Part shown: positions 1 through 53,058 of the stretch, piece after piece
How the letters are laid out: each line of letters opens with the position of its first letter
Position numbering within the stretch: the first letter of the stretch is position 1
Source: a virus
Lineage: Duplodnaviria > Caudoviricetes
Virus record (IMG/VR): IMGVR_UViG_3300035190_000328
Span: 1-53,058 of that record
Length of the DNA: 53,058 nt
Direction: 5' to 3' (one strand)
The notes under the pieces: model-generated
The model's input: only the letters and a program-made list of their open reading frames with translations
Told to the model about the DNA's origin: nothing
Databases searched by the model: none
Translations under genes and position numbers: made by a program

Positions 1-120
1 ACTAAGAAAAAAAGATTCTATATAGAATTTTACCTTAAAGGTAGAGAATCTATAACTTTAGAATATGAAAAGCAAGAAATCTGGAAATCTATTTTAGAGG
101 AGTTAGATAAAAACCTTTAA
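1..120 (+). CDS. 3' end of a hypothetical protein (partial)
   Basis: Frame 1 is open: TKKKRFYIEFYLKGRESITLEYEKQEIWKSILEELDKNL, TAA at 118-120. Confidence 0.6.
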   Translation, partial: TKKKRFYIEFYLKGRESITLEYEKQEIWKSILEELDKNL

Positions 121-285
121 AAAATTTTTAAAAAAATTTAGAGGTTCAAAAAATTTAAAAAATTTTTAGGTACTTAAAATTTTCAAAAAAATTTTAAAAT
201 TTTTGAGTGTTTTGGTAACACCTAGTACCACCTCCCCCAACCCACCCCACCTAAATCTTGCTGGGGTAAATAGCCCTGGGGTGTT
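110..285. other. A/T-tract region followed by a C-rich tract; possible terminus, origin or packaging region
   Basis: Repeated AAAAA/TTTTT runs, then CCACCTCCCCCAACCCACCCCACC (228-251) and GGGG runs; non-coding. Confidence 0.4.
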
Positions 286-308
286 TCACATTTAAAATCC
301 ACAATACT

Positions 309-542
309 ATGAAACTTATTGATTACCTTAAATCACAAGGTGCTGTTTCAGCTACCTTAGTTAATGGCCCTAATGGTCAGTTTATCTCAGCTACTAAAGC
401 TGATGGTACCAAGTTCACATTACCTGTTGGTAAAAAGTCTTACAATGGTAAGCTTGCAGATTATACTGTCCTTGAAGTTGAGGCTGGTGTATTTGTTGCT
501 ACTGTTAATAACTATGAGACTGTTGAGACAGTTACTTTCTAG
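309..542 (+). CDS. small early hypothetical protein, beta-rich
   Basis: 77 aa ORF with biased codons (GGT/GCT/GTT), A-rich leader and a downstream hairpin. Confidence 0.8.
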   Translation: MKLIDYLKSQGAVSATLVNGPNGQFISATKADGTKFTLPVGKKSYNGKLADYTVLEVEAGVFVATVNNYETVETVTF

Positions 543-551
543 TTATAGTAT

Positions 552-588
552 TATAGAGCCTATTATATAGTAATATATAGTAGGTTCT
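552..588 (+). terminator. hairpin after the first early gene
   Basis: TAGAGCCTATTATAT...ATATAGTAGGTTCTA inverted repeat followed by a T-rich tract. Confidence 0.45.
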
Positions 589-759
589 ATTCTTATTCTT
601 TATGCTTTGTTTAGTAGTAATACTATTCTAAAGTAAAGCTGATACCCAAAGTCTTAGACAGGTAAGTGTTAAAAATTCAGCAAGTTGGTTGATGCATTTA
701 TACCAACATTATTTTATTATTAATCTTCTTTATCATAGGCAAGTAGGTTTAGTTTGATT

Positions 760-865
760 TAATTAGTAGACTATAGTAATATTAGACCAGCTCATGTTAG
801 GATAGGATACTTTGTAATCTTATTAAACCACTGTTCAGCTAATTATTACTATAGTTTATTAATTA
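760..865 (+). ncRNA. stem-closed structured RNA candidate
   Basis: TAATTAGTAGACTATAGTAAT pairs with ATTACTATAGTTTATTAATTA; the mismatches are G-U on the + strand. Confidence 0.4.
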
Positions 866-895
866 GTTATGTTCTTGATTATCAATGAATAATAA

Positions 896-1009
896 TATCT
901 GCCATTTTGTCATGTCATTATATTTTAAAAGTTGTAAAACTTCTGAAAGTGTTGATACTGTAGGGTGTGGTATCAATCCCACTCTTTAAATTATCTGCCA
1001 ATATGTCAT
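896..1009 (+). repeat. 18-bp imperfect direct repeat pair
   Basis: TATCTGCCATTTTGTCAT (896-913) and TATCTGCCAATATGTCAT (992-1009), 16/18 identical. Confidence 0.6.
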
Positions 1010-1065
1010 TTTTCCAATTTTAACATAAAACTTATAGCTTTAACTTTAACATTTTAAAACTCTTT

Positions 1066-1108
1066 GAGTTCACCTGAGATTGATGTAATGTCAGTTTTGG
1101 GTGAACTT
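1066..1108 (+). ncRNA. long G-U-rich hairpin
   Basis: GAGTTCACCTGAGATTGAT / GTCAGTTTTGGGTGAACTT pair fully if G-U is allowed. Confidence 0.4.
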
Positions 1109-1118
1109 TCTTATTGTT

Positions 1119-1198
1119 TTAATAAAATTGTAGTACTATAATGTGATGTATACTGCTTAAATGCAAGGATAACAAGCTATGTACTACAATTTTATTAA
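1119..1198 (+). ncRNA. element closed by a perfect 18-bp stem
   Basis: TTAATAAAATTGTAGTAC ... GTACTACAATTTTATTAA. Confidence 0.45.
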
Positions 1199-1243
1199 TT
1201 CAGTTTTTGGTATACATTTTTATTAACTCAAACAAACAAAAAT

Positions 1244-1546
1244 ATGGCACAATTTCACATTTACCACTCTATTGGTAAGGATAGATTCCAAGAAGTAGAG
1301 AACCAACCAAGAGAATATGCTGGTTTTGTAGAAGCTAATTCTTTAAAAGAAGCTTATGTGTTATCACAAAATCAAGATGAAAATTGGAATATAACTAATC
1401 CTTGTAGAAGTACAAGTGTTGGAGATGTAATTCAAGCTGATGATGGATTTTATATGGTATGTGGTACAGGTTTTCAATTACTTGATATTATGAGTAAGAA
1501 TGAATCTGACCTTAATACTCTTGAAAATCAATCAACAGAGCAATAA
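1244..1546 (+). CDS. YodL-like domain protein
   Basis: RSTSVGDVI motif followed by GFYMVCGTGF, typical of YodL-like domains. Confidence 0.6.
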   Translation: MAQFHIYHSIGKDRFQEVENQPREYAGFVEANSLKEAYVLSQNQDENWNITNPCRSTSVGDVIQADDGFYMVCGTGFQLLDIMSKNESDLNTLENQSTEQ

Positions 1547-1742
1547 TCTAGCTAATGTATATGGAAAGTCTGTTATATAATATACATTAGAAACACTACC
1601 TTTGGAGAATCTAAAGGTTACAGACCGTTAAGCATAAATGGCGAACATTAATGCATAAAGTATCAGGAAACTTGGTGTATAGGTTCATACTATGAATAAT
1701 AGCACAGATACTTTATTTTTATTAACTCTAAAAACAAACAAC

Positions 1743-1946
1743 GTGAAATACTTCATCTTATTCATTATCTTTATAGCTGTATTTGCAGCTTTATTCTTCA
1801 TACTATCATTATTTGGTATGTTATGGTTTAACTATCATTCAGTTATTACTGCCCCTAATTGGTTCTACGCTTATACTGTATTAATAGGTTGGTGGACATC
1901 AGGAATAGTAGCAGCTGATTATTATGAACAAGTAATAGACAAATAA
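1743..1946 (+). CDS. small membrane protein (GTG start)
   Basis: Two hydrophobic segments; the leader TTTATTAACTCTAAAAACAAACAAC matches the leader of the 1244 gene, which favours a start at 1743 over 1692. Confidence 0.65.
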   Translation: MKYFILFIIFIAVFAALFFILSLFGMLWFNYHSVITAPNWFYAYTVLIGWWTSGIVAADYYEQVIDK

Positions 1947-1947
1947 C

Positions 1948-2016
1948 ATGAAAACATTCAACAAAATAATAGGAGTAATTATAGTATTACTATATATTGC
2001 TGTTAAAATACTTTAA
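1948..2016 (+). CDS. 22-aa hydrophobic peptide
   Basis: MKTFNKIIGVIIVLLYIAVKIL, starting 1 nt after the previous stop. Confidence 0.45.
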   Translation: MKTFNKIIGVIIVLLYIAVKIL

Positions 2017-2099
2017 ATTATGAAAAATAAAACATTTAAAAGTGTACTTAGAGTTTAATCAAGAATAAGAACCTTGCTATAAGTTTATTTATTTAAAAT

Positions 2100-2172
2100 C
2101 TAGTATTAGTTAAATAGGATAGAATAAGCCGACATTAGTTGGAAGAACCTGGGTTCGAGTCCCAGATACTAG
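2100..2172 (+). tRNA. tRNA-like gene with an aberrant anticodon arm (pseudo or undetermined)
   Basis: Acceptor CTAGTAT/ATACTAG and canonical T-arm CTGGG-TTCGAGT-CCCAG; the anticodon arm CCGAC-ATTA-GTTGG lacks a 7-nt loop. Confidence 0.65.
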
Positions 2173-2185
2173 ACATATAAATTAT

Positions 2186-2255
2186 TAAAACTGTAATGTA
2201 GATGAGAAAGTGACCCACCATACTCAGATAAATAGTAAACTATATTACAGTTTTA
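2186..2255 (+). ncRNA. stem-closed element 1 of a tandem pair
   Basis: TAAAACTGTAATGTAG ... CTATATTACAGTTTTA. Confidence 0.45.
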
Positions 2256-2262
2256 TTTTAAT

Positions 2263-2379
2263 TAAAACTGTAATACAAATATAGTATAACACTATCGGCT
2301 AGTTATATTATATGTAAGAACAATAGGTGGAGATATTTATATCAGTGAAGCTTTAAATCCTTACAGTATTACAGTTTTA
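2263..2379 (+). ncRNA. stem-closed element 2 of a tandem pair
   Basis: TAAAACTGTAATAC ... GTATTACAGTTTTA; same closing stem as element 1, with internal hairpin ATATAGTATAAC/GTTATATTATAT. Confidence 0.45.
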
Positions 2380-2402
2380 TTTTAACTAAAATTAACTAAA
2401 TT

Positions 2403-2711
2403 ATGACCCAACTACAAATAGCTGAAAAGCTCAGAGAACAAATTAAAGAACAATGGCCTTATGTATCTACTATATTAGCTTTATATGCTAATAATACTGA
2501 TGGTAAATTTACTGAACGTATTCAAGATATGGTTGATAGATTATTACCTAGAGAGGTATTTTATTGTAATATTTACGAATTTAAACTAGCAAAAGTGTAT
2601 TACTATAGGGTATTTACAGATGATATAAAAGAAAAATTTACTATAGAATCATTACCAATCAACCAAGTATTATTTTCATCAGAAGATAATATGTTTGGGC
2701 ATTTAAAGTAA
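2403..2711 (+). CDS. hypothetical protein
   Basis: 102 aa ORF with A-rich leader. Confidence 0.7.
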   Translation: MTQLQIAEKLREQIKEQWPYVSTILALYANNTDGKFTERIQDMVDRLLPREVFYCNIYEFKLAKVYYYRVFTDDIKEKFTIESLPINQVLFSSEDNMFGHLK

Positions 2712-2712
2712 T

Positions 2713-2814
2713 ATTCTCTTTGTAATAGTTGTAATAGGGAATGTCTCAGTATAGAAGGACATATAGATTCAAGGGTTAATAAGCTTGTAGCTATTGCAAC
2801 TATTCTTAGAGAAT
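2713..2814 (+). ncRNA. multi-branch structured RNA candidate
   Basis: Outer stem AATAGTTGTAATAG/CTATTGCAACTATT plus ATTCTCT/AGAGAAT, with two possible internal hairpins. Confidence 0.4.
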
Positions 2815-2948
2815 TTATTAACGTAAACTTTCCTAATCGTATTGCAATCAGATTAATAGTATCTGTATTACTATTCCTTTAATATTCATACAAGAAATTA
2901 TGGTATTATCATATCCAGTAGGTTAAGCTGGGTTTTTATTTAAACTAT

Positions 2949-3328
2949 GGGGACGATGGGAAAGCCCTAATTAGTTAATTCAGCAAGCAAGTAACGCATT
3001 GTCTATTAATGTGTGCGTTTAATAAATTAGTAGATAACTTACAGATGGCAACACTGTAAACACTGAGGATATAATGTCCTTCAAGACTTCTATTACTTCT
3101 CCACTACAGGTAGTTCGTGAACCTGAAATGGTAGAAATGAAGCTTGCAGCTTAATTAACGAAAAACTCCAAATTTAAGGGAATATTAGAGTATAAATATT
3201 AGAACCCTTCCATTTCTTTATATGGTTAGATTTAGATATTTTGTATAGTTAGAAAACTATTCTAAACTTGTAGAAAACTGATTATTAATTAATTAGGATA
3301 CGAGGGTTCAACTCCCTCCGTCTCCACT
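2949..3328 (+). ncRNA. ssrA: tmRNA (phage-encoded)
   Basis: 5' GGGGACG pairs with 3' CGTCTCC-A, giving G3-U70; T-arm GAGGG-TTCAACT-CCCTC; internal ORF ends KLAA-TAA (3152-3154). Confidence 0.9.
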
Positions 3329-3339
3329 AATGCCAAGGC

Positions 3340-3418
3340 GTAGTTAGGACTAGTCAATGTAGCTCTTTGAGTGTAAAAGTAGGCATATCCTACTGCTAAA
3401 GACTAGTTTATTGGCTAC
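3340..3418 (+). ncRNA. stem-closed element downstream of tmRNA
   Basis: GTAGTTAG-GACTAGTC ... GACTAGTT-TATTGGCTAC with internal hairpin AGTAGG/CCTACT. Confidence 0.35.
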
Positions 3419-3442
3419 TATTTATTAATTTAAAATAACTTT

Positions 3443-3631
3443 ATGTTAAAACTAAATGATAATACAGGAATGGATATAATACATCAGGGGGTTAATAAAA
3501 AACTGCTTGAAAGAGTATTAGAAGCCAGAAAGTATATTACTGTTACAGAACAGATGAATATACTTAGTAGAATTAAAGCTAAAGCTAAATTAAACAGAAC
3601 TGTAGCTTATCGTGTAACAAACTATTATTAA
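3443..3631 (+). CDS. hypothetical protein
   Basis: 62 aa ORF followed by a terminator. Confidence 0.65.
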   Translation: MLKLNDNTGMDIIHQGVNKKLLERVLEARKYITVTEQMNILSRIKAKAKLNRTVAYRVTNYY

Positions 3632-3651
3632 AACCTTTATCAGTATCACTT

Positions 3652-3683
3652 AAAGAGTCTATTAGCAGTAGTAGGCTCTTTTT
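3652..3683 (+). terminator. intrinsic terminator
   Basis: AAAGAGTCTATT-AGC-AGTAGTAGGCTCTTTTT. Confidence 0.7.
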
Positions 3684-3696
3684 AAAACTTATAACT

Positions 3697-3855
3697 ATGA
3701 AATATCCACCAAGTTATTACAAAGAACTTCAAACTAAACTTGAAATAGATTTCAAGAATAAAATAAAAATAGAACAAGCTATTTATAAACAATCAGTAAT
3801 GGCTATGTTTACTACTAAAATAGACCATTCATTAGTAACTAATTATTGGAATTAA
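3697..3855 (+). CDS. hypothetical protein (52 aa, not in ORF track)
   Basis: MKYPPSYYKELQTKLEIDFKNK...NYWN, abutting the next gene. Confidence 0.6.
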   Translation: MKYPPSYYKELQTKLEIDFKNKIKIEQAIYKQSVMAMFTTKIDHSLVTNYWN

Positions 3856-3856
3856 T

Positions 3857-4057
3857 ATGAAAACATACTTTTTATCTTTACAATCTACAAAAACTAAGCA
3901 TAATTTTTCTGGAATTATTGCAGTTACTGATTCTGGAAGTGTTTTAGACAATTTTGAAGAAGCTACAAAAATTATGGTAGCTATGGGAAATAAAATTCAT
4001 AGTTTATATACTGAAGTAGACGATTACATAGTACTATCATTTAACAATGTAACATAA
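3857..4057 (+). CDS. hypothetical protein
   Basis: 66 aa, tightly packed. Confidence 0.65.
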   Translation: MKTYFLSLQSTKTKHNFSGIIAVTDSGSVLDNFEEATKIMVAMGNKIHSLYTEVDDYIVLSFNNVT

Positions 4058-4068
4058 AATCCACAAAC

Positions 4069-4206
4069 ATGAAAACAAGAACATTATTTTTTAAAACTTG
4101 GTCAACTCAGAAACAAGTTTTAGACAGACTTACTGAACTTTATAAAATTAAAGTTGTAAGTAGTAATCCATTTAACAATGGTACATTAATAACATTTAAC
4201 TATTAA
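4069..4206 (+). CDS. hypothetical protein (45 aa, not in ORF track)
   Basis: MKTRTLFFKTWSTQKQVLDRLTELYKIKVVSSNPFNNGTLITFNY. Confidence 0.6.
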   Translation: MKTRTLFFKTWSTQKQVLDRLTELYKIKVVSSNPFNNGTLITFNY

Positions 4207-4210
4207 AACA

Positions 4211-4474
4211 ATGTTTACAAAATTTTCAAAAGAACCTATAAAAACTTGGTCTAACCAATGGATGATTGATAATGGTTATCATCATCTTCATGTAACTTTA
4301 ATAGATTTTAAGAAAGCTAATTCAGATAAATTAGAACTTAAACTAGAAAAAGTACATCATAAAATAGCTAAAGCTTTACCTTCTTATAATACTAATCAAC
4401 TACAACTTTTAAGAGAAGTAGCTGATAAGTTAAAGAATGTAAGGTTTAATTTTAAACTTTCAACACTTAAATAA
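4211..4474 (+). CDS. hypothetical protein
   Basis: 87 aa, tightly packed. Confidence 0.65.
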   Translation: MFTKFSKEPIKTWSNQWMIDNGYHHLHVTLIDFKKANSDKLELKLEKVHHKIAKALPSYNTNQLQLLREVADKLKNVRFNFKLSTLK

Positions 4475-4475
4475 C

Positions 4476-4679
4476 ATGACTATTAATCAAATTATCCTTT
4501 TATTAGAAATATATAAAGGAGGTATAGAAGCTAAAGATGTTTTGGGTAATGTTACTGACTTTGAATTTCTTAGTAAACAAGAACTTTTTATCTTCAATGA
4601 TAAAATAGAAGCTGAAGTTACTGAAAAAGGATTTGATTTAGTTGCAGCTTTAAAAACAATAGCAAATTTAAATAAATAA
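4476..4679 (+). CDS. hypothetical protein, possibly winged-helix-like
   Basis: 67 aa ending with VTEKG followed by a helix. Confidence 0.6.
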   Translation: MTINQIILLLEIYKGGIEAKDVLGNVTDFEFLSKQELFIFNDKIEAEVTEKGFDLVAALKTIANLNK

Positions 4680-4685
4680 AAAATT

Positions 4686-4961
4686 ATGCCAAAATTACCA
4701 GTAGAAAAAGTTACTCGTAGAAAATTCCTAGGTAAAACAGAAAACTTTGTAGATAAAGCTGAAAGATTACATGAAGGTAAGCATTTAAAAGCTTATTTAA
4801 GTGGTGCTAAGAGGTTTAAATCTTATAAGTGGAATCCTACTAAGCAAATACATGAGATAGTGTATTATCCTGTTTTAGAAGAGCTTTATGGACAATTTGT
4901 AGATAACTCTAAACATCTTCAATCAATAGAAGAATTTCCTATTGAAAAAATACTAGCTTAG
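4686..4961 (+). CDS. hypothetical basic protein
   Basis: 91 aa. Confidence 0.7.
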   Translation: MPKLPVEKVTRRKFLGKTENFVDKAERLHEGKHLKAYLSGAKRFKSYKWNPTKQIHEIVYYPVLEELYGQFVDNSKHLQSIEEFPIEKILA

Positions 4962-5455
4962 TGAAAAGAAAAAGGATATTGTTGAAGAAATCTGATAAGA
5001 TATTCTCAACGCAGCTTATTATTGTAGAAGATGATTATCTATTACAATTAATTGAAGTATATCCATTTAAAGACATTAAAAAATACATTAAAGTACCAAA
5101 TAGTTTGTATCCAATGTTATTAGAATTAGATAAACAGTTTCATTCAGAAGAGAATGTTCAGAACCCTGTTATCTCAATATCTAATACACTAGCACAAGCT
5201 AAATTGCAAGTAGGTTATACGCCTGCTGAATTAAGTAAGTACCATATACAAGATGGTAAATCTCTTGAACTATTACATCATAAATTAAATGAGGTTAAGC
5301 CTAAATTGCAAGAACAAGTGTATTGTTCAGACAATAAAACACATGAATTTGGATGGGTAGTTAAGAGAAATGAAAGATCTCAATTAGATATTCTGGCTAA
5401 TGAGATTAGAAGTATATTCCAGAATAATACAAATCTTAGGCAATATGCCTATTAA
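4961..5455 (+). CDS. hypothetical protein
   Basis: 164 aa; GTG start overlaps the previous TAG. Confidence 0.65.
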   Translation: MKRKRILLKKSDKIFSTQLIIVEDDYLLQLIEVYPFKDIKKYIKVPNSLYPMLLELDKQFHSEENVQNPVISISNTLAQAKLQVGYTPAELSKYHIQDGKSLELLHHKLNEVKPKLQEQVYCSDNKTHEFGWVVKRNERSQLDILANEIRSIFQNNTNLRQYAY

Positions 5456-5491
5456 TTAAAACAATTTTAAACAATTTTAAAACAAATTATC

Positions 5492-5857
5492 ATGAATTTT
5501 TCAAAAAACACACTAACAGGTAATATGGAAGCTAATTTAGGAGGTAAACTTATCTCAATTAGCTCTGAAGTTCGTACTAATAAAAATGGTACTGATTATC
5601 GTTTAGCTAACATAGAAATAGTTAAAGCTGATGGTAAAAAAGCAGTAGTAACATCTATTGTATATGAGAAAAACTTCTCTTATGGTATGCAAGTAGGCCA
5701 AACCTATTTAACTACTGCTACATTAACTCCTAATGGCCCTAGTCCAGTATTATTTACTACTAGCCATCTTCCAGCTAATGAAGTTATAACTGCTGAAGAC
5801 TTAGGTTTTATAGCTGTTAATGCTGAAAATGTAGATGCTGGTAAAGTAACTGCATAA
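5492..5857 (+). CDS. putative OB-fold nucleic-acid-binding protein
   Basis: Beta-rich ISISSEVRTNKNGTDYRLANIE pattern, biased codons and own terminator. Confidence 0.5.
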   Translation: MNFSKNTLTGNMEANLGGKLISISSEVRTNKNGTDYRLANIEIVKADGKKAVVTSIVYEKNFSYGMQVGQTYLTTATLTPNGPSPVLFTTSHLPANEVITAEDLGFIAVNAENVDAGKVTA

Positions 5858-5883
5858 TTATAATTAAATAAAATATAAACTAC

Positions 5884-5938
5884 AAAGCCCTCAAGTTTAA
5901 TCCTTTATGTGGATTTAGGAGTTTAAAGAGGGCTTTTT
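5884..5938 (+). terminator. terminator-like hairpin
   Basis: AAAGCCCTC ... GAGGGCTTTTT. Confidence 0.6.
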
Positions 5939-5951
5939 AATACATAAGGTT

Positions 5952-7529
5952 ATGAAAGTAACAAAAGATAATGCCGTAGTAGGCTTAAAAGTAGTATTAG
6001 ATAAAGATTCTCAATTTGCAGGTCAGGGAATAGGTGCTGAGTATGGTGTAATTGTTGATGATGAAACCCATTTTCCTGCTACACCTAACTATCTTTGGGT
6101 GCAAGTAAATTGGATAAGAGCAGATGGTACCTCTATTAGTACTGATTATTATAGAATAGGAGATGATGGCGAATTTGATTTAAATGTATATGAAGTTATT
6201 CCAGAATATGTAGAATGTATTAAAACTAATACTGATTGTTTTATAGCTGGTAAGATTTATAAAGTAAATTCTAATGGTACTTTAACTACAGAACAAGAGT
6301 ATGAATGTATGGACATATTTGAAGTAGGTAAAGATTACTATGGCGTTTATGGGTTTAAAATCTCTGATAAAGCTTCATTTGATGCTCAACAAAACCCTAA
6401 AGAAACTTTAGTTGGTAGATATTTAAAAGCTTTAGTTAATAATCCTGTATCTATAAGTATGGATATAGGAGAATATTTACTTATAACTAAGTATAATCAT
6501 CAGGGTAATACATACAATGTAACTAGAGTTAGAGATAATCATACGGGATTTGGTATTGAAGTATCTGATTTACCTAAGTTTGAAGTAATGCCAATTGGAT
6601 TTAATCTAACTGAAGTTAAAGAAGAGCCTATTGAAGAAGGTTGGTGTATTAAAATAACTTCTGAAAATCAAGACTTGGTGAAGAAATGGTTTTTAGAAAA
6701 AGGTTATGAATCTGGACATTGCTATTCAATTGGAGCATATTATGGAGAACTACATAAAAAAGGTAGGAGTGATAGTTTTAGCTCTTTTGCTAAAGAACTT
6801 ACTTTAGATGAATTTAAAAGGTTAGTGTTGAAAGAAAATATTACTTCTATAGATTTATTAGAAGAAGCTAAACAACGTTATCCAATAGGTACTAAGTTTT
6901 ATCCTGCTCATTTAAGTCAGAGAAAGCAACATTGTATTGTTACAAGCACTAATTTTAAAATTAGTGATACTTGTGTGTATCAAGTAACAGATAGTGGAAG
7001 TTTATATGATAATAGTAGAAATTCTAAGTACGGAAATACTACTTACAATAGATGTGTTTATGAAAATGGTAAATGGGCTGAAATAATTGAAGAACCTAAA
7101 ACTAATACTACAGAAGAATTTAAAGTAGGAGATTGGGTTGTACCATTAAATGATGATGCTTATCATGATAGAAATATTGGTGAAGCTTATCAGATTGAAA
7201 CTCTTGATGGTAGTACAGCAGTTCGTATGTTTAATAGAGAGCTTAAATACGATGGAAATGGTTGGATAGAAATAAAAGACCTGCGTAAAGCAACTCCAGA
7301 AGAAATAGCTAAAGTTCAAGGTTATAAAGTTACAGATACTTATTTTAAGTATAGACAACAACCGTATTCAGAATTTATTAAAAATCCAGAAGAATATCCT
7401 ATTTTTGTAGAGCCTAAAAAGCAAAAGTATCAGTTTAGTGAAGTAGAGTATTTAGCTAAACCAATTAATCAACAATTAGATTTACCAATAGTTAAAAAGT
7501 ACAAAAAGAAATCAATAATCAATTTATAA
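5952..7529 (+). CDS. mosaic protein of small SH3-like modules
   Basis: 525 aa with module-start motifs VVGLKV, FIAGKIY, LVGRYL, YPIGTKF and FKVGDWV. Confidence 0.7.
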   Translation: MKVTKDNAVVGLKVVLDKDSQFAGQGIGAEYGVIVDDETHFPATPNYLWVQVNWIRADGTSISTDYYRIGDDGEFDLNVYEVIPEYVECIKTNTDCFIAGKIYKVNSNGTLTTEQEYECMDIFEVGKDYYGVYGFKISDKASFDAQQNPKETLVGRYLKALVNNPVSISMDIGEYLLITKYNHQGNTYNVTRVRDNHTGFGIEVSDLPKFEVMPIGFNLTEVKEEPIEEGWCIKITSENQDLVKKWFLEKGYESGHCYSIGAYYGELHKKGRSDSFSSFAKELTLDEFKRLVLKENITSIDLLEEAKQRYPIGTKFYPAHLSQRKQHCIVTSTNFKISDTCVYQVTDSGSLYDNSRNSKYGNTTYNRCVYENGKWAEIIEEPKTNTTEEFKVGDWVVPLNDDAYHDRNIGEAYQIETLDGSTAVRMFNRELKYDGNGWIEIKDLRKATPEEIAKVQGYKVTDTYFKYRQQPYSEFIKNPEEYPIFVEPKKQKYQFSEVEYLAKPINQQLDLPIVKKYKKKSIINL

Positions 7530-7539
7530 GCAACAAACA

Positions 7540-7923
7540 ATGAAAAAATCAAATTTAAAAGACCGTGTATTAGCCTTTCTTAAAGGTGGTGATGAAGCTA
7601 AATTAGCTCGTTTTGAAGGTAAGTTAGATAAACATCTGGCTAAACAAATTTCTATGCGTGAAGATCAAATTGAAACTCTTGAAGAGAAGATTGTTGATGC
7701 CAAAGAAGATCTTAACGAAACAATCCTTAATGTAAATCCTGATAGTGTAAACACTACAGAAGGTGCAGAAAGTTATTGTGTTACTTACCTAAAACAAGTG
7801 CGTGCTAAACGTAATGTAATCTTGGGTTATGAAAACCAGATTGCAGCTTTGCAAGAAGAAATTGCAGAGTTTAAGGCTGATGAAGCAGCAATTTATTCAG
7901 TTCCTGCTGAAAAGAAAGCTTAA
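7540..7923 (+). CDS. coiled-coil protein
   Basis: 127 aa, heptad-rich, uses CGT codons as expected of a highly expressed gene. Confidence 0.75.
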   Translation: MKKSNLKDRVLAFLKGGDEAKLARFEGKLDKHLAKQISMREDQIETLEEKIVDAKEDLNETILNVNPDSVNTTEGAESYCVTYLKQVRAKRNVILGYENQIAALQEEIAEFKADEAAIYSVPAEKKA

Positions 7924-7934
7924 TTAAAAACTAT

Positions 7935-8028
7935 AAAGCAAGCCAAGCTGAGAAATTATTTACTAACAAAAACAGTTACTGCACACTGTAGGTATTTAAC
8001 TGATTAGATGGTACTTGGCTTGCTTTTT
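7935..8028 (+). ncRNA. stem-closed structured element or terminator
   Basis: Perfect 13-bp stem AAAGCAAGCCAAG/CTTGGCTTGCTTT with inner stem CAGTTA/TAACTG. Confidence 0.45.
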
Positions 8029-8039
8029 ATATTATTATT

Positions 8040-8240
8040 ATGAACAAACTTACTAGGTATAAAAGACAATTACATAAAAAGTTACAAGTTCTATTAAATA
8101 GAGATTTAAAAGAAGTAACTACTGATGAAGATAAAGCTGAAATATATGGGCATTATAATTATGTTAAAAATACAATTAATATAATACAAAAAAAATCTAT
8201 AAAATATATTACAAACTTAGATGTTTGCAATGTAGATTAA
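8040..8240 (+). CDS. hypothetical protein
   Basis: 66 aa. Confidence 0.55.
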   Translation: MNKLTRYKRQLHKKLQVLLNRDLKEVTTDEDKAEIYGHYNYVKNTINIIQKKSIKYITNLDVCNVD

Positions 8241-8315
8241 AAACATCAAATTATTATTAGATTTAAGTAAATATGATACAGGTTAGATGTTCCTGTATTT
8301 TTTATATAAAAAATT

Positions 8316-8858
8316 ATGATTATAATAGCACTAAAAGCTAAAAATGGTGCAGGTAAAACTACTGTAGCTACCATGCTATCTAAGAAATTAGATGAAAAAG
8401 GTATTAGTAATAAAGTATTATCTTTTGCAGAACCTTTGAAGAAGATAGTAGATAAAGCATTTTTTCCTAAAAAATCTCCTCTTAATTGGGAGAATAGAGA
8501 TGAAAAAGAAGTTGGTAGAAATTTATTAGAAACTACTGCTGATGCTATAAAATCTAGTTTCAGCTTCAATCCTTTTGGACAACAAATGTTAAATCAATTA
8601 ACTATCTTTGATACTAATAATTTATATGATCCAAATAGTGTAGCTATTATATCAGATTTAAGATTTGAAGATGAGTATAGTGGATTACAAAATTGGTTAT
8701 CATCAGATGATGAATTATTTGTATTAGAAATACAAAATGTTTTAACTGATAACAACCCACCAGAGTATGATGAATTGTTGATAAAAGCAGACAAAACACT
8801 TATCTTTGGAAAAGATATTGAAGTACAATTGGATTCTCTTATTAAAGAGATACTTTAA
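8316..8858 (+). CDS. deoxynucleoside monophosphate kinase
   Basis: P-loop NGAGKTT plus SFAEPLK and ISDLRFEDE motifs of phage dNMP kinases. Confidence 0.85.
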   Translation: MIIIALKAKNGAGKTTVATMLSKKLDEKGISNKVLSFAEPLKKIVDKAFFPKKSPLNWENRDEKEVGRNLLETTADAIKSSFSFNPFGQQMLNQLTIFDTNNLYDPNSVAIISDLRFEDEYSGLQNWLSSDDELFVLEIQNVLTDNNPPEYDELLIKADKTLIFGKDIEVQLDSLIKEIL

Positions 8859-8872
8859 GTAATATAAGGTAA

Positions 8873-8945
8873 CTTCCTGTAGTTCAATTGGATAGAATAT
8901 GGGATTTCTAATCCTATGATAGAGGATCGTAGCCTCTCAGGAAGA
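8873..8945 (+). tRNA. tRNA-Arg (UCU)
   Basis: Acceptor CTTCCTG/CAGGAAG; anticodon arm TGGGA-TTTCTAA-TCCTA; T-arm AGAGG-ATCGTAG-CCTCT; no encoded CCA. Confidence 0.85.
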
Positions 8946-9093
8946 CTAATAATCAAAGAAAAACTGCAACACTAAGAATTTTATTTCTTACTAACTATAT
9001 CCAGTTTGTATTCTTTGAGCATTAAAACAGGGTGCATATTGACAGTTCTTTAACCTGTTTAATAATTCCTTATGTGAAACTGGAATTACCAAT

Positions 9094-9125
9094 AACTTCT
9101 ATAAGATGTACTATAGAAGTTTTTT
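9094..9125 (+). terminator. intrinsic terminator
   Basis: AACTTCTATA-AGATGTAC-TATAGAAGTTTTTT. Confidence 0.7.
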
Positions 9126-9137
9126 AATTTATGAATT

Positions 9138-9485
9138 ATGAATTTAAAAGAATATAAATACACTACTAAACATAAAAAAGGTATAACAGATTTAATTCCT
9201 ATTTATGCTTTTATAGGTAATTCTCAAGGAGATACTTCTGCTACTAATAGTGTAGAAGAATATAAAAATTCTAATGGTTGGTTATCTTATGCTTTTGATA
9301 AAAGTATTGATTGTAATGATCAGGAAGCTATAAATAAAGAAAGTTTAAGGAGACAAGAAGAAAATGAAATTACTATAAAAGAACTAAAAGATTCAGGAGA
9401 ATATGGTAAAGAATATGAAAGTACTATTACTATATTAATGAATAACAGACCATTCTTTGATAATCCTGAACTATTTAAAGAATAA
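9138..9485 (+). CDS. hypothetical protein
   Basis: 115 aa. Confidence 0.7.
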   Translation: MNLKEYKYTTKHKKGITDLIPIYAFIGNSQGDTSATNSVEEYKNSNGWLSYAFDKSIDCNDQEAINKESLRRQEENEITIKELKDSGEYGKEYESTITILMNNRPFFDNPELFKE

Positions 9486-9488
9486 GTT

Positions 9489-9680
9489 ATGAAATTACTA
9501 TTAATAATAACAGCTATTATATGTTACACTATAGTAAGAGGAGTATGGTTTCATTCTTTGAGTTTAAATTCTCAAGGATATAAAGCTGAAAGATACTTAT
9601 TGAAACATAAGAAAGAAGCTAAAAGATTAGTAATATTAGTAATATTATTAGGAATAGTAGTATTATATTTATTACTTTAA
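9489..9680 (+). CDS. small two-TM membrane protein
   Basis: Two hydrophobic segments around a basic loop. Confidence 0.65.
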   Translation: MKLLLIITAIICYTIVRGVWFHSLSLNSQGYKAERYLLKHKKEAKRLVILVILLGIVVLYLLL

Positions 9681-9707
9681 GCACAAACTATCTAAAACCA
9701 AGTAACA

Positions 9708-10013
9708 ATGAAAATACATTGCAACAACTACCAAGCACTTAAAGCCGATAACACCTTGTTAAAAGAAGTAAACGAAGCCCAGATATTTACTATTGAAAAG
9801 TATCAAGAGGAGAATGAAAGTTTAACCACCCAGTTAGCAAAAGCCAATTCCGATAAGGAGAAACTAGGGGGTTGTTTAAAAATAAGACTTGATGAACTGA
9901 CAGAGGTCATCGAGTTTAATAGAAACGGTAATTGCGAAGAAATACTACTGCTGCAATTGTCGGAGGCAAAGAAAATACAAAATTTACTAACCGATTGCGG
10001 AATAACCCTTTAA
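9708..10013 (+). CDS. hypothetical coiled-coil protein (island)
   Basis: 101 aa; CpG-richer DNA. Confidence 0.65.
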   Translation: MKIHCNNYQALKADNTLLKEVNEAQIFTIEKYQEENESLTTQLAKANSDKEKLGGCLKIRLDELTEVIEFNRNGNCEEILLLQLSEAKKIQNLLTDCGITL

Positions 10014-10023
10014 AACAAACACC

Positions 10024-10737
10024 ATGACACTAAGTAACGAAGATAAAGCCTTAATTAAGGAAACAAGCGATTTGCTTAACCAGCTAAAGCCGCTATTAAA
10101 CAAAGTAGACAAATTTATTACTAATGAATGTTATCAGCCTATTGATACAACAGAGGGTGAGCAAGGACAGGGCAAAGAGTGGAAACCTAAAGTTGGGGAG
10201 TGGTTTAAAAGCAAGTTTGGACATCTGTATTTGTGCGATAGATTAGAGAGCGGAGTAATATTTGGCGAAAACCAAAATGGAATACTTTATGCTATGGACT
10301 ATTGTTTTCCAACTACTAAACCATTGCCCGAAGAAATCCAAGCCCACTTAGTAGCCATAGCAGAGAATAAATATCCTGTTGGGGCTAAATATAAAAGAAT
10401 GGGTAGTTTAGAAATTATAGGCGAAATAAAAACCAATGAGTTTATCTATTTACCCGAAAAAAATGCACTAACTGAAAAAACTGGGTATACTGTTTGGAAA
10501 GATGGCAAATGGGCAGAGTTAGCACCAATTGAAACAGAGCAGAGGTGGAAGCCAAAATATGATGATAGATATTGGTTTGTAACAATAGCGGGTGATGTTA
10601 TAGTAGCAAGCTACCCCTGCAAAGATACAGCCTTAGACAAAAAGTATTATAACTCTGGCAACTGCTTTGAAACAAAAGAAGCCGCCCAAAAAGCAGCCGA
10701 AGCCATTAAGCAATATTTAAGTACTAACAAGTTTTAA
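10024..10737 (+). CDS. modular hypothetical protein (island)
   Basis: WKPK.G modules, YPVG...GKWAE module and C-terminal GNCFETKEAA. Confidence 0.75.
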   Translation: MTLSNEDKALIKETSDLLNQLKPLLNKVDKFITNECYQPIDTTEGEQGQGKEWKPKVGEWFKSKFGHLYLCDRLESGVIFGENQNGILYAMDYCFPTTKPLPEEIQAHLVAIAENKYPVGAKYKRMGSLEIIGEIKTNEFIYLPEKNALTEKTGYTVWKDGKWAELAPIETEQRWKPKYDDRYWFVTIAGDVIVASYPCKDTALDKKYYNSGNCFETKEAAQKAAEAIKQYLSTNKF

Positions 10738-10760
10738 ACAAAGTAATTTAAAATAGAAAG

Positions 10761-11000
10761 ATGAAAATATTAAACAAAACAGAACAGATAAACAAACGCT
10801 GCGAAGAAATAGAAGAAATTATTCAAATAGCTATAAAAGAACGAGGAGAAATTTTTAGGCAATGCCACTCTGAAAAAAACAAATTGTTCAAAAACCAAAA
10901 AGTAATTAATTACTTATCAGACAAGCAAGAAAGTATGCAAAAGGTTGTAAATGCTCTTGTTTCTTATAAAAATGAGCTAAAAGAGCAAATAACAGACTAA
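10761..11000 (+). CDS. hypothetical protein (island)
   Basis: 79 aa, helical. Confidence 0.65.
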   Translation: MKILNKTEQINKRCEEIEEIIQIAIKERGEIFRQCHSEKNKLFKNQKVINYLSDKQESMQKVVNALVSYKNELKEQITD

Positions 11001-11025
11001 CCCACCTAAACAAAGCATAAACAAC

Positions 11026-11274
11026 ATGGGAAACCCATTATTAGAAGTACTCACAACATCTCCAAACAGAGTGTATGATGTTACAGATAATTACCTAAGA
11101 AATGTAGCTATTGAAGATTTTAAAGCCCACATCTTAGACCTGTTAGAAAGGCAAAGAGAGAAATGCCACGAAAACGCATTTATTGTTAATGAAGGTACTT
11201 ATGGTTCTGACGGACAAAGTATGGAATACTATGTTGTTGACAGAGATAGCATACTTAATGCCAAATTATTTTAA
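11026..11274 (+). CDS. hypothetical protein (island)
   Basis: 82 aa ending DRDSILNAKLF. Confidence 0.65.
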   Translation: MGNPLLEVLTTSPNRVYDVTDNYLRNVAIEDFKAHILDLLERQREKCHENAFIVNEGTYGSDGQSMEYYVVDRDSILNAKLF

Positions 11275-11292
11275 CCACCAAATCTAACTAAC

Positions 11293-11577
11293 ATGGAAAC
11301 AGCGTTACAGGAATTGATAAAAGAATTGACTATTGAATTACGAAGCAAGTACGATTATCTTCTTCTTACTATAACAAGCAGGGAAGAACACAAAACACAC
11401 GGCGAGATTTTTGCTTTAAATGCGGCTATAATTTCAGCTAAGGCCAAACTCCCCAAAGAGCGTGAGCAGATGAAAAAAGCAAGGGAAAACGGATTTGTTA
11501 ACGGTGTATCGCATGAAAGACACAACTATGTATTTCAAGATTTTGAACAATATTACGAAACCAACTTTAACAAATAA
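11293..11577 (+). CDS. hypothetical protein (island)
   Basis: TALQELI...EQYYETNF. Confidence 0.65.
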   Translation: METALQELIKELTIELRSKYDYLLLTITSREEHKTHGEIFALNAAIISAKAKLPKEREQMKKARENGFVNGVSHERHNYVFQDFEQYYETNFNK

Positions 11578-11581
11578 GGAG

Positions 11582-11782
11582 ATGAAACTAACAGAAATAA
11601 TACTAACTGCTATTGTATTTGTAATTTATGCATGGTGTATAAGACCATTAGCTAATAGGGGCAAAAAAATAAAACCCACATACATATTTCCTATAATTAT
11701 ATACCTAATTTGCCTACCTGTTATTGTAATATACAGAACAGTTTATGCTATAATAGAAGCTAATTTTAAACCATTAGATTAA
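11582..11782 (+). CDS. small membrane protein
   Basis: The in-frame ATG at 11582 avoids overlap; two hydrophobic segments. Confidence 0.6.
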   Translation: MKLTEIILTAIVFVIYAWCIRPLANRGKKIKPTYIFPIIIYLICLPVIVIYRTVYAIIEANFKPLD

Positions 11783-11784
11783 CA

Positions 11785-12033
11785 ATGCAAGCAATAGAAC
11801 TAATAGATATAATAGCCCCTGAACACAGCAGAACAAGTTGTTCAGATGATAACCTATCTAATGGGTTTTACCACAAGTCTGGTAATGAATGGGAAGAGGG
11901 ATATACGGTAATTAGCAATGAGTATTATTACAGATGTAGTAGGTGCGCTCTGTTGGAATTAGCCAATGGTAGAAGTATTGATACTGATAAGGTAATAGAC
12001 GGGATTAGTATAGATATGATTATAAAACAATGA
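11785..12033 (+). CDS. putative zinc-binding protein
   Basis: PEHSRTSC...RCSRC. Confidence 0.6.
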   Translation: MQAIELIDIIAPEHSRTSCSDDNLSNGFYHKSGNEWEEGYTVISNEYYYRCSRCALLELANGRSIDTDKVIDGISIDMIIKQ

Positions 12034-12061
12034 AAATACTACTACTAGGTGCTTGTATATT

Positions 12062-12069
12062 TATATTTG
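12062..12069 (+). promoter_or_regulatory. Bacteroidota-type -7 promoter element
   Basis: TATATTTG matches TAnnTTTG; intergenic, upstream of the replication block. Confidence 0.5.
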
Positions 12070-12109
12070 TAGTATTACCTACAATATTAATAATCTTAAA
12101 AGAAGAAAA

Positions 12110-12289
12110 ATGATAGAGAAAACAACTGAAGAAATACTTAATGCTGTTAAGGAATTAATTGCACATGATAGTACTATAAGTAGTTTAAAAGTACTTATTG
12201 AGAAGAAATTAGAAGATGTTTATGATGCAGGACAATTATCTGGATATAAAGATGGGCAAGACAGTCTTAAAAGTAGTTTAAGGGGATAA
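12110..12289 (+). CDS. hypothetical protein
   Basis: In-frame ATG at 12110 after an A-rich leader. Confidence 0.6.
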   Translation: MIEKTTEEILNAVKELIAHDSTISSLKVLIEKKLEDVYDAGQLSGYKDGQDSLKSSLRG

Positions 12290-12291
12290 TA

Positions 12292-12561
12292 ATGAATAAA
12301 GCAAGAGAAAGAAATTGGTCTAAAGCTAGAGTATCTGGATTAACATTCAATATGTCTAGCTTTACTCCTTCTGAATTATTAATTGTAAGGCAAATACAAG
12401 GCCTTAGAAAGACTTTATTGGAACATTGGGATAAGAATACTGAAGAACATCTTGGAATCAAATTAAAGCCCTTACAATGCGAATGGTGTAGAAAAAGGTT
12501 TAATGGGGAACCATTAGAAGAAGGAAAAAAGTATTACTGTAATAAATGTTTAAAGTTATGA
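12292..12561 (+). CDS. zinc-finger protein
   Basis: CEWC...CNKC. Confidence 0.7.
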   Translation: MNKARERNWSKARVSGLTFNMSSFTPSELLIVRQIQGLRKTLLEHWDKNTEEHLGIKLKPLQCEWCRKRFNGEPLEEGKKYYCNKCLKL

Positions 12562-12758
12562 TAGAAAGAACAATAATTGTAATAGTCAGTATAGCTGCTA
12601 TTATATTTGTACCTTATTGGATAGGTAGGTTTGTAATGCGGTCTTGGTTTGCTACTGATGATGCTATATTATCTTGGTCAGCAGGGGCTATAATAGTAGT
12701 CATTTTAGGAACTTTTCTTGCTGCTGCTATACCTTATATAATAAATGGAAGTGTATGA
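12546..12758 (+). CDS. small two-TM membrane protein
   Basis: Hydrophobic; its stop overlaps the PolA start (ATGA). Confidence 0.6.
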   Translation: MFKVMIERTIIVIVSIAAIIFVPYWIGRFVMRSWFATDDAILSWSAGAIIVVILGTFLAAAIPYIINGSV

Positions 12759-14719
12759 TATACTTATTAGGAAATGAAGAATTGTTTTCTAATGAAGATT
12801 ATAAAGTGTGTAAAATAGAAGATGTATTCAGCTATTTTAAAGATAAGCATGAAATCTTCTTAGATACAGAGACTATGGGCTTTGACCCCTTTACTAAAAG
12901 GTTGTTGACACTTCAATTAGGAGATTTTGATAATCAATTTGTAATAGATGTAGAGTATTATAAACCAGAGTTATTTAAAGAACTTATAGAAAGTAAATTA
13001 ATTTTAGGACAAAACTTAAAGTTTGACTTAAGGTTTTTATATTATCATGGTATATTTCCTAAAATAGTTTATGATACCTATTTGGCGGAAAGAGTAATTA
13101 CACTTGGAGATAAATTTGCCAAGAAAAATCTAGGAGCTTTAGGTGAGAAATATGCACATACAAATGATATTGATAAATCTCAAAGAGGGTTAATACATAG
13201 AGAAGGGCTAACAGCTAGGGTAATTAAGTATTGTGCTATGGACTGTAAATACCTTGGTATTATCAGAGATAAACAAATAGAACAATTATACGAAAAGAAA
13301 GAATATATAGACTGTTACCTTCAAAATCTATTTGTCAGAGTTTTGGCTTATATTGAGTATTCTGGTATAAAACTAGATTCTGATAAATGGCTAGAGAAGT
13401 GTAAAAAGGATAAAGAGCATTATAATAAATGTGTAGAAGCTTTAAATACTTTTTTAATACAGAATAATATTACTAAGTTTATAGATAACCAATTAAGTTT
13501 GTTTGATGAAAATGTAAATACAAGAATTAATTGGGCTTCTTCTAAACAAGTAATAGAGCTTTTTGAGCATCTTGGAATGAATGTAACTATTGTAGACCAA
13601 GGAGTAAGTAAAAAGTCTGTTGAAGATGGAGTGGTAGCTAAATTAAATCACCCTATAATACCTTTGTACAGAGAATATAGTAAAGCTGCTAAACTTATAA
13701 GTACTTATGGTGAAACTGTTCTGAAACACATAAACAAAGCAACTGGTAGGATACATACTAACTTTAACCAGATAATGGATACAGGTAGATTATCTTCAGG
13801 AGGTAAAAATAAAGATAATGGAGCAGAATATATTAATTTACAAAACATACCAAGTGACCCATTTACTAGAAGTTGTTTCATTGCTGAAAAAGGTAATACA
13901 TTAATTATAAGTGACTATAGTGGACAAGAGCAAATTATTTTAGCTAATAAATGTTTAGATGCTAATATTCTTAAGTTCTATGATGAAGGGCTGGCTGATA
14001 TGCATTCTTTCGTGGCTTCAAAGATGTATCCTGAATTAGAGGGATTAACTTTAGACGAGGTAAAGGAAAAACATAAGAAGAAAAGACAATTTGCTAAATC
14101 TGCGGGATTTGCCATTAATTACGGGGGTACAGGTATAACTATAGCAGAAAACCTTAATATACCTAAAGAAGATGGGGATAAAATATATGATTCTTACTTT
14201 AAAGCATTTCCTGGATTAAGAGCTTACTTTGATAGAGTAAAGAAAGAATCTATTGATAGGGGCTATATCTTAATATCACAAGAAACAGGATTAAAGTATT
14301 ATTTTCCTACAGCTCAATATGAAGAGTATTCTCAGATAAAACAACAACTAACAAGGGAATTTTGGGAGCAATACAGGGCAAACAAAACAGCAGATAAAGT
14401 AGAAAAAGTTAAAAAGTACTTTAGGCTAAAAGGAGACTTTGAAAGAAAGTCTTTGAATTATCCTGTACAGGGACTAGGAGCTACTATTACTAAGTTAAGT
14501 TGTGTGTATATATTTGAGTATATAGAAAAGAACAATCTTTTTAATACTGTTAAATTTGTTAATACAGTACATGATGAGAATGTTTTAGAAGTTCCTTTAG
14601 AATTAGCAGAGCAAATGTCTAAAGTAGTAGAAGAATCTATGAATAGGGCTGCTGATGTATTTTGTAAAAGAGTAAAATTAACTGCAACACCTGAACTTTC
14701 TGTATTTTGGTGTAAATAA
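12755..14719 (+). CDS. polA: DNA polymerase family A with 3'-5' exonuclease
   Basis: Exonuclease motifs DTET, NLKFD and YCAMD; polymerase motifs TGRLSS, NLQNIP, SDYSGQE, KSAGFAINYG, NYPVQG and VHDE; start probably 12755. Confidence 0.95.
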   Translation: MIYLLGNEELFSNEDYKVCKIEDVFSYFKDKHEIFLDTETMGFDPFTKRLLTLQLGDFDNQFVIDVEYYKPELFKELIESKLILGQNLKFDLRFLYYHGIFPKIVYDTYLAERVITLGDKFAKKNLGALGEKYAHTNDIDKSQRGLIHREGLTARVIKYCAMDCKYLGIIRDKQIEQLYEKKEYIDCYLQNLFVRVLAYIEYSGIKLDSDKWLEKCKKDKEHYNKCVEALNTFLIQNNITKFIDNQLSLFDENVNTRINWASSKQVIELFEHLGMNVTIVDQGVSKKSVEDGVVAKLNHPIIPLYREYSKAAKLISTYGETVLKHINKATGRIHTNFNQIMDTGRLSSGGKNKDNGAEYINLQNIPSDPFTRSCFIAEKGNTLIISDYSGQEQIILANKCLDANILKFYDEGLADMHSFVASKMYPELEGLTLDEVKEKHKKKRQFAKSAGFAINYGGTGITIAENLNIPKEDGDKIYDSYFKAFPGLRAYFDRVKKESIDRGYILISQETGLKYYFPTAQYEEYSQIKQQLTREFWEQYRANKTADKVEKVKKYFRLKGDFERKSLNYPVQGLGATITKLSCVYIFEYIEKNNLFNTVKFVNTVHDENVLEVPLELAEQMSKVVEESMNRAADVFCKRVKLTATPELSVFWCK

Positions 14720-14725
14720 CTAAAC

Positions 14726-14926
14726 ATGAGTACAATAAAAGACAACCAACCTCTTTGTGAAATACTTAAACAGAGAGATGAAAAACAACCTGATTTAATA
14801 TTATTTAAAAAAACTGTAAATGATGAAGGTAAAACTATTTTAAATAGAACTGATAATCTCTTAGAAGCAACCTCAGCAATTTATAAGTATAAAGATAAAC
14901 AAGAATTAATATTTGAAGAAAAATAA
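14726..14926 (+). CDS. hypothetical protein
   Basis: 66 aa, tightly packed. Confidence 0.6.
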   Translation: MSTIKDNQPLCEILKQRDEKQPDLILFKKTVNDEGKTILNRTDNLLEATSAIYKYKDKQELIFEEK

Positions 14927-14928
14927 TA

Positions 14929-15996
14929 ATGACTAAAAGAGAGGAAATACAAAATCAAGCTGCTTCTATAGTATTAAAGAATAATTTTAATGGGATTTTG
15001 CTTGATATTTGTCCACGTCTAGGAAAAACTCTCTGTTTTATTAAAGCTATAGCTAATCTACAAAATCTTAAAATTCTTATATTAGTTCCCGAAATAGATT
15101 TTAAAGATACTTGGAATGCAGAATTTAAAAAATGGAATTATACAGGCATAACAGAGGTTGAATGTTTTGCATCTTTAGATAAAGTAAAAGATAATTATTA
15201 TGATATAGTTTGGGTAGATGAGGTGCATTTATTATCCTTTGCTAAAATATGTATCTTGGCGCAAATGAGATATAAAAATCTTATAAAATCTCTTGGTGGA
15301 ATGTCAGGAAGTATTTCTAATAAAAATAAGAAAGACTTAAAACAATATCTAAAATTAGAAGTAGCTTATACTTACAGTATACGTCAAGGAATAAAAGATG
15401 GTATCATAGCAGACTACAGAATTATCTTATGCCCAGTTAAACTATTAAAATCAGAAAAAGAAAAATATGATAAAGTAACTAAGGAATTTGAAGATTTAAA
15501 AGAACAAGCTTTAAAGAACCCTAGATTAAATCATATTAAGAAGTTAGTAGCTGGTAAGAGGGCAAGAATGTTATATGGCTTTAAATCAAAGATAAATGCT
15601 GTTAAAAAGCTAGTAGATAAACAAGAAAGATGTATGGTTTTTACTTGTTTAACAGAAGTAGCTGAAAGTATATCTGATGCTCATCATGGTAGTAATAAGA
15701 AATTAAATAATTTAGAATTATTTAAACAAGGTACTATCAATAAATTAGCTGTAGCTAAATTAGCTAATGCTGGAGTAACTATACCTAATCTTAAAGTAGG
15801 TATTATACATCAATTACAATCTAATGAAAATACAGCTATTCAAAGGATTTTAAGAATGTGTAACCTTGATGGAAATCAAACAGCTTATATTTATATTTTT
15901 TATTATGAGGAGACTGTAGATTTTGATTGGGTTTCTTCAGGAATTAGTTGGGCAGAGCCTAGTAAGATTGGTTATTTAAAAGATTGTAAATTATGA
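14929..15996 (+). CDS. superfamily 2 helicase
   Basis: PRLGKT, DEVH, MSGS, AGVTIP and QRILR motifs. Confidence 0.85.
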   Translation: MTKREEIQNQAASIVLKNNFNGILLDICPRLGKTLCFIKAIANLQNLKILILVPEIDFKDTWNAEFKKWNYTGITEVECFASLDKVKDNYYDIVWVDEVHLLSFAKICILAQMRYKNLIKSLGGMSGSISNKNKKDLKQYLKLEVAYTYSIRQGIKDGIIADYRIILCPVKLLKSEKEKYDKVTKEFEDLKEQALKNPRLNHIKKLVAGKRARMLYGFKSKINAVKKLVDKQERCMVFTCLTEVAESISDAHHGSNKKLNNLELFKQGTINKLAVAKLANAGVTIPNLKVGIIHQLQSNENTAIQRILRMCNLDGNQTAYIYIFYYEETVDFDWVSSGISWAEPSKIGYLKDCKL

Positions 15997-16190
15997 AAGA
16001 TTTTAATCTAAACAAAGCAATCCAAGAAATCAAAGCTAAATATGATAATAGATTATTAGGCAATCCTATTAATTTACAGAAAGTTATAGAATTTGAATAT
16101 CAAATAACAATAGAATTAGAAGAATTAGAGAAACTATATCAAAGAGATGAAGATTATGAGAAAGAAACTAGAAGAATAGAGTATGAATGA
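15993..16190 (+). CDS. hypothetical protein
   Basis: 65 aa, overlapping stop/start. Confidence 0.55.
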   Translation: MKDFNLNKAIQEIKAKYDNRLLGNPINLQKVIEFEYQITIELEELEKLYQRDEDYEKETRRIEYE

Positions 16191-16404
16191 AACTAAAAAT
16201 TTATTGATATTATGCTTGGTAGGTATAATATTTATTGCTATCTTTATAGTCCAGCAAAACTATAAATTTAGAATCCAATGGAATAAGATAGCCAATAGGT
16301 ATAATCTTATATGGGAAGAATATACTATAAATCAAGAGTATAAACAAAAGACAGTTAGATTAGGAAAAGTATTTAATATATTCAGATGGAACTTCCAAAA
16401 ATAA
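16183..16404 (+). CDS. small single-TM protein
   Basis: N-terminal hydrophobic helix. Confidence 0.55.
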   Translation: MNETKNLLILCLVGIIFIAIFIVQQNYKFRIQWNKIANRYNLIWEEYTINQEYKQKTVRLGKVFNIFRWNFQK

Positions 16405-16829
16405 TAGAACATCTTAATCAATGGCAAACAGAAGGTTTAATTAAGATAACTAACTATGAAAATCTTACTATATCATTAAGACCTAAATTAAAAAAAGAAA
16501 TAACAACAGAAATAGATGAGTGGATTGTAGAATGGTCTAAATTATGGAATGGTAAGAAATCTAATGGTTATTATTTAGCTAACCCACCTAAAGATAATGC
16601 TGAAAAGATGAAAGCTTATATGAAGGATCATCCTGATCATACAACAGATATTATAATGCAAGCAACTAAGAATTATCTTAATGAGAAAGCTAAAGAAGGT
16701 TATGCTTATACTAAAAAGAGTAATCTGTTTATCCATACTCAAGGACAAAGTTCTACATTATATGCTTATTGTTTAGCTGTTATTAATGGCGATGTTCAAG
16801 AATCTAAAGAAAGAGTTAAAGCAATATGA
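16386..16829 (+). CDS. putative helicase loader or replication protein
   Basis: Helical domain with IMQATKNY...FI pattern, coupled to the DnaB-like gene. Confidence 0.5.
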   Translation: MELPKIIEHLNQWQTEGLIKITNYENLTISLRPKLKKEITTEIDEWIVEWSKLWNGKKSNGYYLANPPKDNAEKMKAYMKDHPDHTTDIIMQATKNYLNEKAKEGYAYTKKSNLFIHTQGQSSTLYAYCLAVINGDVQESKERVKAI

Positions 16830-17863
16830 GTTTAAAAGAGAGGATAGCTGAAGGAATATCAGGTAAGTACGAAGGTCTGGCTAATGGTTTCAAGGATTTA
16901 AATAAATTTATATTTGGAGTTCAAAGAAAGTGTTATACTTTAATTGGTGGAGCTTCAGGTACTTTTAAAACTACATTATTAGATTATATAATTCTTAATG
17001 CAATGTTAGATGCTGATAAGAAAAATATACCTATAGATGTATTTTATTACTCATTTGAAATAGATAAAATATCTAAGATGTGTAACTGGACTGCTCAAAT
17101 GGTTTATATGAAATATGGAGTAGTTATTAAACCAGAATCTATTAAAGGTTTAGGAGATAATAGATTAACTATTGATGAACAAGCTATGGTTGATGATGTT
17201 ACTCCTGAAGTAGAAGAACTATTTAGTAGAATTAAGTTTACATTTCATCCTTTAAACCCTACTGGAATCTACAATGAAATCTTTAAATATTGTGAAACTC
17301 AAGGAGAACTGTTGTATGAGCCTTATACTGATGAGTTAGGACAAGAAAAACAGAAGATTGTAGGCTATAAACCTAAAGATAGTAGGTATATTATTGTAGC
17401 TGTAGATCATATCTACCTTGCAAAAAAAGAAAGAGGATTTACTACTAAAGAAAATATAGATAAATTAAGTGAATATTTAGTAGCTTTAAGAAATATATTT
17501 AGTATATCTCCTATAATCCTACAGCAGTACAATCAGGGATTGTCAGCAACTGACAGATTAAAGTTTAAAGGAGCTGATATTTCACCTCAACAGACTGATT
17601 TTAAAGACAGCACTAATCCATATCAGGACAGTGATGTAGCATTAGGTATAATGAATCCATATAAGATGGATATGGATACTTGTTTAGGTTATAATCTTGA
17701 TATATTAGAAGATAGGTTTATAATGATTAAGATAATTAAAAATAGATTATCAAGAGATAATATAGCTAAAGGAGTAGTAGTACATCCAGAATCAGGTAGA
17801 TTTGTAGAATTACCTAGTCCTAAAGAAATGAAAACACCAGCAGATTACAAGAAATATTTATAA
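16826..17863 (+). CDS. DnaB-like replicative helicase
   Basis: Walker A GGASGTFKT, YYSFE, VDH, QQYN and KNR. Confidence 0.85.
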   Translation: MSLKERIAEGISGKYEGLANGFKDLNKFIFGVQRKCYTLIGGASGTFKTTLLDYIILNAMLDADKKNIPIDVFYYSFEIDKISKMCNWTAQMVYMKYGVVIKPESIKGLGDNRLTIDEQAMVDDVTPEVEELFSRIKFTFHPLNPTGIYNEIFKYCETQGELLYEPYTDELGQEKQKIVGYKPKDSRYIIVAVDHIYLAKKERGFTTKENIDKLSEYLVALRNIFSISPIILQQYNQGLSATDRLKFKGADISPQQTDFKDSTNPYQDSDVALGIMNPYKMDMDTCLGYNLDILEDRFIMIKIIKNRLSRDNIAKGVVVHPESGRFVELPSPKEMKTPADYKKYL

Positions 17864-17891
17864 CAATTATGAAAACAACACTAAGTAAAAT

Positions 17892-18701
17892 ATGATAGAA
17901 TTACCAACAGAAAGAAAAGCCCCAACAGTACTAGAACCCAAGAGATTAGTTATTATTTCTCATCCTAAAATTGGAAAAACAGCTTTAGCATCAGCATTAC
18001 CTAAATCTTTAATATTAGACTTAGAAGGTGGTGCAGGATATTATGAGAACACTTGTATTGATGTTAAACAGCTTTGTATAGATAAATCTACACCTGAGAA
18101 GAAATATACTATGAGAACTGCTTTAAAAGACATTTCTGATACTATTAAAGCTAAAATAACTGCTGATAAAAAATCTCCTTATGATTTTCTAATTATAGAT
18201 ACTACAACAGTATTAGAAGAAATTGCAAGAGGTTACGCTACAGTTTTATATAAACAAACTCCACTAGGTAAAAATTTCTTAGGTACTGATGTAGTTTCAG
18301 ATTTATCCAACGGGGCTGGCTATGATTGGTTAAGAAGGGCTTTCTTAGAAATTTATAAATGGTTTGATGGAACTTATAATAAATCTTTAATTTTATTAGG
18401 TCATATTAAAACTGCTTCTATTACTAAAGAAGGTAAAGATATAGCTGCTAGGGATATACAATTAACAGGTAAACTTAAAGGCATAGTAACTTCAGATGCA
18501 GATGCTATAGGTTTTATGTTTAGAAACAAAGAATCTAATCAAAATATCTTATCTTTTAAATCTTCTGAAACAGATTTAGCTACAGGTTCTAGGCAGCCTT
18601 ATTTAACTGGTAGAGAGATAATTATATCAGAGTTAAAAGATGGTAAATTAGAAACACATTGGGAAGAAATTTACCCAAGTTTGAAAAATGAGAAAATATA
18701 G
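17892..18701 (+). CDS. AAA_24/Sak4-like ATPase
   Basis: HPKIGKT, LDLEGG, IIDT, LGH and DAIG. Confidence 0.85.
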   Translation: MIELPTERKAPTVLEPKRLVIISHPKIGKTALASALPKSLILDLEGGAGYYENTCIDVKQLCIDKSTPEKKYTMRTALKDISDTIKAKITADKKSPYDFLIIDTTTVLEEIARGYATVLYKQTPLGKNFLGTDVVSDLSNGAGYDWLRRAFLEIYKWFDGTYNKSLILLGHIKTASITKEGKDIAARDIQLTGKLKGIVTSDADAIGFMFRNKESNQNILSFKSSETDLATGSRQPYLTGREIIISELKDGKLETHWEEIYPSLKNEKI

Positions 18702-18915
18702 ATTTTTTTATCATTATAATAAAAATTTAGGGCAAATGTCTATTCATTTTAGAAACAAATGTTATATTGTAGACAAGTTAATTTGTCATACTACTTGTGA
18801 AACAAAATGGAATAAAACTCAACCTAGATTAGTTATGCAAGGATTTGCAAGCCAAGTAATAATATCTGATAGAGATATAACTGATAATAAAATAGTAGGT
18901 AATATTATAGACTAA
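18688..18915 (+). CDS. hypothetical protein
   Basis: 75 aa, FFYHYNK...QPRLVMQG. Confidence 0.65.
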   Translation: MRKYRFFYHYNKNLGQMSIHFRNKCYIVDKLICHTTCETKWNKTQPRLVMQGFASQVIISDRDITDNKIVGNIID

Positions 18916-18921
18916 ATAAAA

Positions 18922-19074
18922 ATGAGTATAGAAACACTTAAAAAGAATTTATTAACAGCTTATAATAGTTGTAATAAAAGTAAAAAAGAGCATTTAATCA
19001 AATTTCATGGATTTAAAAACTCTTCAGAATTTTTAAGGTTTTTAAAAACTGAAAAACAATTAAAAAATAAATAA
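18922..19074 (+). CDS. hypothetical protein (50 aa, not in ORF track)
   Basis: MSIETLKKNLLTAYNS...KNK fills the gap between genes. Confidence 0.5.
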   Translation: MSIETLKKNLLTAYNSCNKSKKEHLIKFHGFKNSSEFLRFLKTEKQLKNK

Positions 19075-19095
19075 CAACTAAAATTAAGAAAAATT

Positions 19096-19845
19096 ATGGG
19101 ATTTGAGAGTTCAGAGTACACAAAAACCTACTACGCAGGGCGTACAACACTTAGAGTGCTTGGTGTTAATCCAACAAAAAGTCAATTAGAAGAATGGGGT
19201 TTCAAACCTCAAGGAGATCCAAGTTACATTAATGGAGATAAAGCTAGAGCAGCATTTTATTTTAAAGATACTACTACTAACCTTATCTACAATACAGCAT
19301 TCTTTGTAGAAAATGTAGATAGGAAATCTAATGCTGGTGATAAAACACAATGGATTAATAAAGCAGGTCAAACATGGTGGGGCGCAGATTCTACTCCTAC
19401 TCAAGCATGGCAATCTACAGAAGGTGTTAGAGCAGCTAAAAAAGGTGAATCAGATTTAGTAGATTTTGTTAAAGTATGGTTATCAGCTTATAAAGAATGT
19501 CAATTTACTCCAGAAGAAATAGAAGCTATTTCTAAAGGTGATGTTACAGTTCTTAAAGCTATGGCTATTGAAAATACTACTAAATTTGTAGGTGCTTTAG
19601 TAGGTGTACAAAATGCAGGTGATGGTAAATATTATAACAAACTAGGTACTTTCTGTGGAGCTAAATCAACTCCTGAAAAATTCTCTGTAGGTTTTACTAA
19701 ATTTATTGATGGTAATCCTAAAAATACAAATGAATATTACTTTGGTGTAATACCATTTGAATTAACAGAAATTACAGAACCAGAGAAATTACCATTTGGA
19801 CAAGCTAGTAATCCTCAAGCTTTAATGCAAGAAAACGAACTATAA
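19096..19845 (+). CDS. putative single-stranded DNA-binding protein
   Basis: Lies between the ATPase and primase; VLGVNP and KTQWINKAGQT..W patterns; biased codons. Confidence 0.55.
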   Translation: MGFESSEYTKTYYAGRTTLRVLGVNPTKSQLEEWGFKPQGDPSYINGDKARAAFYFKDTTTNLIYNTAFFVENVDRKSNAGDKTQWINKAGQTWWGADSTPTQAWQSTEGVRAAKKGESDLVDFVKVWLSAYKECQFTPEEIEAISKGDVTVLKAMAIENTTKFVGALVGVQNAGDGKYYNKLGTFCGAKSTPEKFSVGFTKFIDGNPKNTNEYYFGVIPFELTEITEPEKLPFGQASNPQALMQENEL

Positions 19846-20870
19846 TGTTTATAAGTATTGATAGTACAAAAGACTTTATTCTATCTAAGGTAACTGACTA
19901 TCAAATATTTAAATATTATTTTCCAGATTATGAACCATGTTCAGGTTCAACTAATAGTCCATTAAGAGTAGATAATACCCCTTCCTTCACAATCTTTAGG
20001 ACTAAGAAGGAGGGGTATTTATTCTACCATGATTTTAGTAGAAAAGATACTGGAGATTGTTTTACATTTGTACAGAAGTTATTATCTTATAGAAAAGGAG
20101 TTAAAATAAGCTATTCTCAGGCTTTAGATACAATCATTGAGGACTTTGATCTTATACAAAATAATAATGCAACAGAAAACTTTAAAAAGCCTAAAAAGCA
20201 TATAATTACTAAAGATAAGAATACAAGTTCTAAATATTCAGTAGAAGTTAAGGTTAAAGAATATACTAAAGCAGATTTAAATTTCTGGGAAGAATATGGT
20301 ATTACCTTACAAACTTTAAAGAAATTCCATGTATTTCCTGTTAGTATTATTTATATAAATGGAAATCCTATTTATTGTAATACAAGGACTTATGGATTCT
20401 TAGAAGCTAAGGATAAACAATATTCATGGAAAATATATCAACCTTTTAATACTGAACATAAATGGATTAATTCTAATGATAAATCTGTATGGCAATGTTG
20501 GACACAATTACCCCCTACAGGAGATTTATTAATAATAACTAAAAGTAGAAAGGATATAATGGCTTTATATGAAGCTGGTTATGTATCTACAGGTTTACAA
20601 AATGAAGGTATTATTCCTAAACCTCAAGTTATTGCAGAATTAAAACAAAGATTTAAACAAATAATACTATTGTATGATAATGATGAACAAGGTAAACTAT
20701 CTTCTAAAAGTATCTCTGAAAAATATAATATACCAAGAATAGAAATTCCAGAAGGTATTTATGGTTCAGTAGGAGAAATGGTAAAAGATTACTCTGATTT
20801 AGTTAAAGCAATAGGAAAAGAAGAAAGTGAAATATTAATTAAAGAATTAATAAATAAAATATTATGGTAA
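19845..20870 (+). CDS. DNA primase (DnaG/TOPRIM)
   Basis: SPLRVDNTPSF...DFS...GD domain; ITKSRKD, YDND and KDYSD. Confidence 0.9.
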   Translation: MFISIDSTKDFILSKVTDYQIFKYYFPDYEPCSGSTNSPLRVDNTPSFTIFRTKKEGYLFYHDFSRKDTGDCFTFVQKLLSYRKGVKISYSQALDTIIEDFDLIQNNNATENFKKPKKHIITKDKNTSSKYSVEVKVKEYTKADLNFWEEYGITLQTLKKFHVFPVSIIYINGNPIYCNTRTYGFLEAKDKQYSWKIYQPFNTEHKWINSNDKSVWQCWTQLPPTGDLLIITKSRKDIMALYEAGYVSTGLQNEGIIPKPQVIAELKQRFKQIILLYDNDEQGKLSSKSISEKYNIPRIEIPEGIYGSVGEMVKDYSDLVKAIGKEESEILIKELINKILW

Positions 20871-21139
20871 AGAAAGAAGATTTTATAAAAGCTTATAATA
20901 AATATAATGGTAATATTCCTAAAATAGCTGAAAAGCTTAATATGTTACCTAATACAGCTTATAAAGCTAGGCAAAGGTATTTAGAAGCTAATAATCCTGT
21001 TAAAATAGTTAACAAAACAGAATCTGTTGTTAATAAGATTAGAGTTAAAGTAAATACTCAGATGTACCCTGAAGCTTTAACTAATTTTATTAAAGATATG
21101 CAGAAAGATGGTAAAACAATAACTTTAACTGTTAGTTAA
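20864..21139 (+). CDS. HTH DNA-binding protein
   Basis: GNIPKIAEKLNMLPNTAYK. Confidence 0.7.
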   Translation: MVKKEDFIKAYNKYNGNIPKIAEKLNMLPNTAYKARQRYLEANNPVKIVNKTESVVNKIRVKVNTQMYPEALTNFIKDMQKDGKTITLTVS

Positions 21140-21540
21140 TGATTTTCATACCATATAATGTACCTTCTAGTAAGAATAACAGAAGGAATTTTGGAAAATT
21201 CTCACTCTTATCAAAAAATGCCCAAAATTATTTAGATATAACCAAAGCTATTTATAAAGACAAAAGAGCAGAATTTCTTCAGATGTTAGAAGGTAAAGAA
21301 AAACCATATCTATTAGGAATGCACTTTGTAAGAGGCTCTAAGCATAAAGCAGATTTTCAGAATCTAGTTCAATTGCCACTTGATATTATGCAAAAAGAAG
21401 GTATTAATTGGTTAGAAAATGATAGTGTTGAAGATTGTTTTCCAATACCCTTTGAAATAGATGGTAAGTTATGTAGTTATAATAAAGATAATCCAGGTGT
21501 TTATATTAAAGTGTTTAACAAAATGATTTTAGAAGAATAA
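21139..21540 (+). CDS. RusA-like resolvase/nuclease
   Basis: VPSSKN, D..N...P.D...W..ND and DNPGVYI. Confidence 0.7.
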   Translation: MIFIPYNVPSSKNNRRNFGKFSLLSKNAQNYLDITKAIYKDKRAEFLQMLEGKEKPYLLGMHFVRGSKHKADFQNLVQLPLDIMQKEGINWLENDSVEDCFPIPFEIDGKLCSYNKDNPGVYIKVFNKMILEE

Positions 21541-21554
21541 TTAAAAATAAATAT

Positions 21555-21806
21555 ATGGAAAAAATACCAACAGCAGAGGAATTTTTAAATAAGTATAAAT
21601 TTAAATCAGGAGAACATATAGGAAATAGTGATTATGATTTAATGGCTCAATACGCTGTAGAATTTGCTAAACTTCATGTAAAAGCTGCTCTTGAAGCTGC
21701 CGCTGAAAATGCTAAAGCATTTCATCAATACCCTTGGACACATAATGACCCTTATGTAGATGTACATAGTGTAACAAGCGCTTACCCAGAATCTAATATA
21801 GTTTAA
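21555..21806 (+). CDS. hypothetical protein
   Basis: IPTAEEFL...FAKLHVKAAL...AYPESNI. Confidence 0.7.
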   Translation: MEKIPTAEEFLNKYKFKSGEHIGNSDYDLMAQYAVEFAKLHVKAALEAAAENAKAFHQYPWTHNDPYVDVHSVTSAYPESNIV

Positions 21807-21807
21807 T

Positions 21808-22695
21808 ATGGGATTAAGTATAGCAGAGTATAGAGCATTACCTCATTTTTCATATAGTCAGATAAGTGCTTATATTAAAAGCCCTATACAATATAAAAAA
21901 GTTTATATTGATGGAGAAAAACAAGATTGGGGACATAAACCTGCAATGATTACTGGAGATTTAATTGACACAATTTTGACTGCTCCTGATACTTTTAAAG
22001 AGAGGTTTTTAGTTAGGGATTATCAAAAACCTTCAGGGCAATTATTAGAGTATGTAGAATTTTTAGTAGCTGCCTCTACAATAAAGTTAGAAGTGTCTGC
22101 TGAAGAATATGCTTTTAGAATGGTAGGTGCTAAAAAAAGAACTCTTGAATATTTTAAAGAGGAATTTGATAAATCTGGAAGAGATTACTATGAATTTAGA
22201 ACTTCTGATATTACTTGGGTAACTCCTTTTGAATATGATAGGGCTTTATTAGTAGTTAATAAACTTGAAAGTAATCCTGAAACTGCTAAATTATTAGAAG
22301 GTACAGAAAGACAAAAAGCTTTTATTAAAGAAGATTGTTTTGGTGGTTATACTTTTAAAGGATTATTAGATATGTACAAAGTAGGTTGTGCTACTGATTT
22401 AAAGATTGTATCAGAAGAAAGTCCTAAGCAATTTGAGAGTAAGATTAAGATGTTTAATTATCATATTCAAAGCGCAGTTTATACAGAAATTACAGGAGAA
22501 AAGGATTTAAACTTTTTGGTAGTCAACCCAAATTATCCTGATTATCCTATGATATGGAAGTTATCTGAGAAAGATTTAGAATTTGGTAAACAAGAAATAA
22601 TAAGATGTTTAAGAGAAATAGAGCAACGTGTAGAGAGTAATAACTGGTATTACCCTATAACAGGTATGTATGGGATTACCAATATTTTTGGTTAA
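21808..22695 (+). CDS. PD-(D/E)xK exonuclease (RecE/ExoVIII-like)
   Basis: SYSQI, KGLLD, DLK and YHIQSAVY. Confidence 0.85.
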   Translation: MGLSIAEYRALPHFSYSQISAYIKSPIQYKKVYIDGEKQDWGHKPAMITGDLIDTILTAPDTFKERFLVRDYQKPSGQLLEYVEFLVAASTIKLEVSAEEYAFRMVGAKKRTLEYFKEEFDKSGRDYYEFRTSDITWVTPFEYDRALLVVNKLESNPETAKLLEGTERQKAFIKEDCFGGYTFKGLLDMYKVGCATDLKIVSEESPKQFESKIKMFNYHIQSAVYTEITGEKDLNFLVVNPNYPDYPMIWKLSEKDLEFGKQEIIRCLREIEQRVESNNWYYPITGMYGITNIFG

Positions 22696-22696
22696 A

Positions 22697-23350
22697 ATGA
22701 TAGACCTTAGAGAGGCAAATAGAAGTACAGTTTATTTATTACCCTTAGTAGGTAGGGGAGTAACCTATGATAAAATAAAACCTTATTATGTAAATACCTA
22801 TTTGTCAGGTATTGAAGGTTTTAAAGTACATAATCCTTTGTATTTAGTATTGAATTATGAAGATACAGATGGTTATAATAATACAGAACAACTCTTAACC
22901 CAAAGTGTTTATTATGTAGATTACAAAGAGTTAAATGAAAAACAAACAGTATATGCTTTTGACATACCTGAAGAGCATTATACCAAGTTTTTAAATGGTA
23001 AGTATAGTGAGTTTACCCCTCAGTTTAAAGATTCTATTTTAACATTTTATAAACTTAACTTCCACCATCCTGATAACCTATTGTTATTGATTTTAAGGAA
23101 AGATAGATCCTTAAAGCATCTTCACATGAAGAACTTAGGATGTATTAAAGATGGTGGTTGTAAATGTGTTATAGATACATATCCTGAACAGGTTAAACAA
23201 CATGGTACTACTAGTGTAACATATCATGTAGATGAATGTCCTTCTTATATTAAATGTAAGTATTATAAAGTACCTGTTAAGGAGAGTATTACAGATGATG
23301 CTGAATTAGATGATATTCCAGATTTTAATAAAGAAACTTATGAAAGCTGA
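22697..23350 (+). CDS. hypothetical replication-module protein
   Basis: GKYSEF motif and Cys-rich C-terminal part; probable start 22697. Confidence 0.7.
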   Translation: MIDLREANRSTVYLLPLVGRGVTYDKIKPYYVNTYLSGIEGFKVHNPLYLVLNYEDTDGYNNTEQLLTQSVYYVDYKELNEKQTVYAFDIPEEHYTKFLNGKYSEFTPQFKDSILTFYKLNFHHPDNLLLLILRKDRSLKHLHMKNLGCIKDGGCKCVIDTYPEQVKQHGTTSVTYHVDECPSYIKCKYYKVPVKESITDDAELDDIPDFNKETYES

Positions 23351-24011
23351 GACTAAAGATAAATTAGGTTCATGGTATACTACATATCCTACTACATTTG
23401 ATAAAATAGATAATATAGTTAAAGCTTTAGATTTTAAGAATATATGCCCTGCTCCTCAAGATATACTTAATTGTTTTTATAAGTGTAAATATGAGAATTT
23501 AAGAGTAATTTTTGTTGGACAGGATCCATACAGTACTTCTTTTAATTTTAGCTTTAAGAATTATCTCCACGCAAATGGTTTAGCCTTCTCTGTTGTACAT
23601 GAATGCCAAGTTTTACCCCCTTCTTTACAGAAAATAGAAGAACAGGTTTTAGACCAAGGTTATATATTTTTAGATAAAACTCTGGAAAGTTGGGCAGAAC
23701 AAGGTGTTTTACTATTAAATAGTTCATTAACTACAGAGAAAAATACCCCAGCAGTTCATATTAATGTTTGGAAACCTTTTATTGAAGAGTTATTAAAAGA
23801 AGTTACTATCAATAATCCAGGGTTACCTATAGCATTAATAGGAAAGTATGCTCAAGGTTTTGAATCTGTTTTAAGTAGTAATTCTCATATTTTTAAAGTA
23901 GAACATCCAGCAGCAGCAAGTTATAATAACAGAACTTGGAACAGCGATGGAATTTTCTTGAAAATTAACGGTATTTTACATAAAAATAATGGAGAAACTA
24001 TTAGTTGGTAA
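23340..24011 (+). CDS. ung: uracil-DNA glycosylase family 1
   Basis: GQDPY, GLAFS, PPSL, WAEQGVLLLN and HP. Confidence 0.92.
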   Translation: MKAETKDKLGSWYTTYPTTFDKIDNIVKALDFKNICPAPQDILNCFYKCKYENLRVIFVGQDPYSTSFNFSFKNYLHANGLAFSVVHECQVLPPSLQKIEEQVLDQGYIFLDKTLESWAEQGVLLLNSSLTTEKNTPAVHINVWKPFIEELLKEVTINNPGLPIALIGKYAQGFESVLSSNSHIFKVEHPAAASYNNRTWNSDGIFLKINGILHKNNGETISW

Positions 24012-24023
24012 TAAGTTAAGCAG

Positions 24024-24031
24024 TATATTTG
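24024..24031 (+). promoter_or_regulatory. Bacteroidota-type -7 promoter element
   Basis: Intergenic TATATTTG, in the same TATATTTGTA context as 12062. Confidence 0.5.
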
Positions 24032-24048
24032 TAAAAAATTAAAAATCT

Positions 24049-24363
24049 ATGGTAAACCAACTAAAAGAATATCCAGAAACTTATGCTAAATTCAATGAAT
24101 TTTGTTTAGTAGATGAAGACAGTACTTATTTTCTTACAGAAGTACAAACATTTTTAGAGAATGAAGGCTTCTTATTTAGCTTTAATAGAGCTGTCTTTAA
24201 TGTAATTAAGCAAGAGAATGTTCCAATGCACTCAGCCACCTTTAAAATGAGATTTAAGACTACTTCTAAAGTAGAAGATGTTAAAGTTATGAATGCAATT
24301 GATGAATATTTTATGGATAAAGAAAATCTATTTATAAGCTGTTTTGAAATATTAGAATATTAA
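24049..24363 (+). CDS. hypothetical protein
   Basis: 104 aa. Confidence 0.7.
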   Translation: MVNQLKEYPETYAKFNEFCLVDEDSTYFLTEVQTFLENEGFLFSFNRAVFNVIKQENVPMHSATFKMRFKTTSKVEDVKVMNAIDEYFMDKENLFISCFEILEY

Positions 24364-24366
24364 ACT

Positions 24367-24654
24367 ATGGGATTAAGTATAGTATCAATTAAAAGAAGTG
24401 AAGTAGAAGGTAAAAATGAATTTGAAGAGTATATTCCTTTAATGGAAGCTTTAGGTTGTAGCCCTAAAGATTACAAAGACCATTATAATCCTTATAATAA
24501 AAGTATAGTAACTGATTTAGAGGAAGCTATTAAAAATTCTAAAGATTATCCTAAAGACTTTTCTTTAACAGAAGAACAAGAAAAACAAATTCCAGAATTA
24601 GAAAAAATCATAGCTGTATGTAAAAATTGGGATTTGTATTTTTGTATTTATTAG
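24367..24654 (+). CDS. hypothetical protein
   Basis: 95 aa. Confidence 0.7.
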   Translation: MGLSIVSIKRSEVEGKNEFEEYIPLMEALGCSPKDYKDHYNPYNKSIVTDLEEAIKNSKDYPKDFSLTEEQEKQIPELEKIIAVCKNWDLYFCIY

Positions 24655-24665
24655 AATATTAAATT

Positions 24666-25028
24666 ATGAATCATTGGGTATATGCAGGTTTAGATAAAAG
24701 AAAGAAAGCTATACCTGTTAGTGAATTAGGGAAAATAGAAACTATATTAAATCTATCTAAAGAGCTTTTTAATGTAAGAAAAAGAAATAAAAATGCAATA
24801 GCTCCAGAAAGGTATATAGGTCTATTAGTAGCTAAAGAATTATTAAATTATGAAAATACTAATATTTTAGCTAAAAATGTTGAAGGTTGGTATGATTTTC
24901 CTAAAAGAAGTGGAATATTAACTTGTTTAAGGAATTATTCAGAATTATTAAAAGTAAACAAAAATTTTAGAGAAAAATATTACAAACTTCTTGAATTAAG
25001 TAAAGAAAAATTAAAAATAAACAATTAA
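24666..25028 (+). CDS. putative DNA-binding protein (DnaA C-terminal-like)
   Basis: Basic and helical; weak resemblance only. Confidence 0.4.
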   Translation: MNHWVYAGLDKRKKAIPVSELGKIETILNLSKELFNVRKRNKNAIAPERYIGLLVAKELLNYENTNILAKNVEGWYDFPKRSGILTCLRNYSELLKVNKNFREKYYKLLELSKEKLKINN

Positions 25029-25052
25029 TATAAACAACAAAAACAATTAAAA

Positions 25053-25580
25053 ATGCGTAAAATTAAATTTCTACCTGATACAGGTAACATTATTACCCTT
25101 GAAGCTGCTGAAGAATTAACAGTAGGTCAATTTATTGAAGCTCTTCAAGAAAAAGGCGGTCAGTTTGATCTATCTAAAAATTTATTAACTGAAAAGAAAT
25201 CTAAAGCTTCTTTTCTAACTTCAGATTCAGTATTACCAGCAGGTGATATTTCTTTGTTTAGTACTATTAAAGATCCTAAAGGTAATGCTCCTACTTCAAG
25301 ATCTGATGTTTATGAAGCTATTAAAGATTTGAAAGCTGCTTATGGTGATTATGTTAAAACTCATTTTGGTAACTACACTCAAGTAGCTACTGATACGTTA
25401 TTACAATTACTAAAAACCTTTAGTAAATCAGAAGCTCGTAAATCTTTAAGCAAAGGTAATGCTAAAACTACTAAAACTGTAGCTAAAAAAGCAGTAACTA
25501 AAACTACTGCTTCTAAAGAAGATTTAGAACTTAGGGCAGCACAAAAATCATTTACTCCTAAAATCTACAGGAATCGTTAA
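25053..25580 (+). CDS. ubiquitin-like (beta-grasp) domain fused to a helical domain and Lys-rich tail
   Basis: Residues 1-77 follow the Ubl pattern (KIKF..GNIITLE, TVGQFIEAL helix, DSVLPAGD-ISLF) and end in PKG77. Confidence 0.7.
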   Translation: MRKIKFLPDTGNIITLEAAEELTVGQFIEALQEKGGQFDLSKNLLTEKKSKASFLTSDSVLPAGDISLFSTIKDPKGNAPTSRSDVYEAIKDLKAAYGDYVKTHFGNYTQVATDTLLQLLKTFSKSEARKSLSKGNAKTTKTVAKKAVTKTTASKEDLELRAAQKSFTPKIYRNR

Positions 25581-25604
25581 TAACTTTTGATTGTTTGTTT
25601 AATT

Positions 25605-25634
25605 AAGGGCTATCTATAATGGGTAGCCCTTTTA
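25605..25634 (+). terminator. intrinsic terminator between the Ubl and E2-like genes
   Basis: AAGGGCTATCT-ATAAT-GGGTAGCCCTTTTT. Confidence 0.8.
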
Positions 25635-25644
25635 TATTTAAATT

Positions 25645-26475
25645 ATGGATAATAAAGAGATATTAAGAAACATAGTATTAGAAGATGAAATAACAAATAT
25701 TTCTTTTAATGAAAATACATTTACTATATACTTTGGAGATGTAGAAAATACTGATAAAGAAGGACATATTTCTTTATTATTAGAAACTTATATAGAAATA
25801 CCTTATGATTTTACAGCAAATAACCTTAAATTACATAGAGGTATAGTAGATATATTAGAGTGTAATCCTAATGATAACAATGAATACTCAGGATTTGTAC
25901 ATTATAATGGCTATAGTTTTTGTTATGGGGGGTGTGGAGTAGATCATACTTGTAATATTATAAGAGCAGATGGATTAACTTCTGATTTATTTAATAAATT
26001 GATAATTCAATTTCAGAATTATCTATCTCATAGTTCCCATAATACTATAGGAACTTCTTGGAGAAAGATAGAATTTACTTCCAATACAACTGTAACAAAT
26101 ACTGTAGATAAATTTATTACTATAGATGGATTAAAAATTCCTCAAATTATAAAGAAAACTACTACTAATACTGTACTTGATAAATTAGTATATACAGAAC
26201 CCTATGAATTTATCAAAGAAGTACCAAGTAAAAAGTTTACATATAATAATGAGATTATAACTCCTAAAATAGTAAAACATAAAATAGAAGGTATTATACA
26301 AGATACACACCAATATATAGGAGTAGATGTTAGGCAAATATTAAAAAATATAAAACAAAAAACAATTCAAAAATATAAAGATGAAATTAATCTTAAACCA
26401 AAATATACTACAGAAAATTTCTTACATAAACTCACAGATAAGTACAGTAGAGTGGATGGGAGTTTTTATATATAA
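25645..26475 (+). CDS. putative E2-like (UBC-fold) protein
   Basis: FVHYNGYSFC93YGG followed by an amphipathic helix; lies between the Ubl and JAB genes. Confidence 0.45.
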   Translation: MDNKEILRNIVLEDEITNISFNENTFTIYFGDVENTDKEGHISLLLETYIEIPYDFTANNLKLHRGIVDILECNPNDNNEYSGFVHYNGYSFCYGGCGVDHTCNIIRADGLTSDLFNKLIIQFQNYLSHSSHNTIGTSWRKIEFTSNTTVTNTVDKFITIDGLKIPQIIKKTTTNTVLDKLVYTEPYEFIKEVPSKKFTYNNEIITPKIVKHKIEGIIQDTHQYIGVDVRQILKNIKQKTIQKYKDEINLKPKYTTENFLHKLTDKYSRVDGSFYI

Positions 26476-27361
26476 AACTAAAGGGAGTTTTCCTAATAAT
26501 TTTATAATGGAAGCTGTAGATGTTTTATTAATGGCTAAAGGTAGTGCAGCAGAAGTAGGTTATGTTACTGATGTAAGTTTAATGTCTGATTTATGTGATT
26601 TAGGCTTAGAAGAATATTCAAGAGGGTTAATACATTCTCACGTCAATATGGCAACAAATCCTTCAGGTACAGATATTAAAGAATTAGAATCAGCAGCTTC
26701 TACAGGGCCTTATTACTTATCAGTAATAGTTAACAATAGAATGGAAGTTAATGCTTTAGTAGGTATTAAAACAGTTGTTAAAGGTACTGTAAAATCTACT
26801 ATTAAAAATCTATTTGGTAAATTAGTAAATACAGGTAGTAAAGTAGTAGAATATGAAGATTATGAAATAATTAATTGTGAAGTAGTTAAACAGGATTATG
26901 ACTTACCTAAATATATGGTAGAAGTTAATGAAAGATTAGCTAAAATACAAGATTATAATACTGCTGCTCATAGTAAAAGATCTGGTTATATTAAATCTGA
27001 AAAAGCCAAAGAGAAATACAGACAAAATCAAGCTATAAATCAAAGGGGTTCTCAAGCTCAACTATTTGATGATTGGCCTCAAATGGGAGGAGAATCTCCT
27101 TTAATGTTACAACCTGATGATATTGGAGATCCATTTGAAGGATTTATTAAAGAAGCTTTAGAAATGTATTCAAGATATGCTGATAATACTCTAAAACTAG
27201 CTAAAGATACAGCATTTAGTATTAGCAATGATCCTTATAACTATGGTATTCCTAATTCTAGTTTTATAGAGTATCTTAAAAAGAATCCTTACATTAGTGT
27301 AGGATATACAGCAGGTATATTAGCTGAATTAGTAGGAGAGGAGGTAGTTAATGGAGGTTAA
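26381..27361 (+). CDS. JAB/MPN+ (JAMM) metallo-isopeptidase
   Basis: VEWMG...HSH-x7-S-x2-D (HSHVNMATNPSGTD), an exact JAMM motif. Confidence 0.9.
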   Translation: MKLILNQNILQKISYINSQISTVEWMGVFIYKTKGSFPNNFIMEAVDVLLMAKGSAAEVGYVTDVSLMSDLCDLGLEEYSRGLIHSHVNMATNPSGTDIKELESAASTGPYYLSVIVNNRMEVNALVGIKTVVKGTVKSTIKNLFGKLVNTGSKVVEYEDYEIINCEVVKQDYDLPKYMVEVNERLAKIQDYNTAAHSKRSGYIKSEKAKEKYRQNQAINQRGSQAQLFDDWPQMGGESPLMLQPDDIGDPFEGFIKEALEMYSRYADNTLKLAKDTAFSISNDPYNYGIPNSSFIEYLKKNPYISVGYTAGILAELVGEEVVNGG

Positions 27362-28046
27362 AACTAATAGAATTGAAGGAGCTGTTTGGCATAAAGCCAT
27401 TCAAAAACAAACTACTACTATTGTAGGATTAGGTGCTACAGGGAGTTTTGTTAGCTTATTATTAGCAAGAGCAGGAATTAATCATTTAAGATTAGTAGAT
27501 TTTGACTACTATGAAATTCATAACTTAGGATCTCAATTGGCTGATTATCAAGACATTGGAGAAAATAAAGCTCGAGCTACTGCTAATAAATTAGCATTAT
27601 TTTCATCAGCTACTACTGTTTCTGTTTATAATGATAGAATTGAAAATAAATCAGGGTTACTAACCCCTAATTATTCTAATATAGTTATTTCAGCTTTAGA
27701 TAGTATGTCAGGTAGAAAATACATATTTGAAACTATGAAAAGTAATAATTACAGAGGTCAATTATTATTAGATAGTAGAATAGGTGCTGAATATCTTGAA
27801 GTTTATTGTATACCTATGAATAATCAAGATTATGTAGATAGGTATGCTGAAACTTTATTTTCTGATGAACAAGGTAATACTGGAGCTTGTAATTATCAAC
27901 AATCTTCTCATTCAGCTTGTATGGCAGCTTGTGAGATGGTAAAACTTGTAACTAATTGGGTTACTAATAAATTAATGGAGGATGATGATATTCCTTTTAA
28001 AATTACTCACGATTTAAGAACAAATAACTATGGAGTTCATTATTAG
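27351..28046 (+). CDS. ThiF/E1-like adenylating enzyme
   Basis: VGLGATGS, DFD...HNL..Q, GENKA, ALDS..GR and DSR; candidate catalytic Cys180 (GAC). Confidence 0.9.
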   Translation: MEVKTNRIEGAVWHKAIQKQTTTIVGLGATGSFVSLLLARAGINHLRLVDFDYYEIHNLGSQLADYQDIGENKARATANKLALFSSATTVSVYNDRIENKSGLLTPNYSNIVISALDSMSGRKYIFETMKSNNYRGQLLLDSRIGAEYLEVYCIPMNNQDYVDRYAETLFSDEQGNTGACNYQQSSHSACMAACEMVKLVTNWVTNKLMEDDDIPFKITHDLRTNNYGVHY

Positions 28047-28827
28047 AGAACATCAACCATTTACATCAGTAGGTAATCCTGTAGAAATACATATTTTAAA
28101 TAGTATGACAGGATGGATGTCAGAAAAATTTAGATTAAAAATTCTTAGGTATATAGCTAATGGTTTAAATGGTAAAACTGAAATAGATGGTGTTACTGTA
28201 TTATACCATAACTATAATTTTTACAATATTAACAAACAGCTAATAGGTTCTTATTGTAATCTTAATCCTGTATTACTAGAAACTATATCTGTTAGTAATG
28301 TATCAAATGATAGAATTTATATATTATCTAAAGATTATTTTAATCAAAAATTTGCTATTAAATTAAGTAAACAATCAGGTAAAGAAGTATTATTAGTATC
28401 TCATACATTATTTACTAATTGGTGTAATTCTCCTGTTAATCTTAGAGTAAGTCAAAGTATGGCTAATAGGATTATAGAAGAATATCTAATGTCTAGTTTT
28501 GGTATTCAAAGGATAGATAACCCAGATGTTACTAATATAGTTACTGATACTGCTGATGTAGGTTTAACTAATAATGGTGAAGGGTTATTAGCACAGGTAT
28601 TAAATGGTACTACTACAGTACCTTATAATCCTGCTGGTACTGATTTAAATGCTATTTTAACTATTGCTACAGAATTAGGAATTGCTGATACTAATCATGT
28701 TAGAGAAGCTATTAATGATGCAGCTAATGGTAGAGATGAACTTCAAACAGAAACAGAAACTACTACTCATATTGATCAGATATTAGAAGATGTTACTGAA
28801 GAAGATAGGAATGATCATCCATTTTAA
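28030..28827 (+). CDS. hypothetical protein with an acidic tail, overlapping the E1 gene
   Basis: 265 aa; last gene before the terminator. Confidence 0.7.
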   Translation: MEFIIREHQPFTSVGNPVEIHILNSMTGWMSEKFRLKILRYIANGLNGKTEIDGVTVLYHNYNFYNINKQLIGSYCNLNPVLLETISVSNVSNDRIYILSKDYFNQKFAIKLSKQSGKEVLLVSHTLFTNWCNSPVNLRVSQSMANRIIEEYLMSSFGIQRIDNPDVTNIVTDTADVGLTNNGEGLLAQVLNGTTTVPYNPAGTDLNAILTIATELGIADTNHVREAINDAANGRDELQTETETTTHIDQILEDVTEEDRNDHPF

Positions 28828-28837
28828 TTATTAACTT

Positions 28838-28864
28838 AGAGGGAGCTAACAACTCCCTCTTTTT
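28838..28864 (+). terminator. intrinsic terminator
   Basis: AGAGGGAG-CTAACAA-CTCCCTCTTTTT. Confidence 0.85.
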
Positions 28865-28876
28865 AAATTTATAGAT

Positions 28877-29152
28877 ATGAAATTAGATGCTATTGAAAAC
28901 ATTAGGCATTTATTTGGTAAAAATATTACTGTTTCAAGGATAAGTGATATAGCTAAGTATATAGGAGTAGGGGATTTTACTCATGTAGCTAAATTCCAAT
29001 ATAAAGATATTGTATTTTACAGAGCTAGTATTAGAAGATTTAATTGGGCTAAATACTTTGATATTGAAAGAGAAGCTGCTATTGCTGTAGATAAGAAATT
29101 AATAGAAAAAGGAGAAGAACCTGTTAATATATTAAAGAAAAAATGCAGTTAA
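28877..29152 (+). CDS. AP2-like DNA-binding domain protein
   Basis: YRASI....KYF..EREAAIAVD...G. Confidence 0.55.
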   Translation: MKLDAIENIRHLFGKNITVSRISDIAKYIGVGDFTHVAKFQYKDIVFYRASIRRFNWAKYFDIEREAAIAVDKKLIEKGEEPVNILKKKCS

Positions 29153-29994
29153 TAAAACAAAAAACTAAAACACTTATTACACGGGATAATGGAAGATCAG
29201 CAGATGCTATTACTCCTAATTTTGTATACGGGTGTTTAGGAGGTTGTATGAAAAGTTACTGTTATGTAGGAAGATTTAATAATGATAAAGTTTACTTAAA
29301 TGAAAATACAGAAGCTATAATGAAATCTGTATTAGAATGGGTTAAAGATAAACCTTGGCCTAAAATACCTAATCAAACTGATAATCAATATTATACATTT
29401 GACATTGGCTGCTCTACTGATGTTCCTTTGCTAAGTAAACATTATGACTGGCAAAAAGTATTTAATTATTTTAATTCTTTTGAGAAAATAAAAAGTACAT
29501 TTGCTACTAAATATCCTACAAAGTTTGATGTTACTAAATATACTTTAAATAAAGAAAAGAATAGAATTAGAGTAAGTTTAATGCCTCAAAAATATAGTAA
29601 TGTACTAGAACCTAATACAGATTTAATAGAAGATAGAATTAATTGTATACCTAAATTACAAGAACATTTAGAAGTGCATATTAACTTTAGTCCTATAATT
29701 TATGAAGAAGGTTGGTTAGAAAAATATGAAAGTTTATTTAAGACTTTAAAAGAAAAGAATATTGATGTACCTTGTGAATGTATATTTTTAACTTACAATA
29801 TTACTTCTTATACTAATAATTCTGAAGAAGTAAATAAGTTATGTTGGAAACCAGATATACAAGAATCTAAAAACTCAACTTATGCTGATAATAATATAAG
29901 ATATAAATATCAAATTAAAGCTAAGATGATACAAGATTTTAAAGAACTTTATGCTAAATATTTTAATATTAATAATATAAGATATATATTTTAA
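29143..29994 (+). CDS. spore photoproduct lyase-family radical SAM protein
   Basis: NGRSADAITP..GC...C....CYV, FDIGCSTD, FATK, RIRVSLMP and VHINFSPII. Confidence 0.8.
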   Translation: MQLIKQKTKTLITRDNGRSADAITPNFVYGCLGGCMKSYCYVGRFNNDKVYLNENTEAIMKSVLEWVKDKPWPKIPNQTDNQYYTFDIGCSTDVPLLSKHYDWQKVFNYFNSFEKIKSTFATKYPTKFDVTKYTLNKEKNRIRVSLMPQKYSNVLEPNTDLIEDRINCIPKLQEHLEVHINFSPIIYEEGWLEKYESLFKTLKEKNIDVPCECIFLTYNITSYTNNSEEVNKLCWKPDIQESKNSTYADNNIRYKYQIKAKMIQDFKELYAKYFNINNIRYIF

Positions 29995-30225
29995 ATGAGT
30001 AAATACAAAATAACATTAGACCATACTCCAGAAATTGAAGTTAAAACATATTCAGGGGAAGTAGAAATAGATGGTAATAAATTTCATTTCTATTTAACAG
30101 ATAATGATAATGGTTCTGACCATGATGTAGATTTTATGGGTTCTGATATAGATAGTGAATTATTAGAACATGAAATACAAGAACTTAAAGTATTAATCAG
30201 AAATAAGTATCAGAATGAATTTTAA
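29995..30225 (+). CDS. hypothetical protein
   Basis: 76 aa, tightly packed. Confidence 0.65.
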   Translation: MSKYKITLDHTPEIEVKTYSGEVEIDGNKFHFYLTDNDNGSDHDVDFMGSDIDSELLEHEIQELKVLIRNKYQNEF

Positions 30226-30472
30226 AGAATTTATAGAAAAATATAAACCTATTATTATTGATAGTCAATTAACTGGATATAAATGTTTTTTAGCTTCTAA
30301 ATGGCCTGATACTAGGATTATGTTAAAGAAAGAAAATACACATATTTGGTCAGTTTTAAAGGAAGAAGGTAAGATTATACTTAAAAATGACTTGCATTTT
30401 AAAGGACTTTTAGGTAATATTGTAACAGAAATTCCTTTTGAAGATAAAAACTTAATAATAGAAATAGAATGA
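30215..30472 (+). CDS. hypothetical protein
   Basis: 85 aa, EFIEKYKPI...HIWS...VTEIPF. Confidence 0.65.
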   Translation: MNFKEFIEKYKPIIIDSQLTGYKCFLASKWPDTRIMLKKENTHIWSVLKEEGKIILKNDLHFKGLLGNIVTEIPFEDKNLIIEIE

Positions 30473-30714
30473 AAAACTTAATAATATTAATTGTAACAAC
30501 ACTTTTTCTACAATCTTGTAGAATCTGTTGTAATGGTAATCCAAAGCTAACTACAAGGTATATGAATACTTGTATAGACTCTATAGCACCTAACATTGAA
30601 GTACCAGAGATTAAATCTATTACAGATGTAGTTGGAAAAGAAGTGTCTAAATTAGATGATGGTGTGTACATTGTTATATTAAGTAATAATGAACGGGTGA
30701 AAATTATAAACTAA
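30469..30714 (+). CDS. putative lipoprotein
   Basis: Signal peptide ending in a lipobox-like LQSC. Confidence 0.55.
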   Translation: MKNLIILIVTTLFLQSCRICCNGNPKLTTRYMNTCIDSIAPNIEVPEIKSITDVVGKEVSKLDDGVYIVILSNNERVKIIN

Positions 30715-30956
30715 TGGAAACTAAAGAACAATTAATTAAAAATAAAAATATAATTATTCCTGCTTTAAGAGATTGGGCATTAACTTTTGATGGAGAACTT
30801 GATGAAGAAGGTGAAAAAACAGATAAAACTTACAATTATATTACATATTTAGCCAATAATTTAGAAAAAGAACAGTTAACTGAACAAGATGTTAAAGAAA
30901 TTTACTTCCATATTTGGCAAATTGAGCAGGGAGACATAAAATTAAACTTAATATGA
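30714..30956 (+). CDS. hypothetical protein
   Basis: 80 aa. Confidence 0.65.
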   Translation: METKEQLIKNKNIIIPALRDWALTFDGELDEEGEKTDKTYNYITYLANNLEKEQLTEQDVKEIYFHIWQIEQGDIKLNLI

Positions 30957-31123
30957 AAAAACTTATAATACTAGATTATAGTACAGGAATTGCTCATTTA
31001 TACTTATATAGTGAGGAAGTTTGGCCTGATGGAAGTAATTTAGATAAACTTATAGAAGCTTTTGGGCATAATTTAGAAAACTGTGAGTACATGTCTACAG
31101 ATAAAGATTTAATAATTCATTAA
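30953..31123 (+). CDS. hypothetical protein (56 aa, not in ORF track)
   Basis: MKKLIILDYSTGIAHLY...NCEYMSTDKDLIIH, ATGA overlap with the previous gene. Confidence 0.65.
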   Translation: MKKLIILDYSTGIAHLYLYSEEVWPDGSNLDKLIEAFGHNLENCEYMSTDKDLIIH

Positions 31124-31124
31124 C

Positions 31125-31217
31125 ATGAAAACTTTTGCAATAATATTTTTAGTAACATTTGTAATAATTACTATAATAGCTGTAGCAGTATATGAAGATA
31201 GAGATAATTATAATTAA
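31125..31217 (+). CDS. 30-aa membrane peptide
   Basis: MKTFAIIFLVTFVIITIIAVAVYEDRDNYN. Confidence 0.5.
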   Translation: MKTFAIIFLVTFVIITIIAVAVYEDRDNYN

Positions 31218-31220
31218 ATT

Positions 31221-31712
31221 ATGAGATACTATTGTGATAATAAAAGACATTTAGTTTGTGTTCCTTATTCTATTGAGAACCTTCATAAGATGGCTGAAGA
31301 TTTGAAAATCTCTAAGTCTTGGTATCATTCAGGTAGAAAACCTCATTATGATATACCTAAATTAAGAATAAAAGAAATACAAGCTAAATGCACTATTATA
31401 GACTCCAGAGAACTTGTTCATATTATAAAATCAGAAATTTTATTAAACACTAAAGTGTTTATGTTAAAGTCAGAAGAATTAGGTAATTATAAATTTAAAG
31501 TAAAAATATCTAATAACTTTGCTTCCTCAGAGTTTTCTATACATGATATGATAAGTGGGTATTTAGAAAATGAATGGTCTGATACTACATGGATAATAAG
31601 AGATATACTAGAAAATAATTATATTATAGTTTCTCCCACTCATATAAAATATAAACTACCTAATTATTTTAAACATACTATATCACCTTGGTATATACAA
31701 AAATATTATTAA
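31221..31712 (+). CDS. DUF4031-like domain protein
   Basis: HL......LH.MA..L.I...WYH....HYDI. Confidence 0.6.
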   Translation: MRYYCDNKRHLVCVPYSIENLHKMAEDLKISKSWYHSGRKPHYDIPKLRIKEIQAKCTIIDSRELVHIIKSEILLNTKVFMLKSEELGNYKFKVKISNNFASSEFSIHDMISGYLENEWSDTTWIIRDILENNYIIVSPTHIKYKLPNYFKHTISPWYIQKYY

Positions 31713-31925
31713 ATGAAATGGATAGACATTAGTAAAGAAAAACCACAAGAAGGTGTAAAGTACTTTTTTAAGATTTACTATGGTAATAATGCAGAAGAAA
31801 AACTTGTAGGTTATTATTATAATAAAAAAGGTAAGGAGTATTTTTCAGAAGCTTTTGATGGAGAAACTTATAGCTTGGAAGAACTTACAGAATGTTATTG
31901 GTTAAAAGAAGAAGAGCATGGATAA
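31713..31925 (+). CDS. DUF551-like small protein
   Basis: MKWIDISKEKP...YW. Confidence 0.55.
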   Translation: MKWIDISKEKPQEGVKYFFKIYYGNNAEEKLVGYYYNKKGKEYFSEAFDGETYSLEELTECYWLKEEEHG

Positions 31926-32175
31926 ACAAGTAGCTAAATTCTTTTATGAATTAGGTAAAATAGATAGACTAGCAGAAATAGAAAATAGAGCTACAAATAC
32001 TTTAGAAAGTAGAATTGAAGAATATTACTTTCATTTTGGTAATAAAAAAGAATCTAAAGAACTAGATTGGCAACTACTAGAAGAAAGGTTCTGCAAAGAA
32101 TGGAATAAAAGAATATTTGCTAATAATAGAATGCAGTATTGGGAAATAAACCAATGGTATAAAGATAATGTATAA
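31918..32175 (+). CDS. hypothetical protein
   Basis: 85 aa. Confidence 0.6.
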   Translation: MDKQVAKFFYELGKIDRLAEIENRATNTLESRIEEYYFHFGNKKESKELDWQLLEERFCKEWNKRIFANNRMQYWEINQWYKDNV

Positions 32176-32453
32176 TGGAAAAGTTTGAAATGATAATTAA
32201 AGATGGTAAGTGGCAGAAGTTTTGGAACTATGTTTCTGAACCTAAAGCATATTGGAATGACCAAGGGAATTTACCACAAGTTATTTGTTATTTTGGTGCT
32301 GAACCTGAATACTTTAAACTATCTGAAGTAGATTTTATTAAAATGGATTCTATTAAAGGTGGATTTCCTATACTAATGCTGGGTATTAAAGGTACTAATG
32401 AATTTAGGGATTTAAGAATGTGTTATGCAGCTAAAATAGTTGAAGATGTTTAG
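32175..32453 (+). CDS. hypothetical protein
   Basis: 92 aa. Confidence 0.6.
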   Translation: MEKFEMIIKDGKWQKFWNYVSEPKAYWNDQGNLPQVICYFGAEPEYFKLSEVDFIKMDSIKGGFPILMLGIKGTNEFRDLRMCYAAKIVEDV

Positions 32454-32640
32454 AAAAAAGAAAAAAAATACATTTTATATGTATTTTAGTAGTAATGTTT
32501 TTCAACATAATGATATTATTACTAATGGTAATGGTAGAACAATGAGAATTATTTATCCTTGGTATAAAAGGTTGTGGCACGCTATAATTAACCATAATCC
32601 CAATAAACACAAAGTAGAAGTTATTAAAGATGGGGAATAG
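32440..32640 (+). CDS. hypothetical protein
   Basis: 66 aa. Confidence 0.5.
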   Translation: MKMFRKKKKNTFYMYFSSNVFQHNDIITNGNGRTMRIIYPWYKRLWHAIINHNPNKHKVEVIKDGE

Positions 32641-32845
32641 TTATCAAAATAAGAAAAGAAAGAGGAATTTAGCTAAGAAGGCTAAATTTAGAAAAACTCT
32701 AACTTATAGTATATTTAGAGTTTATAATATTACAAATTCTACTAAATTTAAAAATGCTGTAAGAAATATTACTATAGATGCTTTCATATTTGGTAGAACT
32801 AAACCTTTAGAAGAGTATTATAAAATTAAAAAGAGGAGTTTATAG
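32630..32845 (+). CDS. highly basic hypothetical protein
   Basis: 71 aa; last + strand gene. Confidence 0.55.
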   Translation: MGNSYQNKKRKRNLAKKAKFRKTLTYSIFRVYNITNSTKFKNAVRNITIDAFIFGRTKPLEEYYKIKKRSL

Positions 32846-32856
32846 CTCCTCTTTTT
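32828..32856. terminator. bidirectional terminator between convergent modules
   Basis: AAAAAGAGGAG-TTTATAG-CTCCTCTTTTT. Confidence 0.85.
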
Positions 32857-32857
32857 A

Positions 32858-35800
32858 TTATCTAGTCTCATAAGTCTTAGACTTAGCTTGTTCTGTTAAT
32901 TCTAATAACTCATCAATACCTGAGTATCCATTTATCCATTGTGCTGAATAATGGAATTGATTAGCTTTATCTCTAGGATTATTCTCCCCTACTGAAAAAT
33001 CCCTTATTTCATCTGCTGTATTAGACAATGTATTAGTAGCTTGATCTAATACTCCAATTAGAGGTAAAGGGTTCTTTAAAAGCCTTGTAAACTCTGATGG
33101 GGTATAAACAAAACCTACCTCTGCTAATGATTTATTTAAGAACCTATAAGTATTTCTAAGAGCTATATTTTGTTTATAATAAGGTTCATCATCATCTCCT
33201 TCTAATCCTAAAGCAAATATAGCAGTTAAAAGACCTATAATAACCCTTAAATCTCTGAGAGCATAGCCTATTTGCTTTCTTTTAATTTCCATGTAATCTT
33301 CAAAAGATGTTAATTCAGCAGCTTCAGGATTCTTATTAGCCCATTGTTCATATTTATATCTAGCTATTTCTTCATTAACCCTATTTTTATTCCAATAACC
33401 AAATGTTATTAAATCTCCTATTAGATTACCTATTTTAGGTAATACAGTAGTAGTTATATATTCAGATATAGTTTTAGATTGATCTTTGTAAAATTCTTCA
33501 ACTAAAGCTCTATGAGTACCTATATCTAAGTAATCTAAAGATTCATTATATCTTGTAGCACCAAATCTCTCTTGTAAAATACCTGGCATCCATGTTTTAA
33601 ATGTCATTAAAGATTTTAACAGGATATTACTTTGATAAGCAGCTACATCATCTTGGGACATAGTACCATAAGATTTTCTTACAAATTCTTTAATAGCCTC
33701 TCTTAATTGATTAAGTTTATTATAATAATTTTCAGAACCTTGTTTAAATTCACCTTCAGTTATCAAATCATAGGCTGATTTTGCTCCTTCTGGTAAATTT
33801 TTTAAGCTACGCAGTTTCCCTTTATCATCAAATCCATATCTTTTAGCTACCATAATAGCATTAGTACCTGATAACCATTTCTCACCTTGAGCAAAGAATA
33901 TTAGGAATGTGTGAGAACTAAATACTTTATTTAATACATTCTGAGAAGCTAATTGAGCTTTTAAATCATTTTGATTATCTGTATAAGGATTTACTTGGAT
34001 AAGAAAATCTGTAACTTTCTTATCTCTTGACCAAAATTCTTTTTCAGCTTCATAGAAATCAAATCCTAGTTTCTTAGCCATATTAGTAGAAGCCCATTTA
34101 CCTGCTATAGCTGATACTGCTGCTGGTATTACTTTAAAACCAAGCCTCATTTGGATATTCTTGTTATTAGCTGTATTAATAAACTTAGTTAGCCCTTTAC
34201 CTAATTTCTTAGTTACTGAAGGATCTAATTGTATTCCATATACTTTCTTATTAACAGCAGTAGTAAATATCTCTATAGCTCTTATTTTAGAGCTATTATT
34301 AGCATCTACAATAGGTTCTCCAGTAGGAGATTTAACAATCCTACCTAAAGCATCTGTTACCTCAAAATTATCAGCTAATTGTAAACCTACTTTTAATATT
34401 TCAATATCAGCCTCAACAGCCTGCATATTCTTAAAGTTATATACCATATTAGCAAATAGCATATAATCTTTAATTAAATCCTGACTTCTATCTGAATAGT
34501 TTATCTCTCCACTTTTATTTCTAAAAGGATTAATAAAATACTTAGGGATATGATGTCTAACTTCTTTTGTAGAAGGATCTATATCTCCAAATATAGTATC
34601 ACCTTGCCTTACAGCAGCTAAGTAAGTAAATTCATCTTTTAAAGCTTGGGTAGGATCCTCTCTCATTTTATCTAAGAAAGTCTTTCTAATCCAAGGATAA
34701 AAGTTACCTTTAATATCTAAATCTAAATATTCTTTAGATTTCTGATTAAAATCTAATAGATAATTATAAAGAGGTAATAATGCAGTACCATCTATCTTTT
34801 GATAAGCTTCTGAAGTATATTTAGCATAAGCTTCTTGGTTAGGTTGATAGTACCTTGATCTTAATTCATTAGTTTTAGCAGCTTCAAGATTATTCTCCTC
34901 TTCCCATTCTTCCATATATTGCTTAAATAAAGATTCTGCTTTAGAAGGATCTATTTCTCTAATAGGAGAAATATAATTTTCTAAGGACACTTCCCTATTT
35001 TTTTTTAATTCAGCGTACTTCTGTCTGGCATTAGGTTTTAATTCAAAATAGCTATTTATGAAATCTACATTGTTCTTATTAGCTTCTTGGTAAAATTCAG
35101 GAGATAGTCTTGTTATAAAATCCCCTTTATCATTTTTTAATAAATCTATATTTAATCCTTGTTTTTTAACCTCATTGTAAAGCTCTGTAAGCTTATTATT
35201 AAAGATTAAAACTTCATCAAAAGTTTTCTGTTGTTGTTGATTTAATATTCTATCTAAAGCTGTTAAATGAGGTACTCCTACATTTCTAAGAGGTACAAAA
35301 TTATCTAATACTGAGTTACTAGGAAGAATTTTAGGAGTTAAAACATGGTTATCTTCCATTAATTGGGAATTAATAGATTCAAATTGAGCTTCAATCTGCT
35401 CTAAATAAGTTATAATATCATCTTTAAGAGAAGCTATATTCTTTTTAAATTCTTCTTTTTGTTCAGAATCTTCAGCTTTTTCTAATATATATTTAGTTTC
35501 TTCTTTAATTATTTTATCAAAAGCTTTTAATTCTGTATAATAGTTTTGTAAATCTGTTTTAGATAGGTTATTAATATCTTTTAATCCACCTAAACTTAGC
35601 CTTACAGCATCTATTAAATTCTTTAAACCTTTATCTTTCATAGTATCTTCAATAGATTTCTCTAATTCATCTACTAAGAGTTTCATTCTTTCATGCTCTT
35701 TAGAACCTTTTTTTAGCTGCGCTAGTTTAGTTTCTCTATCTTTCTTTAATTGTATCTTAATTCTTAAAGCTTCATTTCTTGCTTTACTATCTGAATATTC

Positions 35801-36649
35801 AAAATGTCCATGAATAGTATCTAAGTGAGAACTAAATTCTTTAGGCACACTATAAGCAGTTTGTATATTTTTACCACCACCTATAATCATAATAGGAATA
35901 GTCCTAGCTTGCCTGTAATTTTCAATCTTAGTTTGATTAGTTAAAGCTTGGGCATAAGAATCTATACCTAATTTAGCAGCTATTTTTCTTTTTCCAGAAA
36001 TACCATCTCTAATAGGAACTAATTGATTATTATAACCTTTAGTATTTAATTGATTCGCATTATAGGTTATAAAGTCAAATATAGCTCCTGTACCATCAGA
36101 ATATTGAGCTACAAGATTAATTGTACCTGCTATATCTGAAAGGTTATCTACAACAATCTGATCAGCTTTAATTAAAGCTTTTTTAGTACTATCTATATCA
36201 TTTTGTTGTTTAATAATAACATCTATAGTATTCTTAGATAACTCATATAATTTATCATAAATATTAGAACTAAATTTTTTAGTTATAAGCTCTTTAACAG
36301 GTTCTATATCTAAAGTATTACCTTCATAGTTTCCTATAAGTACATTGTTAATCAAACCTATAGCTCTGTTAAGCTCATAAGCAGTTTCCTTAGTTGTACT
36401 TTGTTTCTTACCAGTATAATTATTAACTATCTGGCTAACCCTTCTGGCATTTAGCTTAGTATCTGTACCTGAAAGAACATAATCCTGCCCATTGTTAACT
36501 ATGTTAGCATTAACAACTTCAAAATATTTTTCAGTAAACTCCTGATTAGCCTTAGTAGGTAATTGAAGAATAGTGTTTTTAGATGCCTTATAATTAGCAA
36601 TTACATTATAAGCTCTTTCTTTATCTTTAGGATCTATTATACAACTCAT
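32858..36649 (-). CDS. large virion cargo/ejection protein
   Basis: 1263 aa, downstream of the vRNAP; begins MSC; degenerate PD-(D/E)xK domain; FKTWMP..L..RF and C-terminal hydrophobic helix. Confidence 0.75.
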   Translation of the reverse strand: MSCIIDPKDKERAYNVIANYKASKNTILQLPTKANQEFTEKYFEVVNANIVNNGQDYVLSGTDTKLNARRVSQIVNNYTGKKQSTTKETAYELNRAIGLINNVLIGNYEGNTLDIEPVKELITKKFSSNIYDKLYELSKNTIDVIIKQQNDIDSTKKALIKADQIVVDNLSDIAGTINLVAQYSDGTGAIFDFITYNANQLNTKGYNNQLVPIRDGISGKRKIAAKLGIDSYAQALTNQTKIENYRQARTIPIMIIGGGKNIQTAYSVPKEFSSHLDTIHGHFEYSDSKARNEALRIKIQLKKDRETKLAQLKKGSKEHERMKLLVDELEKSIEDTMKDKGLKNLIDAVRLSLGGLKDINNLSKTDLQNYYTELKAFDKIIKEETKYILEKAEDSEQKEEFKKNIASLKDDIITYLEQIEAQFESINSQLMEDNHVLTPKILPSNSVLDNFVPLRNVGVPHLTALDRILNQQQQKTFDEVLIFNNKLTELYNEVKKQGLNIDLLKNDKGDFITRLSPEFYQEANKNNVDFINSYFELKPNARQKYAELKKNREVSLENYISPIREIDPSKAESLFKQYMEEWEEENNLEAAKTNELRSRYYQPNQEAYAKYTSEAYQKIDGTALLPLYNYLLDFNQKSKEYLDLDIKGNFYPWIRKTFLDKMREDPTQALKDEFTYLAAVRQGDTIFGDIDPSTKEVRHHIPKYFINPFRNKSGEINYSDRSQDLIKDYMLFANMVYNFKNMQAVEADIEILKVGLQLADNFEVTDALGRIVKSPTGEPIVDANNSSKIRAIEIFTTAVNKKVYGIQLDPSVTKKLGKGLTKFINTANNKNIQMRLGFKVIPAAVSAIAGKWASTNMAKKLGFDFYEAEKEFWSRDKKVTDFLIQVNPYTDNQNDLKAQLASQNVLNKVFSSHTFLIFFAQGEKWLSGTNAIMVAKRYGFDDKGKLRSLKNLPEGAKSAYDLITEGEFKQGSENYYNKLNQLREAIKEFVRKSYGTMSQDDVAAYQSNILLKSLMTFKTWMPGILQERFGATRYNESLDYLDIGTHRALVEEFYKDQSKTISEYITTTVLPKIGNLIGDLITFGYWNKNRVNEEIARYKYEQWANKNPEAAELTSFEDYMEIKRKQIGYALRDLRVIIGLLTAIFALGLEGDDDEPYYKQNIALRNTYRFLNKSLAEVGFVYTPSEFTRLLKNPLPLIGVLDQATNTLSNTADEIRDFSVGENNPRDKANQFHYSAQWINGYSGIDELLELTEQAKSKTYETR

Positions 36650-36651
36650 AG

Positions 36652-37314
36652 CTATTTGCAGGTAGAGTCTATAGACCCTTTATTAATAGTTTGTAATAGT
36701 GTTATTTGTTGGTCTTTATTTAACCAATCTAAATTATTGTAATCTTCTTTAAAAGAATTTAAAGCATCTTCATAAGTAGGATATATTTCTCCTGCTACTT
36801 CAAACTGATTTTCTCCTAATTGGTTAATACTATTACCTACAGTAGTTACAGGTAAATCTATTTCTACACTATAATTATTAGCAAAATCTTTAGTAACAGT
36901 AAATACTTCAGGAAATGCAGATTCTAAGTTTTTCATAGTATCTACATTAACCTGTAATTTCCTAGTATTATAAGCTTTCTTTTCTTCTTTATCAAACTCA
37001 ATACCTCTGGTTATAGTATATTTACCTGTTTTATTAAATACAGGTTCATATTTATGAATTATACCTACTAGGTTATCTAGTACTTCTTGTAAAGTAGTTC
37101 CATTATTAATAAGTTCTGCAACTTGTTTAGCTTGATTATTAGCTTTAACCTGCATATATTTAGAATACTCAGTAATAGTTGGATAAACATAGTTAATACT
37201 ATCTTTACCTGTTCTAAACTTAGTATAAGCTATAACTCCATCTTCTGCTACTTTAGTACCAGCCCATAAAGCTAAACTTCTAAACAATGGTAATCCTTTA
37301 TTTACACAACTCAT
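36652..37314 (-). CDS. small cargo-module protein
   Basis: 220 aa, MSC...TCK, coupled to both neighbours. Confidence 0.75.
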   Translation of the reverse strand: MSCVNKGLPLFRSLALWAGTKVAEDGVIAYTKFRTGKDSINYVYPTITEYSKYMQVKANNQAKQVAELINNGTTLQEVLDNLVGIIHKYEPVFNKTGKYTITRGIEFDKEEKKAYNTRKLQVNVDTMKNLESAFPEVFTVTKDFANNYSVEIDLPVTTVGNSINQLGENQFEVAGEIYPTYEDALNSFKEDYNNLDWLNKDQQITLLQTINKGSIDSTCK

Positions 37315-40300
37315 TATAAACAGTCTTTAACAAATGTAGTAAAATCTTCTGAATCTATAGTAGTATCTTGTTGAGCAGCTCTTTGTTTTAAATGATCTAT
37401 AAGAGCTTCATCATTAACATAGTTAGTAGCTATTTCAGGTTTATTAGCCTTAATCCAATCTAAAGTTTCAGTAACTTTTTGCATATCTACTTCTAAAACA
37501 GGTTTAGCTGCTACAGCAGTTATCTCAGAATCTAAAGTAGATTTATTATTAGTAGAAATCATTACTAACCTATTAGAAGGTCTTGAAACTGCTACATATA
37601 AGCTTTTGTTCTTATTAACTGTAGAACCACCATTAGTAGAACCTAGTATATTATCTTCAAAAACATATACATTATTATAAGTAGAACCTTGAGCTTTATG
37701 AGAGGTTATAGCATACCCATATTGAAGATTAGCAAAATTAGCTTTTAAAGCAAATGCTAATTGTTTATCAGTTTGGAATAAACTAGCCACATCTTTATTA
37801 AATTTCTCTTTACTACTTTCTGCAATAGCTAGTATTTTTACTCCGTAAGCTACCATTTTTAAATCTGGTAGTATTTCACCTTCTTCATTTAATAACTCTA
37901 ATTCTACTACATTATAGTTAAAATTAAAAGATCTACTGCCCATTTTAGCTGAGAATACACTAATACTTCCTGTAAAGTTATTTATGGCTTTTAAAGAATG
38001 TATTATGTAATCATCAGAATTATATATTACAGGTACAGGAACTCCTCCTAAATCTGTAGTATATGTATCATAAGCAGTTATAAATTCTCCAACATTAAAT
38101 TGGTTTTTAGCTTTTTCTCCCCAAAGTTTCTCTCTAATCTTAACATTAAGGTTTTTAACACTTAAAGGAGAACTATGGTTCTCATTATTAAATGTCACAG
38201 CTTTAACATACTCAGGGTTATTATTAGCTTCTTTAATATCTTTAACCATACTATCTAAAGCTTCATCTACATTATTAGTAAATAGTAATGTAGATTGGCT
38301 AATAGGATCTATTTTATTAAATCTAAAACCTTCAGGTATAGCTATTAATTTAGGAGTTTTACTCTCTATATTTCTAGCTACTAAAGTTCCAGCACCTATA
38401 ATAGGGCTATTAGCAGCTTGTCTCATTTTTTCAACTAAAGTATATTGATTTTTAATATCAAATACAGGACTATCTACATCCTCACCTACAGGAGGTAATT
38501 GTGCATTATCTCCCATAAATATAACTTTAGCTGAAGGTTTTTTAAGCTCCATAATTTCTTTATAAATATTTGGAGAAATCATTGAAGCCTCATCTACTAT
38601 AATTAAATCTAATTGTTTAATAGGTACTTTACCTTGCTGTCTAGCATATAAATCTGGAGTAAACTCTCCTGTAGATTCATTAAGTTTAATAGCTAGTGCT
38701 GATGCTACAGTAAAAGCATTCTTTTTACCTATAGATTTACCTAAAACTTTTTTAGCTTTATGTGCAACAGTAATACCTCCTATTCTACCAGTATAACCTT
38801 CAATAGTTTTTTTGATAATAGTAGTTTTACCTGTACCACCTCTACCTATTAGAGTAAATTCTGTAGCAGGAGATCTTAAAAACCCATCTAATAAATCAAG
38901 AGCTTGTTGTTGCCCTTCATTAGCAAAAACTCCTGGGAATAATTCATATTTATTCTTTTTAACTCCTTCCATATTTGTTGAAGGTAAAGTTACATAATTT
39001 TCACCTTCTATAATAGGAGTATAAGCATGATAGTAATATTTATCTCCAATAGCTCCTGTAGGTAAGTATTGTTTACCTTGGAATGGGAAGAATACTCCAT
39101 CTATGACAGCATGAGACCTTGTTAGTAAGTATACTTCTTTCTTACTATTACCTACTAATATTATAGGGCCTTTTTGATATATCTTATCACTATCTAAAGG
39201 TTGTCCTGCTTGATAACCATCTCTTGAAACATATTTTCTTAATCTTTTTTCTACTATACCATTTTGTTGTAGAAACTGTTCTACAAATTTATGAGGTATT
39301 ACAGGTTCCATATTCTTTAAAGCCTGTAAAGACATATCTATATATTCCTTTGGTAGTAACTTCTGATAACTAATAGGGCTATCAGAAATACCTGATTGTA
39401 ACAATTGAGCTATAATAAGTTTCTTAGCAAAAGGTTGAGTTACAGGATTATCATATAATTCCTTAAATCCTTCTGCTAATATTTCTTGTTGTACAGGGTT
39501 AACCCTTTGAGATACTAATTTAATATTATAAGTACTTCTAGGTTTAATATCCCCTTTGTCTTTACCTTCTTCTGGTAATAGAGGTATCATTTCCTGTAAG
39601 AATTTATTATCAGGAAACTTATCTTTTAAATCTAATAACTCAGTCATTAACTCACTAGTTCTTAGTATACTAGAGTATTCACTTAAAGTTTTACCTGAAT
39701 CTAAAGGAGATGTTATTAATCCAAAAGTTGCTAACTCCCTATCAGCTCTTTCTAATATAGTAGTTAAGTTATTAGCTCCTGAGAACCTATATAAATCATA
39801 GATAATATCCATAATTTCAGGCCCTCTAAGGTATTTATCAAAACTCACAAACTGCATACCTGAAGACCAAATCTTATCAGCTTCCATAGCAGTATTTTTA
39901 AGTTCTTTTAATAGGGTATCTTCAAATAGGTTAGGTAAGTTTTTAAAAGATTTATCTTCTAAAACATCATAATACATCTTTCTTTTAATCCAAGAATCTA
40001 CAAGTGTTTTACCAGCTTGTTTAGTATCTTGATTAGAAACCTGTTGTATCTTATTTAATTGAGAACCTGCTCTATTATATAACTCAAAGCTGTATAGTAC
40101 CTGAACTTGTTGTTTTAACTCATCTAAAGACATAGTATTCATATCTTTAGACATATTATCTTTAAGTTCTGCTTTAGTTATGTAGTTAACAAGAGTTTTT
40201 CCTTCTTTAAGTTCATCATAGTATTCAGCTAAATCTAATGCTTCACCATCTTCTATTTCTTGCTGAGTAAGATCTACTTCACTTCTAAGCTTAGACATCT

Positions 40301-43300
40301 TAGATATTAAACTATTTATTATTTTATAACCTTTCTCTTTACCTTTAAAGTTTAAGATTGAGTTATTTTTATCTAGTAAACTAGTATATTCTCTAATTAT
40401 AGGTTGGTTAAGAAAGTAAATAACCTCATCAAGAGGTATTCTCTGTCTTAATAATATATTAACTACACCAAAAGTATTAAAACTTACATTAGTGTAAGTA
40501 ATATAATCATTACCTATTTTAGAAACATCTACAGCAGCAGATATAAATTGTTTTAATATAGCTGAAATCTTTTGTTTATTATCTATATCATATACTGAAT
40601 CCATAGGATATTCAGATAGTTTTTGTATACTATCAAAATATAGTGTATATTCTGGACTATAGTATGATATATCTGCTTGTTGAAATAGAGCATGTGAAGT
40701 TGTAGCTAGTGCAGCAGGGCCTACTAATTGTTTAAACTTCAATAGTTTATTTCTAGTAGCTACTATCATCATAGGAGATAATATCTTAGTATACTCATAA
40801 GATTTAATGCCCCCTAAACTTTGTCCAGTAGCGGCTATTACTTCTAAAGCTACTTTCTTTAAATCATCAGTACTATCTGAAGTTAATAGGTTTTCTTTAG
40901 CTTCTTCTGAAGTAACTACTTGAGCTATAATATCTATAACCTCATTCTCAGCTATATACTGATCATAATTTCTTAAAAGATTATTTTGTTCTTTTAGCTG
41001 AAACAATAATTTCTGGATTACAGGATTATTATCCATTTCCTTAAATTTATCTTCAGCATATTTAATATTTTCTAAAGAAACTTCATCATCTTCTACTTGC
41101 TCATCTAAAAACTCTTTGTAATCTTTAAATTCTTCTTTATAAGGTTTTAATAAACTCTTAGTAACCTTAATATCAATTAATAAACTAGCTTTAGATTGTA
41201 ATACTTTAACTTGGTTTCTAACAGTATAATAATGTGGAACATAAGTTGTAAGTTTATCCACGTCAAAGTCAGAACCTGCTTTAATAGTTATACCATTAGG
41301 TACTACAATTACATTACCTAATGTAGGTGCTAGAAATTCCTTAACTAAAACAGCTTCAATAGCATTTTGACCTTGGGTAGGTATCCTATAAGGCACTAAA
41401 TTCCATTCTTCTCTAAACTTAGGTAATACCTCTTTATTAAATTTGTTTAACTTATCCTCAAAAGTATCTCCTTCTAATTCTAATACTAAAGGCATTAGTT
41501 TTTGAGGTAAAGCTATTTTAACTTCAGCATAAGAAACTCCATATCCTGATTCAGCTTTCTCATAGAATTTAAGGGAATTATCTAAATCAGGAACCTGAAT
41601 AAACATTTCCCCTGGCATATCTCTTTTAACAACTTCTCTGTTATAAAAAGACATTAGGTTATTCTCTAATTTAACCTTCTCAGCCATTGCATCAGCTCTA
41701 ATTACATCTTGTGATAGAATAGCTTGTAATTGTTCTTTAAAGGTCTCAGAAGTCTTCCTTTGAAGCATAGCTTCAGTTACTTCTTTCTTTAATTTATCTT
41801 TATCTGTAAATAAATAAACCTTGTTTTCTCCAATACCTTCTATTGTAATAGATAGATTATCTAAGAATTTACTAAACTTTTGAGCAGTAATATCATTTAA
41901 CAAATTATTATAGGTATCAATTACTTCTTTAGTAACTTTAACATCACCATTAGCATAGTGTAATTCAGGATCTTTAACAATATCAACAAAATCTAATTTA
42001 GACATCTGAGTACCTAAAGTTACTCTCTTATGTTCTTCAGGAGAAGTTTCTAAATGCTCCCCCATAAAAGAATAATTAATTCTTTGTGTTACATTGTATT
42101 CATCAGAATCAATATCTTGAGGTTCATTTATATTATTACCTTTAGAGCCTGAAGCAAATACACCTAAACCTATTTGAGCTTTCTGCATTTTAGCAGCCAT
42201 CTCAACTAACTTAGGCATACTATATTGCATACTTCTTGGAAGTACAGGCATTACTGCCATTTTATATAAATCTGTTATATAATACCCAGGAGTATAATCT
42301 TCTCCATAAGCAGGGCCAGCATAACCATATTTCTTAACTGCTAAAGCAAATGTTTCATATATACCCTTAGCAGGATATACATCTGTTAAGGTATTTTCAT
42401 AATCATATAAAGATTGAAAATCTTCATTCCATTGACCTAACCTTAACATCATACTTCTAATAAAATCTAAAGTACCTATACCAGAAGCATCTGCTAAATC
42501 TCCTTTTTCATTACTATCAATAGCTCCTTTTATAAACTCTTGATAAGTACCTGTTATATCTTTAAATACAATTGTACTTTCAAAACCATCTTCCATTTTA
42601 CCATCTGCTCTTTTATATAAAGCATTGATAGATTGATTTAAAGAAGGGCTATTAATAGCAGGTTTCTTAGATGAGGTAAACAAGGTAAACCTCTTAATAG
42701 GATCTTTAAAGTTATTTAAAGGGCCTGTAAATAAGTTAGATTGCTCATAAACACTTTGCCAATGCTTAATCATATAGGTTCTAAAGTTATCTTCAGATTC
42801 CTTATCTAAATGATTAGTATCATATTTAGCAACCTTATCTTTAAAAGCAGCTACTTCATTAGTTATAAATTCTTCTACTTTAGATTTAACTAAAGCATAA
42901 TCTTCTAGATTTTCTCTTGAGTAATCTAAAGGATTTTTCTCAAGAACCATAACTCCTTCAAAAGTTACTAAATGTCCACTAGGAGTAGCCTTATCTCTAG
43001 TACTTTGAGGTAAATTAGCTACATATTGTATTTCATTAAATACAGCTTGCACTAAAGAATCTATAGAAGGTTCTTCAGGCATTTCTAATTGCCAAGCTAA
43101 TTCTACACCCCTATCAGCAGATGGTAATACAGGATATATATTATTCATAGTAGCCCTGTAGTGAAGCATAGCCTGAGCAGCTTCATCCATATCTGCATAA
43201 TCTGTAGGTAATCCTAAAGAAGATTTAGCTTGTATCATATTAACAAGCTTTCTGTTAGATTTAATCCATAGAGAAGATTCTGTAGGGAAATTACCTAAAT

Positions 43301-46300
43301 AATCAGCATTACCTTGTTTAATAATACTATCTCCTATAGCATAAGCTGTAGGTAAACTTAAAGCATATCTTTTAGCATTCTTAGAATCTAATACATTTAA
43401 ATCTGTAAATTCATCATTATATAATGTAGCTTGTTCAGCTAAAGAATTAATTTCTTTATTTATAGATAATCCATTTTTATCAAAAAAATAATCTACAGGA
43501 GTATCTTTAGTTAATCCTCTTAAAGCAGCATCTATCTTAGATAAGTCTCCTTTTTTAGAATATTTACTATAGTTTTCACTATCAGGAAATCCTAGTAAAT
43601 CTAATAATTCTTGATTAGTAGATTTATCTAAAGCTTCTTTTAATTTATCTAATTGAATTAATAACCTACCTTCTGGAGTTAGTTTAACTAAAGGAGACCT
43701 TGATAAATTAGCTCTCCAAATATCTTTAACTTTATTAATATTTCTTTCCTTTTCAAATATAATTTTAAAAGGCTCTTCTCCAGATTTTATATCATTAAAC
43801 TGCATAACAAGAAATTCTTGTTTAGCTTTAGCAAATGATTGTACAAATTTTAATTGTAGATTTAATTCATCTTTTGTTTGAGGAATTTTATCTAATTTAA
43901 ACCATTCAATTAGTTTATTAATCTCAGGTCTTTTCTCAGCATATTTTTTAAGTTCTGTTAATTGACTTTCTAAAGTAAAGTTATTAGCTAATTTAGCATG
44001 TAAAGCATGCAGGGTTTTAACATAATCTACAGCTTGAGGTAATCCTACACTATTTAAAACTACTTTACCTTCCTGATTAATAACAGGTAAAGCTGATATA
44101 ATAAGTTTAACAAGACTATCATCTAAATCCTCAACTGACGTTTTGTCAGAATCTTTAATACCTAATCTATCTTTTACTTCAGTTTCCTCAATTTCTTCTT
44201 CAGGAAGACTGACAAATTGTCCTATAAATTCTTTATGCTTTACAAATACTTTCTGTAAATCCTCTTTACTAAAAGTATCTTTAGCTACAAATTGTAACAT
44301 TCTAGGCCCTACAAAGCTTATATAAGAATCTAAATCCTTAAATACACCTTGTCCTATTAATTTATCTAATTCAGAAGATAAGCTATTTAAACCTACGGTT
44401 TGGTTGAGTTTACTTATAATCAAAGCATGGTTAGAAGCTACTGTCATATTAATAGCATCTGGGCTTAAACTATAAGCATCATTACCTGATTGAGGTATTA
44501 TATTACTACCTTGATAATAACCTGATAATATCTTATCATAAAAATCATTTAATGTATTACCACTAAATAACTTCTTAATAAAATTCCATATTCTTTCAAA
44601 TATACTTAACTCTTCAGGACTAGTTTGTTTAGTATTAGCATAGGTTCTAAAATCTTCAGCTAATAATTCTTCTTCTAAGTATTCTGTAGATTTATCACCA
44701 TATAGATCCCTTAATTCAGCAATTCTATCTTGATAATCTTCTCTATTCCTAATCCCTTTTAATAAAGTTTCTCTTTCTTGAGGAGTAGTAAACAACCTAA
44801 ATACTCTATGAAAAGCTTCATGGTATTCAGTACCTTCAGGACTTTGAGTACTAACAAGTATTTTACCATCTTTAGTAAAGGCTCCAAAAGCTTTACTTTG
44901 AATAAGTTTATTTACTACAGATACATAGTTATTTACATAATCAGAACCAAATAAATTAGTAAGATTTTGTTGTATTTGATCTATATTTCTAAGTATAGGA
45001 GAACCTATAGTAGATAATTGAATAGAACCTGTATCTCTAGCTTCATCTACAGTAACTTCATTCCATGTATTACCATATTCATCAGTAACAACTTTAGCAT
45101 TATAACCTTGTTTCTTCAAAACATTTGCTATAGTGTTTTCATAGAAATTATAAATAGGTTTTAAAGCTGCTAATCCTTCAGGCCCATTAACTCTTTCAAG
45201 CTCTGCTTTAAGTTGAGTTATTTCTATATCAAATTCTGTTTCTTTATCTTTTTTTAATTTTTCAACAGTTTCTTTAGAACCAGATTCCATATAAGAATAC
45301 CCTGTACTTCCATTGGCTTCTTTTGTTTTAAGAATATAATCTCCATTAATAAGTTGTGAACTTTGTCTGGTTAATCCCGCCTCATTTAAACTAACTACAC
45401 TATACTGTATTTTATCTCTTTCTATTTTTTTATTTTCAAGATCTTTAATCCTATCTTCTTTTTCTTTCTTAAACTCTTCTAAAGTACCATGCCCCTCAAC
45501 TTTACTAGCTGTATTACCTGTTGGAAATAATACTTTCTCATATCCTTTTTTAGCACTATCTTGTACAATAGATTTAACAAAGAATGTTACCCAAGCATTA
45601 TCTTTATTTAGGAGTTGTAAGAATTTATTTTGAGGAGATTTAATATCTTTAATTTTATATAAAGAATCAAATGCTTTAAAACTTTCCTCACTACCTACTT
45701 CATAATTAGTTTTTTCTACCCAACTATAATAAGCATCCCATTTAGCTTCCTGTAAATCTTCTCCTAAATTACTGGTAAATCTATCTTGACCTTCTAAACT
45801 ACTTTTATTTATTAAATCAATCCTATCTCTACCTTTCTGAAATAAATCAGATTGTACTTCTAGTATTCTACGGGTTTTAGGATTTGAATATTTAGCTTTT
45901 CTATATTCTTCTTCTGATATAATCTCTCCATTTTTCTTATGTTGAAAACCTTTACCTAAAGAATATTCTTGTGTATATTTATTTCCAGCAATTTCAAAAT
46001 CTTTTTCTTTATTTTGAATAGACATAGCTTGTTTAACAAAACTAGCTTCATCACTTCTAAACCAACCTATACCTTGATCCGTGCTGAAAGCACCATGTCC
46101 TTTAATAGAAGGAGTAATATCTGGAGTTTTTATTTCATTCTCTGTATAGTTAGTACCCCCAGGTACAGTTAGATTAGAATAATGACTTGTAGGTTTTTGT
46201 AATTCAGTAATTAAATAAGTTTCAGCTTCTTTTTCAGTTTTAAAAGATTTTAAAGGCATTGTAGTATAAATATCTACAATAGACCATCTTTTTTCTCCAT

Positions 46301-46829
46301 TATATTCAGTTTCTCTAATATTTAAATCTTTATTACCTCCTCTAGTAACTTCAGTTTGTACTGTATAACTATAATTAGTAATAATATCTAATATAAGATC
46401 TTCTACAGTATCATAATCCTTACTATCTATAAGATCTTTAATAATAAAAGCTTGTTGTTTACCTGCTATATTAGATACTTCAGATATAAACTTATCTTTA
46501 TTAGTTTTAGCAAATCTCTTGAATATCTGCTTACCTTTCTCTGTATTTAAGAAAGTAACAGACCTTAGTACATAATTAATAGCAAATTCTTGAGCTACAG
46601 GAACTAACATAAAAGCTGATTCACTATCAGGTTTTACATTATCTAAAGGATTACCTGTAACTTCTTGTTTAGTAAAGTCTTCTATAGGTTTATTACCATA
46701 AACTTCATCTAATATAGACATTCCCTCATCTAATAGCCAAGCTTTAAATGATTCTTCAGGCATACCTGTTTCAGGAATAATAGCCTTTATTTTAGGATTA
46801 TTCCCTACATACTTTACTATACAAGCCAT
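37314..46829 (-). CDS. virion-delivered RNA polymerase polyprotein with a zincin and a C-terminal SF1 (RecD-like) helicase
   Basis: YRIPTQ and GSDFDVDKL (41256-41270) crAss vRNAP motifs; HEAFH; GRGGTGKT, DEASM, GD.AQLPPV, HKAQGST and YVAVSR. Confidence 0.9.
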   Translation of the reverse strand: MACIVKYVGNNPKIKAIIPETGMPEESFKAWLLDEGMSILDEVYGNKPIEDFTKQEVTGNPLDNVKPDSESAFMLVPVAQEFAINYVLRSVTFLNTEKGKQIFKRFAKTNKDKFISEVSNIAGKQQAFIIKDLIDSKDYDTVEDLILDIITNYSYTVQTEVTRGGNKDLNIRETEYNGEKRWSIVDIYTTMPLKSFKTEKEAETYLITELQKPTSHYSNLTVPGGTNYTENEIKTPDITPSIKGHGAFSTDQGIGWFRSDEASFVKQAMSIQNKEKDFEIAGNKYTQEYSLGKGFQHKKNGEIISEEEYRKAKYSNPKTRRILEVQSDLFQKGRDRIDLINKSSLEGQDRFTSNLGEDLQEAKWDAYYSWVEKTNYEVGSEESFKAFDSLYKIKDIKSPQNKFLQLLNKDNAWVTFFVKSIVQDSAKKGYEKVLFPTGNTASKVEGHGTLEEFKKEKEDRIKDLENKKIERDKIQYSVVSLNEAGLTRQSSQLINGDYILKTKEANGSTGYSYMESGSKETVEKLKKDKETEFDIEITQLKAELERVNGPEGLAALKPIYNFYENTIANVLKKQGYNAKVVTDEYGNTWNEVTVDEARDTGSIQLSTIGSPILRNIDQIQQNLTNLFGSDYVNNYVSVVNKLIQSKAFGAFTKDGKILVSTQSPEGTEYHEAFHRVFRLFTTPQERETLLKGIRNREDYQDRIAELRDLYGDKSTEYLEEELLAEDFRTYANTKQTSPEELSIFERIWNFIKKLFSGNTLNDFYDKILSGYYQGSNIIPQSGNDAYSLSPDAINMTVASNHALIISKLNQTVGLNSLSSELDKLIGQGVFKDLDSYISFVGPRMLQFVAKDTFSKEDLQKVFVKHKEFIGQFVSLPEEEIEETEVKDRLGIKDSDKTSVEDLDDSLVKLIISALPVINQEGKVVLNSVGLPQAVDYVKTLHALHAKLANNFTLESQLTELKKYAEKRPEINKLIEWFKLDKIPQTKDELNLQLKFVQSFAKAKQEFLVMQFNDIKSGEEPFKIIFEKERNINKVKDIWRANLSRSPLVKLTPEGRLLIQLDKLKEALDKSTNQELLDLLGFPDSENYSKYSKKGDLSKIDAALRGLTKDTPVDYFFDKNGLSINKEINSLAEQATLYNDEFTDLNVLDSKNAKRYALSLPTAYAIGDSIIKQGNADYLGNFPTESSLWIKSNRKLVNMIQAKSSLGLPTDYADMDEAAQAMLHYRATMNNIYPVLPSADRGVELAWQLEMPEEPSIDSLVQAVFNEIQYVANLPQSTRDKATPSGHLVTFEGVMVLEKNPLDYSRENLEDYALVKSKVEEFITNEVAAFKDKVAKYDTNHLDKESEDNFRTYMIKHWQSVYEQSNLFTGPLNNFKDPIKRFTLFTSSKKPAINSPSLNQSINALYKRADGKMEDGFESTIVFKDITGTYQEFIKGAIDSNEKGDLADASGIGTLDFIRSMMLRLGQWNEDFQSLYDYENTLTDVYPAKGIYETFALAVKKYGYAGPAYGEDYTPGYYITDLYKMAVMPVLPRSMQYSMPKLVEMAAKMQKAQIGLGVFASGSKGNNINEPQDIDSDEYNVTQRINYSFMGEHLETSPEEHKRVTLGTQMSKLDFVDIVKDPELHYANGDVKVTKEVIDTYNNLLNDITAQKFSKFLDNLSITIEGIGENKVYLFTDKDKLKKEVTEAMLQRKTSETFKEQLQAILSQDVIRADAMAEKVKLENNLMSFYNREVVKRDMPGEMFIQVPDLDNSLKFYEKAESGYGVSYAEVKIALPQKLMPLVLELEGDTFEDKLNKFNKEVLPKFREEWNLVPYRIPTQGQNAIEAVLVKEFLAPTLGNVIVVPNGITIKAGSDFDVDKLTTYVPHYYTVRNQVKVLQSKASLLIDIKVTKSLLKPYKEEFKDYKEFLDEQVEDDEVSLENIKYAEDKFKEMDNNPVIQKLLFQLKEQNNLLRNYDQYIAENEVIDIIAQVVTSEEAKENLLTSDSTDDLKKVALEVIAATGQSLGGIKSYEYTKILSPMMIVATRNKLLKFKQLVGPAALATTSHALFQQADISYYSPEYTLYFDSIQKLSEYPMDSVYDIDNKQKISAILKQFISAAVDVSKIGNDYITYTNVSFNTFGVVNILLRQRIPLDEVIYFLNQPIIREYTSLLDKNNSILNFKGKEKGYKIINSLISKMSKLRSEVDLTQQEIEDGEALDLAEYYDELKEGKTLVNYITKAELKDNMSKDMNTMSLDELKQQVQVLYSFELYNRAGSQLNKIQQVSNQDTKQAGKTLVDSWIKRKMYYDVLEDKSFKNLPNLFEDTLLKELKNTAMEADKIWSSGMQFVSFDKYLRGPEIMDIIYDLYRFSGANNLTTILERADRELATFGLITSPLDSGKTLSEYSSILRTSELMTELLDLKDKFPDNKFLQEMIPLLPEEGKDKGDIKPRSTYNIKLVSQRVNPVQQEILAEGFKELYDNPVTQPFAKKLIIAQLLQSGISDSPISYQKLLPKEYIDMSLQALKNMEPVIPHKFVEQFLQQNGIVEKRLRKYVSRDGYQAGQPLDSDKIYQKGPIILVGNSKKEVYLLTRSHAVIDGVFFPFQGKQYLPTGAIGDKYYYHAYTPIIEGENYVTLPSTNMEGVKKNKYELFPGVFANEGQQQALDLLDGFLRSPATEFTLIGRGGTGKTTIIKKTIEGYTGRIGGITVAHKAKKVLGKSIGKKNAFTVASALAIKLNESTGEFTPDLYARQQGKVPIKQLDLIIVDEASMISPNIYKEIMELKKPSAKVIFMGDNAQLPPVGEDVDSPVFDIKNQYTLVEKMRQAANSPIIGAGTLVARNIESKTPKLIAIPEGFRFNKIDPISQSTLLFTNNVDEALDSMVKDIKEANNNPEYVKAVTFNNENHSSPLSVKNLNVKIREKLWGEKAKNQFNVGEFITAYDTYTTDLGGVPVPVIYNSDDYIIHSLKAINNFTGSISVFSAKMGSRSFNFNYNVVELELLNEEGEILPDLKMVAYGVKILAIAESSKEKFNKDVASLFQTDKQLAFALKANFANLQYGYAITSHKAQGSTYNNVYVFEDNILGSTNGGSTVNKNKSLYVAVSRPSNRLVMISTNNKSTLDSEITAVAAKPVLEVDMQKVTETLDWIKANKPEIATNYVNDEALIDHLKQRAAQQDTTIDSEDFTTFVKDCL

Positions 46830-47308
46830 TATTTAAGGTATTGTTGAATAAATAATTGATTAAACTTAGTAGGTTCTAAGTCTTTAGTAGTATCTACTAA
46901 TCCTGACCAATAACCTATAGCATGTCTTTGAATCTTAATAAACTTCTGTAAGAACTCAAAGGTAGTTAATTCCTCATCTAATACAGAATTAGCTACTAAT
47001 TCATAAGCATCTCTTACTACAATCATTAAATTAGAAGCTTTTTGAATTATATCTATCAAAGATGTAAACTCTGGTTTAGTAGTATCCAATGTAGGAAACT
47101 CTACACCAGCTTGCATATCTAATAGATAAGATTGTAACTTTTGTGTATGTAAAATCTCATCATTAGCTTCTTTTATAAAGTATTGATAAGCAATACTATA
47201 ACCATTCTGAGCAGCATAGTTAGCTGCATAGTTAAAGAATAAATGTGTTGTATATTCAGCTTTTATTAAAGCTGCAAATGCTTTTACTGTACTTTCTTTT
47301 ATGAACAT
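46829..47308 (-). CDS. ferritin-like protein (degenerate ferroxidase site)
   Basis: 159 aa four-helix pattern: IKAE, GY....YF..EA.DE..H..KL..YL.D and TFEFLQ.FI..Q. Confidence 0.8.
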   Translation of the reverse strand: MFIKESTVKAFAALIKAEYTTHLFFNYAANYAAQNGYSIAYQYFIKEANDEILHTQKLQSYLLDMQAGVEFPTLDTTKPEFTSLIDIIQKASNLMIVVRDAYELVANSVLDEELTTFEFLQKFIKIQRHAIGYWSGLVDTTKDLEPTKFNQLFIQQYLK

Positions 47309-50300
47309 ATCCTGTCAAAATCTGTATTGGTTTCTAATAAGTTATCCACAAAGTTAGGATATTTTTCATCAAATTGTTTACTTAACTGAGAAATAACCTG
47401 ATTGCCTCTACTCTTAGCTCTGGGATTAACTTTATTCTTTAAAGCTTTATACTCAGAAAGTAATGGATTAGATACTTGAGATGCTTCTGCTTTAGTTTCT
47501 AAAGCAGCTAGTTCTGCATCATATTTAGTATTTAAAACACCATCTGTAAAATAACCAATATTTAAACTAGATGGTAATTGTGTTTTTGCAACATCTTCTA
47601 TAAAGTTTTCATCTAAATAGTTTTCTAATTTATCTTGTAAGGTTTTTCCATTGGTATTTTCAAGAGTAGTTCTATCAATTGCTCCTAAAAATAAATCTAA
47701 ATATCCTCTGTGAGGACTTTTACCTTCAGCTAAATCAAATAATATTTGTTTTAATTGTTCTTTATTAACAATACCTGTAGTAGAACTTACTCCAGCAGGC
47801 ATTAATAAATTATCATTATAAATATTTATAGCGTTCCCTTTTGAAGTGATGTGTGTTATAAATAATAAATTATCAGGTAAATTATTTATTCTTCTTTCTA
47901 TTTCAGCTTTTTTAGCTTCTGTACTACCTTCAGTAGAAGTACCTTTAGTAGCTTCTGTTATTAGCTTATCATACCTATCATATATTTCATTGTAGGCATC
48001 TAATTCAGCTTGCTTTAGTTTTTTTAATTCTTCTAATCTTTTATCTCTTTGTTTTTGTTCTACTTGTTTTTGTCTAACTTCTTGTATTTCTTGTGAGGAT
48101 AGTCCTCTTTCGTCTAAAACTATAGGAGCTAAAATATTTAAACCTTCTTTTTCAATTATTTCATTGTAATTATTTTCTATCCCCTCTAATACCTTATCTT
48201 TATTAATTACGCCATCAACTTTATAATCATCTATGTTAGGTATAATCTTTTTAACTTCTTCTTCTTCTGCTGCTCTGTATTCAGCTATTTGTTTTTTAAC
48301 ACTTTCTTTATTATTTACAGAAGTTTCTTTTATAAAATTTAATACAGATAAAGCTCTTTTATTAATTTCATCTTCATAGTTACCTATAGTTTTATTTTCT
48401 CCTTGAAGCTTCTTAAATTCTTCAAAAGATAATAAAGAATGTTGATATTCATGTTCTATTACAAAATTTTCAAATTCTTGGTAACTATTAAAAATATTTT
48501 CAGGTAAAGGAATAGATTTAGAACCATCTTTTTGAGTTCTTGAATTTACCCAAGCTTTTTCTGTAAATTTTTGTTTTAAAAAATTCCTATTTAAGCTAAT
48601 AGTATTAGTTTTTCTATCATAATTAGCTGCCCCTATTTCTCCAGTCTGTGTAATTATGTTAGCAGTATTTACTATTTTAATGCCTTTATAGGGTTTTTCT
48701 ATAACTTTCTCTCCTTTAGCAATAGGACTATTTAAATTAAAAGTTAAATACCTATTTATATTTTCACCATCAAGATTAGCTTTTACTAATAAAGGAATTT
48801 CAGATTTAGTTCTATTTTCTTCACTTAGTAAATAATGTTTATATGAAGGATAAGACTTAGTTATAAGTTTATCTCCTTGCATAGTAACAGCTTCATAAGA
48901 TGTTTTAGAGTTTAAAAGCTTGTTATTGATATTATATACCTTATTAGCTAAAGATTGTAATATTGTATCTTTAGATTCTTCTAGAGAATCTACATTATTA
49001 TAAAAATTGCCCCCTATATTAACAGCACCTGCTTTAGTAAAATATAAAGAATAAGAAGGATATTTAGCATTTTGTCCAACATTAACTAATTCTTCTAATA
49101 CATCTCTATAAGATTTACCTTTAATAGTTTCTTTAGAGCCACTTAGAACACCTTTAATTAACTCAAAAGCTGCCAAAGCATCTGTTGGACTTAAAGTATT
49201 TTTAAATGTGCTTAGAGGGTCTCCTATTGCATTATAAGTATATACATTACCTGGAGTAGCTTGAATCTGGGATTCTCCTACCCTAATAATTCCAGGAGTT
49301 TTTTCAGTATATAATACAAGTTCTATAGTATTAATATCTAAACCTGTAGCTGTATTAGCAGGTAAGCTTTTTAATTCTCCTTGTACACCTTTACTTCTTC
49401 CTGTAATAGGTAATAAAGTCTTAGTACCTTTAGCATTATTAGCTAATAAAGTTTGTTGAAAAGCATTATATTGACTTCTAGCTAAAGCTAAAGCTTGTTT
49501 TTGTTTAGTTTCATTATCTTTAAATTCAGGATAAGAAAACCCATCCCAAGAACTTTCATGTAATGGGGTATATACAGGTAATCCACTATCATCTAATATA
49601 GGATTACCTTCATTATCTACTACTACAGCTATAGTAGTTAATCTATTACCTTTAAGTGCCTCAGAATCTGTAAGATTATCTTGTACTTGAGAAGCCCCTA
49701 CATAGAAATCTACACCTTGTAAAGGATTATCAGGAGTTATTACTAACAACTTATGATTTTCTATTAAGTCTTTTAAAGAGGTATTATTAATAAAAGCATA
49801 CCATCTTTTAGAAGATTCAGAGTTTTGAGCAGTTTGATCTCCAGATGTTTTACCATAGCCTATCCATATAGGGGGTTTAGGAGATTGGTTATAAGAACTT
49901 ATCTGTTCAGCAGTTAATAAAACAGGAGTTTGTATAATATCTGTAACATCAACCCCACCTTCAAATGTTTCTCCTGAAATTCTATCAGGTTGTTCATTAG
50001 CTTGTTTAGCTTTTTCTCTAGCTAGATAAAATTCTGATAACCTACCAAAAGCAGCTTCATCTCGTAAAGCTTCTAAATCAGGATTACTAGCTATAAACTC
50101 AGGTGTTAAAGGAATTTGTTTACCTGAATGTGTAGTTAATACAGGTTTCCCATCTATAGTCTGTAAAGTATAAGCTTCTTCATTAGCCTTACTATAAAGA
50201 TATACAGGTTCTTCTATAGTATCTAAAGATGTTACATCATAATAATCTGATAATTTAGCTACTAGTGAATCATTAATTCTTTCATCAAAAGATCCTTTAT

Positions 50301-52596
50301 TACTATTAATTATCTTTGACATTTCTTTAGAATAGGCTTCTGGGCCTTGCAAAGCAGATTTATATAAATCTAATACTTGATTTTTATATAAACTTAACCC
50401 TGCTAAATCTTCATAAGCATCTTTTAATTTAACAGCATCATGGGGAGCTATAATATTTTTATCTATAGCTTTCTGAAGAACTTCAGTTAACTCTTTTAAT
50501 TTATTATAAGATTCTTTTGGGTTGCTTAACTTTAATAAAGCTAATGGCATATTAGCAGTATTAACTTTATCCCCAAAAAATTCTTTTATCTTAGCTATTT
50601 CAGGAATCTCTTCTTCATAGTTACTTAGTAAGTCTGTTAATATAGGACTTACTTCTTGCATAACCTTAGACATTCTACCAGTAGCTTCTTCTACTGAAGC
50701 TAATTTAGAAGCTAAATCTACAGTAGCATCTTCTCCTATAACATTATGCAGGGGTTTTACAATTTCCCAAGCTCTTTTTATTTTAGGAAGGTATTCTTTT
50801 AAATCTTTTTGATTTTTAGAAATCTGTTCTATTAAATCTGTATCAGATATATCTAAATTATCTATATCTGTACCATCTTGATTTTTCTGTTTTAATAAAT
50901 CTCTTATTTCTGCTGGAGTAAATTCTGTTTGCATTAAGTCTAAGAAATCTTTTTCTTTTCCTAAATCTAAAGCAGTTATATAATCAACAGCTATTTTTTG
51001 AGCTTCTAATGCTTTGGCTTTACCTATATTACCTTTTTTATATTCATCTTCAATATCTCTATCAAAAGATGTACCTGCTATAAAAGCTTTTAGTTGACTT
51101 TCTTTTCCAGTATTTCTTTTATAAATTTCATTTAAAATCCTACCAGCCTCTTCCCCCATTTTCTTTTTTTCTTGAAAATCTCTTCTGGCTTCAAATATAC
51201 CACCAGTCATTTCAAGACTTCTTTTACCAGTTTCCTGATTTTTCTTTATATTAGGTAAGCCTAGCCCACCCATCAAAGCTCCTATAGCAAATTGTTCAGC
51301 AGCTTCTCCACCTAACCAAGTTTTACCTTGTTGATTTTGAAAAGTATCCTGAATAACATCTAAAAATGAATTTGTTAATGCTGCAAAATCTTTTTTACCT
51401 TGAGTATCTTGAGATCTTTCAGCATAAGTTTTAGCTAGTTTATTAATTTTATACTGCCCCCATTCTTCAAAACCTTCTCTTAAAGCTCCTTTAGAATACC
51501 CAAAACCATAACCTAATGCTTTTCTAAAAGCATTTTGCTCTACTTTTTTAAATCCAGTACTAGGATCTAGTATATAACTTTTAGCTCCTTTTCTTAAAGC
51601 TTGGTTAATAGTATTTCCTTTGGCAAAAGCTCCTTTAAATTGCCCATAATTAGAAGCCATAAGGATAGCCATATTTCCTAAAAAATCTACATTACCCGCA
51701 GTTCTAGCTATACTATCAGCATCTTTTTCAGAATACCCTTTAGCTATTAAATCATCATAAGATTCATTATATGTACTATTAGCTTCAGTTTTAGATTCTG
51801 ATATAGCTGCAATACCAGAACCTAGTAATTGTCTTCCTAAATTAGTAGATTCTTTCCCTAATGAAGCTATTTGTGCAGCTCCTCTACCCATATAAGCTAA
51901 TCCTTCTCCAGCTTTAGCATATCCAATACCTCTTTTAGCAACATTAGTAGAAATTTTACCTAATGTACTAAGATTTTTAGCCTCTTCTCCTGCTAATGCA
52001 AGAGCTTTAGCTCCTTTAGTAGCTAACATAGCATCACCTAATCCCATAGTAGCTATAGTACCTAAAAAAGTACCTGCTGCAAAGCCTGTTGATTCTAAAG
52101 CACTTCCCCAAAAATTAGCATCATCTAAATTTTCGTACCAGTTATTATCTTGATATTCTTGAGTTTGGTAATTAGGTAAAGCTTTATCAGCATAATCTTC
52201 TAATTTAGATAAACCATTAGATAGTGGGTCTTTCCAAAACCCAGATAAAAATCCTGTAGTAGGGTCATTATCTAATAAATTAGCAGCACCTGAACCTAAT
52301 GAGCTTAGTAACCCTACTGTAGTATTTAGAAAAGATGTTCCTAATTTAACAGTACCTTTTAATAAACTATTAGCTAATTTATCAGGTACTGATTGATTTA
52401 AAGCTAATAATTCAGCAGGATCAGTTATAGGATAAGCTTGATTTATATATCCTTTATCTTTTACTCTATCAAGTAATTCTACTCTATCTGAATCTACAGA
52501 ACTGCTTTGAGGCAATCCTTTAGTAGATAAAACTGAAAAAGCTGAAGCTGGTTTTTCAGCATTTTTATTTATTACACTAAATATAGATGGCCTCAT
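47299..52596 (-). CDS. large virion cargo/ejection protein with Gly/Ala-rich membrane-like helices and inserted domains
   Basis: 1765 aa; hydrophobic N-terminal region, EGFEEWGQ motif and HEYQH; ends ICS. Confidence 0.8.
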   Translation of the reverse strand: MRPSIFSVINKNAEKPASAFSVLSTKGLPQSSSVDSDRVELLDRVKDKGYINQAYPITDPAELLALNQSVPDKLANSLLKGTVKLGTSFLNTTVGLLSSLGSGAANLLDNDPTTGFLSGFWKDPLSNGLSKLEDYADKALPNYQTQEYQDNNWYENLDDANFWGSALESTGFAAGTFLGTIATMGLGDAMLATKGAKALALAGEEAKNLSTLGKISTNVAKRGIGYAKAGEGLAYMGRGAAQIASLGKESTNLGRQLLGSGIAAISESKTEANSTYNESYDDLIAKGYSEKDADSIARTAGNVDFLGNMAILMASNYGQFKGAFAKGNTINQALRKGAKSYILDPSTGFKKVEQNAFRKALGYGFGYSKGALREGFEEWGQYKINKLAKTYAERSQDTQGKKDFAALTNSFLDVIQDTFQNQQGKTWLGGEAAEQFAIGALMGGLGLPNIKKNQETGKRSLEMTGGIFEARRDFQEKKKMGEEAGRILNEIYKRNTGKESQLKAFIAGTSFDRDIEDEYKKGNIGKAKALEAQKIAVDYITALDLGKEKDFLDLMQTEFTPAEIRDLLKQKNQDGTDIDNLDISDTDLIEQISKNQKDLKEYLPKIKRAWEIVKPLHNVIGEDATVDLASKLASVEEATGRMSKVMQEVSPILTDLLSNYEEEIPEIAKIKEFFGDKVNTANMPLALLKLSNPKESYNKLKELTEVLQKAIDKNIIAPHDAVKLKDAYEDLAGLSLYKNQVLDLYKSALQGPEAYSKEMSKIINSNKGSFDERINDSLVAKLSDYYDVTSLDTIEEPVYLYSKANEEAYTLQTIDGKPVLTTHSGKQIPLTPEFIASNPDLEALRDEAAFGRLSEFYLAREKAKQANEQPDRISGETFEGGVDVTDIIQTPVLLTAEQISSYNQSPKPPIWIGYGKTSGDQTAQNSESSKRWYAFINNTSLKDLIENHKLLVITPDNPLQGVDFYVGASQVQDNLTDSEALKGNRLTTIAVVVDNEGNPILDDSGLPVYTPLHESSWDGFSYPEFKDNETKQKQALALARSQYNAFQQTLLANNAKGTKTLLPITGRSKGVQGELKSLPANTATGLDINTIELVLYTEKTPGIIRVGESQIQATPGNVYTYNAIGDPLSTFKNTLSPTDALAAFELIKGVLSGSKETIKGKSYRDVLEELVNVGQNAKYPSYSLYFTKAGAVNIGGNFYNNVDSLEESKDTILQSLANKVYNINNKLLNSKTSYEAVTMQGDKLITKSYPSYKHYLLSEENRTKSEIPLLVKANLDGENINRYLTFNLNSPIAKGEKVIEKPYKGIKIVNTANIITQTGEIGAANYDRKTNTISLNRNFLKQKFTEKAWVNSRTQKDGSKSIPLPENIFNSYQEFENFVIEHEYQHSLLSFEEFKKLQGENKTIGNYEDEINKRALSVLNFIKETSVNNKESVKKQIAEYRAAEEEEVKKIIPNIDDYKVDGVINKDKVLEGIENNYNEIIEKEGLNILAPIVLDERGLSSQEIQEVRQKQVEQKQRDKRLEELKKLKQAELDAYNEIYDRYDKLITEATKGTSTEGSTEAKKAEIERRINNLPDNLLFITHITSKGNAINIYNDNLLMPAGVSSTTGIVNKEQLKQILFDLAEGKSPHRGYLDLFLGAIDRTTLENTNGKTLQDKLENYLDENFIEDVAKTQLPSSLNIGYFTDGVLNTKYDAELAALETKAEASQVSNPLLSEYKALKNKVNPRAKSRGNQVISQLSKQFDEKYPNFVDNLLETNTDFDRICS

Positions 52597-52598
52597 AC

Positions 52599-53057
52599 TT
52601 ATTTATTAAATAATAAACTTTCTCCTAAATCTTTTTTAACTGCACTTAAACTTGTGTATTTAGAAGTTACCCCACCATTAGAAACTATATATTCTTTACC
52701 TACCCTTTCAATTTTAAAATCTTCTCCTCCAATTTTTATATCAGTTTGCCCATAAGTATCTAAATCTCTAAAATTAGAATCCAACCCATTATTTTCAAGA
52801 TATATATTAGTTAGACCTATAATACCTGCTTCTTGCTGAGTAATATCAGGACTTTTAATTAAATTGGTAAACATACCTTCTAATACAGGAGATTTTTCTT
52901 TATTCATTTTAATTTTTTCTTCTGTAAAAACAGTAGGACCATCTTTAGTTTTTTTAGTTTCTACATTTAAATATACATTTCCATCAGCATCTATTTTAAA
53001 ATGGGTTGTCTCTGGAGTAATTGAATAATAGCCTTTGTATTTTTCTCCTAAAGGAAT
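52599..53057 (-). CDS. 3' end of a virion-module protein (partial)
   Basis: The frame stays open from the window edge, so the 52907 ATG is probably internal. Confidence 0.7.
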   Translation of the reverse strand: MPLGEKYKGYYSITPETTHFKIDADGNVYLNVETKKTKDGPTVFTEEKIKMNKEKSPVLEGMFTNLIKSPDITQQEAGIIGLTNIYLENNGLDSNFRDLDTYGQTDIKIGGEDFKIERVGKEYIVSNGGVTSKYTSLSAVKKDLGESLLFNK

Positions 53058-53058
53058 G

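Follow-up and report, generated by a model that had tools for sequence, protein, structure and literature searches.

A crAss-like phage from lake water carries an operon that probably (we would put it at roughly 0.6) constitutes a self-contained, phage-specific ubiquitin-like conjugation pathway, conjugation being predicted from sequences and models. In the window (the whole stretch of viral DNA analysed, 53,058 nucleotides), five co-oriented genes on the + strand span positions 25053-28827. Four of them encode proteins for which computation showed the folds or motifs of a ubiquitin-like protein (Ubl), an E2, a JAMM peptidase (JAB) and an E1, with conserved catalytic residues. The operon is located in the replication module, with nucleic-acid metabolism genes around it, and comprises the following features:

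25053..25580, + strand: predicted Ubl precursor, 175 aa (AF2 model, Foldseek, VIA, conservation)
25605..25631, + strand: terminator-like hairpin, 12-bp stem and T-run, in the 64-nt Ubl-E2 spacer
25645..26475, + strand: E2-like protein, 276 aa (AF2 fold matches, conserved Cys/His, gene position)
26381..27361, + strand: JAB/JAMM (MPN+) metallopeptidase, 326 aa (JAMM motif, profile search)
27351..28046, + strand: minimal E1, a ThiF/MoeB-type adenylating enzyme, 231 aa (Pfam ThiF, 5.8e-24)
28030..28827, + strand: fifth gene, 265 aa; acidic tail at the C-terminus (ORF; no family match)
28838..28860, + strand: terminator-like hairpin closing the operon (8-bp stem, 5 GC pairs, then a T-run)

All five reading frames, and the terminator after the last of them, were recovered on the + strand where an earlier, sequence-only reading of this DNA had placed them. 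The Ubl/E2/JAB/E1 architecture proposed there held for the Ubl fold, the JAMM motif and the E1, and for the E2 by fold, Cys/His residues and gene position, with modest Z-scores and no matching sequence model. The genes overlap at three junctions (E2/JAB by 95 nt, JAB/E1 by 11 nt, and E1/fifth gene by 17 nt), and among 54 distinct related loci the E2/JAB and E1/fifth-gene overlaps were found in 53 and 52, respectively. The Ubl and E2 genes never overlapped in these loci and were separated by a median of 60 nt. In this phage the spacer contains a hairpin (25605-25631) that was absent from the earlier reading and is one of seven terminator-like sites in all, against 1.2 expected. Its minimum free energy was -17.6 kcal/mol (z -3.63), and 2 of 200 shuffled sequences folded equally well; the spacer folded at -8 kcal/mol or lower in 44 of the 54 loci, a raw count obtained without a shuffle control. 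The hairpin is possibly an attenuator or an mRNA-stabilising element, which would raise the amount of Ubl over that of the enzymes.

A synteny survey, which had been put forward together with the sequence-only reading, gave the order Ubl-E2-JAB-E1 on the same strand in 75 out of 80 loci, corresponding to all 75 untruncated viral loci after exclusion of the five truncated at the end of their contig (21-23 clusters at 70% identity). This order extends to the culturable gut relative crAss001 (gp79-76) and to the Flavobacterium FpV phages, in which the E1 is annotated as "thiamine biosynthesis protein". The four proteins co-diverge (rho 0.86-0.92, a raw correlation without control), and within a large phage lineage their genes are passed on together as a tightly coupled unit. 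Cellular genomes almost completely lack the E1 subfamily, which gave 246 viral matches versus two MAG contigs. Such near-confinement to viral contigs would also fit a counter-defence decoy or eraser acting against host Ubl immunity (Bil-, CBASS- or Bub-like), in which the JAB strips host tags from phage proteins while E1, E2 and Ubl act as competitors of host components or lead to their mis-charging. Bacterial Ubl systems attach tags to structural proteins of phages or prime cGAS-like enzymes (PMC11601596), and an isopeptidase carried by the phage would be a natural answer to such tagging. The JAB alone would, however, suffice as an eraser, and the phage's own Ubl, E1 and E2 are strictly kept, active sites included, across Bacteroides, Flavobacterium and a lake-water host. 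Strict retention across such distant hosts argues for an autonomous pathway, and we consider the decoy or eraser role quite improbable.

The identity of the 231-aa protein as a ThiF-type E1 is certain from its sequence, in agreement with the minimal ThiF/E1 with a candidate Cys180 recognised earlier. The protein contains GxGxxG, the ATP/Mg-binding residues and Cys180, and its sequence contains no CxxC zinc pairs, rhodanese domain, second (inactive) adenylation domain or UFD. Twelve residues (R7, G26, G28, D50, D52, N58, Q62, K73, D117, R122, D141 and C180) were invariant in 30 of 30 orthologues. In the PDB profile search the best match was UBA5 (9e-14), followed by MccB (~5e-13), ThiF, UBA6 and Cap2, with PaaA at ~6e-12, while the best PADLOC matches were Cap2-type E1-E2 models (down to 2.6e-15). 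Cys180 occupies what we take to be a ThiF-C184-like position, and because a Cys at such a position also serves sulfur transfer, Cys180 alone is no proof of a thioester.

A sulfur-carrier function was weighed, in which the Ubl, once processed and adenylated by the E1, is converted to a thiocarboxylate and serves as sulfur donor for a nucleotide, DNA base or small molecule, on the models of ThiS/ThiF, MoaD/MoeB and CysO/Mec, with the 276-aa Cys protein relaying persulfide sulfur. The best NCBIfam rows of the E1 are ThiF and MoeB models (all far under their cut-offs), the solved sulfur carriers MoaD and SAMP1 match the Ubl fold at a Z of ~7, and the operon has a nucleic-acid metabolism neighbourhood; JAB peptidases also occur beside ThiS/MoaD-like carriers in sulfur-assimilation clusters (Iyer 2006). 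Families and domains were scanned in 11 genes (the five of the cassette and six flanking), and the flanking genes contained no rhodanese, cysteine desulfurase, sulfurtransferase, or thiazole, molybdopterin or thiouridine synthase, so that the earlier remark that sulfur-transfer and cofactor genes are lacking nearby applies to the flanking genes scanned. The partner protein looks UBC-like, a fold not used by sulfur pathways, and the Ubl tail is not G-G, reading K-G here and 'K-S-G' in crAss-type relatives. The E1 lacks a rhodanese domain, in line with Iyer 2006, where the E1s of E2/JAB operons are described as never having one. Taken as an explanation of the operon, sulfur carriage appears very doubtful.

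For the JAB protein, the claim of an exact JAMM peptidase could be read directly from the sequence: the motif E24...H85-S-H87-x7-S95-x2-D98 lies in a catalytic domain of about residues 1-140, is followed by a C-terminal extension, and is invariant in four of four orthologues and in all uncut rows of 29. Its nearest solved sequence relatives are the deubiquitinases Rpn11 (2e-4) and archaeal JAMM1 (1.2e-3 in the PDB profile search). The PADLOC JAB model matched at E 0.0049, and Pfam Prok-JAB reached 15.4 bits, under its cut-off of 25.

The first gene passed the check for a beta-grasp fold. Its AF2 model (pLDDT 75.2; order beta-beta-alpha-beta-beta-beta) consists of a beta-grasp at residues 1-72, a flexible tail with K-G77-N, a helical domain at about 83-133, a Lys-rich disordered segment at 134-154 and a final helix at 155-166. 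Foldseek against the PDB gave five matches at E<=1e-3, among which ubiquitin, NEDD8 and B. fragilis Ub were aligned over ~77 columns (rmsd 2.3-2.9 A, TMt 0.64-0.74) with 18-22% identity. In the VIA wide search the best Z was 8.3, 204 chains reached Z>=5, and all rows listed covered residues 1 to ~77. The sequence had no Pfam, NCBIfam or PADLOC match and none to any solved protein; it did match PHROG 15560 ('unknown function') at 3.8e-5. The surrounding K-D-P-K-G-N is invariant in 8/8 and 11/11 close relatives and Gly77 itself in 23/23, while in the wide alignment a conserved Gly is found in a low-confidence linker 5-9 residues past the last strand in 40 of 41 rows, the exception being an N-terminally cut sequence. 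Thus, of the earlier description of a Ubl with Gly77, the invariant Gly stood, whereas its position is not C-terminal, as another 98 residues follow that are conserved to the same degree as the beta-grasp (for example, R83, T109 and L116). The probable precursor nature of the protein and this conserved domain had been missed. Since no member of the family has Gly as its last residue, only processing could expose a C-terminal Gly, and the Ubl, with Gly77 followed by a conserved helical domain, would therefore be a precursor.

The conserved region after Gly77 means equally that the Ubl could stay permanently as one domain within a larger protein, as it does in BAG1 and UBX proteins; BAG1, which resembles the phage protein in its Ubl plus helical-domain layout, was the top Foldseek row (E 2.3e-4). 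The operon might then serve processing or assembly and conjugate no targets. Its Ubl would be an adaptor that stays attached, or else a chaperone or regulatory module that is cleaved from the C-terminal domain it assists, parallel to ubiquitin-ribosomal-protein fusions and lambda TAPI/TAPK. The E1 and Cys protein would act in a reaction different from lysine tagging, such as adenylation of a C-terminus toward another modification, as with MccB and PaaA, both among the E1's best solved sequence relatives. MccB-type enzymes act on short peptides, however, and not on beta-grasp proteins. JAB-mediated release has been predicted for phage TAPI, a Ubl with a conserved terminal Gly, a linker and a C-terminal domain (Iyer 2006). 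For a pure processing device the E1 and the Cys/His UBC-like protein would be superfluous, yet all four genes stay together in every untruncated locus with their catalytic residues kept, which makes such a device rather unlikely.

The assignment of the 276-aa protein as an E2 is the weakest call, as had been anticipated, and is suggested by fold enrichment at modest Z, invariant Cys/His residues and gene position. In its AF2 model (pLDDT 83.2), residues ~1-135 form a UBC-like domain that contains His86 and Cys93, the candidate for the catalytic residue, and residues ~143-266 at the C-terminus form a second domain from a beta-hairpin plus helix. At least 27 of the 50 rows listed by VIA wide carry titles of E2, RWD or UEV proteins (Z 3.9-5.3, ~100-125 residues), the best Z of 5.3 falling in the range (<8) in which, by VIA's own caution, a match can mean merely a common arrangement. 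The VIA search of the PDB gave E2s in 23 of 50 listed rows, with UbcH5 3-129 aligned onto model residues 1-144, and in Atlas the model matched Prok-E2_D and UQ_con clusters at TM 0.49. Foldseek against the PDB returned nothing at E<=1e-3, no solved protein was matched by sequence, and no Pfam or NCBIfam E2 model matched this single record, Pfam not even at E<=10. The H86-x6-C93-Y-G-G motif was found as described earlier, its spacing is present in the model, with a short and then a long helix next, and R65, C93, G95 and S131 are 100% and H86 97% conserved (37 rows, 23 clusters at 70% identity). The E2-position genes of crAss001-like phages and FpV4 aligned to the E2 profile with hhalign probabilities of 91.9% and 95.3%, respectively, Cys aligned, and the crAss001-like Ubl-position gene reached 88%.

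The fifth gene (28030-28827), already read as an overlapping gene, shares 17 nt with the E1 gene and is translationally coupled to it through this overlap. No library searched contained its family and Atlas gave no usable match. All 80 loci have a co-oriented ORF of 196-268 aa after the E1, and these genes do not form one conserved family: the one here has homologues in three close relatives only, and hhalign against the crAss-type group gave a probability of 0.1%. That it is an adaptor, target or E3-like partner is speculation.

In the conjugation pathway favoured here, the Ubl would be produced as a precursor and cleaved by the JAB behind the tail Gly (Gly77, or the Gly of 'K-S-G'), releasing a beta-grasp ending in Gly and the helical domain. 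The E1, which is probably homodimeric as UBA5 and ThiF are, would adenylate this Gly with ATP and form a thioester on Cys180, from which the Ubl would be handed to Cys93 in the UBC-like domain of the E2. Through its C-terminal domain and/or the coupled fifth gene, the E2 would then place the Ubl on target lysines, and the JAB may also remove the tag. No E3 and no target were identified for the cassette; the fixed place of the operon in the replication module suggests replication-time targets (phage or host proteins active in genome replication) or host defence proteins.

Likeness to Bil, CBASS and PRTRC, as had been claimed, stood in the sense of 'works like', whereas membership did not, the defining features of each having been looked for and not found. 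Bil (BilABCD) consists of Ubl, E2, JAB peptidase and E1 as separate genes, with no E3 (PMC11601596), and the cassette is the same in these respects. In contrast to Bil, a bacterial anti-phage defence, the cassette is carried by phages and scarcely found in cellular genomes. Its E1 is a single 231-aa adenylation domain, its Ubl continues into a conserved C-terminal domain, and its E2, of a family without a matching model, has an additional domain at the C-terminus. With Bub (6E / DUF6527; types I and II) it would share a fused Ubl that needs a JAB cut (BubCD cleaving BubAB) and a small homodimeric-type E1, and BubB (9eav chain D), a bacterial E2, matches the E2-like model at Z 3.9. Bub genes are, however, fused (Ubl-E2, JAB-E1 or E2-E1) and accompanied by a DUF6527 serine protease, whereas the cassette genes are separate and DUF6527 had no match among the 11 genes scanned; Bub is described as using oxyester (Ser) intermediates with an E1 lacking a catalytic Cys, unlike the cassette E1 and E2, which each retain an invariant Cys. 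Type II CBASS resembles the cassette in the Cap2-type PADLOC match of the E1 and in the Cap3-like JAB. Cap2, by contrast, is a fused E2-E1 protein whose conjugation substrate is the CD-NTase, with no Ubl involved, whereas the cassette has a Ubl and encodes its E2 and E1 in two genes, and no CD-NTase matched among the 11 genes at the thresholds used. PRTRC (NCBIfam TIGR03734-03742) is likewise a cassette carried on mobile elements, with a Ubl and E2-like, JAB-like and ThiF proteins, yet PRTRC_ThiF scored 31.1 bits on the cassette E1 against a cut-off of 144.75, and the PRTRC A, B and C models had no match on this record at E<=10 (model A was silent on control genomes too). The lambda/T1 TAPI-TAPK pair also combines a phage-encoded Ubl plus C-terminal domain with a JAB peptidase; it differs in having JAB joined to NlpC/P60, no E1 or E2 and a place in the tail-assembly cluster, whereas the cassette has an E1 and an E2-like protein, no NlpC/P60 and a place in the replication module. 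Of solved proteins, UBA5 of the UBA5/UFC1/UFM1 cascade, a minimal homodimeric E1, stands nearest to the cassette E1 in sequence, but the match covers the Rossmann core only and implies no specific kinship with that cascade. We read the cassette as a new form of Ubl conjugation system that phages carry, outside Bil, CBASS, Bub and PRTRC.

The candidate ubiquitin-like (Ubl) conjugation cassette lies inside the replication module, a + strand block spanning roughly 12-32 kb of the window that holds genes for DNA polymerase, helicases, a Sak4-like annealing protein, primase, a PD-(D/E)XK exonuclease and UDG. It comprises five co-oriented ORFs (25053-28827), at exactly the positions assigned to them in an earlier, sequence-only reading of this DNA, and the last four overlap successively by 95, 11 and 17 nt. 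The viral record itself (53,058 bases) has an estimated completeness of about 44%; its DNA was found in lake-water metagenomes from several studies, and no DNA similarity of the window to known phages was detected. The features of the cassette, and the giant ORFs on the opposite strand, are as follows:

25053-25580, + strand: Ubl gene, 175 aa
25605-25631: terminator-like hairpin and T-run in the 64-nt spacer between the Ubl and E2-like genes (MFE -17.6 kcal/mol; z -3.63)
25645-26475, + strand: E2-like gene, 276 aa
26381-27361, + strand: JAB gene, 326 aa
27351-28046, + strand: E1 gene, 231 aa
28030-28827, + strand: fifth gene, 265 aa
28838-28860: second terminator-like hairpin, which closes the operon
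32858-36649, - strand: giant ORF, 1263 aa, no PHROG match at 1e-5
37314-46829, - strand: giant ORF, 3171 aa, of which the C-terminal part only matches PHROGs (Dda-like helicase, 2.7e-68)
47299-52596, - strand: giant ORF, 1765 aa, no PHROG match at 1e-5

Just past the operon terminator, a radical-SAM-like gene of the spore-photoproduct-lyase family was found (29143-29994, + strand; Pfam SPL 5.6e-12; TIGR03886 190 bits, below the cut-off of 437.55). It is an odd cargo for a phage replication module, and it does not neighbour the cassette in crAss001 or FpV4.

Relatives of the cassette were sought in viral and cellular genomes with an alignment of E1; a single-sequence locus search with E1 had given no matches. 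The alignment retrieved 246 relatives on viral contigs, and 80 loci, spanning 21-23 clusters at 70% identity, were kept for analysis. With iterated profiles, 75 of these 80 loci were seen to have Ubl, E2 and JAB genes upstream of E1, co-oriented with it and in that order; in the remaining five, the contig ended within 1.2 kb of E1. The co-occurrence of the four genes in relatives, on which the sequence-only reading had made its proposal depend, is thus borne out. The four proteins also co-diverge (rho 0.86-0.92, calculated without a control). The compact arrangement is itself a constant feature, E2 and JAB genes overlapping in 53 of 54 distinct loci and E1 and the fifth gene in 52, and in all of them a spacer follows the Ubl gene. 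This spacer folds at -8 kcal/mol or lower in 44 of the 54 loci, many of the 60-nt examples reaching about -26 kcal/mol (the shuffle comparison behind the z value refers to the window's own hairpin only). The recurrence of a hairpin after the Ubl gene suggests a conserved way of holding Ubl levels above those of the enzymes.

The same arrangement extends to named phages, 86 records of which carry E1, including crAss001, DAC15, and Kehishuvirus and Kolpuevirus isolates; 29 of the 86 are Flavobacterium phage (FpV/FPSV) records. In crAss001 the cassette corresponds to gp79-gp75 (NC_049977.1, 81394-85804), labelled hypothetical, hypothetical, 'metalloprotease domain containing protein', 'thiamine biosynthesis protein, ThiF' and hypothetical, respectively. 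In profile-profile comparisons, the crAss001-like 444-aa gene and the FpV4 420-aa gene matched the E2 family with 91.9% and 95.3% probability, respectively, with the Cys aligned in both, and the crAss001-like 225-aa gene matched the Ubl family with 88% probability. In a search of one genome from each of 185,579 prokaryote species, the E1 subfamily was found on only two short MAG contigs: a 29-kb contig of a 'Bacilli bacterium', with a complete Ubl-E2-JAB-E1 cassette, and a 3.7-kb contig of a 'Spirochaetia bacterium', with a match to the E1 subfamily. Both are probably mis-binned phage DNA.

The assignment of E1 is firm. The protein belongs to the ThiF family (PF00899; 85 bits against a cut-off of 28.1, E 5.8e-24), it is matched by the PADLOC models for Cap2-type E1 down to 2.6e-15, and the solved structures that it matches include UBA5, MccB, ThiF and UBA6. 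Across 30 orthologues, little or no variation was seen at G26, G28, G31, D50, D52, N58, Q62, K73, D117, R122 and D141, positions that cover the GxGxxG motif and the Asp, Arg and Lys residues for ATP-Mg of the adenylating superfamily, and Cys180 is invariant in all 30. The 231 residues make up a single adenylation domain, without CxxC pairs, rhodanese, second domain or UFD. In the records of crAss001, the PhiCrAssBcn phages, Kehishuvirus, Kolpuevirus and the FpV phages, this protein is labelled 'thiamine biosynthesis protein (ThiF)', probably an erroneous label propagated by name, as E1 has no thiamine genes alongside it. A sulfur-carrier pathway is a rival reading of the cassette; no sulfurtransferase, rhodanese or cofactor synthase was found among the cassette and the six flanking genes, in agreement with the earlier statement that no sulfur-transfer or cofactor genes lie nearby, and the UBC-like partner described below would have no use in such a pathway.

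The JAB protein carries the complete JAMM/MPN+ motif (E24...H85-S-H87-x7-S95-x2-D98), which is invariant in all untruncated orthologue rows. Pfam Prok-JAB scored 15.4 bits on the window's protein, below the gathering cut-off of 25, and 21.1 bits on one orthologue of the crAss-type (the distant orthologue group that includes crAss001); the family profile matched the deubiquitinase Rpn11 in the PDB at 2e-4, and archaeal JAMM1 as well. A peptidase of this type could be carried as an eraser of host tags in counter-defence, yet an eraser would need the JAB alone, and here it travels with three partners.

In two of the three closest relatives (loci L003 and L004), the JAB gene is interrupted within the zinc motif, between His85 and Ser86-His87. 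The insert, of about 1.1 kb (7009-8140 in L003, at the same place in L004), sits at the site equivalent to residues 85/86 of the window's JAB, about 26633-26638. It is a group I intron (Rfam RF00028, 74.9 bits, E 7.9e-19) with a reverse-strand ORF of 282 aa that has two LAGLIDADG-like motifs, those of an endonuclease. Conserved active-site sequence of this kind is a typical target of homing elements. The gene is unbroken in the window and in the third relative (L005).

For the 175-aa Ubl protein, none of the family libraries scanned gave a name, and a PDB sequence search with its profile returned chance-level rows only, so that its assignment comes from structure. The AlphaFold2 model, built from 23 sequences (pLDDT 75), predicts a beta-beta-alpha-beta-beta-beta topology for residues 1-72, with a low-confidence linker leading to a helical domain. 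Foldseek aligned it with ubiquitin, NEDD8 and B. fragilis ubiquitin over about 77 columns at 18-22% identity (rmsd 2.3-2.9 A and TMt about 0.7, with probability 1.00 for ubiquitin and NEDD8), and in the VIA-align structure search the best Z was 8.3, with 204 chains at Z of at least 5 and all the listed rows covering residues 1 to about 77. The modelled N-terminal part is a beta-grasp fold, as had been proposed for this gene.

The conserved Gly at the end of the beta-grasp tail, Gly77 in the window, lies in an invariant K-D-P-K-G-N among close relatives; the crAss-type orthologues, which are much more distant, have K-K-I-[KR]-S-G there. The Gly is internal, 98 residues following it in the window's protein, and no member of the family ends in Gly; cleavage, presumably by the neighbouring JAB, would therefore be the only route to a reactive C-terminal Gly. 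The segment past Gly77 is itself conserved (R83, T109, L116), and because of this the main caution concerning the Ubl is that the beta-grasp might be a permanent domain of a larger protein and not a released modifier. A role of the Lys-rich Ubl tail as a conserved acceptor or DNA-binding feature was rejected, as the Lys-rich tails are confined to the window's own subgroup and those of the crAss-type are acidic.

The 276-aa protein was regarded in the sequence-only reading as the weakest link, and we agree. No family sequence model in the Pfam, PADLOC and NCBIfam libraries matches it; UQ_con and Prok-E2_D gave nothing at E<=0.1 in hmmscan, or at E<=10 when this record alone was searched, and a PDB sequence search with its profile yielded chance-level rows only. 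Its own family is tiny: a search of 1.84 billion proteins gave 21 representatives at E<=0.001. The AlphaFold2 model (pLDDT 83) predicts a helix, a beta-meander, a loop with His86 and Cys93, and then two helices, the first short and the second long, this UBC-like part being followed in the model by a separate beta-rich domain. As to the UBC fold that had been proposed, structure searches answered in part: Foldseek against the PDB returned nothing at E<=1e-3, while E2-type folds dominated the VIA lists. In an exhaustive VIA-align search, at least 27 of the 50 listed rows were E2, RWD or UEV by title, including bacterial BubB, and a further 8 matched only the C-terminal domain of the model. A second structure search listed E2s in 23 of 50 rows, with UbcH5 3-129 aligned to residues 1-144 of the model. 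All Z values were only 3.9-5.3, and the tool itself cautions that scores this low may stem from an arrangement that is common among folds. In the ESM Atlas, clusters of Prok-E2_D and UQ_con were listed independently at TM 0.49, a value under the Atlas's own bar.

Conservation in the family points the same way as the fold. R65, C93, G95 and S131 are 100% conserved and H86 97% (37 rows, 23 clusters at 70% identity), Cys93 being invariant in 40 of 40, and this candidate catalytic Cys with an upstream His is a pairing that UBC/E2 proteins have. Some close members (P0006, P0018 and P0019, of 444-448 aa) are longer at the N-terminus by about 160 residues, which the window's protein lacks. Because of the fold enrichment, the His/Cys pair and the fixed place between the Ubl and the JAB and E1 genes, we consider it quite likely that the protein is an E2. 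A device that processes the Ubl or serves as an adaptor, with no conjugation, would make use of the Ubl and its peptidase and leave the conserved E1 and this Cys protein unexplained.

An ORF of 196-268 aa stands directly after E1 throughout the loci and usually overlaps it. The window's copy belongs to no known family in the libraries scanned, and no homology was detected between it and the crAss-type downstream gene. The position of the fifth gene is conserved, but the sequences do not show membership of a single family. Roles as an E3 or as an adaptor were considered and dropped as unsupported.

The four-part Ubl/E2/JAB/E1 architecture claimed in the sequence-only reading is therefore supported, firmly for E1 (ThiF, 5.8e-24), JAB (JAMM motif) and Ubl (fold) and moderately for E2 (Z 3.9-5.3). 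The parsimonious reading of the cassette is a cascade of processing, activation and transfer. In this cascade, the JAB would cut the Ubl precursor at its tail Gly; the processed Ubl would be adenylated by E1 and held as a thioester on C180, then passed to C93 of the E2, which might deliver it to lysines without an E3, and the JAB could also reverse the tag. Active protein tagging by the cassette is a plausible proposal. Taken more broadly, we assign a probability of roughly 50% to the reading that many crAss-like phages, including the culturable crAss001 and DAC15, encode an autonomous E1-E2-Ubl-isopeptidase cascade, fixed in the replication module and drawn from near phage-only families, whose precursor Ubl is fused to a second conserved protein, as in eukaryotic ubiquitin-ribosomal protein fusions, and which tags phage or host proteins for replication control or host disarming.

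No paper describing a Ubl/E1/E2/JAB system in crAss-like phages was found in a survey of main texts that covered only a minority of subscription journals; supplementary tables might list phage-borne operons. To our knowledge, studies of ubiquitin-like conjugation in bacteria (CBASS Cap2/Cap3, Bil, Bub) have until now treated it as anti-phage host immunity. Here the full enzyme set is on the phage side, with gene order and catalytic residues strictly conserved throughout a large lineage, to which the best-known phages of the human gut belong. If the cassette conjugates, it would give phages a new level of control over the cells they infect and add a fourth mechanistic flavour of prokaryotic ubiquitination, defined by a minimal single-domain Cys E1, a precursor Ubl and an E2 of an unrecognised family; ubiquitin-like protein tagging would then be a weapon of phages, beyond hosts alone. 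Both crAss001 and its Bacteroides host can be cultured, which makes the cassette directly testable.

Of the bacterial systems with which the sequence-only reading had compared the cassette (Bil, CBASS and PRTRC), it would resemble Bil in its working, but defining features of each were lacking. As in Bil, on the account in PMC11601596, there are four separate genes and no E3. The E1 of Bil has, on the same account, an inactive and an active adenylation domain and a Cys domain, whereas that of the phage has one ThiF domain in 231 aa, and Bil is a bacterial anti-phage locus, whereas the cassette is on a viral record and its E1 subfamily gave 246 viral hits against the two MAG contigs among the genomes of 185,579 species. 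In type II CBASS, Cap2 is an E2-E1 fusion acting on a CD-NTase; here E2 and E1 are separate genes, and no CD-NTase was found among the 11 genes scanned (five of the cassette and six flanking). For PRTRC, the E1 scored 31.1 bits with PRTRC_ThiF, against a cut-off of 144.75, and the A, B and C models gave no match at E<=10 on this record, the blank for A being weak as that model matched no control genome. The proposed need for JAB cleavage of a fused Ubl is shared with Bub, as that system is outlined in PMC11601596. Unlike Bub, with its fused Ubl-E2, JAB-E1 or E2-E1, the cassette keeps its genes separate, and a Pfam scan of the five cassette proteins gave no match to the DUF6527 protease of Bub; unlike the Cys-less E1 and oxyester chemistry of Bub, the sequences carry an invariant, presumably catalytic Cys on both E1 and E2. 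The bacterial E1/E2/JAB/Ubl operon types and the lambda/T1 TAPI-TAPK pair set out in the available text of Iyer et al. 2006 do not include the present arrangement. We regard the cassette as a novel variant, restricted to phages, among the ubiquitin-like conjugation systems of prokaryotes.

What the first reader, a model, noticed from the sequence alone, without database searches (positions are those of the whole stretch)
25053..25634. Ubl made as a precursor fusion and separated from its enzymes by a terminator
Seen: PKG77 (25281-25283) is internal, followed by a helical domain and a histone-like tail (AKTTKTVAKKAVTKTTASK). A strong terminator lies between this gene and the enzyme genes. Inference: JAB cleaves after G77, as with ubiquitin-ribosomal protein fusions, releasing mature Ubl and a second basic nucleic-acid-binding protein. 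The terminator would keep the modifier in excess over the enzymes, and the Lys-rich tail could be an acceptor.
Basis: partly seen in the sequence, partly recalled or inferred. Interest (0 to 1): 0.7.

Follow-up and report, generated by a model that had tools for sequence, protein, structure and literature searches.

The report
Phage ubiquitin-like protein made as fusion
A crAss-like phage makes its own ubiquitin-like tag as the front half of a larger protein, next to genes for enzymes that could cut it free and attach it, much as eukaryotes make ubiquitin as a fusion precursor.

Summary
ORF 25053-25580 encodes 175 aa. Residues 1-77 fold as ubiquitin, with G77 at ubiquitin's G76 position. A helical domain, a Lys-rich stretch and a last helix follow, then a strong hairpin terminator (25605-25631).

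Downstream lie an E2-like protein (weak, fold level only), a JAB peptidase with an intact JAMM motif, a short E1 with an invariant Cys, and an unknown protein. The five-gene cassette recurs in crAss-like phages: crAss001 gp79-gp75, FpV4, DAC17, cr85_1 and cr128_1.

All 46 family members keep a Gly at the junction. Two relatives are naturally split there. One metagenomic phage has an 80-aa Ubl ending ...KDPKG-NI. In cr106_1 an HNH endonuclease gene separates a 92-aa Ubl (...KIKSG-KF) from a separate C-terminal protein.

The terminator follows the long form in 9 of 9 loci and leaves no room for a promoter.

I read the protein as a pro-Ubl cut by the JAB (confidence 0.6). Cleavage is not shown. 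The "basic nucleic-acid-binding" tail is clade-specific: 16 of 43 C-terminal parts are acidic. The acceptor idea is untested. My searches of the held papers found no description of this cassette. It is a new variant of a known kind.

The parts
25053..25283 (+). Ubiquitin-like (beta-grasp) domain, residues M1-G77, ending ...IKDPKG
   Evidence: AF2 model. Foldseek PDB hits to ubiquitin and B. fragilis ubiquitin, TM by target about 0.7. VIA-align Z 8.7-9.5, with model residues 2-76 aligned to ubiquitin 1-75. An HMM of this half finds the 80-aa stand-alone ORF of L006 at 1.3e-27.
25281..25283 (+). Codon of G77, the proposed scissile and activation glycine
   Evidence: KDPKGN is invariant in 8 of 8 close homologues. 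A Gly stands at this loop in 46 of 46 members: a K-x(0-2)-G pattern matched 45, and P0027 reads EAG. The loop 73-78 is the most conserved segment. Natural ORF ends fall 1-2 residues after it in P0042, L006 and cr106_1.
25284..25580 (+). C-terminal extension N78-R175 plus stop. It has a variable linker (79-82), a conserved helical domain (83-133, motif HFGNYTQ), a Lys-rich low-confidence stretch (134-154) and a last helix (155-166). Function unknown.
   Evidence: Model. Conservation by segment. T109 is at least 90% conserved. No Pfam, PDB-sequence or PADLOC match. In cr106_1 it is encoded as a separate 130-aa ORF.
25605..25641 (+). Intrinsic terminator: 12-bp hairpin at 25605-25631 plus T-run. 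Only 3 nt separate the T-run from the next ATG (25645).
   Evidence: An equivalent hairpin plus T-run follows the long-form gene in 9 of 9 loci, with gaps of 44-74 nt and free energies of -16 to -28 kcal/mol.
25645..26475 (+). 276-aa protein. Its N-terminal ~135 aa have a UBC/RWD-like (E2-like) topology, with invariant H86 and C93 in SGFVH...FC. It is a candidate E2.
   Evidence: Alignment A6. AF2 pLDDT 82. In VIA-align wide, 29 of 50 listed rows are E2/UBC, RWD or UEV by title, but Z is only 3.8-5.2. Atlas leads to Prok-E2_D, E2-CBASS and UQ_con are below threshold. Foldseek, Pfam and PDB sequence searches gave nothing.
26381..27361 (+). JAB/JAMM metallopeptidase (326-aa ORF; the real start may be the ATG at 26456). 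It is the candidate processing and deconjugating enzyme.
   Evidence: The HSHx7SGxD motif is invariant in 8 of 8 aligned homologues. Pfam Prok-JAB scores 0.018, below its cut-off. PADLOC JAB scores 0.0049. The crAss001 homologue gp77 is annotated 'metalloprotease domain'.
27351..28046 (+). Short E1-like adenylating enzyme (231 aa) with an invariant Cys180 in GACNYQQS
   Evidence: Pfam ThiF 5.8e-24. Alignment A7 of 23 sequences. PDB profile hits to MccB, UBA3, MoeB, UBA5, ThiF and Cap2. PADLOC CBASS E1-E2 models score 2.6e-15.
28030..28827 (+). Fifth conserved gene of the cassette (265 aa), function unknown
   Evidence: It is present after E1 in L001-L003, L006 (partial), crAss001 gp75 and FpV4 gp49. 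There is no family match and the Atlas gives only sub-threshold leads.
28838..28860 (+). Second terminator-like hairpin, closing the enzyme genes
   Evidence: 8 pairs, 5 G-C, followed by a T-run.

Best explanation
The 175-aa protein is the precursor of a phage-encoded ubiquitin-like modifier. It is the first gene of a five-gene cassette (Ubl-fusion, E2-like, JAB, E1, unknown) that sits in the DNA-replication ('middle') module of crAss-like phages.

Proposed mechanism, all steps inferred:
1. The fusion is translated from an upstream transcript that mostly ends at the hairpin.
2. Read-through transcripts supply smaller amounts of the enzymes.
3. The JAB peptidase cuts after G77 (K-G|N). This frees the 77-residue Ubl with a C-terminal Gly and, in equal amounts, a 98-residue helical protein.
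4. The E1 adenylates G77 and probably takes it onto Cys180.
5. The E2-like protein (Cys93) passes it to lysines of targets that are still unknown.
6. The JAB can also reverse the conjugation.

Shown here: the fold, the conserved Gly, the conserved gene order, intact catalytic motifs, the conserved terminator, and natural split forms at the junction.
For: 1. Fold. Residues 1-77 are ubiquitin-like. Foldseek gives E 5.6e-4 to B. fragilis ubiquitin with TM by target 0.70. VIA-align gives Z 9.5 to 8.7, with model 2-76 aligned to ubiquitin 1-75. G77 therefore sits where ubiquitin has G76.
2. Junction Gly. It is kept in 46 of 46 members from two sequence searches, as KG in the window's clade and K[SA]G in crAss001-like and FpV4-like proteins. 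Loop 73-78 is the best-conserved segment, and the linker after it varies in length.
3. Natural splits at the junction. L006 has an 80-aa ORF ending KDPKG-NI*, whose stop overlaps the ATG of the E2-like gene; JAB and E1 follow. P0042 is 79 aa, ends KDPKG-N, and was seen on 3 contigs of up to 6687 nt. In cr106_1, which is 82% identical to crAss001 gp79 over residues 1-90, the Ubl ORF ends KIKSG-KF*. An HNH endonuclease ORF follows, then a separate 130-aa ORF with its own ATG that matches the gp79 C-terminus at E 3e-8. Rfam found no intron model there.
4. Gene order. Ubl-fusion, E2-like, JAB, E1 and a fifth gene appear in that order in the window, L001-L003, crAss001, FpV4, cr128_1, cr85_1 and DAC17.
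5. Active sites. The JAMM motif is invariant in 8 of 8 sequences, E1 Cys180 in 23 of 23, and E2-like H86/C93 in 12 of 12.
6. Precedent. In BilABCD the JAB-type DUB BilC pre-processes the Ubl BilA to expose its Gly, and it cleaves a Ubl-GFP fusion (PMC10557695, passages read).
7. No other candidate. No other protein of the cassette has a conserved C-terminal Gly. The VNGG end of the window's JAB is absent from L001, L003 and the others.
Against: No cleavage product, conjugate or RNA profile was available, so every mechanistic step is inferred.

- The junction has a single Gly after Lys or Ser, not GG. The specificity of this JAB is unknown.
- The E2 assignment rests on weak fold similarity (Z at most 5.2). 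Foldseek, Pfam, PADLOC and PDB sequence searches were all negative.
- The C-terminal helical domain is as conserved as the Ubl: mean top-residue frequency 0.47 against 0.44. A stable two-domain protein would give the same pattern.
- The linker is modelled at pLDDT about 71, so it is not clearly disordered.
- In cr106_1 an undetected intron could restore the fusion. A negative Rfam scan does not exclude one.
- L006 is only 5.9 kb, so the fate of the C-terminal domain in that phage is unknown.
Confidence: 0.6

Rival explanations
1. The protein is never cut. The N-terminal domain is an integral UBL domain, as in BAG1, Rad23 or UBX proteins. It docks the helical C-terminal part onto a partner, perhaps the neighbouring enzymes or the replisome. 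The E1 and JAB act on another substrate.
For: The top Foldseek hit over the whole model is a UBL+BAG protein, 4hwi_B, though with a poor TM of 0.34. Both halves are equally conserved. The fusion is the commonest form: 43 of 46 family members are long, P0017 is a fragment from an 887-nt contig, and 2 are short. Conserved C-terminal end motifs (EIxxMFxFV in crAss001-like proteins, AAQxSFxPxL in the window's clade) look like docking peptides, by eye.
Against: The natural split and short forms end 1-2 residues after the Gly while the enzyme genes are kept. This shows that the Ubl works without the extension. No other cassette protein offers a conserved C-terminal Gly for the E1. The strongest conservation is at the junction loop itself.
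Confidence: 0.2
2. The beta-grasp protein is a sulfur carrier of the ThiS/MoaD/QbsE kind. JAB trims its C-terminus, the E1-like enzyme adenylates it, and it becomes a thiocarboxylate that serves a phage nucleotide or cofactor modification.
For: [quoted passage not shown] The E1 is short and MoeB/ThiF-like. VIA-align lists MoaD-type chains among the beta-grasp matches at Z 7.8-8.4. A radical-SAM SPL-like gene lies 300 nt downstream of the cassette.
Against: The carrier ends KG or K[SA]G, not GG. The E1 is 231 aa and matches only the ThiF family above Pfam's cut-off, with no rhodanese match. The cassette carries an E2-like protein with an invariant Cys. The neighbours are replication genes, not cofactor biosynthesis genes. 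A 98-200-aa conserved extension is not a feature of those carriers, as far as I recall.
Confidence: 0.1
3. The cassette is a counter-defence device. The phage JAB/E1/Ubl set mimics or competes with host CBASS (Cap2/Cap3) or Bil conjugation, and the fusion protein is a decoy substrate.
For: The E1 scores best against the CBASS E1-E2 models of PADLOC (2.6e-15), and the JAB weakly matches the CBASS JAB models. The cassette is found in lytic phages and not in bacterial genomes, at least by the narrow pattern scan.
Against: It is a complete, self-contained set that is conserved in order and sits among replication genes across distant crAss-like lineages. That points to a core phage function. This reading also does not conflict with cleavage at G77.
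Confidence: 0.07

Closest known systems
BilABCD bacterial ubiquitination (ISG15-like) defence operons
   Same: Same cast of a Ubl, an E2, a JAB-type DUB and an E1. By the letters of the Bil names the order is also the same (the order is my inference from the names). The DUB pre-processes the Ubl to expose a C-terminal Gly and can cut a large C-terminal fusion, Ubl-GFP (PMC10557695, passages).
   Different: This cassette is encoded by lytic crAss-like phages in the replication module, not in a bacterial defence island. The natural extension is a conserved 98-200-aa protein rather than one residue. The E1 is only 231 aa. There is a fifth conserved gene. The Ubl, the E2-like protein and the fifth protein match no PADLOC model; the E1 hits listed (25 of 34) are all CBASS E1-E2 models and the JAB hits are weak JAB models. 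The E2 assignment is weak.
Eukaryotic ubiquitin-fusion precursors (ubiquitin-ribosomal protein fusions UBA52/RPS27A; recalled knowledge)
   Same: The modifier is made as the N-terminal part of a fusion whose partner starts directly after the terminal Gly. Cleavage would give equal amounts of both products.
   Different: The partner is not a ribosomal protein and matches no known family. The proposed protease is a JAMM enzyme encoded next door. There is a single Gly, not GG. Cleavage has not been shown.
QbsE/QbsD/QbsC, CysO/Mec and ThiS/MoaD sulfur-carrier systems
   Same: A beta-grasp protein, a JAB peptidase that trims residues after the terminal Gly, and an E1-like adenylating enzyme (PMC1779556, passages; the Qbs and CysO details are recalled).
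   Different: There is no GG, no rhodanese match on the E1 and no biosynthetic neighbours. An E2-like protein with an invariant Cys is present.
Lambda-type phage tail assembly Ubl (tail protein I) with a JAB peptidase
   Same: A Ubl plus JAB pair encoded by a tailed phage (PMC1779556, abstract and passages).
   Different: That pair lies in the tail-assembly cluster and has no E1 or E2. This one lies among replication genes and comes with an E1 and an E2-like protein.
CBASS type II Cap2 (E1-E2) / Cap3 (JAB)
   Same: The E1's adenylation domain is closest to the Cap2 models of PADLOC. A JAB partner is present.
   Different: E1 and E2-like are separate proteins. No CD-NTase family matched the five cassette proteins or the six neighbouring proteins scanned. 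The substrate here is a true beta-grasp Ubl.

Membership tests
Ubiquitin-like (beta-grasp) protein modifiers | Beta-grasp fold | tested here: met
   AF2 pLDDT about 94-97 over residues 1-70. Foldseek gives TM by target 0.65-0.72 to ubiquitin, NEDD8 and B. fragilis ubiquitin. VIA-align gives Z 8-9.5 to 38 chains.
Ubiquitin-like (beta-grasp) protein modifiers | Glycine at the C-terminal end of the fold, free or exposable by a protease | tested here: met
   G77 aligns with ubiquitin G76. The Gly is kept in 46 of 46 members. Natural ORFs end 1-2 residues after it. Exposure by cleavage in the long form could not be tested here.
Ubiquitin-like (beta-grasp) protein modifiers | Covalent attachment to target lysines | not testable with these tools
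   Needs proteomics or in vitro reconstitution.
BilABCD-type ubiquitination operon | E1 with an adenylation domain and a catalytic cysteine | tested here: inconclusive
   ThiF domain at 5.8e-24. Cys180 is invariant in 23 of 23 sequences. The protein is only 231 aa, so a separate mobile CYS domain is doubtful. I did not model it.
BilABCD-type ubiquitination operon | E2 (UBC fold) with a catalytic cysteine | tested here: inconclusive
   The topology is helix, four strands, loop with invariant H86/C93, then helices. 29 of 50 VIA rows are E2/RWD/UEV, at Z 3.8-5.2. Foldseek, Pfam and PDB sequence searches gave no match.
BilABCD-type ubiquitination operon | JAB/JAMM deubiquitinase with an intact active site | tested here: met
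   HSHx7SGxD is invariant in 8 of 8 sequences. Profile matches are weak: Pfam 0.018 and PADLOC 0.0049.
BilABCD-type ubiquitination operon | Sequence-profile membership of the defence-system families | tested here: not met
   PADLOC gave no hit for the Ubl, the E2-like protein or the fifth protein. Of the E1's 34 matching families, the 25 listed are all CBASS 'E1-E2' models.
Ubiquitin-fusion precursor (UBA52/RPS27A type) | An unrelated protein fused directly after the terminal Gly of the modifier | tested here: met
   Sequence and model. In cr106_1 the two halves are separate ORFs.
Ubiquitin-fusion precursor (UBA52/RPS27A type) | Endoproteolytic release of both parts | not testable with these tools
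   No proteomic or biochemical data. The complex prediction could not be run.
Ubiquitin-fusion precursor (UBA52/RPS27A type) | The partner is a ribosomal protein | tested here: not met
   No Pfam family at E <= 0.1 for the window's protein. No PDB sequence match at E <= 1 for the family profile.
ThiS/MoaD/QbsE sulfur carriers | C-terminal Gly-Gly | tested here: not met
   The junction reads KG or K[SA]G; none of the junction motifs is preceded by a second Gly.
ThiS/MoaD/QbsE sulfur carriers | E1-like enzyme with a rhodanese domain, or a sulfurtransferase or biosynthetic neighbour | tested here: not met
   The E1 matches only ThiF above its cut-off. The neighbours are a UDG, an exonuclease, a primase and an SPL-like radical SAM enzyme.
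CBASS type II (Cap2/Cap3) | E1-E2 fusion and a CD-NTase in the operon | tested here: not met
   E1 and E2-like are separate ORFs. No CD-NTase family matched among the 11 proteins scanned.

The most novel reading that the evidence does not exclude
crAss-like phages, among the most abundant viruses of the human gut, carry a complete ubiquitin-like conjugation system of their own (Ubl, E2, JAB, E1 and a fifth factor) in the replication module. Its modifier is made as a fusion precursor, in the way eukaryotes make ubiquitin. A leaky terminator right after it sets the modifier-to-enzyme ratio. The co-released C-terminal protein would be a partner made in equal amounts. Its conserved end motifs might dock it on replication proteins, which would link protein tagging to phage DNA replication.
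Probability: 0.4. Interest if true: 0.85.

Novelty: new variant of a known kind. Interest (0 to 1): 0.68.

Why it matters
Ubl conjugation in bacteria has so far been described as a host defence (Bil, CBASS), and in phages only as a Ubl/JAB pair in tail assembly.

This cassette is a full set of candidate conjugation enzymes, conserved in lytic crAss-like phages including the cultivable crAss001, DAC17 and FpV4. The existing records call these genes 'thiamine biosynthesis protein', 'metalloprotease domain' and 'hypothetical protein'.

If the precursor reading holds:
- It would be a prokaryotic-virus counterpart of ubiquitin-fusion genes.
- It would open a tractable system (crAss001 on B. intestinalis) for asking what a phage tags during replication.
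- It would correct the annotation of five conserved Crassvirales genes.

Tried and rejected
- **Complex prediction.** Complex prediction for E1 with Ubl(1-77) was never accepted because the queue was full: 19 hand-ins of the same job. I have no verdict on binding.
- **RNA evidence.** The look-up of sequencing runs listed no RNA holder for 24600-27400, so I could not test for a coverage drop at the terminator.
- **tblastn against deposited phages.** The window's Ubl-fusion and the L006 short Ubl gave no match. The distant members P0028 and crAss001 gp79 did.
- **The search for related loci.** Alignments A2 and A3 were too divergent to scan with. A4 and A5 found nothing in viral contigs. A1 found nothing in genome contigs, but only two close patterns were used, so this is weak evidence that the family is absent from bacteria.
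- **C-terminal domain.** No Pfam match for the window's protein at E <= 0.1. Among the 46 members, the only family matched by more than one was HC2, by 2 members, and that match is low-complexity. No PDB sequence match at E <= 1.
- **E2-like protein.** Foldseek PDB gave nothing at E <= 0.001. The PDB profile search gave nothing at E <= 10. No E2 Pfam family matched any of 12 members at E <= 1.
- **Fifth gene (265 aa).** The Atlas gave only sub-threshold glycosyltransferase-like leads, which I did not trust.
- **Dropped sequences.** P0019 (1763 aa) and P0024 (2101 aa) are repeat proteins that match short stretches. I left them out of A2.
- **GG at the end of the JAB ORF.** I considered that the ...VNGG end of the window's JAB might be the E1 substrate. 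I rejected this because the end is not conserved in L001, L003, L006 or the crAss001 group.
- **Literature.** Searches found no paper in the held library that links crAss-like phages with ThiF, JAB or ubiquitin-like proteins. Term look-ups in PMC10136315, PMC6235969 and PMC8375218 found no mention of ThiF, metalloprotease or gp79. Supplementary tables of the crAss001 papers (proteomics, RNA-seq) were closed and could bear on gp79. Papers outside the library, such as subscription-only crAss genomics papers, were not searched.
Full report
**1. What is at the coordinates**

The ORF 25053-25580 (+) encodes 175 aa. G77 is the GGT codon at 25281-25283 within ...STIKDPKGNAPTSR..., and the Lys-rich stretch AKTTKTVAKKAVTKTTASK is present.

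A 12-bp hairpin (25605-25631) followed by a T-run lies between the stop codon and the next ATG at 25645. It folds at -16.5 kcal/mol, z = -3.09, and none of 200 shuffles folds as well.

Downstream on the same strand are:
- a 276-aa ORF;
- a JAB ORF carrying HSHVNMATNPSGTD;
- a 231-aa ThiF/E1 (Pfam 5.8e-24);
- a 265-aa ORF;
- a second terminator-like hairpin at 28838-28860.

**2. Context**

The window is a virus record from IMG/VR, estimated 44% complete. The + strand carries a replication module: DNA polymerase, helicases, primase, a Sak4-like annealing protein, an exonuclease and a UDG. The - strand carries giant ORFs of 1263, 3171 and 1765 aa.

The E1 and the Ubl family have relatives in several crAss-like and related phages:
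- Crassvirales, family Steigviridae: crAss001, the PhiCrAssBcn isolates, DAC15/17, cr85_1, cr106_1, cr111_1, cr112_1, cr126_1 and cr128_1;
- the Flavobacterium psychrophilum FpV4-like phages.

In crAss001 the cassette is gp79 (hypothetical), gp78 (hypothetical), gp77 ('metalloprotease domain'), gp76 ('thiamine biosynthesis protein ThiF') and gp75 (hypothetical), directly after the primase gp80. The same order holds in FpV4, cr128_1, cr85_1, DAC17 and the three IMG/VR loci L001-L003. In crAss001 the replication genes belong to the 'middle' class (PMC8375218, passages).

**3. The fold**

I modelled the protein with a 46-sequence alignment. This was 8 close homologues plus 38 of the 40 representatives; two repeat proteins were dropped. 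AlphaFold2 gave mean pLDDT 87.8. The model has:
- a beta-grasp at residues 1-72;
- a dip to pLDDT 71 over 71-80;
- helices at 83-133;
- a low-confidence stretch at 134-154;
- a helix at 155-166.

Foldseek against the PDB returns ubiquitin, NEDD8, SUMO and the Bacteroides fragilis ubiquitin, with TM by target 0.65-0.72. The Foldseek-independent search gives 38 chains at Z >= 8, all beta-grasp proteins. Model residues 2-76 align with ubiquitin 1-75. G77 therefore stands where ubiquitin has its terminal G76.

**4. Is the Gly conserved?**

Yes.
- KDPKGN is invariant in the 8 close homologues.
- In the more distant crAss001-like and FpV4-like proteins the motif is K[SA]G.
- A pattern search over the junction loop finds K-x(0-2)-G in 45 of 46 members, and the 46th reads EAG at the same place.
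- The loop 73-78 is the most conserved segment of the family: mean top-residue frequency 0.58, against 0.44 for the Ubl and 0.47 for the helical domain.
- The four residues after it are the least conserved and vary in length.

**5. Natural split forms**

This is the strongest evidence.

*L006.* In this 5.9-kb metagenomic contig from a related phage, the first gene of the cassette is an 80-aa ORF ending ...LPKDPKG-NI*. Its stop overlaps the ATG of the E2-like gene, and JAB and E1 follow. A profile of the N-terminal half finds this ORF at 1.3e-27. A profile of the C-terminal half finds nothing on that contig.

*P0042.* This second short protein (79 aa...KDPKG-N) was seen on three contigs of up to 6.7 kb.

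*cr106_1.* This is a complete Crassvirales genome whose Ubl part is 82% identical to crAss001 gp79.
- The ORF ends ...KIKSG-KF*.
- An HNH endonuclease ORF follows.
- Then comes a separate 130-aa ORF with its own ATG. It matches the C-terminal 50 residues of gp79 (E 3e-8) and is followed by the usual terminator.
- No Rfam intron model matches the insertion at E <= 1. That makes splicing less likely but does not exclude it.

So evolution has twice broken the protein 1-2 residues after the Gly while keeping the enzymes. The Ubl works as a separate polypeptide with a short tail. That is the form in which Bil-type Ubls are known to be trimmed by their JAB enzyme.

**6. The enzymes**

- **JAB.** HSHx7SGxD is invariant in 8 of 8 homologues.
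- **E1.** The ThiF adenylation domain is clear, and Cys180 in GACNYQQS is invariant in 23 of 23 sequences. Its nearest solved relatives by profile are MccB, UBA3, MoeB, UBA5, ThiF and Cap2. In PADLOC it hits CBASS E1-E2 models.
- **276-aa protein.** Twelve homologues share an invariant SGFVH...FC. The model (pLDDT 82) has an N-terminal helix, a four-stranded meander, the Cys loop and two helices, which is the order of elements in a UBC fold. In the Foldseek-independent search, 29 of the 50 listed rows are E2/UBC, RWD or UEV domains by title, but Z is only 3.8-5.2. The Atlas gives sub-threshold leads to Prok-E2_D, E2-CBASS and UQ_con. Foldseek, Pfam and PDB sequence searches are blank. I treat 'E2' as a well-motivated lead, not a finding.
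- **Fifth protein.** It remains unknown.

**7. The terminator**

A strong hairpin plus T-run follows the long-form gene in 9 of 9 loci examined: the window, L001-L003, crAss001, FpV4, cr128_1, cr85_1 and DAC17. The gaps are 44-74 nt and the free energies -16 to -28 kcal/mol. The stand-alone Ubl of L006 has no gap at all. In cr106_1 the hairpin follows the separate C-terminal ORF.

In the window only 3 nt separate the T-run from the next ATG, and the gaps elsewhere are largely filled by the hairpin. There is no room for a promoter. The enzyme genes must therefore be reached by read-through. A leaky terminator that gives more modifier than enzymes is thus a sound inference. I could not test it, because no RNA run was listed.

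**8. What is not supported**

The C-terminal part is basic (pI about 10) in the window's clade. Across the family, 25 of 43 C-terminal parts have pI >= 9 and 16 of 43 have pI < 7.
- crAss001 gp79 has a mixed-charge stretch and an acidic end.
- FpV4 gp53 has a Glu/Lys-rich C-terminal stretch.
- The Lys-rich stretch is poorly conserved.
- The only related family hit is low-complexity HC2, in 2 of 46 members.

The part of the extension that is conserved is the helical domain with HFGNYTQ (T109 is kept in all 44 members that have this column). Short end motifs also recur: EIxxMFxFV in the crAss001 group and AAQxSFxPxL in the window's clade (by eye). The function of the extension is unknown. 'Histone-like nucleic-acid binder' and 'acceptor tail' are speculation.

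**9. Comparison with what is known**

*BilABCD.* This is the nearest system. Its JAB-type DUB pre-processes the Ubl by removing one residue to expose the Gly, and it cleaves an artificial Ubl-GFP fusion (PMC10557695, passages). The cast is the same, and by the gene names so is the order. The differences:
- this cassette is phage-encoded and sits in a replication module;
- the natural extension is a conserved protein of 98-200 aa;
- the E1 is minimal;
- there is a fifth gene;
- no defence-system profile matches beyond the generic E1 and JAB models.

Sulfur-carrier triads of E1, ThiS/MoaD-like protein and JAB (PMC1779556, passages) are a real rival. The missing GG, the missing rhodanese, the E2-like protein and the neighbourhood all argue against them. 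The phage Ubl/JAB pair known from lambda-type tail assembly (same paper) is a different module.

*Literature.* My searches found no paper in the held library that describes this cassette in crAss-like phages. Supplementary tables and papers outside the library could not be checked.

**10. Verdict**

The core of the interpretation, a Ubl made as a fusion precursor and released at G77, gains real comparative support but remains unproven. I put it at 0.6. An uncleaved UBL-domain protein stands at 0.2, a sulfur carrier at 0.1 and a counter-defence decoy at 0.07.

It is a new variant of a known kind. It should interest people who work on prokaryotic ubiquitin-like systems and on crAss-like phages, and it can be tested directly in crAss001.

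Noticed in passing
L001:9371-11463 and L002:9378-11475: In two of the three IMG/VR relatives the JAB gene is interrupted right at the HxH motif. The upstream ORF ends ...GLIHL and the downstream ORF starts MATNFSGTD. A 282-aa ORF on the opposite strand lies between them and carries LAGLIDADG-like motifs, by eye only. L003 has the gene uninterrupted. This looks like a homing-endonuclease insertion or intron in the active site.
   Followed up: no
L011:4501-5704 (uncultured phage cr106_1, MT774378.1): An HNH endonuclease gene sits exactly between the Ubl part and the C-terminal part of the crAss001 gp79 homologue, and each part has its own stop or start codon. No Rfam intron model matched the region.
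   Followed up: yes
window 27350-27361: The JAB ORF of the window ends ...EEVVNGG, a ubiquitin-like Gly-Gly end, and overlaps the E1 start. This end is not conserved in any of the seven other homologues aligned.
   Followed up: partly
window 29143-29994: A 283-aa protein matching the spore photoproduct lyase (radical SAM) family, Pfam 5.6e-12, lies just after the cassette and its terminator.
   Followed up: no
L004:5548-6699 (crAss001 gp76): The crAss001 E1 is 383 aa, and the match to the window's 231-aa E1 covers only its last ~230 residues. It therefore has an extra N-terminal ~150 aa of unknown nature. The crAss001-group JAB and gp78 homologues are also longer than the window's.
   Followed up: no
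window 25515-25577; L004, L007, L008, L009, L011 C-termini: The extension has conserved short end motifs: AAQxSFxPxL..R in the window's clade and E-I-x-x-M-F-x-F-V in the crAss001 group. The second is also kept on the separate C-terminal ORF of cr106_1. They look like docking peptides, but this is by eye and untested.
   Followed up: no
window 37314-46829 (-): A 3171-aa ORF has a Dda-like helicase match (PHROG 325, 2.7e-68) in its last ~500 residues. It is flanked by ORFs of 1263 and 1765 aa with no PHROG match.
   Followed up: no
L009:2016-2768 (Bacteroides phage DAC17): The annotated gp79 homologue (DAC17_88, 227 aa) starts inside the beta-grasp domain, while the open frame is 250 aa. The annotated start is probably too far downstream.
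   Followed up: no

Follow-up and report, generated by a model that had tools for sequence, protein, structure and literature searches.

Giant packaged phage proteins keep cysteines only where two of them meet in nearly all relatives checked, suggesting an end-to-end tie

Giant packaged phage proteins keep cysteines only at the points where two of them meet, a pattern found in nearly all relatives checked. In the window (the whole analyzed stretch of 53,058 nucleotides), which belongs to a crAss-like phage, it concerns what we read as a module of a head protein (p1765), a polymerase-helicase (p3171), a short link protein (p220), and a tail protein (p1263), with the coordinates given in Table 1. 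We propose that each Cys pair probably replaces a peptide bond, tying the proteins together as a single thread, with disulfides as the simplest link. Extending this reading to Crassvirales and allied phages, we lean somewhat more cautiously toward module products that are linked covalently from the C-end Cys of one to the N-end Cys of the next, giving a single unbranched thread of 5000–6500 residues, which would be functionally equal to a fused giant polypeptide and would be parted by reduction inside the cell.

In total, p1765, p3171, p220, and p1263 contain six Cys in 6419 aa (0.09%) with no internal Cys at all. Three are located at C-ends and three at N-ends, each being either residue 3 or the second residue from the end (in gene order ..RICS / MACIV..KDCL / MSCVN..STCK / MSCII..). 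At the background content of 1.43%, determined from the 46 plus-strand ORFs of the window (120 Cys in 8381 aa), about 92 Cys would be expected in 6419 aa. The Poisson probability of six or fewer is 1e-31, and that of all six falling within 3 residues of an end is 2.7e-15. TGY triplets are not scarce in the DNA of the four genes (6 in frame vs 58 and 308 in the other two frames), and the Cys1764 codon of p1765, overlapping the ATG of p159, is the sole one of the six attributable to gene overlap. Based on these chance statistics and on only one of six codons being explicable by overlap, the end-Cys pattern is real and far beyond chance. A sequence-only reading had reported six Cys across the 1765, 3171, 220, and 1263 aa proteins, every penultimate C-end Cys being matched by Cys3 of the next protein, with none at the first N-terminus, the last C-terminus, or in the intervening ferritin. 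Recounting returned the positions and end sequences exactly as claimed, the codon coordinates were verified, and the p1765 N-end, the p1263 C-end, and p159 are indeed free of Cys. The ferritin-like p159 lies outside the Cys rule, but occupies a conserved slot between the head and middle genes. The C-end of the upstream ORF also lacks Cys, in keeping with the Cys-free N-end of p1765.

Table 1. Coordinates of the packaged module and adjoining features in the window.
Feature	Coordinates	Strand	Basis or remark
p1765, first ("head") protein, gp47-like	47299..52596	-	no N-end Cys; sole Cys is residue 1764 of 1765 (codon 47305-47307)
p159, ferritin-like, Cys-free	46829..47308	-	Pfam PF00210, E 1.2e-7
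p3171, middle protein (SF1 helicase joined to a gp66/gp50-like virion RNA polymerase)	37314..46829	-	homology, DFDVD, Pfam
p3171 Cys: residue 3 and residue 3170 of 3171, no others	46821-46823; 37320-37322	-	codons checked
DFDVD, catalytic motif of two-barrel virion RNA polymerase, p3171 aa 1854-1858	41256..41270	-	motif comparison
SF1/Dda-like helicase domain, p3171 aa 2637-3091, Cys-free	37557..38921	-	Pfam AAA_30, AAA_19, UvrD_C_2
p220, short link protein	36652..37314	-	Cys 3 (37306-37308), Cys 219 of 220 (36658-36660)
p1263, last ("tail") protein, gp49/gp65-like	32858..36649	-	sole Cys is residue 3 (36641-36643); none at C-end
upstream Cys-free ORF, runs off window	52599..53057	-	102 aa counted from first ATG

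Since the DFDVD site known from the crAss-type virion RNA polymerase is present in p3171, the four genes can be assigned to a packaged polymerase module. Aligned by eye, GSDFDVDK at aa 1854 of p3171 corresponds to GSDFDIDK at aa 1361 of phi14:2 g066 and to GSDFDVDK at aa 1483 of the Kehishuvirus gp50-like protein. In tblastn searches, p3171 matched proteins annotated as "putative RNA polymerase" in crAss001-like phages (E 2e-7 to 9e-10) and p1263 the "RNA-polymerase subunit" of IAS (E 6e-7). An iterated profile built from p1765 aa 1-760 recovered the gp47-like proteins of Kehishuvirus, IAS virus, and DAC15 as well as the N-ends of fused giants, while the iterated tail profile takes in the tails of four loci (L002, L021, L023, and L024). 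PHROGs and Pfam gave no match for p1765, p220, or p1263, and a PDB sequence search with p1263 gave 0 matches. Further features are an HExxH motif at aa 1382 of p1765 and a terminator-like hairpin 3' of the p1263 gene. All three proteins are reported in virions of phi14:2 and crAss001, and some phages have the three fused into one giant protein (10.1101/2020.03.07.982082; PMC10172136). The designation of the window proteins as putative cargo or ejected proteins rests on homology to these phi14:2 and crAss001 virion proteins. Phage phi14:2 itself obeys the rule perfectly: g067 ends in its sole Cys, g066 contains just Cys 3 and Cys 2179, and g065 just Cys 3. In crAss001, whose three proteins have masses of 262.5, 276.9, and 154.5 kDa, gp50 carries a Cys near position -9 and gp49 has Cys 5; the crAss001 study analyzed its virions in both reduced and untreated form (PMC10172136).

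Relatives were found by scans of viral contigs with alignment A1 and with P0034, whereas scans of viral contigs with the single proteins p1263, p159, and P0016 returned none. Counting Cys positions in the cargo genes of relatives, a check put forward with the initial observation, revealed terminal Cys to be conserved and paired by gene order, with Cys/Cys at 41 of 44 junctions from 26 loci (three Crassvirales families, a cyanophage, and IMG/VR contigs), counts across relatives not being phylogenetically independent. Within the 23-locus set, 41 junctions divide into 38 Cys/Cys, one none/none, one yes/no, and one no/yes; Carjivirus communis, cr3_1, and cr8_1 contribute three further Cys/Cys junctions. 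An N-end Cys in the first protein occurs at 1/23 loci and a C-end Cys in the last protein at 0/23, and the internal Cys amount to 52 in 123,136 aa (23 loci). Among 236 other mechanical ORFs of the same loci, end Cys are found in 8-9%.

The retained Cys lie 0-8 residues from the C-end of one protein and between residues 2 and 8 of the one that follows, and they are conserved down to 20-25% identity. In p1263 homologues of 55, 49, and 24% identity, Cys 3 is the sole Cys. The 120 giant p3171 homologues among the matches listed have a median Cys content of 0.064%, and a Cys is found within 6 residues of the N-end in 84, within 6 residues of the C-end in 92, and at both ends in 68; stand-alone helicase relatives (n = 15) reach 0.79% (64 Cys in 8068 aa). 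Within the p220 family, which starts with the motif M[SAG]C[IV]NK, 36/37 matches have the N-end Cys and 29/37 the C-end Cys. Exceptions are the junction gp054/gp053 of cr108_1 (none/none), gp055/gp056 of IAS (yes/no; the ORFs overlap and the record contains ambiguous bases), an upstream fragment in L005 with its sole Cys 30 residues from the end, and the L006 tail protein, which ends in Cys. Middle+tail proteins of Intestiviridae keep 6-11 internal Cys, which could compete with the end Cys.

In Kehishuvirus, IAS, and DAC15 the head gene lies on the strand opposite the other two, and the rule holds in homologous order; it is therefore not a DNA-junction effect. A by-product of gene-junction DNA or translation signals, devoid of any protein role, could draw on the above-mentioned overlap of the Cys1764 codon with the p159 ATG and on the sequence ATG-RST-TGT-RTA common to three N-ends. 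The other five Cys codons, however, overlap no signal, Cys positions vary, the gene spacing among the loci spans anything from an overlap of 1 nt to 170 nt, and some phages carry the genes on opposite strands. Moreover, the head N-end and the tail C-end are without Cys despite their own start and stop signals, and the convergent gene order in crAss001-like phages contradicts this explanation. We regard it as extremely improbable and rejected it on the grounds of the five non-overlapping codons and opposite-strand gene order.

The presence of end Cys is coupled to gene breaks. Proteins with a head domain at the start have an N-end Cys in 0/31 cases vs 120/135 for proteins starting otherwise, and a C-end Cys was found in 1/56 proteins with a tail domain at the end vs 115/117 of the others. 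Eight of the 15 proteins having neither a detected head domain nor an N-end Cys are N-truncated copies of longer relatives, leaving 7; P0116 is without either end Cys. Fully fused forms of ~5000 aa have no end Cys, and P0076, P0079, P0102, and P0108 contain zero Cys. The seam of a head+middle fusion (L019) and the internal boundary of unsplit p220+tail proteins are likewise free of Cys. The internal Cys 3010 of L019 was considered as a seam relic and rejected, as it is found some 200 residues beyond the seam, next to the DFDVD motif. A quick tail-domain tree, characterized by long branches, requires the fully fused state to have arisen at least three times and the middle+tail fusion at least four times.

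The link protein p220 shows homology to a domain of ~150 aa at the N-terminus of unsplit tail proteins from other lineages (P0266, P0272, P0276, and P0278) and is better read as a piece that was presumably split off the tail protein, a new Cys pair being gained at the break. The earlier suggestion of p220 as a newly slotted-in module is weakened by this homology; there are other middle proteins carrying both tags (496 aa in L005, 901 aa in L009). In the closest relative, the p3171 equivalent (P0006) looks split before the helicase; a search for shorter proteins returned none from P0006's contig as the protein following it.

Alternatively, the end Cys might tie each protein to a third partner, e.g., the portal, the inner capsid, or a second copy of the protein, thereby holding the cargo in place. 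The tail and portal-vertex proteins of crAss001 are disulfide-bonded (PMC10172136), and in Carjivirus communis, gp47 carries a single Cys at its C-end for which the next gene offers no partner. Such anchoring gives no reason to expect that C-end and N-end Cys would be equal in number, that the first N-end and the last C-end would have none, or that Cys would be lost exactly at fused seams. In addition, the fully fused forms are without end Cys, though anchoring would still be needed. We thus consider a third partner unlikely.

We favor a tie between the ends themselves. As proteins threaded through the phage tail, the module products would have been purged of Cys, except for junction pairs whose two members would come into contact and form a covalent tie, most simply a disulfide, in the assembled virion. 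This tie would take the place of the peptide bond found in relatives with fused genes, so that the separate products would act as a single unbranched thread, about 6400 residues long, until reduction in the host cytoplasm frees the subunits; packaging and delivery would thereby keep a fixed order and a 1:1 ratio. The Cys pair may be regarded as an evolutionary patch by which a giant ejected protein could split, or modules could join, without breaking the continuity of the thread. The location of the Cys as near the ends as possible (positions 3-5 and -1 to -3) fits an unbranched thread rather than an ordinary interface, and crassvirus virions contain structural disulfides (Bayfield 2023, PMC10172136). 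The head-to-tail chain of the sequence-only reading passed every comparative test applied, with Cys conserved, paired, and absent at the first N-end, the last C-end, and fused seams; its comparative part stands, whereas the physical linkage is at present probable. Counted against it, the hosts of cultured relatives are anaerobes with a reducing cytoplasm. No thiol oxidase or thioredoxin was detected in a scan of 10 of the other window ORFs.

The same ends could also meet while being joined through a metal ion that they share, or through some other clasp that is not a disulfide, with the ferritin-like protein possibly supplying or controlling the metal. No less than a disulfide, a metal clasp accounts for the pairing and the break/fusion data, and it requires no oxidant in an anaerobe. 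Furthermore, a ferritin-like gene is found inside the module in two distant lineages, with p159 homologues at the equivalent position in L014-L018 (E 7e-5 to 7e-14), and a small ORF in L009 has a Dps-like look. However, each end has one Cys, without a conserved His, Asp, or further Cys next to it, and two thiolates alone are consequently a poor site for common metals. The ferritin-like gene is also absent from L004 and the named crassviruses examined, yet the Cys rule holds there, which makes the clasp a rather unlikely, although not negligible, explanation.

In their positions, the junction Cys mimic two residues of a splice site, the first of the intein and the +1 residue of the extein. It is thus conceivable that the Cys pair drives true ligation of the protein-splicing or native-chemical-ligation kind, in which the overhangs would be removed and a peptide bond would recreate the fused polyprotein. 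Besides this resemblance to splice-site residues, the free evolutionary alternation of fused and split forms and the very short overhangs of 0-8 residues speak for ligation. Pfam, though, finds no intein/Hint domain in p1765, p3171, p220, or p1263, the N-end Cys is not the first residue, and the crAss001 proteins are reported at separate sizes in virion MS (PMC10172136), leaving ligation very improbable.

If true, the tie of conserved ends to starts would be of relevance for questions described as open in structural papers, namely how several folded proteins of 150-350 kDa exit the crassvirus head via a 25-50 A channel, in which order, and how they reach the host in the right ratio (PMC10172136, PMC13434306). 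It would offer a simple physical answer in the form of one thread, one threading event, and a fixed order, and would explain the free switching of the module between fused and split gene forms. The pattern also serves as an annotation rule, by which crAss002 gp33 truly starts at an internal MSC and truncated gene calls are flagged. It concerns the most abundant human-gut phage group, and cultured members exist for testing at once. Cysteine in the module proteins of crAss001 and phi14:2 is not mentioned in the accessible portions of PMC10172136 and the preprint 10.1101/2020.03.07.982082; the latter expects fused forms to be cleaved, and in these portions does not propose a joining of split forms.

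Compared with the crAss-type module (phi14:2 gp67-gp66-gp65; crAss001 gp47-gp50-gp49), the window contains homologous proteins in the same order of head, DFDxD polymerase, and tail, but it differs in having a helicase on the polymerase, a 220-aa piece separated from the tail protein, and an inserted ferritin-like gene. The Schitoviridae ejection operon (N4 gp50-52, DEV gp71-73) likewise encodes a giant ejected polymerase with companions that are nearly Cys-free, although crAss-type and N4 polymerases are described as structurally, fundamentally distinct (PMC13434306). Cys suppression in ejected proteins is thus already known for N4-like phages, where it is explained by the need to cross the envelope unfolded (PMC11445570). 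The N4 ejection proteins gp50, gp51, and gp52 have 0 Cys, ends included, showing that suppression is total there, whereas the crAss-type module keeps exactly the junction Cys. We found no paper describing matched end Cys. The fused ~5000-aa relatives resemble viral polyproteins in being single polypeptides holding all three parts; viral polyproteins are made whole and then cut, while the split forms considered here would be made apart and then tied. In A-B type toxins, one disulfide holds two chains, one of which is translocated unfolded, and the bond is reduced in the target cytosol. This is the same logic only, without homology: there, one product is nicked by a protease, whereas in the window separate genes would have their products joined in series, with the ties at the extreme ends.

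Six cysteines are encoded in five co-directional minus-strand genes of the window, p1765, p159, p3171, p220 and p1263 (named by product length in aa): residue 1764 of p1765, residues 3 and 3170 of p3171, residues 3 and 219 of p220 and residue 3 of p1263, with none in the ferritin-like p159. Translation and a check of the codon positions showed that the pattern described in the sequence-only reading is correct as written. The 46 plus-strand ORFs of the window contain 120 Cys in 8381 aa (1.43%), and therefore ~92 Cys would be expected in the 6419 aa of the four Cys-bearing proteins (P for at most six, 1e-31; P for all six falling no more than three residues from an end, 2.7e-15). The DNA itself is not short of TGY triplets (6 in frame vs 58 and 308 in the other two frames), and only the p1765 Cys codon overlaps a neighbouring start codon.

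Based on sequence comparison, we identified these genes as the head/polymerase/tail module reported in the literature from phi14:2 and crAss001 virions, because of a polymerase motif, matches to crAss001-like phages, IAS virus and cr108_1, and membership in a gp47-like profile. The middle protein p3171 reads GSDFDVDK at aa 1854, the motif that serves crAss-type virion RNA polymerases in catalysis and recurs in phi14:2 g066 (GSDFDIDK) and a crAss001-like gp50, and a piece of p3171 matches the "putative RNA polymerase" of crAss001-like phages. The tail protein p1263 matches cr108_1 and the "RNA-polymerase subunit" of IAS virus, and a profile grown from aa 1-760 of the head protein p1765 recruits the gp47-like members from Kehishuvirus, IAS virus and DAC15. 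The structure of the phi14:2 polymerase has been solved. The C-terminal part of p3171 is an SF1 helicase domain (Pfam) that shares 42-52% identity with stand-alone Dda-like helicases of ~550 aa, many of which begin with MNKYELFP and show a normal Cys content; 15 of them contain 64 Cys in 8068 aa vs zero in the p3171 domain, which looks like a captured replication helicase afterwards purged of Cys. HExxH motifs in p1765 (HEYQH, aa 1382) and p3171 (HEAFH, aa 670) may represent zincin-like protease sites, as proposed for the module in the literature; both are pattern matches alone, with no Pfam match at either site. In the accessible portions of two sources, the corresponding proteins are reported in virions as phi14:2 gp67, gp66 and gp65 and crAss001 gp47, gp50 and gp49 (PMC10172136; 10.1101/2020.03.07.982082), the phi14:2 record notes likewise being a source for their virion presence.

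The end Cys recur in homologues of each type. Three other p1263 homologues (55, 49 and 24% identity) from a collection of 5.8 billion proteins have their single Cys at residue 3. Among the matches listed for p3171, 120 giant homologues (1783-5496 aa, the window's own included) were counted, carrying Cys within the first six residues in 84, the last six in 92 and both in 68 cases; most lack any further Cys (median content 0.064%). A profile of p220 and its homologue in contig L004 retrieved 37 proteins from 1.84 billion representatives, with N-end Cys in 36, C-end Cys in 29 and both in 28, the sole member without N-end Cys being a 48-aa fragment. In the module proteins as a whole, the N-end Cys occupies position 3 (63), 4 (27), 5 (23), 6 (6) or 8 (1) and the C-end Cys position -3 (65), -2 (27), -1 (16), -4 (5), -5 (2) or -6 (1), with Ala or Ser as residue 2 in 89 of 120. 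As controls, 236 other ORFs, called mechanically in the same loci with a minimum length of 150 aa, contain 1.47% Cys (N-end Cys 8.1%, C-end Cys 8.9%), and non-ejected virion proteins are Cys-rich (cr50_1 tail tubular protein, 14 in 327 aa; Carjivirus gp49, 22 in 1503 aa).

Chain proteins were listed by hand for 23 loci (the window, nine named phage records and 13 IMG/VR contigs), passing over small ORFs outside the module (the ferritin-like one, for example), taking crAss002 gp33 from an internal MSC, and excluding L006, where the tail gene alone is present, L007, which is identical to L008, and the partial L020. The named records cover Steigviridae, Suoliviridae, Intestiviridae and an unclassified Leptolyngbya phage. 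A C-end Cys is followed by an N-end Cys at 38 of 41 junctions, and three added junctions (Carjivirus communis, cr3_1, cr8_1) raise this to 41/44; the expectation that end Cys are conserved and paired in gene order was borne out in the relatives. Only one locus (L008, with an extra partial ORF ending ..NCS further upstream) shows an N-end Cys in its first protein, none of the 23 shows a C-end Cys in its last, and internal Cys amount to 52 in 123,136 aa (0.042%). The phi14:2 module is a textbook case, with the last residue as sole Cys in g067, Cys 3 and 2179 only in g066 and Cys 3 only in g065; in Leptolyngbya phage Lbo-JY46, the sole Cys of a 1552-aa protein is its last residue and that of the following 2748-aa protein residue 4. 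The three exceptions comprise one junction with neither Cys (cr108_1 gp054/gp053), one lacking the N-end Cys (IAS gp055/gp056) and one lacking the C-end Cys (L005, a 5'-open fragment with its sole Cys 30 residues before the end). The annotated start of cr108_1 gp053 is non-ATG, 290 nt behind gp054, and the IAS ORFs, from a record containing ambiguous bases, share an 11-nt overlap and look like a single gene split by a frame error. An artefact of junction DNA is ruled out by Kehishuvirus, IAS virus and DAC15: their head gene runs convergently to the other two module genes, and the ends nevertheless match in homologous order.

With local profiles of the tail domain and of three head-domain sub-families, we scored a set of 209 sequences made up of 124 retrieved proteins, the six from the window and Cys-poor L001-L025 ORFs no shorter than 400 aa; window duplicates and open-ended rows were dropped. 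An N-end Cys was present in 0/31 proteins starting with the head domain and in 120/135 without it, a C-end Cys in 1/56 ending in the tail domain (L006) and in 115/117 without it (Fisher P = 1e-22 and 1e-41, the rows not being independent). Among the 15 N-end exceptions, eight begin inside longer near-relatives, i.e., are truncated calls, in three proteins of 4000-5100 aa the profile may simply have overlooked a head domain, and P0063, P0116 and P0123 have no explanation; the remaining one is crAss002 gp33, in which an internal Met-Ser-Cys matching the N-end motif follows 32 codons after the annotated start, which probably lies too far upstream. The Cys of L006, the only one ending a tail protein, lies with the last codons inside a terminator hairpin after an A-rich run; the end differs in L005, a close relative, and an indel or assembly slip is the probable cause. 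Fusions follow the same rule: head+middle proteins (P0017, P0026, P0027) have a C-end Cys only, middle+tail proteins (P0106, P0111, P0120, Lbo-JY46, crAss002 gp33) an N-end Cys only and head+middle+tail proteins (P0008, P0079) neither, while the giants P0076, P0079, P0102 and P0108 contain no Cys anywhere and the L019 fusion seam is without Cys. A quick tail-domain tree with long branches required the fully fused state to arise three or more times and the middle+tail fusion four or more times, indicating that the coupling of end Cys to breaks arose repeatedly. The proposal that p220 is a newly inserted module fits less well than a split-off domain with a new Cys pair, as its counterpart and that of p1263 form one protein in P0266, P0272, P0276 and P0278, each with an N-end Cys only and a Cys-free inner boundary.

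At sequence level, Cys pairs coincide with the gene boundaries that break the module thread and occur nowhere else; the pattern is confirmed as a property of crAss-type virion polymerase modules in general, with deep conservation. Mutual bonding of the junction Cys would be the simplest mechanism, rendering split forms physically equivalent to fused ones; rival explanations are that the end Cys anchor each protein to a third partner or that the pair drives a ligation reaction. Under mutual bonding, placement at the extreme ends would suit an unbranched thread passing a narrow channel, and the purge of remaining Cys the avoidance of wrong cross-links. The junction ends might instead be held by a metal clasp; the presence of just one Cys at each module protein end and the lack of conserved metal-binding residues close by speak against it and, together with the disulfides of crassvirus virions, favour a disulfide as the putative link. 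The head-to-tail chain of the sequence-only reading is well supported by pairing and break/fusion coupling as a probable arrangement.

Outside the module genes, ferritin-like homologues occupy the same slot in five IMG/VR contigs of a distant lineage (E 7e-5 to 7e-14) and are missing from L004 and the named crassviruses examined; one may guess at a tie to the module's redox or metal handling. An L009 ORF has a Dps-like look, judged by eye. In Carjivirus communis, the only Cys of gp47 (857 aa) is its penultimate residue and the following gp46 (857 aa) has none, so that here an end Cys without a partner occurs beyond the polymerase module. Upstream of the module, the gp45-like cargo proteins have no end Cys but closely spaced internal pairs.

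Coordinates of features in the window and comparison loci
Feature	Record	Position	Strand	Remark
Ferritin-like gene	window	46829-47308	-	between head and middle genes
Ferritin-like homologue	L014	9516-9989		same slot
Ferritin-like homologue	L015	9507-9989		same slot
Ferritin-like homologue	L016	9480-9977		same slot
Ferritin-like homologue	L017	3613-4107		same slot
Ferritin-like homologue	L018	9517-9990		same slot
117-aa ORF	L009	9123-9476		between middle and tail genes
tRNA-Arg (TCT) gene	window	8873-8946	+
Spore-photoproduct-lyase-like protein	window	29143-29994	+	PF20903, E 5.6e-12
DUF4031 protein	window	31221-31712	+
Helicase domain in p3171	window	37557-38921	-
Lbo-JY46 module	L025, PP438436.1	2723-15629		125-kb cyanophage without Crassvirales classification
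gp45-like	L002	35618-38155	-	Cys 393/401
gp45-like	L021	2072-3334		Cys 369/378
gp45-like	L024	26215-28713	-	Cys 211/219 and 273/281
Carjivirus communis gp47/gp46	L027, BK010471.1	12787-17924
IAS gp055/gp056	L023	5019-14001
cr108_1 gp054/gp053	L001	13834-14125
crAss002 gp33 start	L022, NC_055828.1	9270-9370
Tail-protein end	L006	4300-4340

The crAss001 atlas, in its accessible portions, describes disulfides in tail and portal-vertex proteins and treats gp47, gp49 and gp50 as cargo having to partly unfold, leaving the exit order open; the word "cysteine" is absent from these portions (PMC10172136). The corresponding portions of the phi14:2 preprint regard fused module forms as probably cleaved and contain neither "cystei" nor "disulf" (10.1101/2020.03.07.982082), as is the case for those of a 2026 N4 paper. 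In full-text literature searches, no paper turned up whose title or abstract deals with end Cys in the module; the pairing is apparently a new, so far unreported feature of a known system, and cultured phages allow direct testing of the chain reading. Cys suppression in ejected proteins is published for Schitoviridae, with envelope passage as the proposed reason in the portions accessible (PMC11445570). Whereas N4 gp50, gp51 and gp52 of this family contain zero Cys, the crAss-type module retains those at its junctions.

Follow-up and report, generated by a model that had tools for sequence, protein, structure and literature searches.

A giant gene in the virus record IMGVR_UViG_3300035190_000328 (Duplodnaviria; Caudoviricetes), whose 53,058 nucleotides form the window analysed here, raises the question of how crass-type virion polymerases begin transcription of a double-stranded genome. 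According to the available text of a preprint (10.1101/2020.03.07.982082), the enzyme of phage phi14:2 is strong on single-stranded or denatured DNA and poor on double-stranded DNA, in agreement with the initial annotation of the window, which had noted a preference for single-stranded templates; the same text states that QDE-1 needs the helicase QDE-3 and RPA to work on DNA. The gene described here couples a polymerase of this type to a predicted helicase in one chain. Such a natural, widespread polymerase with its own helicase provides a direct experimental handle on the question, with a helicase-less sister, P0241, for comparison.

Anatomy of a giant gene for a probable cargo protein

The gene occupies 37314..46829 on the minus strand, as do all of its features given below, with its stop codon at 37314-37316, and encodes a 3171-aa cargo polyprotein composed of a zincin-like region, a virion RNA polymerase, an SF1B helicase and a C-terminal tail. 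The initial annotation had placed it at 37314..41420; the lower bound stands, but the ORF runs ~5.4 kb further, to 46829, and the bound at 41420 takes in aa 1804–3171 only. The source of the protein is a lake-water (freshwater) crAss-like phage, and an identical 3171-aa sequence is also on record on a 95,499-base contig. Judged from its sequence, the ORF is one genuine gene with several unrelated enzymatic domains in a single chain.

Giant genes of 1765, 3171 and 1263 aa make up a minus-strand block (32858-52596), opposite the replication genes on the plus strand (5952-22695), which encode polymerase A, SNF2, DnaB-like, primase and exonuclease proteins. The 1765-aa upstream gene (47299..52596) is without a Pfam or PHROG match, and a 159-aa ferritin-like protein (46829..47308; PF00210, E 1.2e-07) is encoded between it and the polymerase gene. 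On the other side lie a 220-aa gene (36652..37314), the start of which overlaps the polymerase stop by one base, and the 1263-aa gene (32858..36649, from the ORF call); all four neighbours are on the minus strand.

The N-terminal 85 residues (46575..46829), which begin MAC, are conserved with P0241, and the following aa 86–550 (45180..46574) are missing from that relative and match 0 Pfam families at E<=0.01. A motif match at aa 670–674 (44808..44822) corresponds to HEAFH, a zincin-like HExxH motif that the initial annotation had mentioned and that does share the ORF with polymerase and helicase, although it lies outside the range then noted. Among 159 proteins BLAST-similar to aa 600–1000, 152 cover the motif, and 137 of those 152 keep H-E-x-x-H. 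The 3171-aa protein showed no match to a Pfam peptidase or LPD family at E<=0.1.

The virion RNA polymerase core (aa 1400–2300; 39930..42632) was located by tblastn, an AlphaFold model and Foldseek. By tblastn, this segment matches the 2180-aa phi14:2 structural protein (E 2e-12) and the crAss001 'putative RNA polymerase' (E 1e-14). The AlphaFold model of the 901-aa segment (pLDDT 84.9) matches 6vr4_A in Foldseek with an E value of 7.6e-26 and a TM score of 0.73, the sole PDB match at E<=0.001, and structures of QDE-1, a protein of Neurospora RNA silencing that is a structural relative of crAss polymerases, hold ranks 3–12 of the Foldseek listing. Searches with phmmer against PDB sequences did not retrieve 6VR4 with the polymerase protein, and a PHROGs search gave no polymerase family for the 3171-aa protein. 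The DFDVD loop was found by motif match at aa 1854–1858 (41256-41270), with RIPTQG upstream of it; R1815, I1816, P1817 and D1858 are invariant among 48 aligned polymerase homologues, and conservation in the same alignment is 90% or higher at D1854 and D1856. These matches, together with the model, assign the region to the gp66-type crAss-like virion RNA polymerases. It continues into a C-terminal polymerase body of ~300 residues (aa 2301–2605; 39015..39929) that is common to P0241. Unlike the arrangement in this chain, QDE-3 is a separate protein that is not fused to QDE-1; it is a helicase of another family, RecQ.

In Cellulophaga phage phi14:2 the polymerase protein is gp66 (PDB 6VR4), the 2180-aa 'gp077' of GenBank KC821624. 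It shares with the 3171-aa protein the DFDxD catalytic loop, fold and sequence homology, a gene placed between two other giant virion genes, and cysteines confined to position 3 and the immediate neighbourhood of the C-terminus; unlike the 3171-aa protein it is without a helicase, and neither it nor the crAss001 polymerase protein gave a helicase match. The zincin-bearing protein of phi14:2 is encoded by a separate gene, as described in the accessible part of the preprint 10.1101/2020.03.07.982082, whereas HEAFH, polymerase and helicase are here in one chain. The phi14:2 proteins gp076-078 are annotated as MS/MS structural proteins (GenBank KC821624) and, in the accessible text of the crAss001 structure paper (PMC10172136), gp47, gp49 and gp50 are detected in virions. 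By analogy with these homologues, the 3171-aa protein is probably also delivered by the virion.

The helicase module and its insertion

The SF1B (Dda/RecD-type) helicase core lies at 37539..38972 (aa 2620–3096) and harbors motifs Q, I, II, III, IV, V and VI. Motif matches include the Walker A sequence GTGKT (aa 2665; 38823-38837), DEASM (aa 2746; 38580-38594), GDNAQLPPV (aa 2773; 38487-38513), SHKAQG (aa 3043; 37686-37703) and VAVSR (aa 3079; 37581-37595). Pfam assigned AAA_30 (E 4.3e-18), AAA_19 (1.8e-15) and UvrD_C_2 (1.1e-06) to the region, and phrog_325, 'Dda-like helicase', matches aa 2620–3096 with an E value of 2.7e-68. In comparisons with solved structures, the sequence retrieved Dda (3upu, E 1.2e-12) and RecD2 (3e1s, 6e-07), and in the fold search the model retrieved 3upu_A (T4 Dda) best, with an E value of 1.4e-26 and a target TM of 0.74, followed by RecD2 (E 6e-19) and then RecD and Pif1. 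The motif positions and these family and fold matches, far stronger than chance would give, confirm what the initial annotation had read from the letters, namely that the DFDVD loop and a full SF1 motif set share one ORF, and the fold matches uphold its description of the helicase as RecD/Dda-like, of SF1B type.

The catalytic check covered 17 motif positions, all of which are kept in 115–119 of the 119 fused homologues listed. Ten are invariant, with Q2640, G2662, G2665, G2667, K2668, D2746, E2747, D2774, Q2777 and R2803 identical in 119/119, and R3083 is identical in 118 of the 119. The AlphaFold model of the core, which includes a long beta-hairpin at model residues 380–420, has pLDDT values >90. 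The earlier impression of an apparently intact enzyme is borne out by these positions: by its sequence the helicase is a complete, intact SF1B enzyme under selection, with activity predicted, and family membership points to a 5'-to-3' polarity. In the homologue P0088 an intein splits the helicase at profile position 45–46, just before Walker A. T4 Dda and Deinococcus RecD2 (PDB 3UPU, 3GPL) have the same motif set and are the best fold matches; unlike them, the present helicase, at ~22% identity and with a predicted polarity, lies within a virion protein as one of its modules. Both Dda and RecD2 stand alone, as proteins of ~440–715 aa that act in replication and repair.

Nothing was found in favour of a decayed or purely structural helicase remnant, or of an assembly artefact, and we regard either as exceedingly improbable. 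The first is contradicted by the retention of all motif residues and by the confidence of the modelled core. The initial annotation had allowed for an assembly chimera, and this is contradicted by independent contigs of other lake-water studies that bridge both junctions in frame: nt 39014 is spanned by X2 record 10 and X4 record 25, and nt 37463, with 0 differences, by X2 record 6 and X3 record 14, where runs X2, X3 and X4 belong to studies other than that of the possible source run X1. The existence of more than 200 homologous fusions speaks against it as well.

The boundaries of the insertion are given by P0241, the nearest relative, whose polymerase is 58% identical. Its alignment falls into three pieces (aa 1–85, 551–2605 and 3123–3171), so that it is without exactly aa 2606–3122 (37464..39014), the stretch that constitutes the inserted module, and keeps the C-terminal tail. 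This conserved tail of 49 residues (aa 3123–3171; 37317..37463) ends KDCL and shares 39% identity with the final 51 aa of P0241. A tether of ~60 residues (aa 2561–2622; 38964..39149) has pLDDT values of 28–37 in the AlphaFold model and is predicted to be disordered. Because the helicase is optional and portable and P0241 is without exactly aa 2606–3122, alignment and model identify it as a self-contained module inserted between polymerase body and tail on a disordered tether. The most likely route of insertion is recombination with another phage's polymerase-helicase gene. In fused proteins a median of 66 residues follows the helicase, its usual place being directly before the C-terminal tail. 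With aa 3100–3171, BLAST gave matches in 0 of the 119 listed fused homologues at E<=1e-5; the feature common to the tails of these listed homologues is the terminal Cys, not sequence.

Distribution of the fusion and the cargo slot

When the domain architectures of polymerase proteins were surveyed, as the initial annotation had suggested, the fusion was found to recur and yet to be optional. At least 224 metagenomic proteins of 1744–5550 aa match the helicase at E<=1e-5; BLASTP also finds the polymerase segment in 107 of the 119 helicase-bearing long proteins that were listed in addition to the query, a DFDxD string occurs in 104 of the 119, and the polymerase is likewise present in nine of ten giant helicase ORFs of IMG/VR loci. 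Conversely, the helicase occurs in 4 of the 150 closest polymerase homologues (best 150 of 1164) and in 6 of 56 homologues from a word-index search. It is missing from all four nearest polymerases, P0241 (58%), P0297 (40%), P0298 (39%) and P0299 (30%). On the polymerase tree, the 9 carriers demand a minimum of 8 changes in helicase presence, a scatter no less than that of shuffled labels, and fused polymerase bodies are only ~25% identical to each other, a divergence that argues against a co-evolved interface with the helicase module. The comparisons indicate that the polymerase-helicase architecture is real and recurrent but an optional add-on. Searches for related loci with the helicase, the polymerase segment and a two-sequence alignment gave no confirmed relatives in viral or metagenome contigs. 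A literature search found no description of a crass phage in which polymerase and helicase are fused; Fig. 3, a domain map of the transcription block, or the supplements of Yutin et al. 2021 may show one.

The same region holds unrelated enzymes in relatives, namely ART-PolyVal, NADAR and 2OG-Fe(II) oxygenase domains, and also DUF7831 and LPD23, and polyvalent marker domains were found in the relatives P0005, P0041 and P0096. Other enzymes stand before or after the helicase in relatives, as expected of a general 'cargo slot', and the C-terminal part of the polymerase protein is a slot where very distant phages swap injected enzymes. This recalls the polyvalent proteins of Iyer, Burroughs, Anand, de Souza and Aravind (2017, PMC5512222), which, in the text available, combine disparate enzyme domains in one injected chain, with zincin-like peptidases proposed as processors and helicases proposed to act on entering DNA. 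Relatives of the 3171-aa protein resemble them in carrying ART-PolyVal and LPD23 domains; unlike the present one, the helicases in the accessible text of PMC5512222 are SF2 (DarB-type methylase-helicase) and UvrD-like, and the words crAss, SF1, RecD and Dda are absent from its main text.

These features bear on whether the helicase merely rides on the polymerase protein for injection and then acts alone, perhaps once the zincin-like protease, or a cut within the disordered tether, has set it free. Such an independent enzyme could give replication or recombination of the incoming genome an early start, or could strip host nucleases or DNA-binding defence proteins and so protect it. We consider this a substantial but lesser possibility; an early replication or defence function, exercised independently of the polymerase, competes seriously with duplex opening. 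The patchy, portable presence of the helicase, the unrelated enzymes in the same region and the disordered linker predicted to precede the module are in its favour, and it would fit the polyvalent theme of injected multi-enzyme chains, including the proposed action of their helicases on incoming DNA (PMC5512222, in the text available). Against it, the usual place directly before the tail suggests more than random hitch-hiking. The clade of 140 that includes this helicase is also overwhelmingly found within polymerase proteins (103 long versus 37 short rows), and the polymerase never lay within 10 kb of 69 free-standing helicases sampled from IMG/VR. We further know of no cleavage site in the polymerase-helicase protein, and this too counts against independent action.

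The relatives that do stand free favour independent action, since all six Intestiviridae examined encode the related helicase as a gene of its own within the replication block. This free-standing crAss SF1 helicase (Carjivirus communis gp14, crAss002 gp67; ~28% identity, E 2e-25) is a separate gene of ~480 aa adjoining UDG or DNA polymerase and forms a distinct clade; Yutin et al. 2021 (PMC7886860) name an 'SF1' among the crAss replication genes in the legend to one of their figures. No SF1 helicase was found within the plus-strand replication block of the 53-kb record, and because that block is without one of its own, the fused copy may be the phage's replication or recombination helicase. 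The sole Dda-like match in the record, which is ~44% complete, is inside the polymerase ORF, and in the complete genomes cr50_1 and cr118_1 tblastn found the helicase at one place each; that none of the three has another SF1 helicase likewise speaks for the helicase acting on its own.

Both of these gut Suoliviridae, cr50_1 (MT774375, 4774 aa) and cr118_1 (MT774379, CDS 16381..31221), combine polymerase homology and a C-terminal SF1 helicase in one CDS, and their giant proteins have a near-terminal Cys, like the 3171-aa protein. Their helicases form long branches and fall outside the clade of 231 to which the helicase of this record belongs. In cr124_1 (NC_055899, CDS 22..7902) the 'DNA helicase' is so by annotation, with a polymerase match; in all three phages the giant 'DNA helicase' ORFs are automatic annotations, and a literature search found no discussion of these Suoliviridae ORFs in searchable texts.

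Candidate roles in ejection and early infection

We lean, at slightly less than even confidence, toward a virion cargo protein whose inserted helicase module works on the entering genome beside the polymerase. The capsid would contain the whole chain and release it into the cell before the DNA or together with it, as with its phi14:2 and crAss001 homologues, and whole-chain ejection would therefore set an ATP-driven 5'-to-3' single-strand translocase beside the polymerase at time zero. A helicase moving 5'-to-3' on the non-template strand would travel in the same direction as a polymerase reading the template 3'-to-5', and could offer single-stranded template, or a path cleared of bound proteins, to an enzyme that is poor on duplex. 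Duplex opening for a single-strand-preferring polymerase is plausible, and the helicase would have its role in early infection. Obligatory coupling of the two activities is weakened by P0241, which has the same polymerase body and tail and no helicase, and equally by the few carriers among the 150 closest polymerases, the repeated changes on the polymerase tree, the unrelated enzymes that take the same region in relatives and the free-standing gene of the Intestiviridae.

The ejected helicase might also grip the leading genome end and reel the DNA in by ATP hydrolysis, a function the initial annotation had offered beside duplex opening. The ATPase site is intact, and entry of the protein is expected no later than that of the DNA (PMC10172136, in its accessible text), which would suit such a motor, but SF1B enzymes track on single strands, as in the ssDNA-bound Dda and RecD2 fold matches, and the genome enters as duplex. 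Since, in addition, most related phages enter without a helicase module and no membrane or portal anchor is apparent in the sequence, we judge this motor very unlikely.

The cargo proteins are almost free of Cys except at their ends, in a pattern that is complementary between neighbouring genes. The 3171-aa protein has two cysteines only, Cys3 and Cys3170 (the latter codon at nt 37320-37322); the 1765-aa upstream protein has a single Cys, at 1764 of 1765, the 159-aa ferritin-like protein has none, and the downstream proteins have Cys only at 3 and 219 (220 aa) and only at 3 (1263 aa). Of the best 150 of 1164 polymerase homologues, 135 have a Cys among their final 7 residues. End-located, complementary cysteines in neighbouring cargo proteins suggest a disulfide-linked ejection chain. 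In a speculative extension, which we think improbable, a disulfide 'train' of ejected proteins would give rise to a freed helicase/polymerase two-motor machine on opposite DNA strands. Its order would be the 1765-aa protein, -S-S-, the polymerase-helicase, -S-S-, the 220-aa protein, -S-S- and the 1263-aa protein; it would thread through the tail in gene order, and cytoplasmic reduction would release the links. Insertion of the helicase just upstream of the coupling tail would thereby preserve the link. After release beside the entering end of the DNA, the helicase on its tether, moving 5'-to-3', and the polymerase, reading 3'-to-5', would be two motors, like RecB and RecD. If this is true, the pair would be able to start transcription of duplex DNA unaided, which would account for the onset of infection with enzymes whose in vitro templates are single strands only.

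Ordered cargo ejection is left open in the accessible text of the crAss001 structure paper (PMC10172136), and a literature search, including word searches of papers, returned no text on terminal cysteines of cargo proteins. If the terminal cysteines are marks of disulfide coupling, they would provide a concrete model, open to test, of how several megadaltons of cargo protein are ejected in order. As a separate observation, an apparent fusion of the polymerase with the next gene in locus L051 was set aside, as it involves a replaced segment of ~200 aa and not simple read-through.

The polymerase-helicase gene

The window (53,058 bases) is ~44% complete (CheckV estimate) and has a GC content of ~28% along its whole length. 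The replication module lies on the plus strand at ~6 to 23 kb and encodes a family A DNA polymerase, an SNF2-type helicase, a DnaB-like helicase, a Sak4/AAA_24 ATPase, a primase and an exonuclease. A block of very large genes occupies 32.9–52.6 kb on the minus strand, with products of 1765, 159, 3171, 220 and 1263 aa. The initial annotation had placed a virion RNA polymerase fused to an apparently intact SF1 helicase at 37314–41420, which is inside the gene for the 3171-aa protein (37314–46829, −) but spans only its last 1369 codons; the motifs that it named were all found in this ORF. The fusion and the intactness of the helicase are confirmed by family, fold, motif conservation and junction-bridging contigs. 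Two candidate RNA genes were also observed in the window. Positions 2949–3329 (+) match the full Rfam tmRNA model RF00023 (54.3 bits, above the gathering score of 47; E 1.2e-18), with no ARAGORN call for this match, and Rfam and ARAGORN agree on a tRNA-Arg with anticodon TCT at 8873–8946 (+). A tmRNA-like gene would be unusual on a phage.

The polymerase segment (aa 1400–2300) matches "putative RNA polymerase" genes in 110 crass-type phage records (tblastn, E ≤ 1e-3), among them, with E 2e-12, that of a 2180-aa structural protein of Cellulophaga phage phi14:2 that is proven by mass spectrometry. Searching 1.84 billion cluster representatives returned 1164 polymerase homologues at E ≤ 1e-3. An AlphaFold model of the segment, with 48 homologues as input, reached a pLDDT of 84.9 and a pTM of 0.87 and matches one PDB entry strongly, 6VR4, the virion polymerase of phi14:2 (E 7.6e-26, query TM 0.73); the next matches, plant RDR2 and fungal QDE-1, have E values around 1e-2. 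The three catalytic aspartates and the upstream RIPTQG motif are conserved among the 48 homologues.

The helicase part is matched by Pfam families AAA_30, AAA_19 and UvrD_C_2 and by phrog_325, "Dda-like helicase" (E 2.7e-68), and its PDB sequence matches, Dda and RecD2, are consistent with both. The model of aa 2561–3171 (67 sequences) has a pLDDT of 84.1, which exceeds 90 in the core, is near 30 at aa 2561–2622 and is 52–76 over the final 55 residues. The best fold match is T4 Dda (E 1.4e-26, target TM 0.74), followed by a deep-sea Dda-like helicase, RecD2, RecD of RecBCD and Pif1, and these folds place the helicase in the SF1B class. Across 119 aligned long fused homologues the Q-motif Gln, the Walker A Gly and Lys, the motif II Asp-Glu, the motif III Asp and Gln, and Arg2803 are invariant, and Arg3083 is kept in 118. 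Such strong constraint on the ATPase site suggests that the module works. In the metagenomic homologue P0088, an intein with homing-endonuclease domains interrupts the helicase directly ahead of the Walker A motif. Inteins characteristically occupy indispensable sites.

Metagenome runs from lake water and freshwater contain the stretch 37200–39300 (22 rows, 21 studies). The module edge at nt 39014 is bridged in runs X2 (38935–39321) and X4 (38931–39097), and the other edge, at nt 37463, in runs X2 (37401–37576) and X3 (37236–37521). The contigs come from three studies, none of them the possible source, and bridge both edges with 0 differences; they rule out an assembly artefact or chimera.

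Distribution and origin of the helicase module

The fusion architecture is a real and widespread variant of the crass virion polymerase, apparently undiscussed so far in the texts searched. At least 224 proteins of 1744–5550 aa match the helicase at E ≤ 1e-5 (7998 candidates scored). In all 119 matches listed besides the query, helicase identity to the query is 32–65%; the polymerase segment is also matched in 107 of them, the HExxH region in 27, and the DFDxD string occurs in 104 (count of rows). It is found nonetheless in 7 of the 12 that gave no polymerase BLAST match (P0020, P0027, P0070–P0074, P0085, P0090, P0096, P0098 and P0101). Apart from P0093 and P0102, the listed carriers have the helicase downstream of the polymerase, usually followed by just a short tail (median 66 residues; ≤120 in 86 of 120 proteins). 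In the IMG/VR sample, 79 of 80 fetched loci contain a helicase ORF; 10 of the 79 exceed 1200 aa, and the polymerase is also present in nine of these, with homology extending also into the adjacent upstream ORF in one (L030). None of the 69 free-standing IMG/VR helicases has a polymerase within 10 kb. The published gut Suoliviridae genomes cr50_1 and cr118_1 carry both domains in one giant CDS, and a cr124_1 CDS annotated "DNA helicase" contains a DFDxD region. In Intestiviridae the related helicase is a ~480-aa gene in the replication block (6 of 6 examined).

Among polymerase homologues the helicase is rare, being present in only 4 of the 150 closest (the query, P0316, P0340 and P0364) and in 6 of 56 relatives from a word-index search. 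The closest relative, the 2134-aa metagenomic protein P0241, aligns to query aa 1–85, 551–2605 (54% identity) and 3123–3171, and lacks exactly aa 86–550 and the helicase module, aa 2606–3122. Because P0241 keeps the C-terminal tail without the module, the "fusion" is an internal insertion ahead of a conserved tail. The other segment missing from P0241, aa 86–550 (45180–46574, −), has no family match, and P0020 alone among the 119 listed carriers has a similar one (36% identity).

We built FastTree phylogenies of 174 polymerase segments and 245 helicase domains, both quick runs with long branches and hence indicative. In the polymerase tree the query and P0241 cluster together (support 100) and are joined next by P0297 and P0298 (support 100); these three relatives lack the helicase, and the nine helicase carriers require at least eight gains or losses. 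Repeated loss could possibly have produced this scattered distribution. In the helicase tree the query falls inside a 140-member clade (support 97) dominated by giant proteins, with 103 long rows; of its 37 short rows, many come from short contigs and may be fragments. That clade is nested in a group of 231 (support 100) apart from the free-standing helicases of gut crass phages. The query helicase is 58–65% identical to those of P0002–P0020, whose polymerase parts are just 22–30% identical to that of the query. Considering these comparisons as a whole, the most economical reading is that the lineage acquired the module by recombination with a distant polymerase-helicase gene.

Delivery and possible function

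Homologues of the polymerase-block proteins are carried as cargo in phi14:2 virions, and those of crAss001 are likewise cargo, proposed to traverse the tail partly unfolded and before the DNA (PMC10172136). In relatives, the same chain region carries ART-PolyVal, NADAR, 2OG-Fe(II) oxygenase, DUF7831 and LPD23 domains, which are part of the enzyme repertoire of the injected "polyvalent proteins" (PMC5512222). By analogy with the homologous cargo proteins, we securely infer that this phage would bring a ready-made SF1B helicase into the cell at the very start of infection.

The initial annotation had proposed that the helicase opens the duplex for the polymerase or pulls the genome into the cell. 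This mechanism is a reasonable hypothesis, but a strong alternative to it exists. Duplex opening is attractive because, according to bioRxiv 10.1101/2020.03.07.982082, the phi14:2 enzyme prefers single strands and QDE-1 depends on a helicase. With the expected 5'-to-3' polarity, the helicase would move alongside the polymerase while tracking the other strand. Against such coupling, the helicase is missing from most polymerase relatives and its own homologues sit in the replication block; we consider coupling nearly an even call, tilting slightly to the negative. An independent early role of the helicase is a tentative but appreciable prospect, and reeling of DNA by the helicase is improbable. 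The disordered tether, together with polymerase bodies that can barely be aligned with each other, makes a tight co-evolved interface between the two parts unlikely.

Terminal cysteines of the cargo proteins

Cysteine is almost absent from the cargo proteins (0.064% in 120 long helicase carriers versus 1.5% in the replication proteins of the window), and their remaining cysteines are at the protein ends. In the window block (32858–52596, −), the upstream 1765-aa protein has only Cys1764, the polymerase only Cys3 and Cys3170, the downstream 220-aa protein only Cys3 and Cys219, and the following 1263-aa protein only Cys3. In phi14:2 (L011) the upstream protein ends in TIC, the sole Cys in its last 681 residues, the polymerase has Cys3 and Cys2179 of 2180 residues, and the downstream protein Cys3 only. 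In crAss001 (L093) the corresponding residues are Cys2339 of 2341 in upstream gp47, Cys5, Cys1334 and Cys2404 of 2412 in gp50, which carries DFDxD, and Cys5 only in downstream gp49. The polymerase and downstream proteins of IMG/VR loci L013, L014, L043 and L068 repeat the window pattern, and the terminal-cysteine pattern was also seen at L041, L048 and L054. Downstream cargo proteins have a single Cys at position 3–6. Of 150 polymerase homologues, 135 carry a Cys among their seven C-terminal residues, and the total cysteine count is just one or two in 122. The helicase was inserted such that the Cys-bearing tail stayed terminal.

Cysteine placement is thus complementary along the gene order, from C-terminal only through both ends to N-terminal only, which suggests that the cargo proteins may be chained head-to-tail by disulfides for ordered ejection. 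Structural disulfides do occur in the crAss001 virion. Alternatively, the same cysteines could form bridges through metal ions or attach the proteins to a component of the capsid. No mention of the terminal-cysteine pattern was found in the literature searched, including a word search of key papers.

Between the two largest cargo genes lies a gene for a 159-aa ferritin-like protein (46829–47308, −; PF00210, E 1.2e-07) with zero cysteines, and L013 has a 165-aa ORF at the equivalent position. Finally, in the IMG/VR locus L051, which is 98.7% identical to L054, the polymerase-helicase is continuous with the following cargo protein in a single ORF of 5329 aa. At the junction, ~200 residues with an HExxH motif stand in place of the 8 C-terminal residues of the polymerase-helicase and the 109 N-terminal residues of the following protein, and both junction cysteines are lost with the replaced segment.
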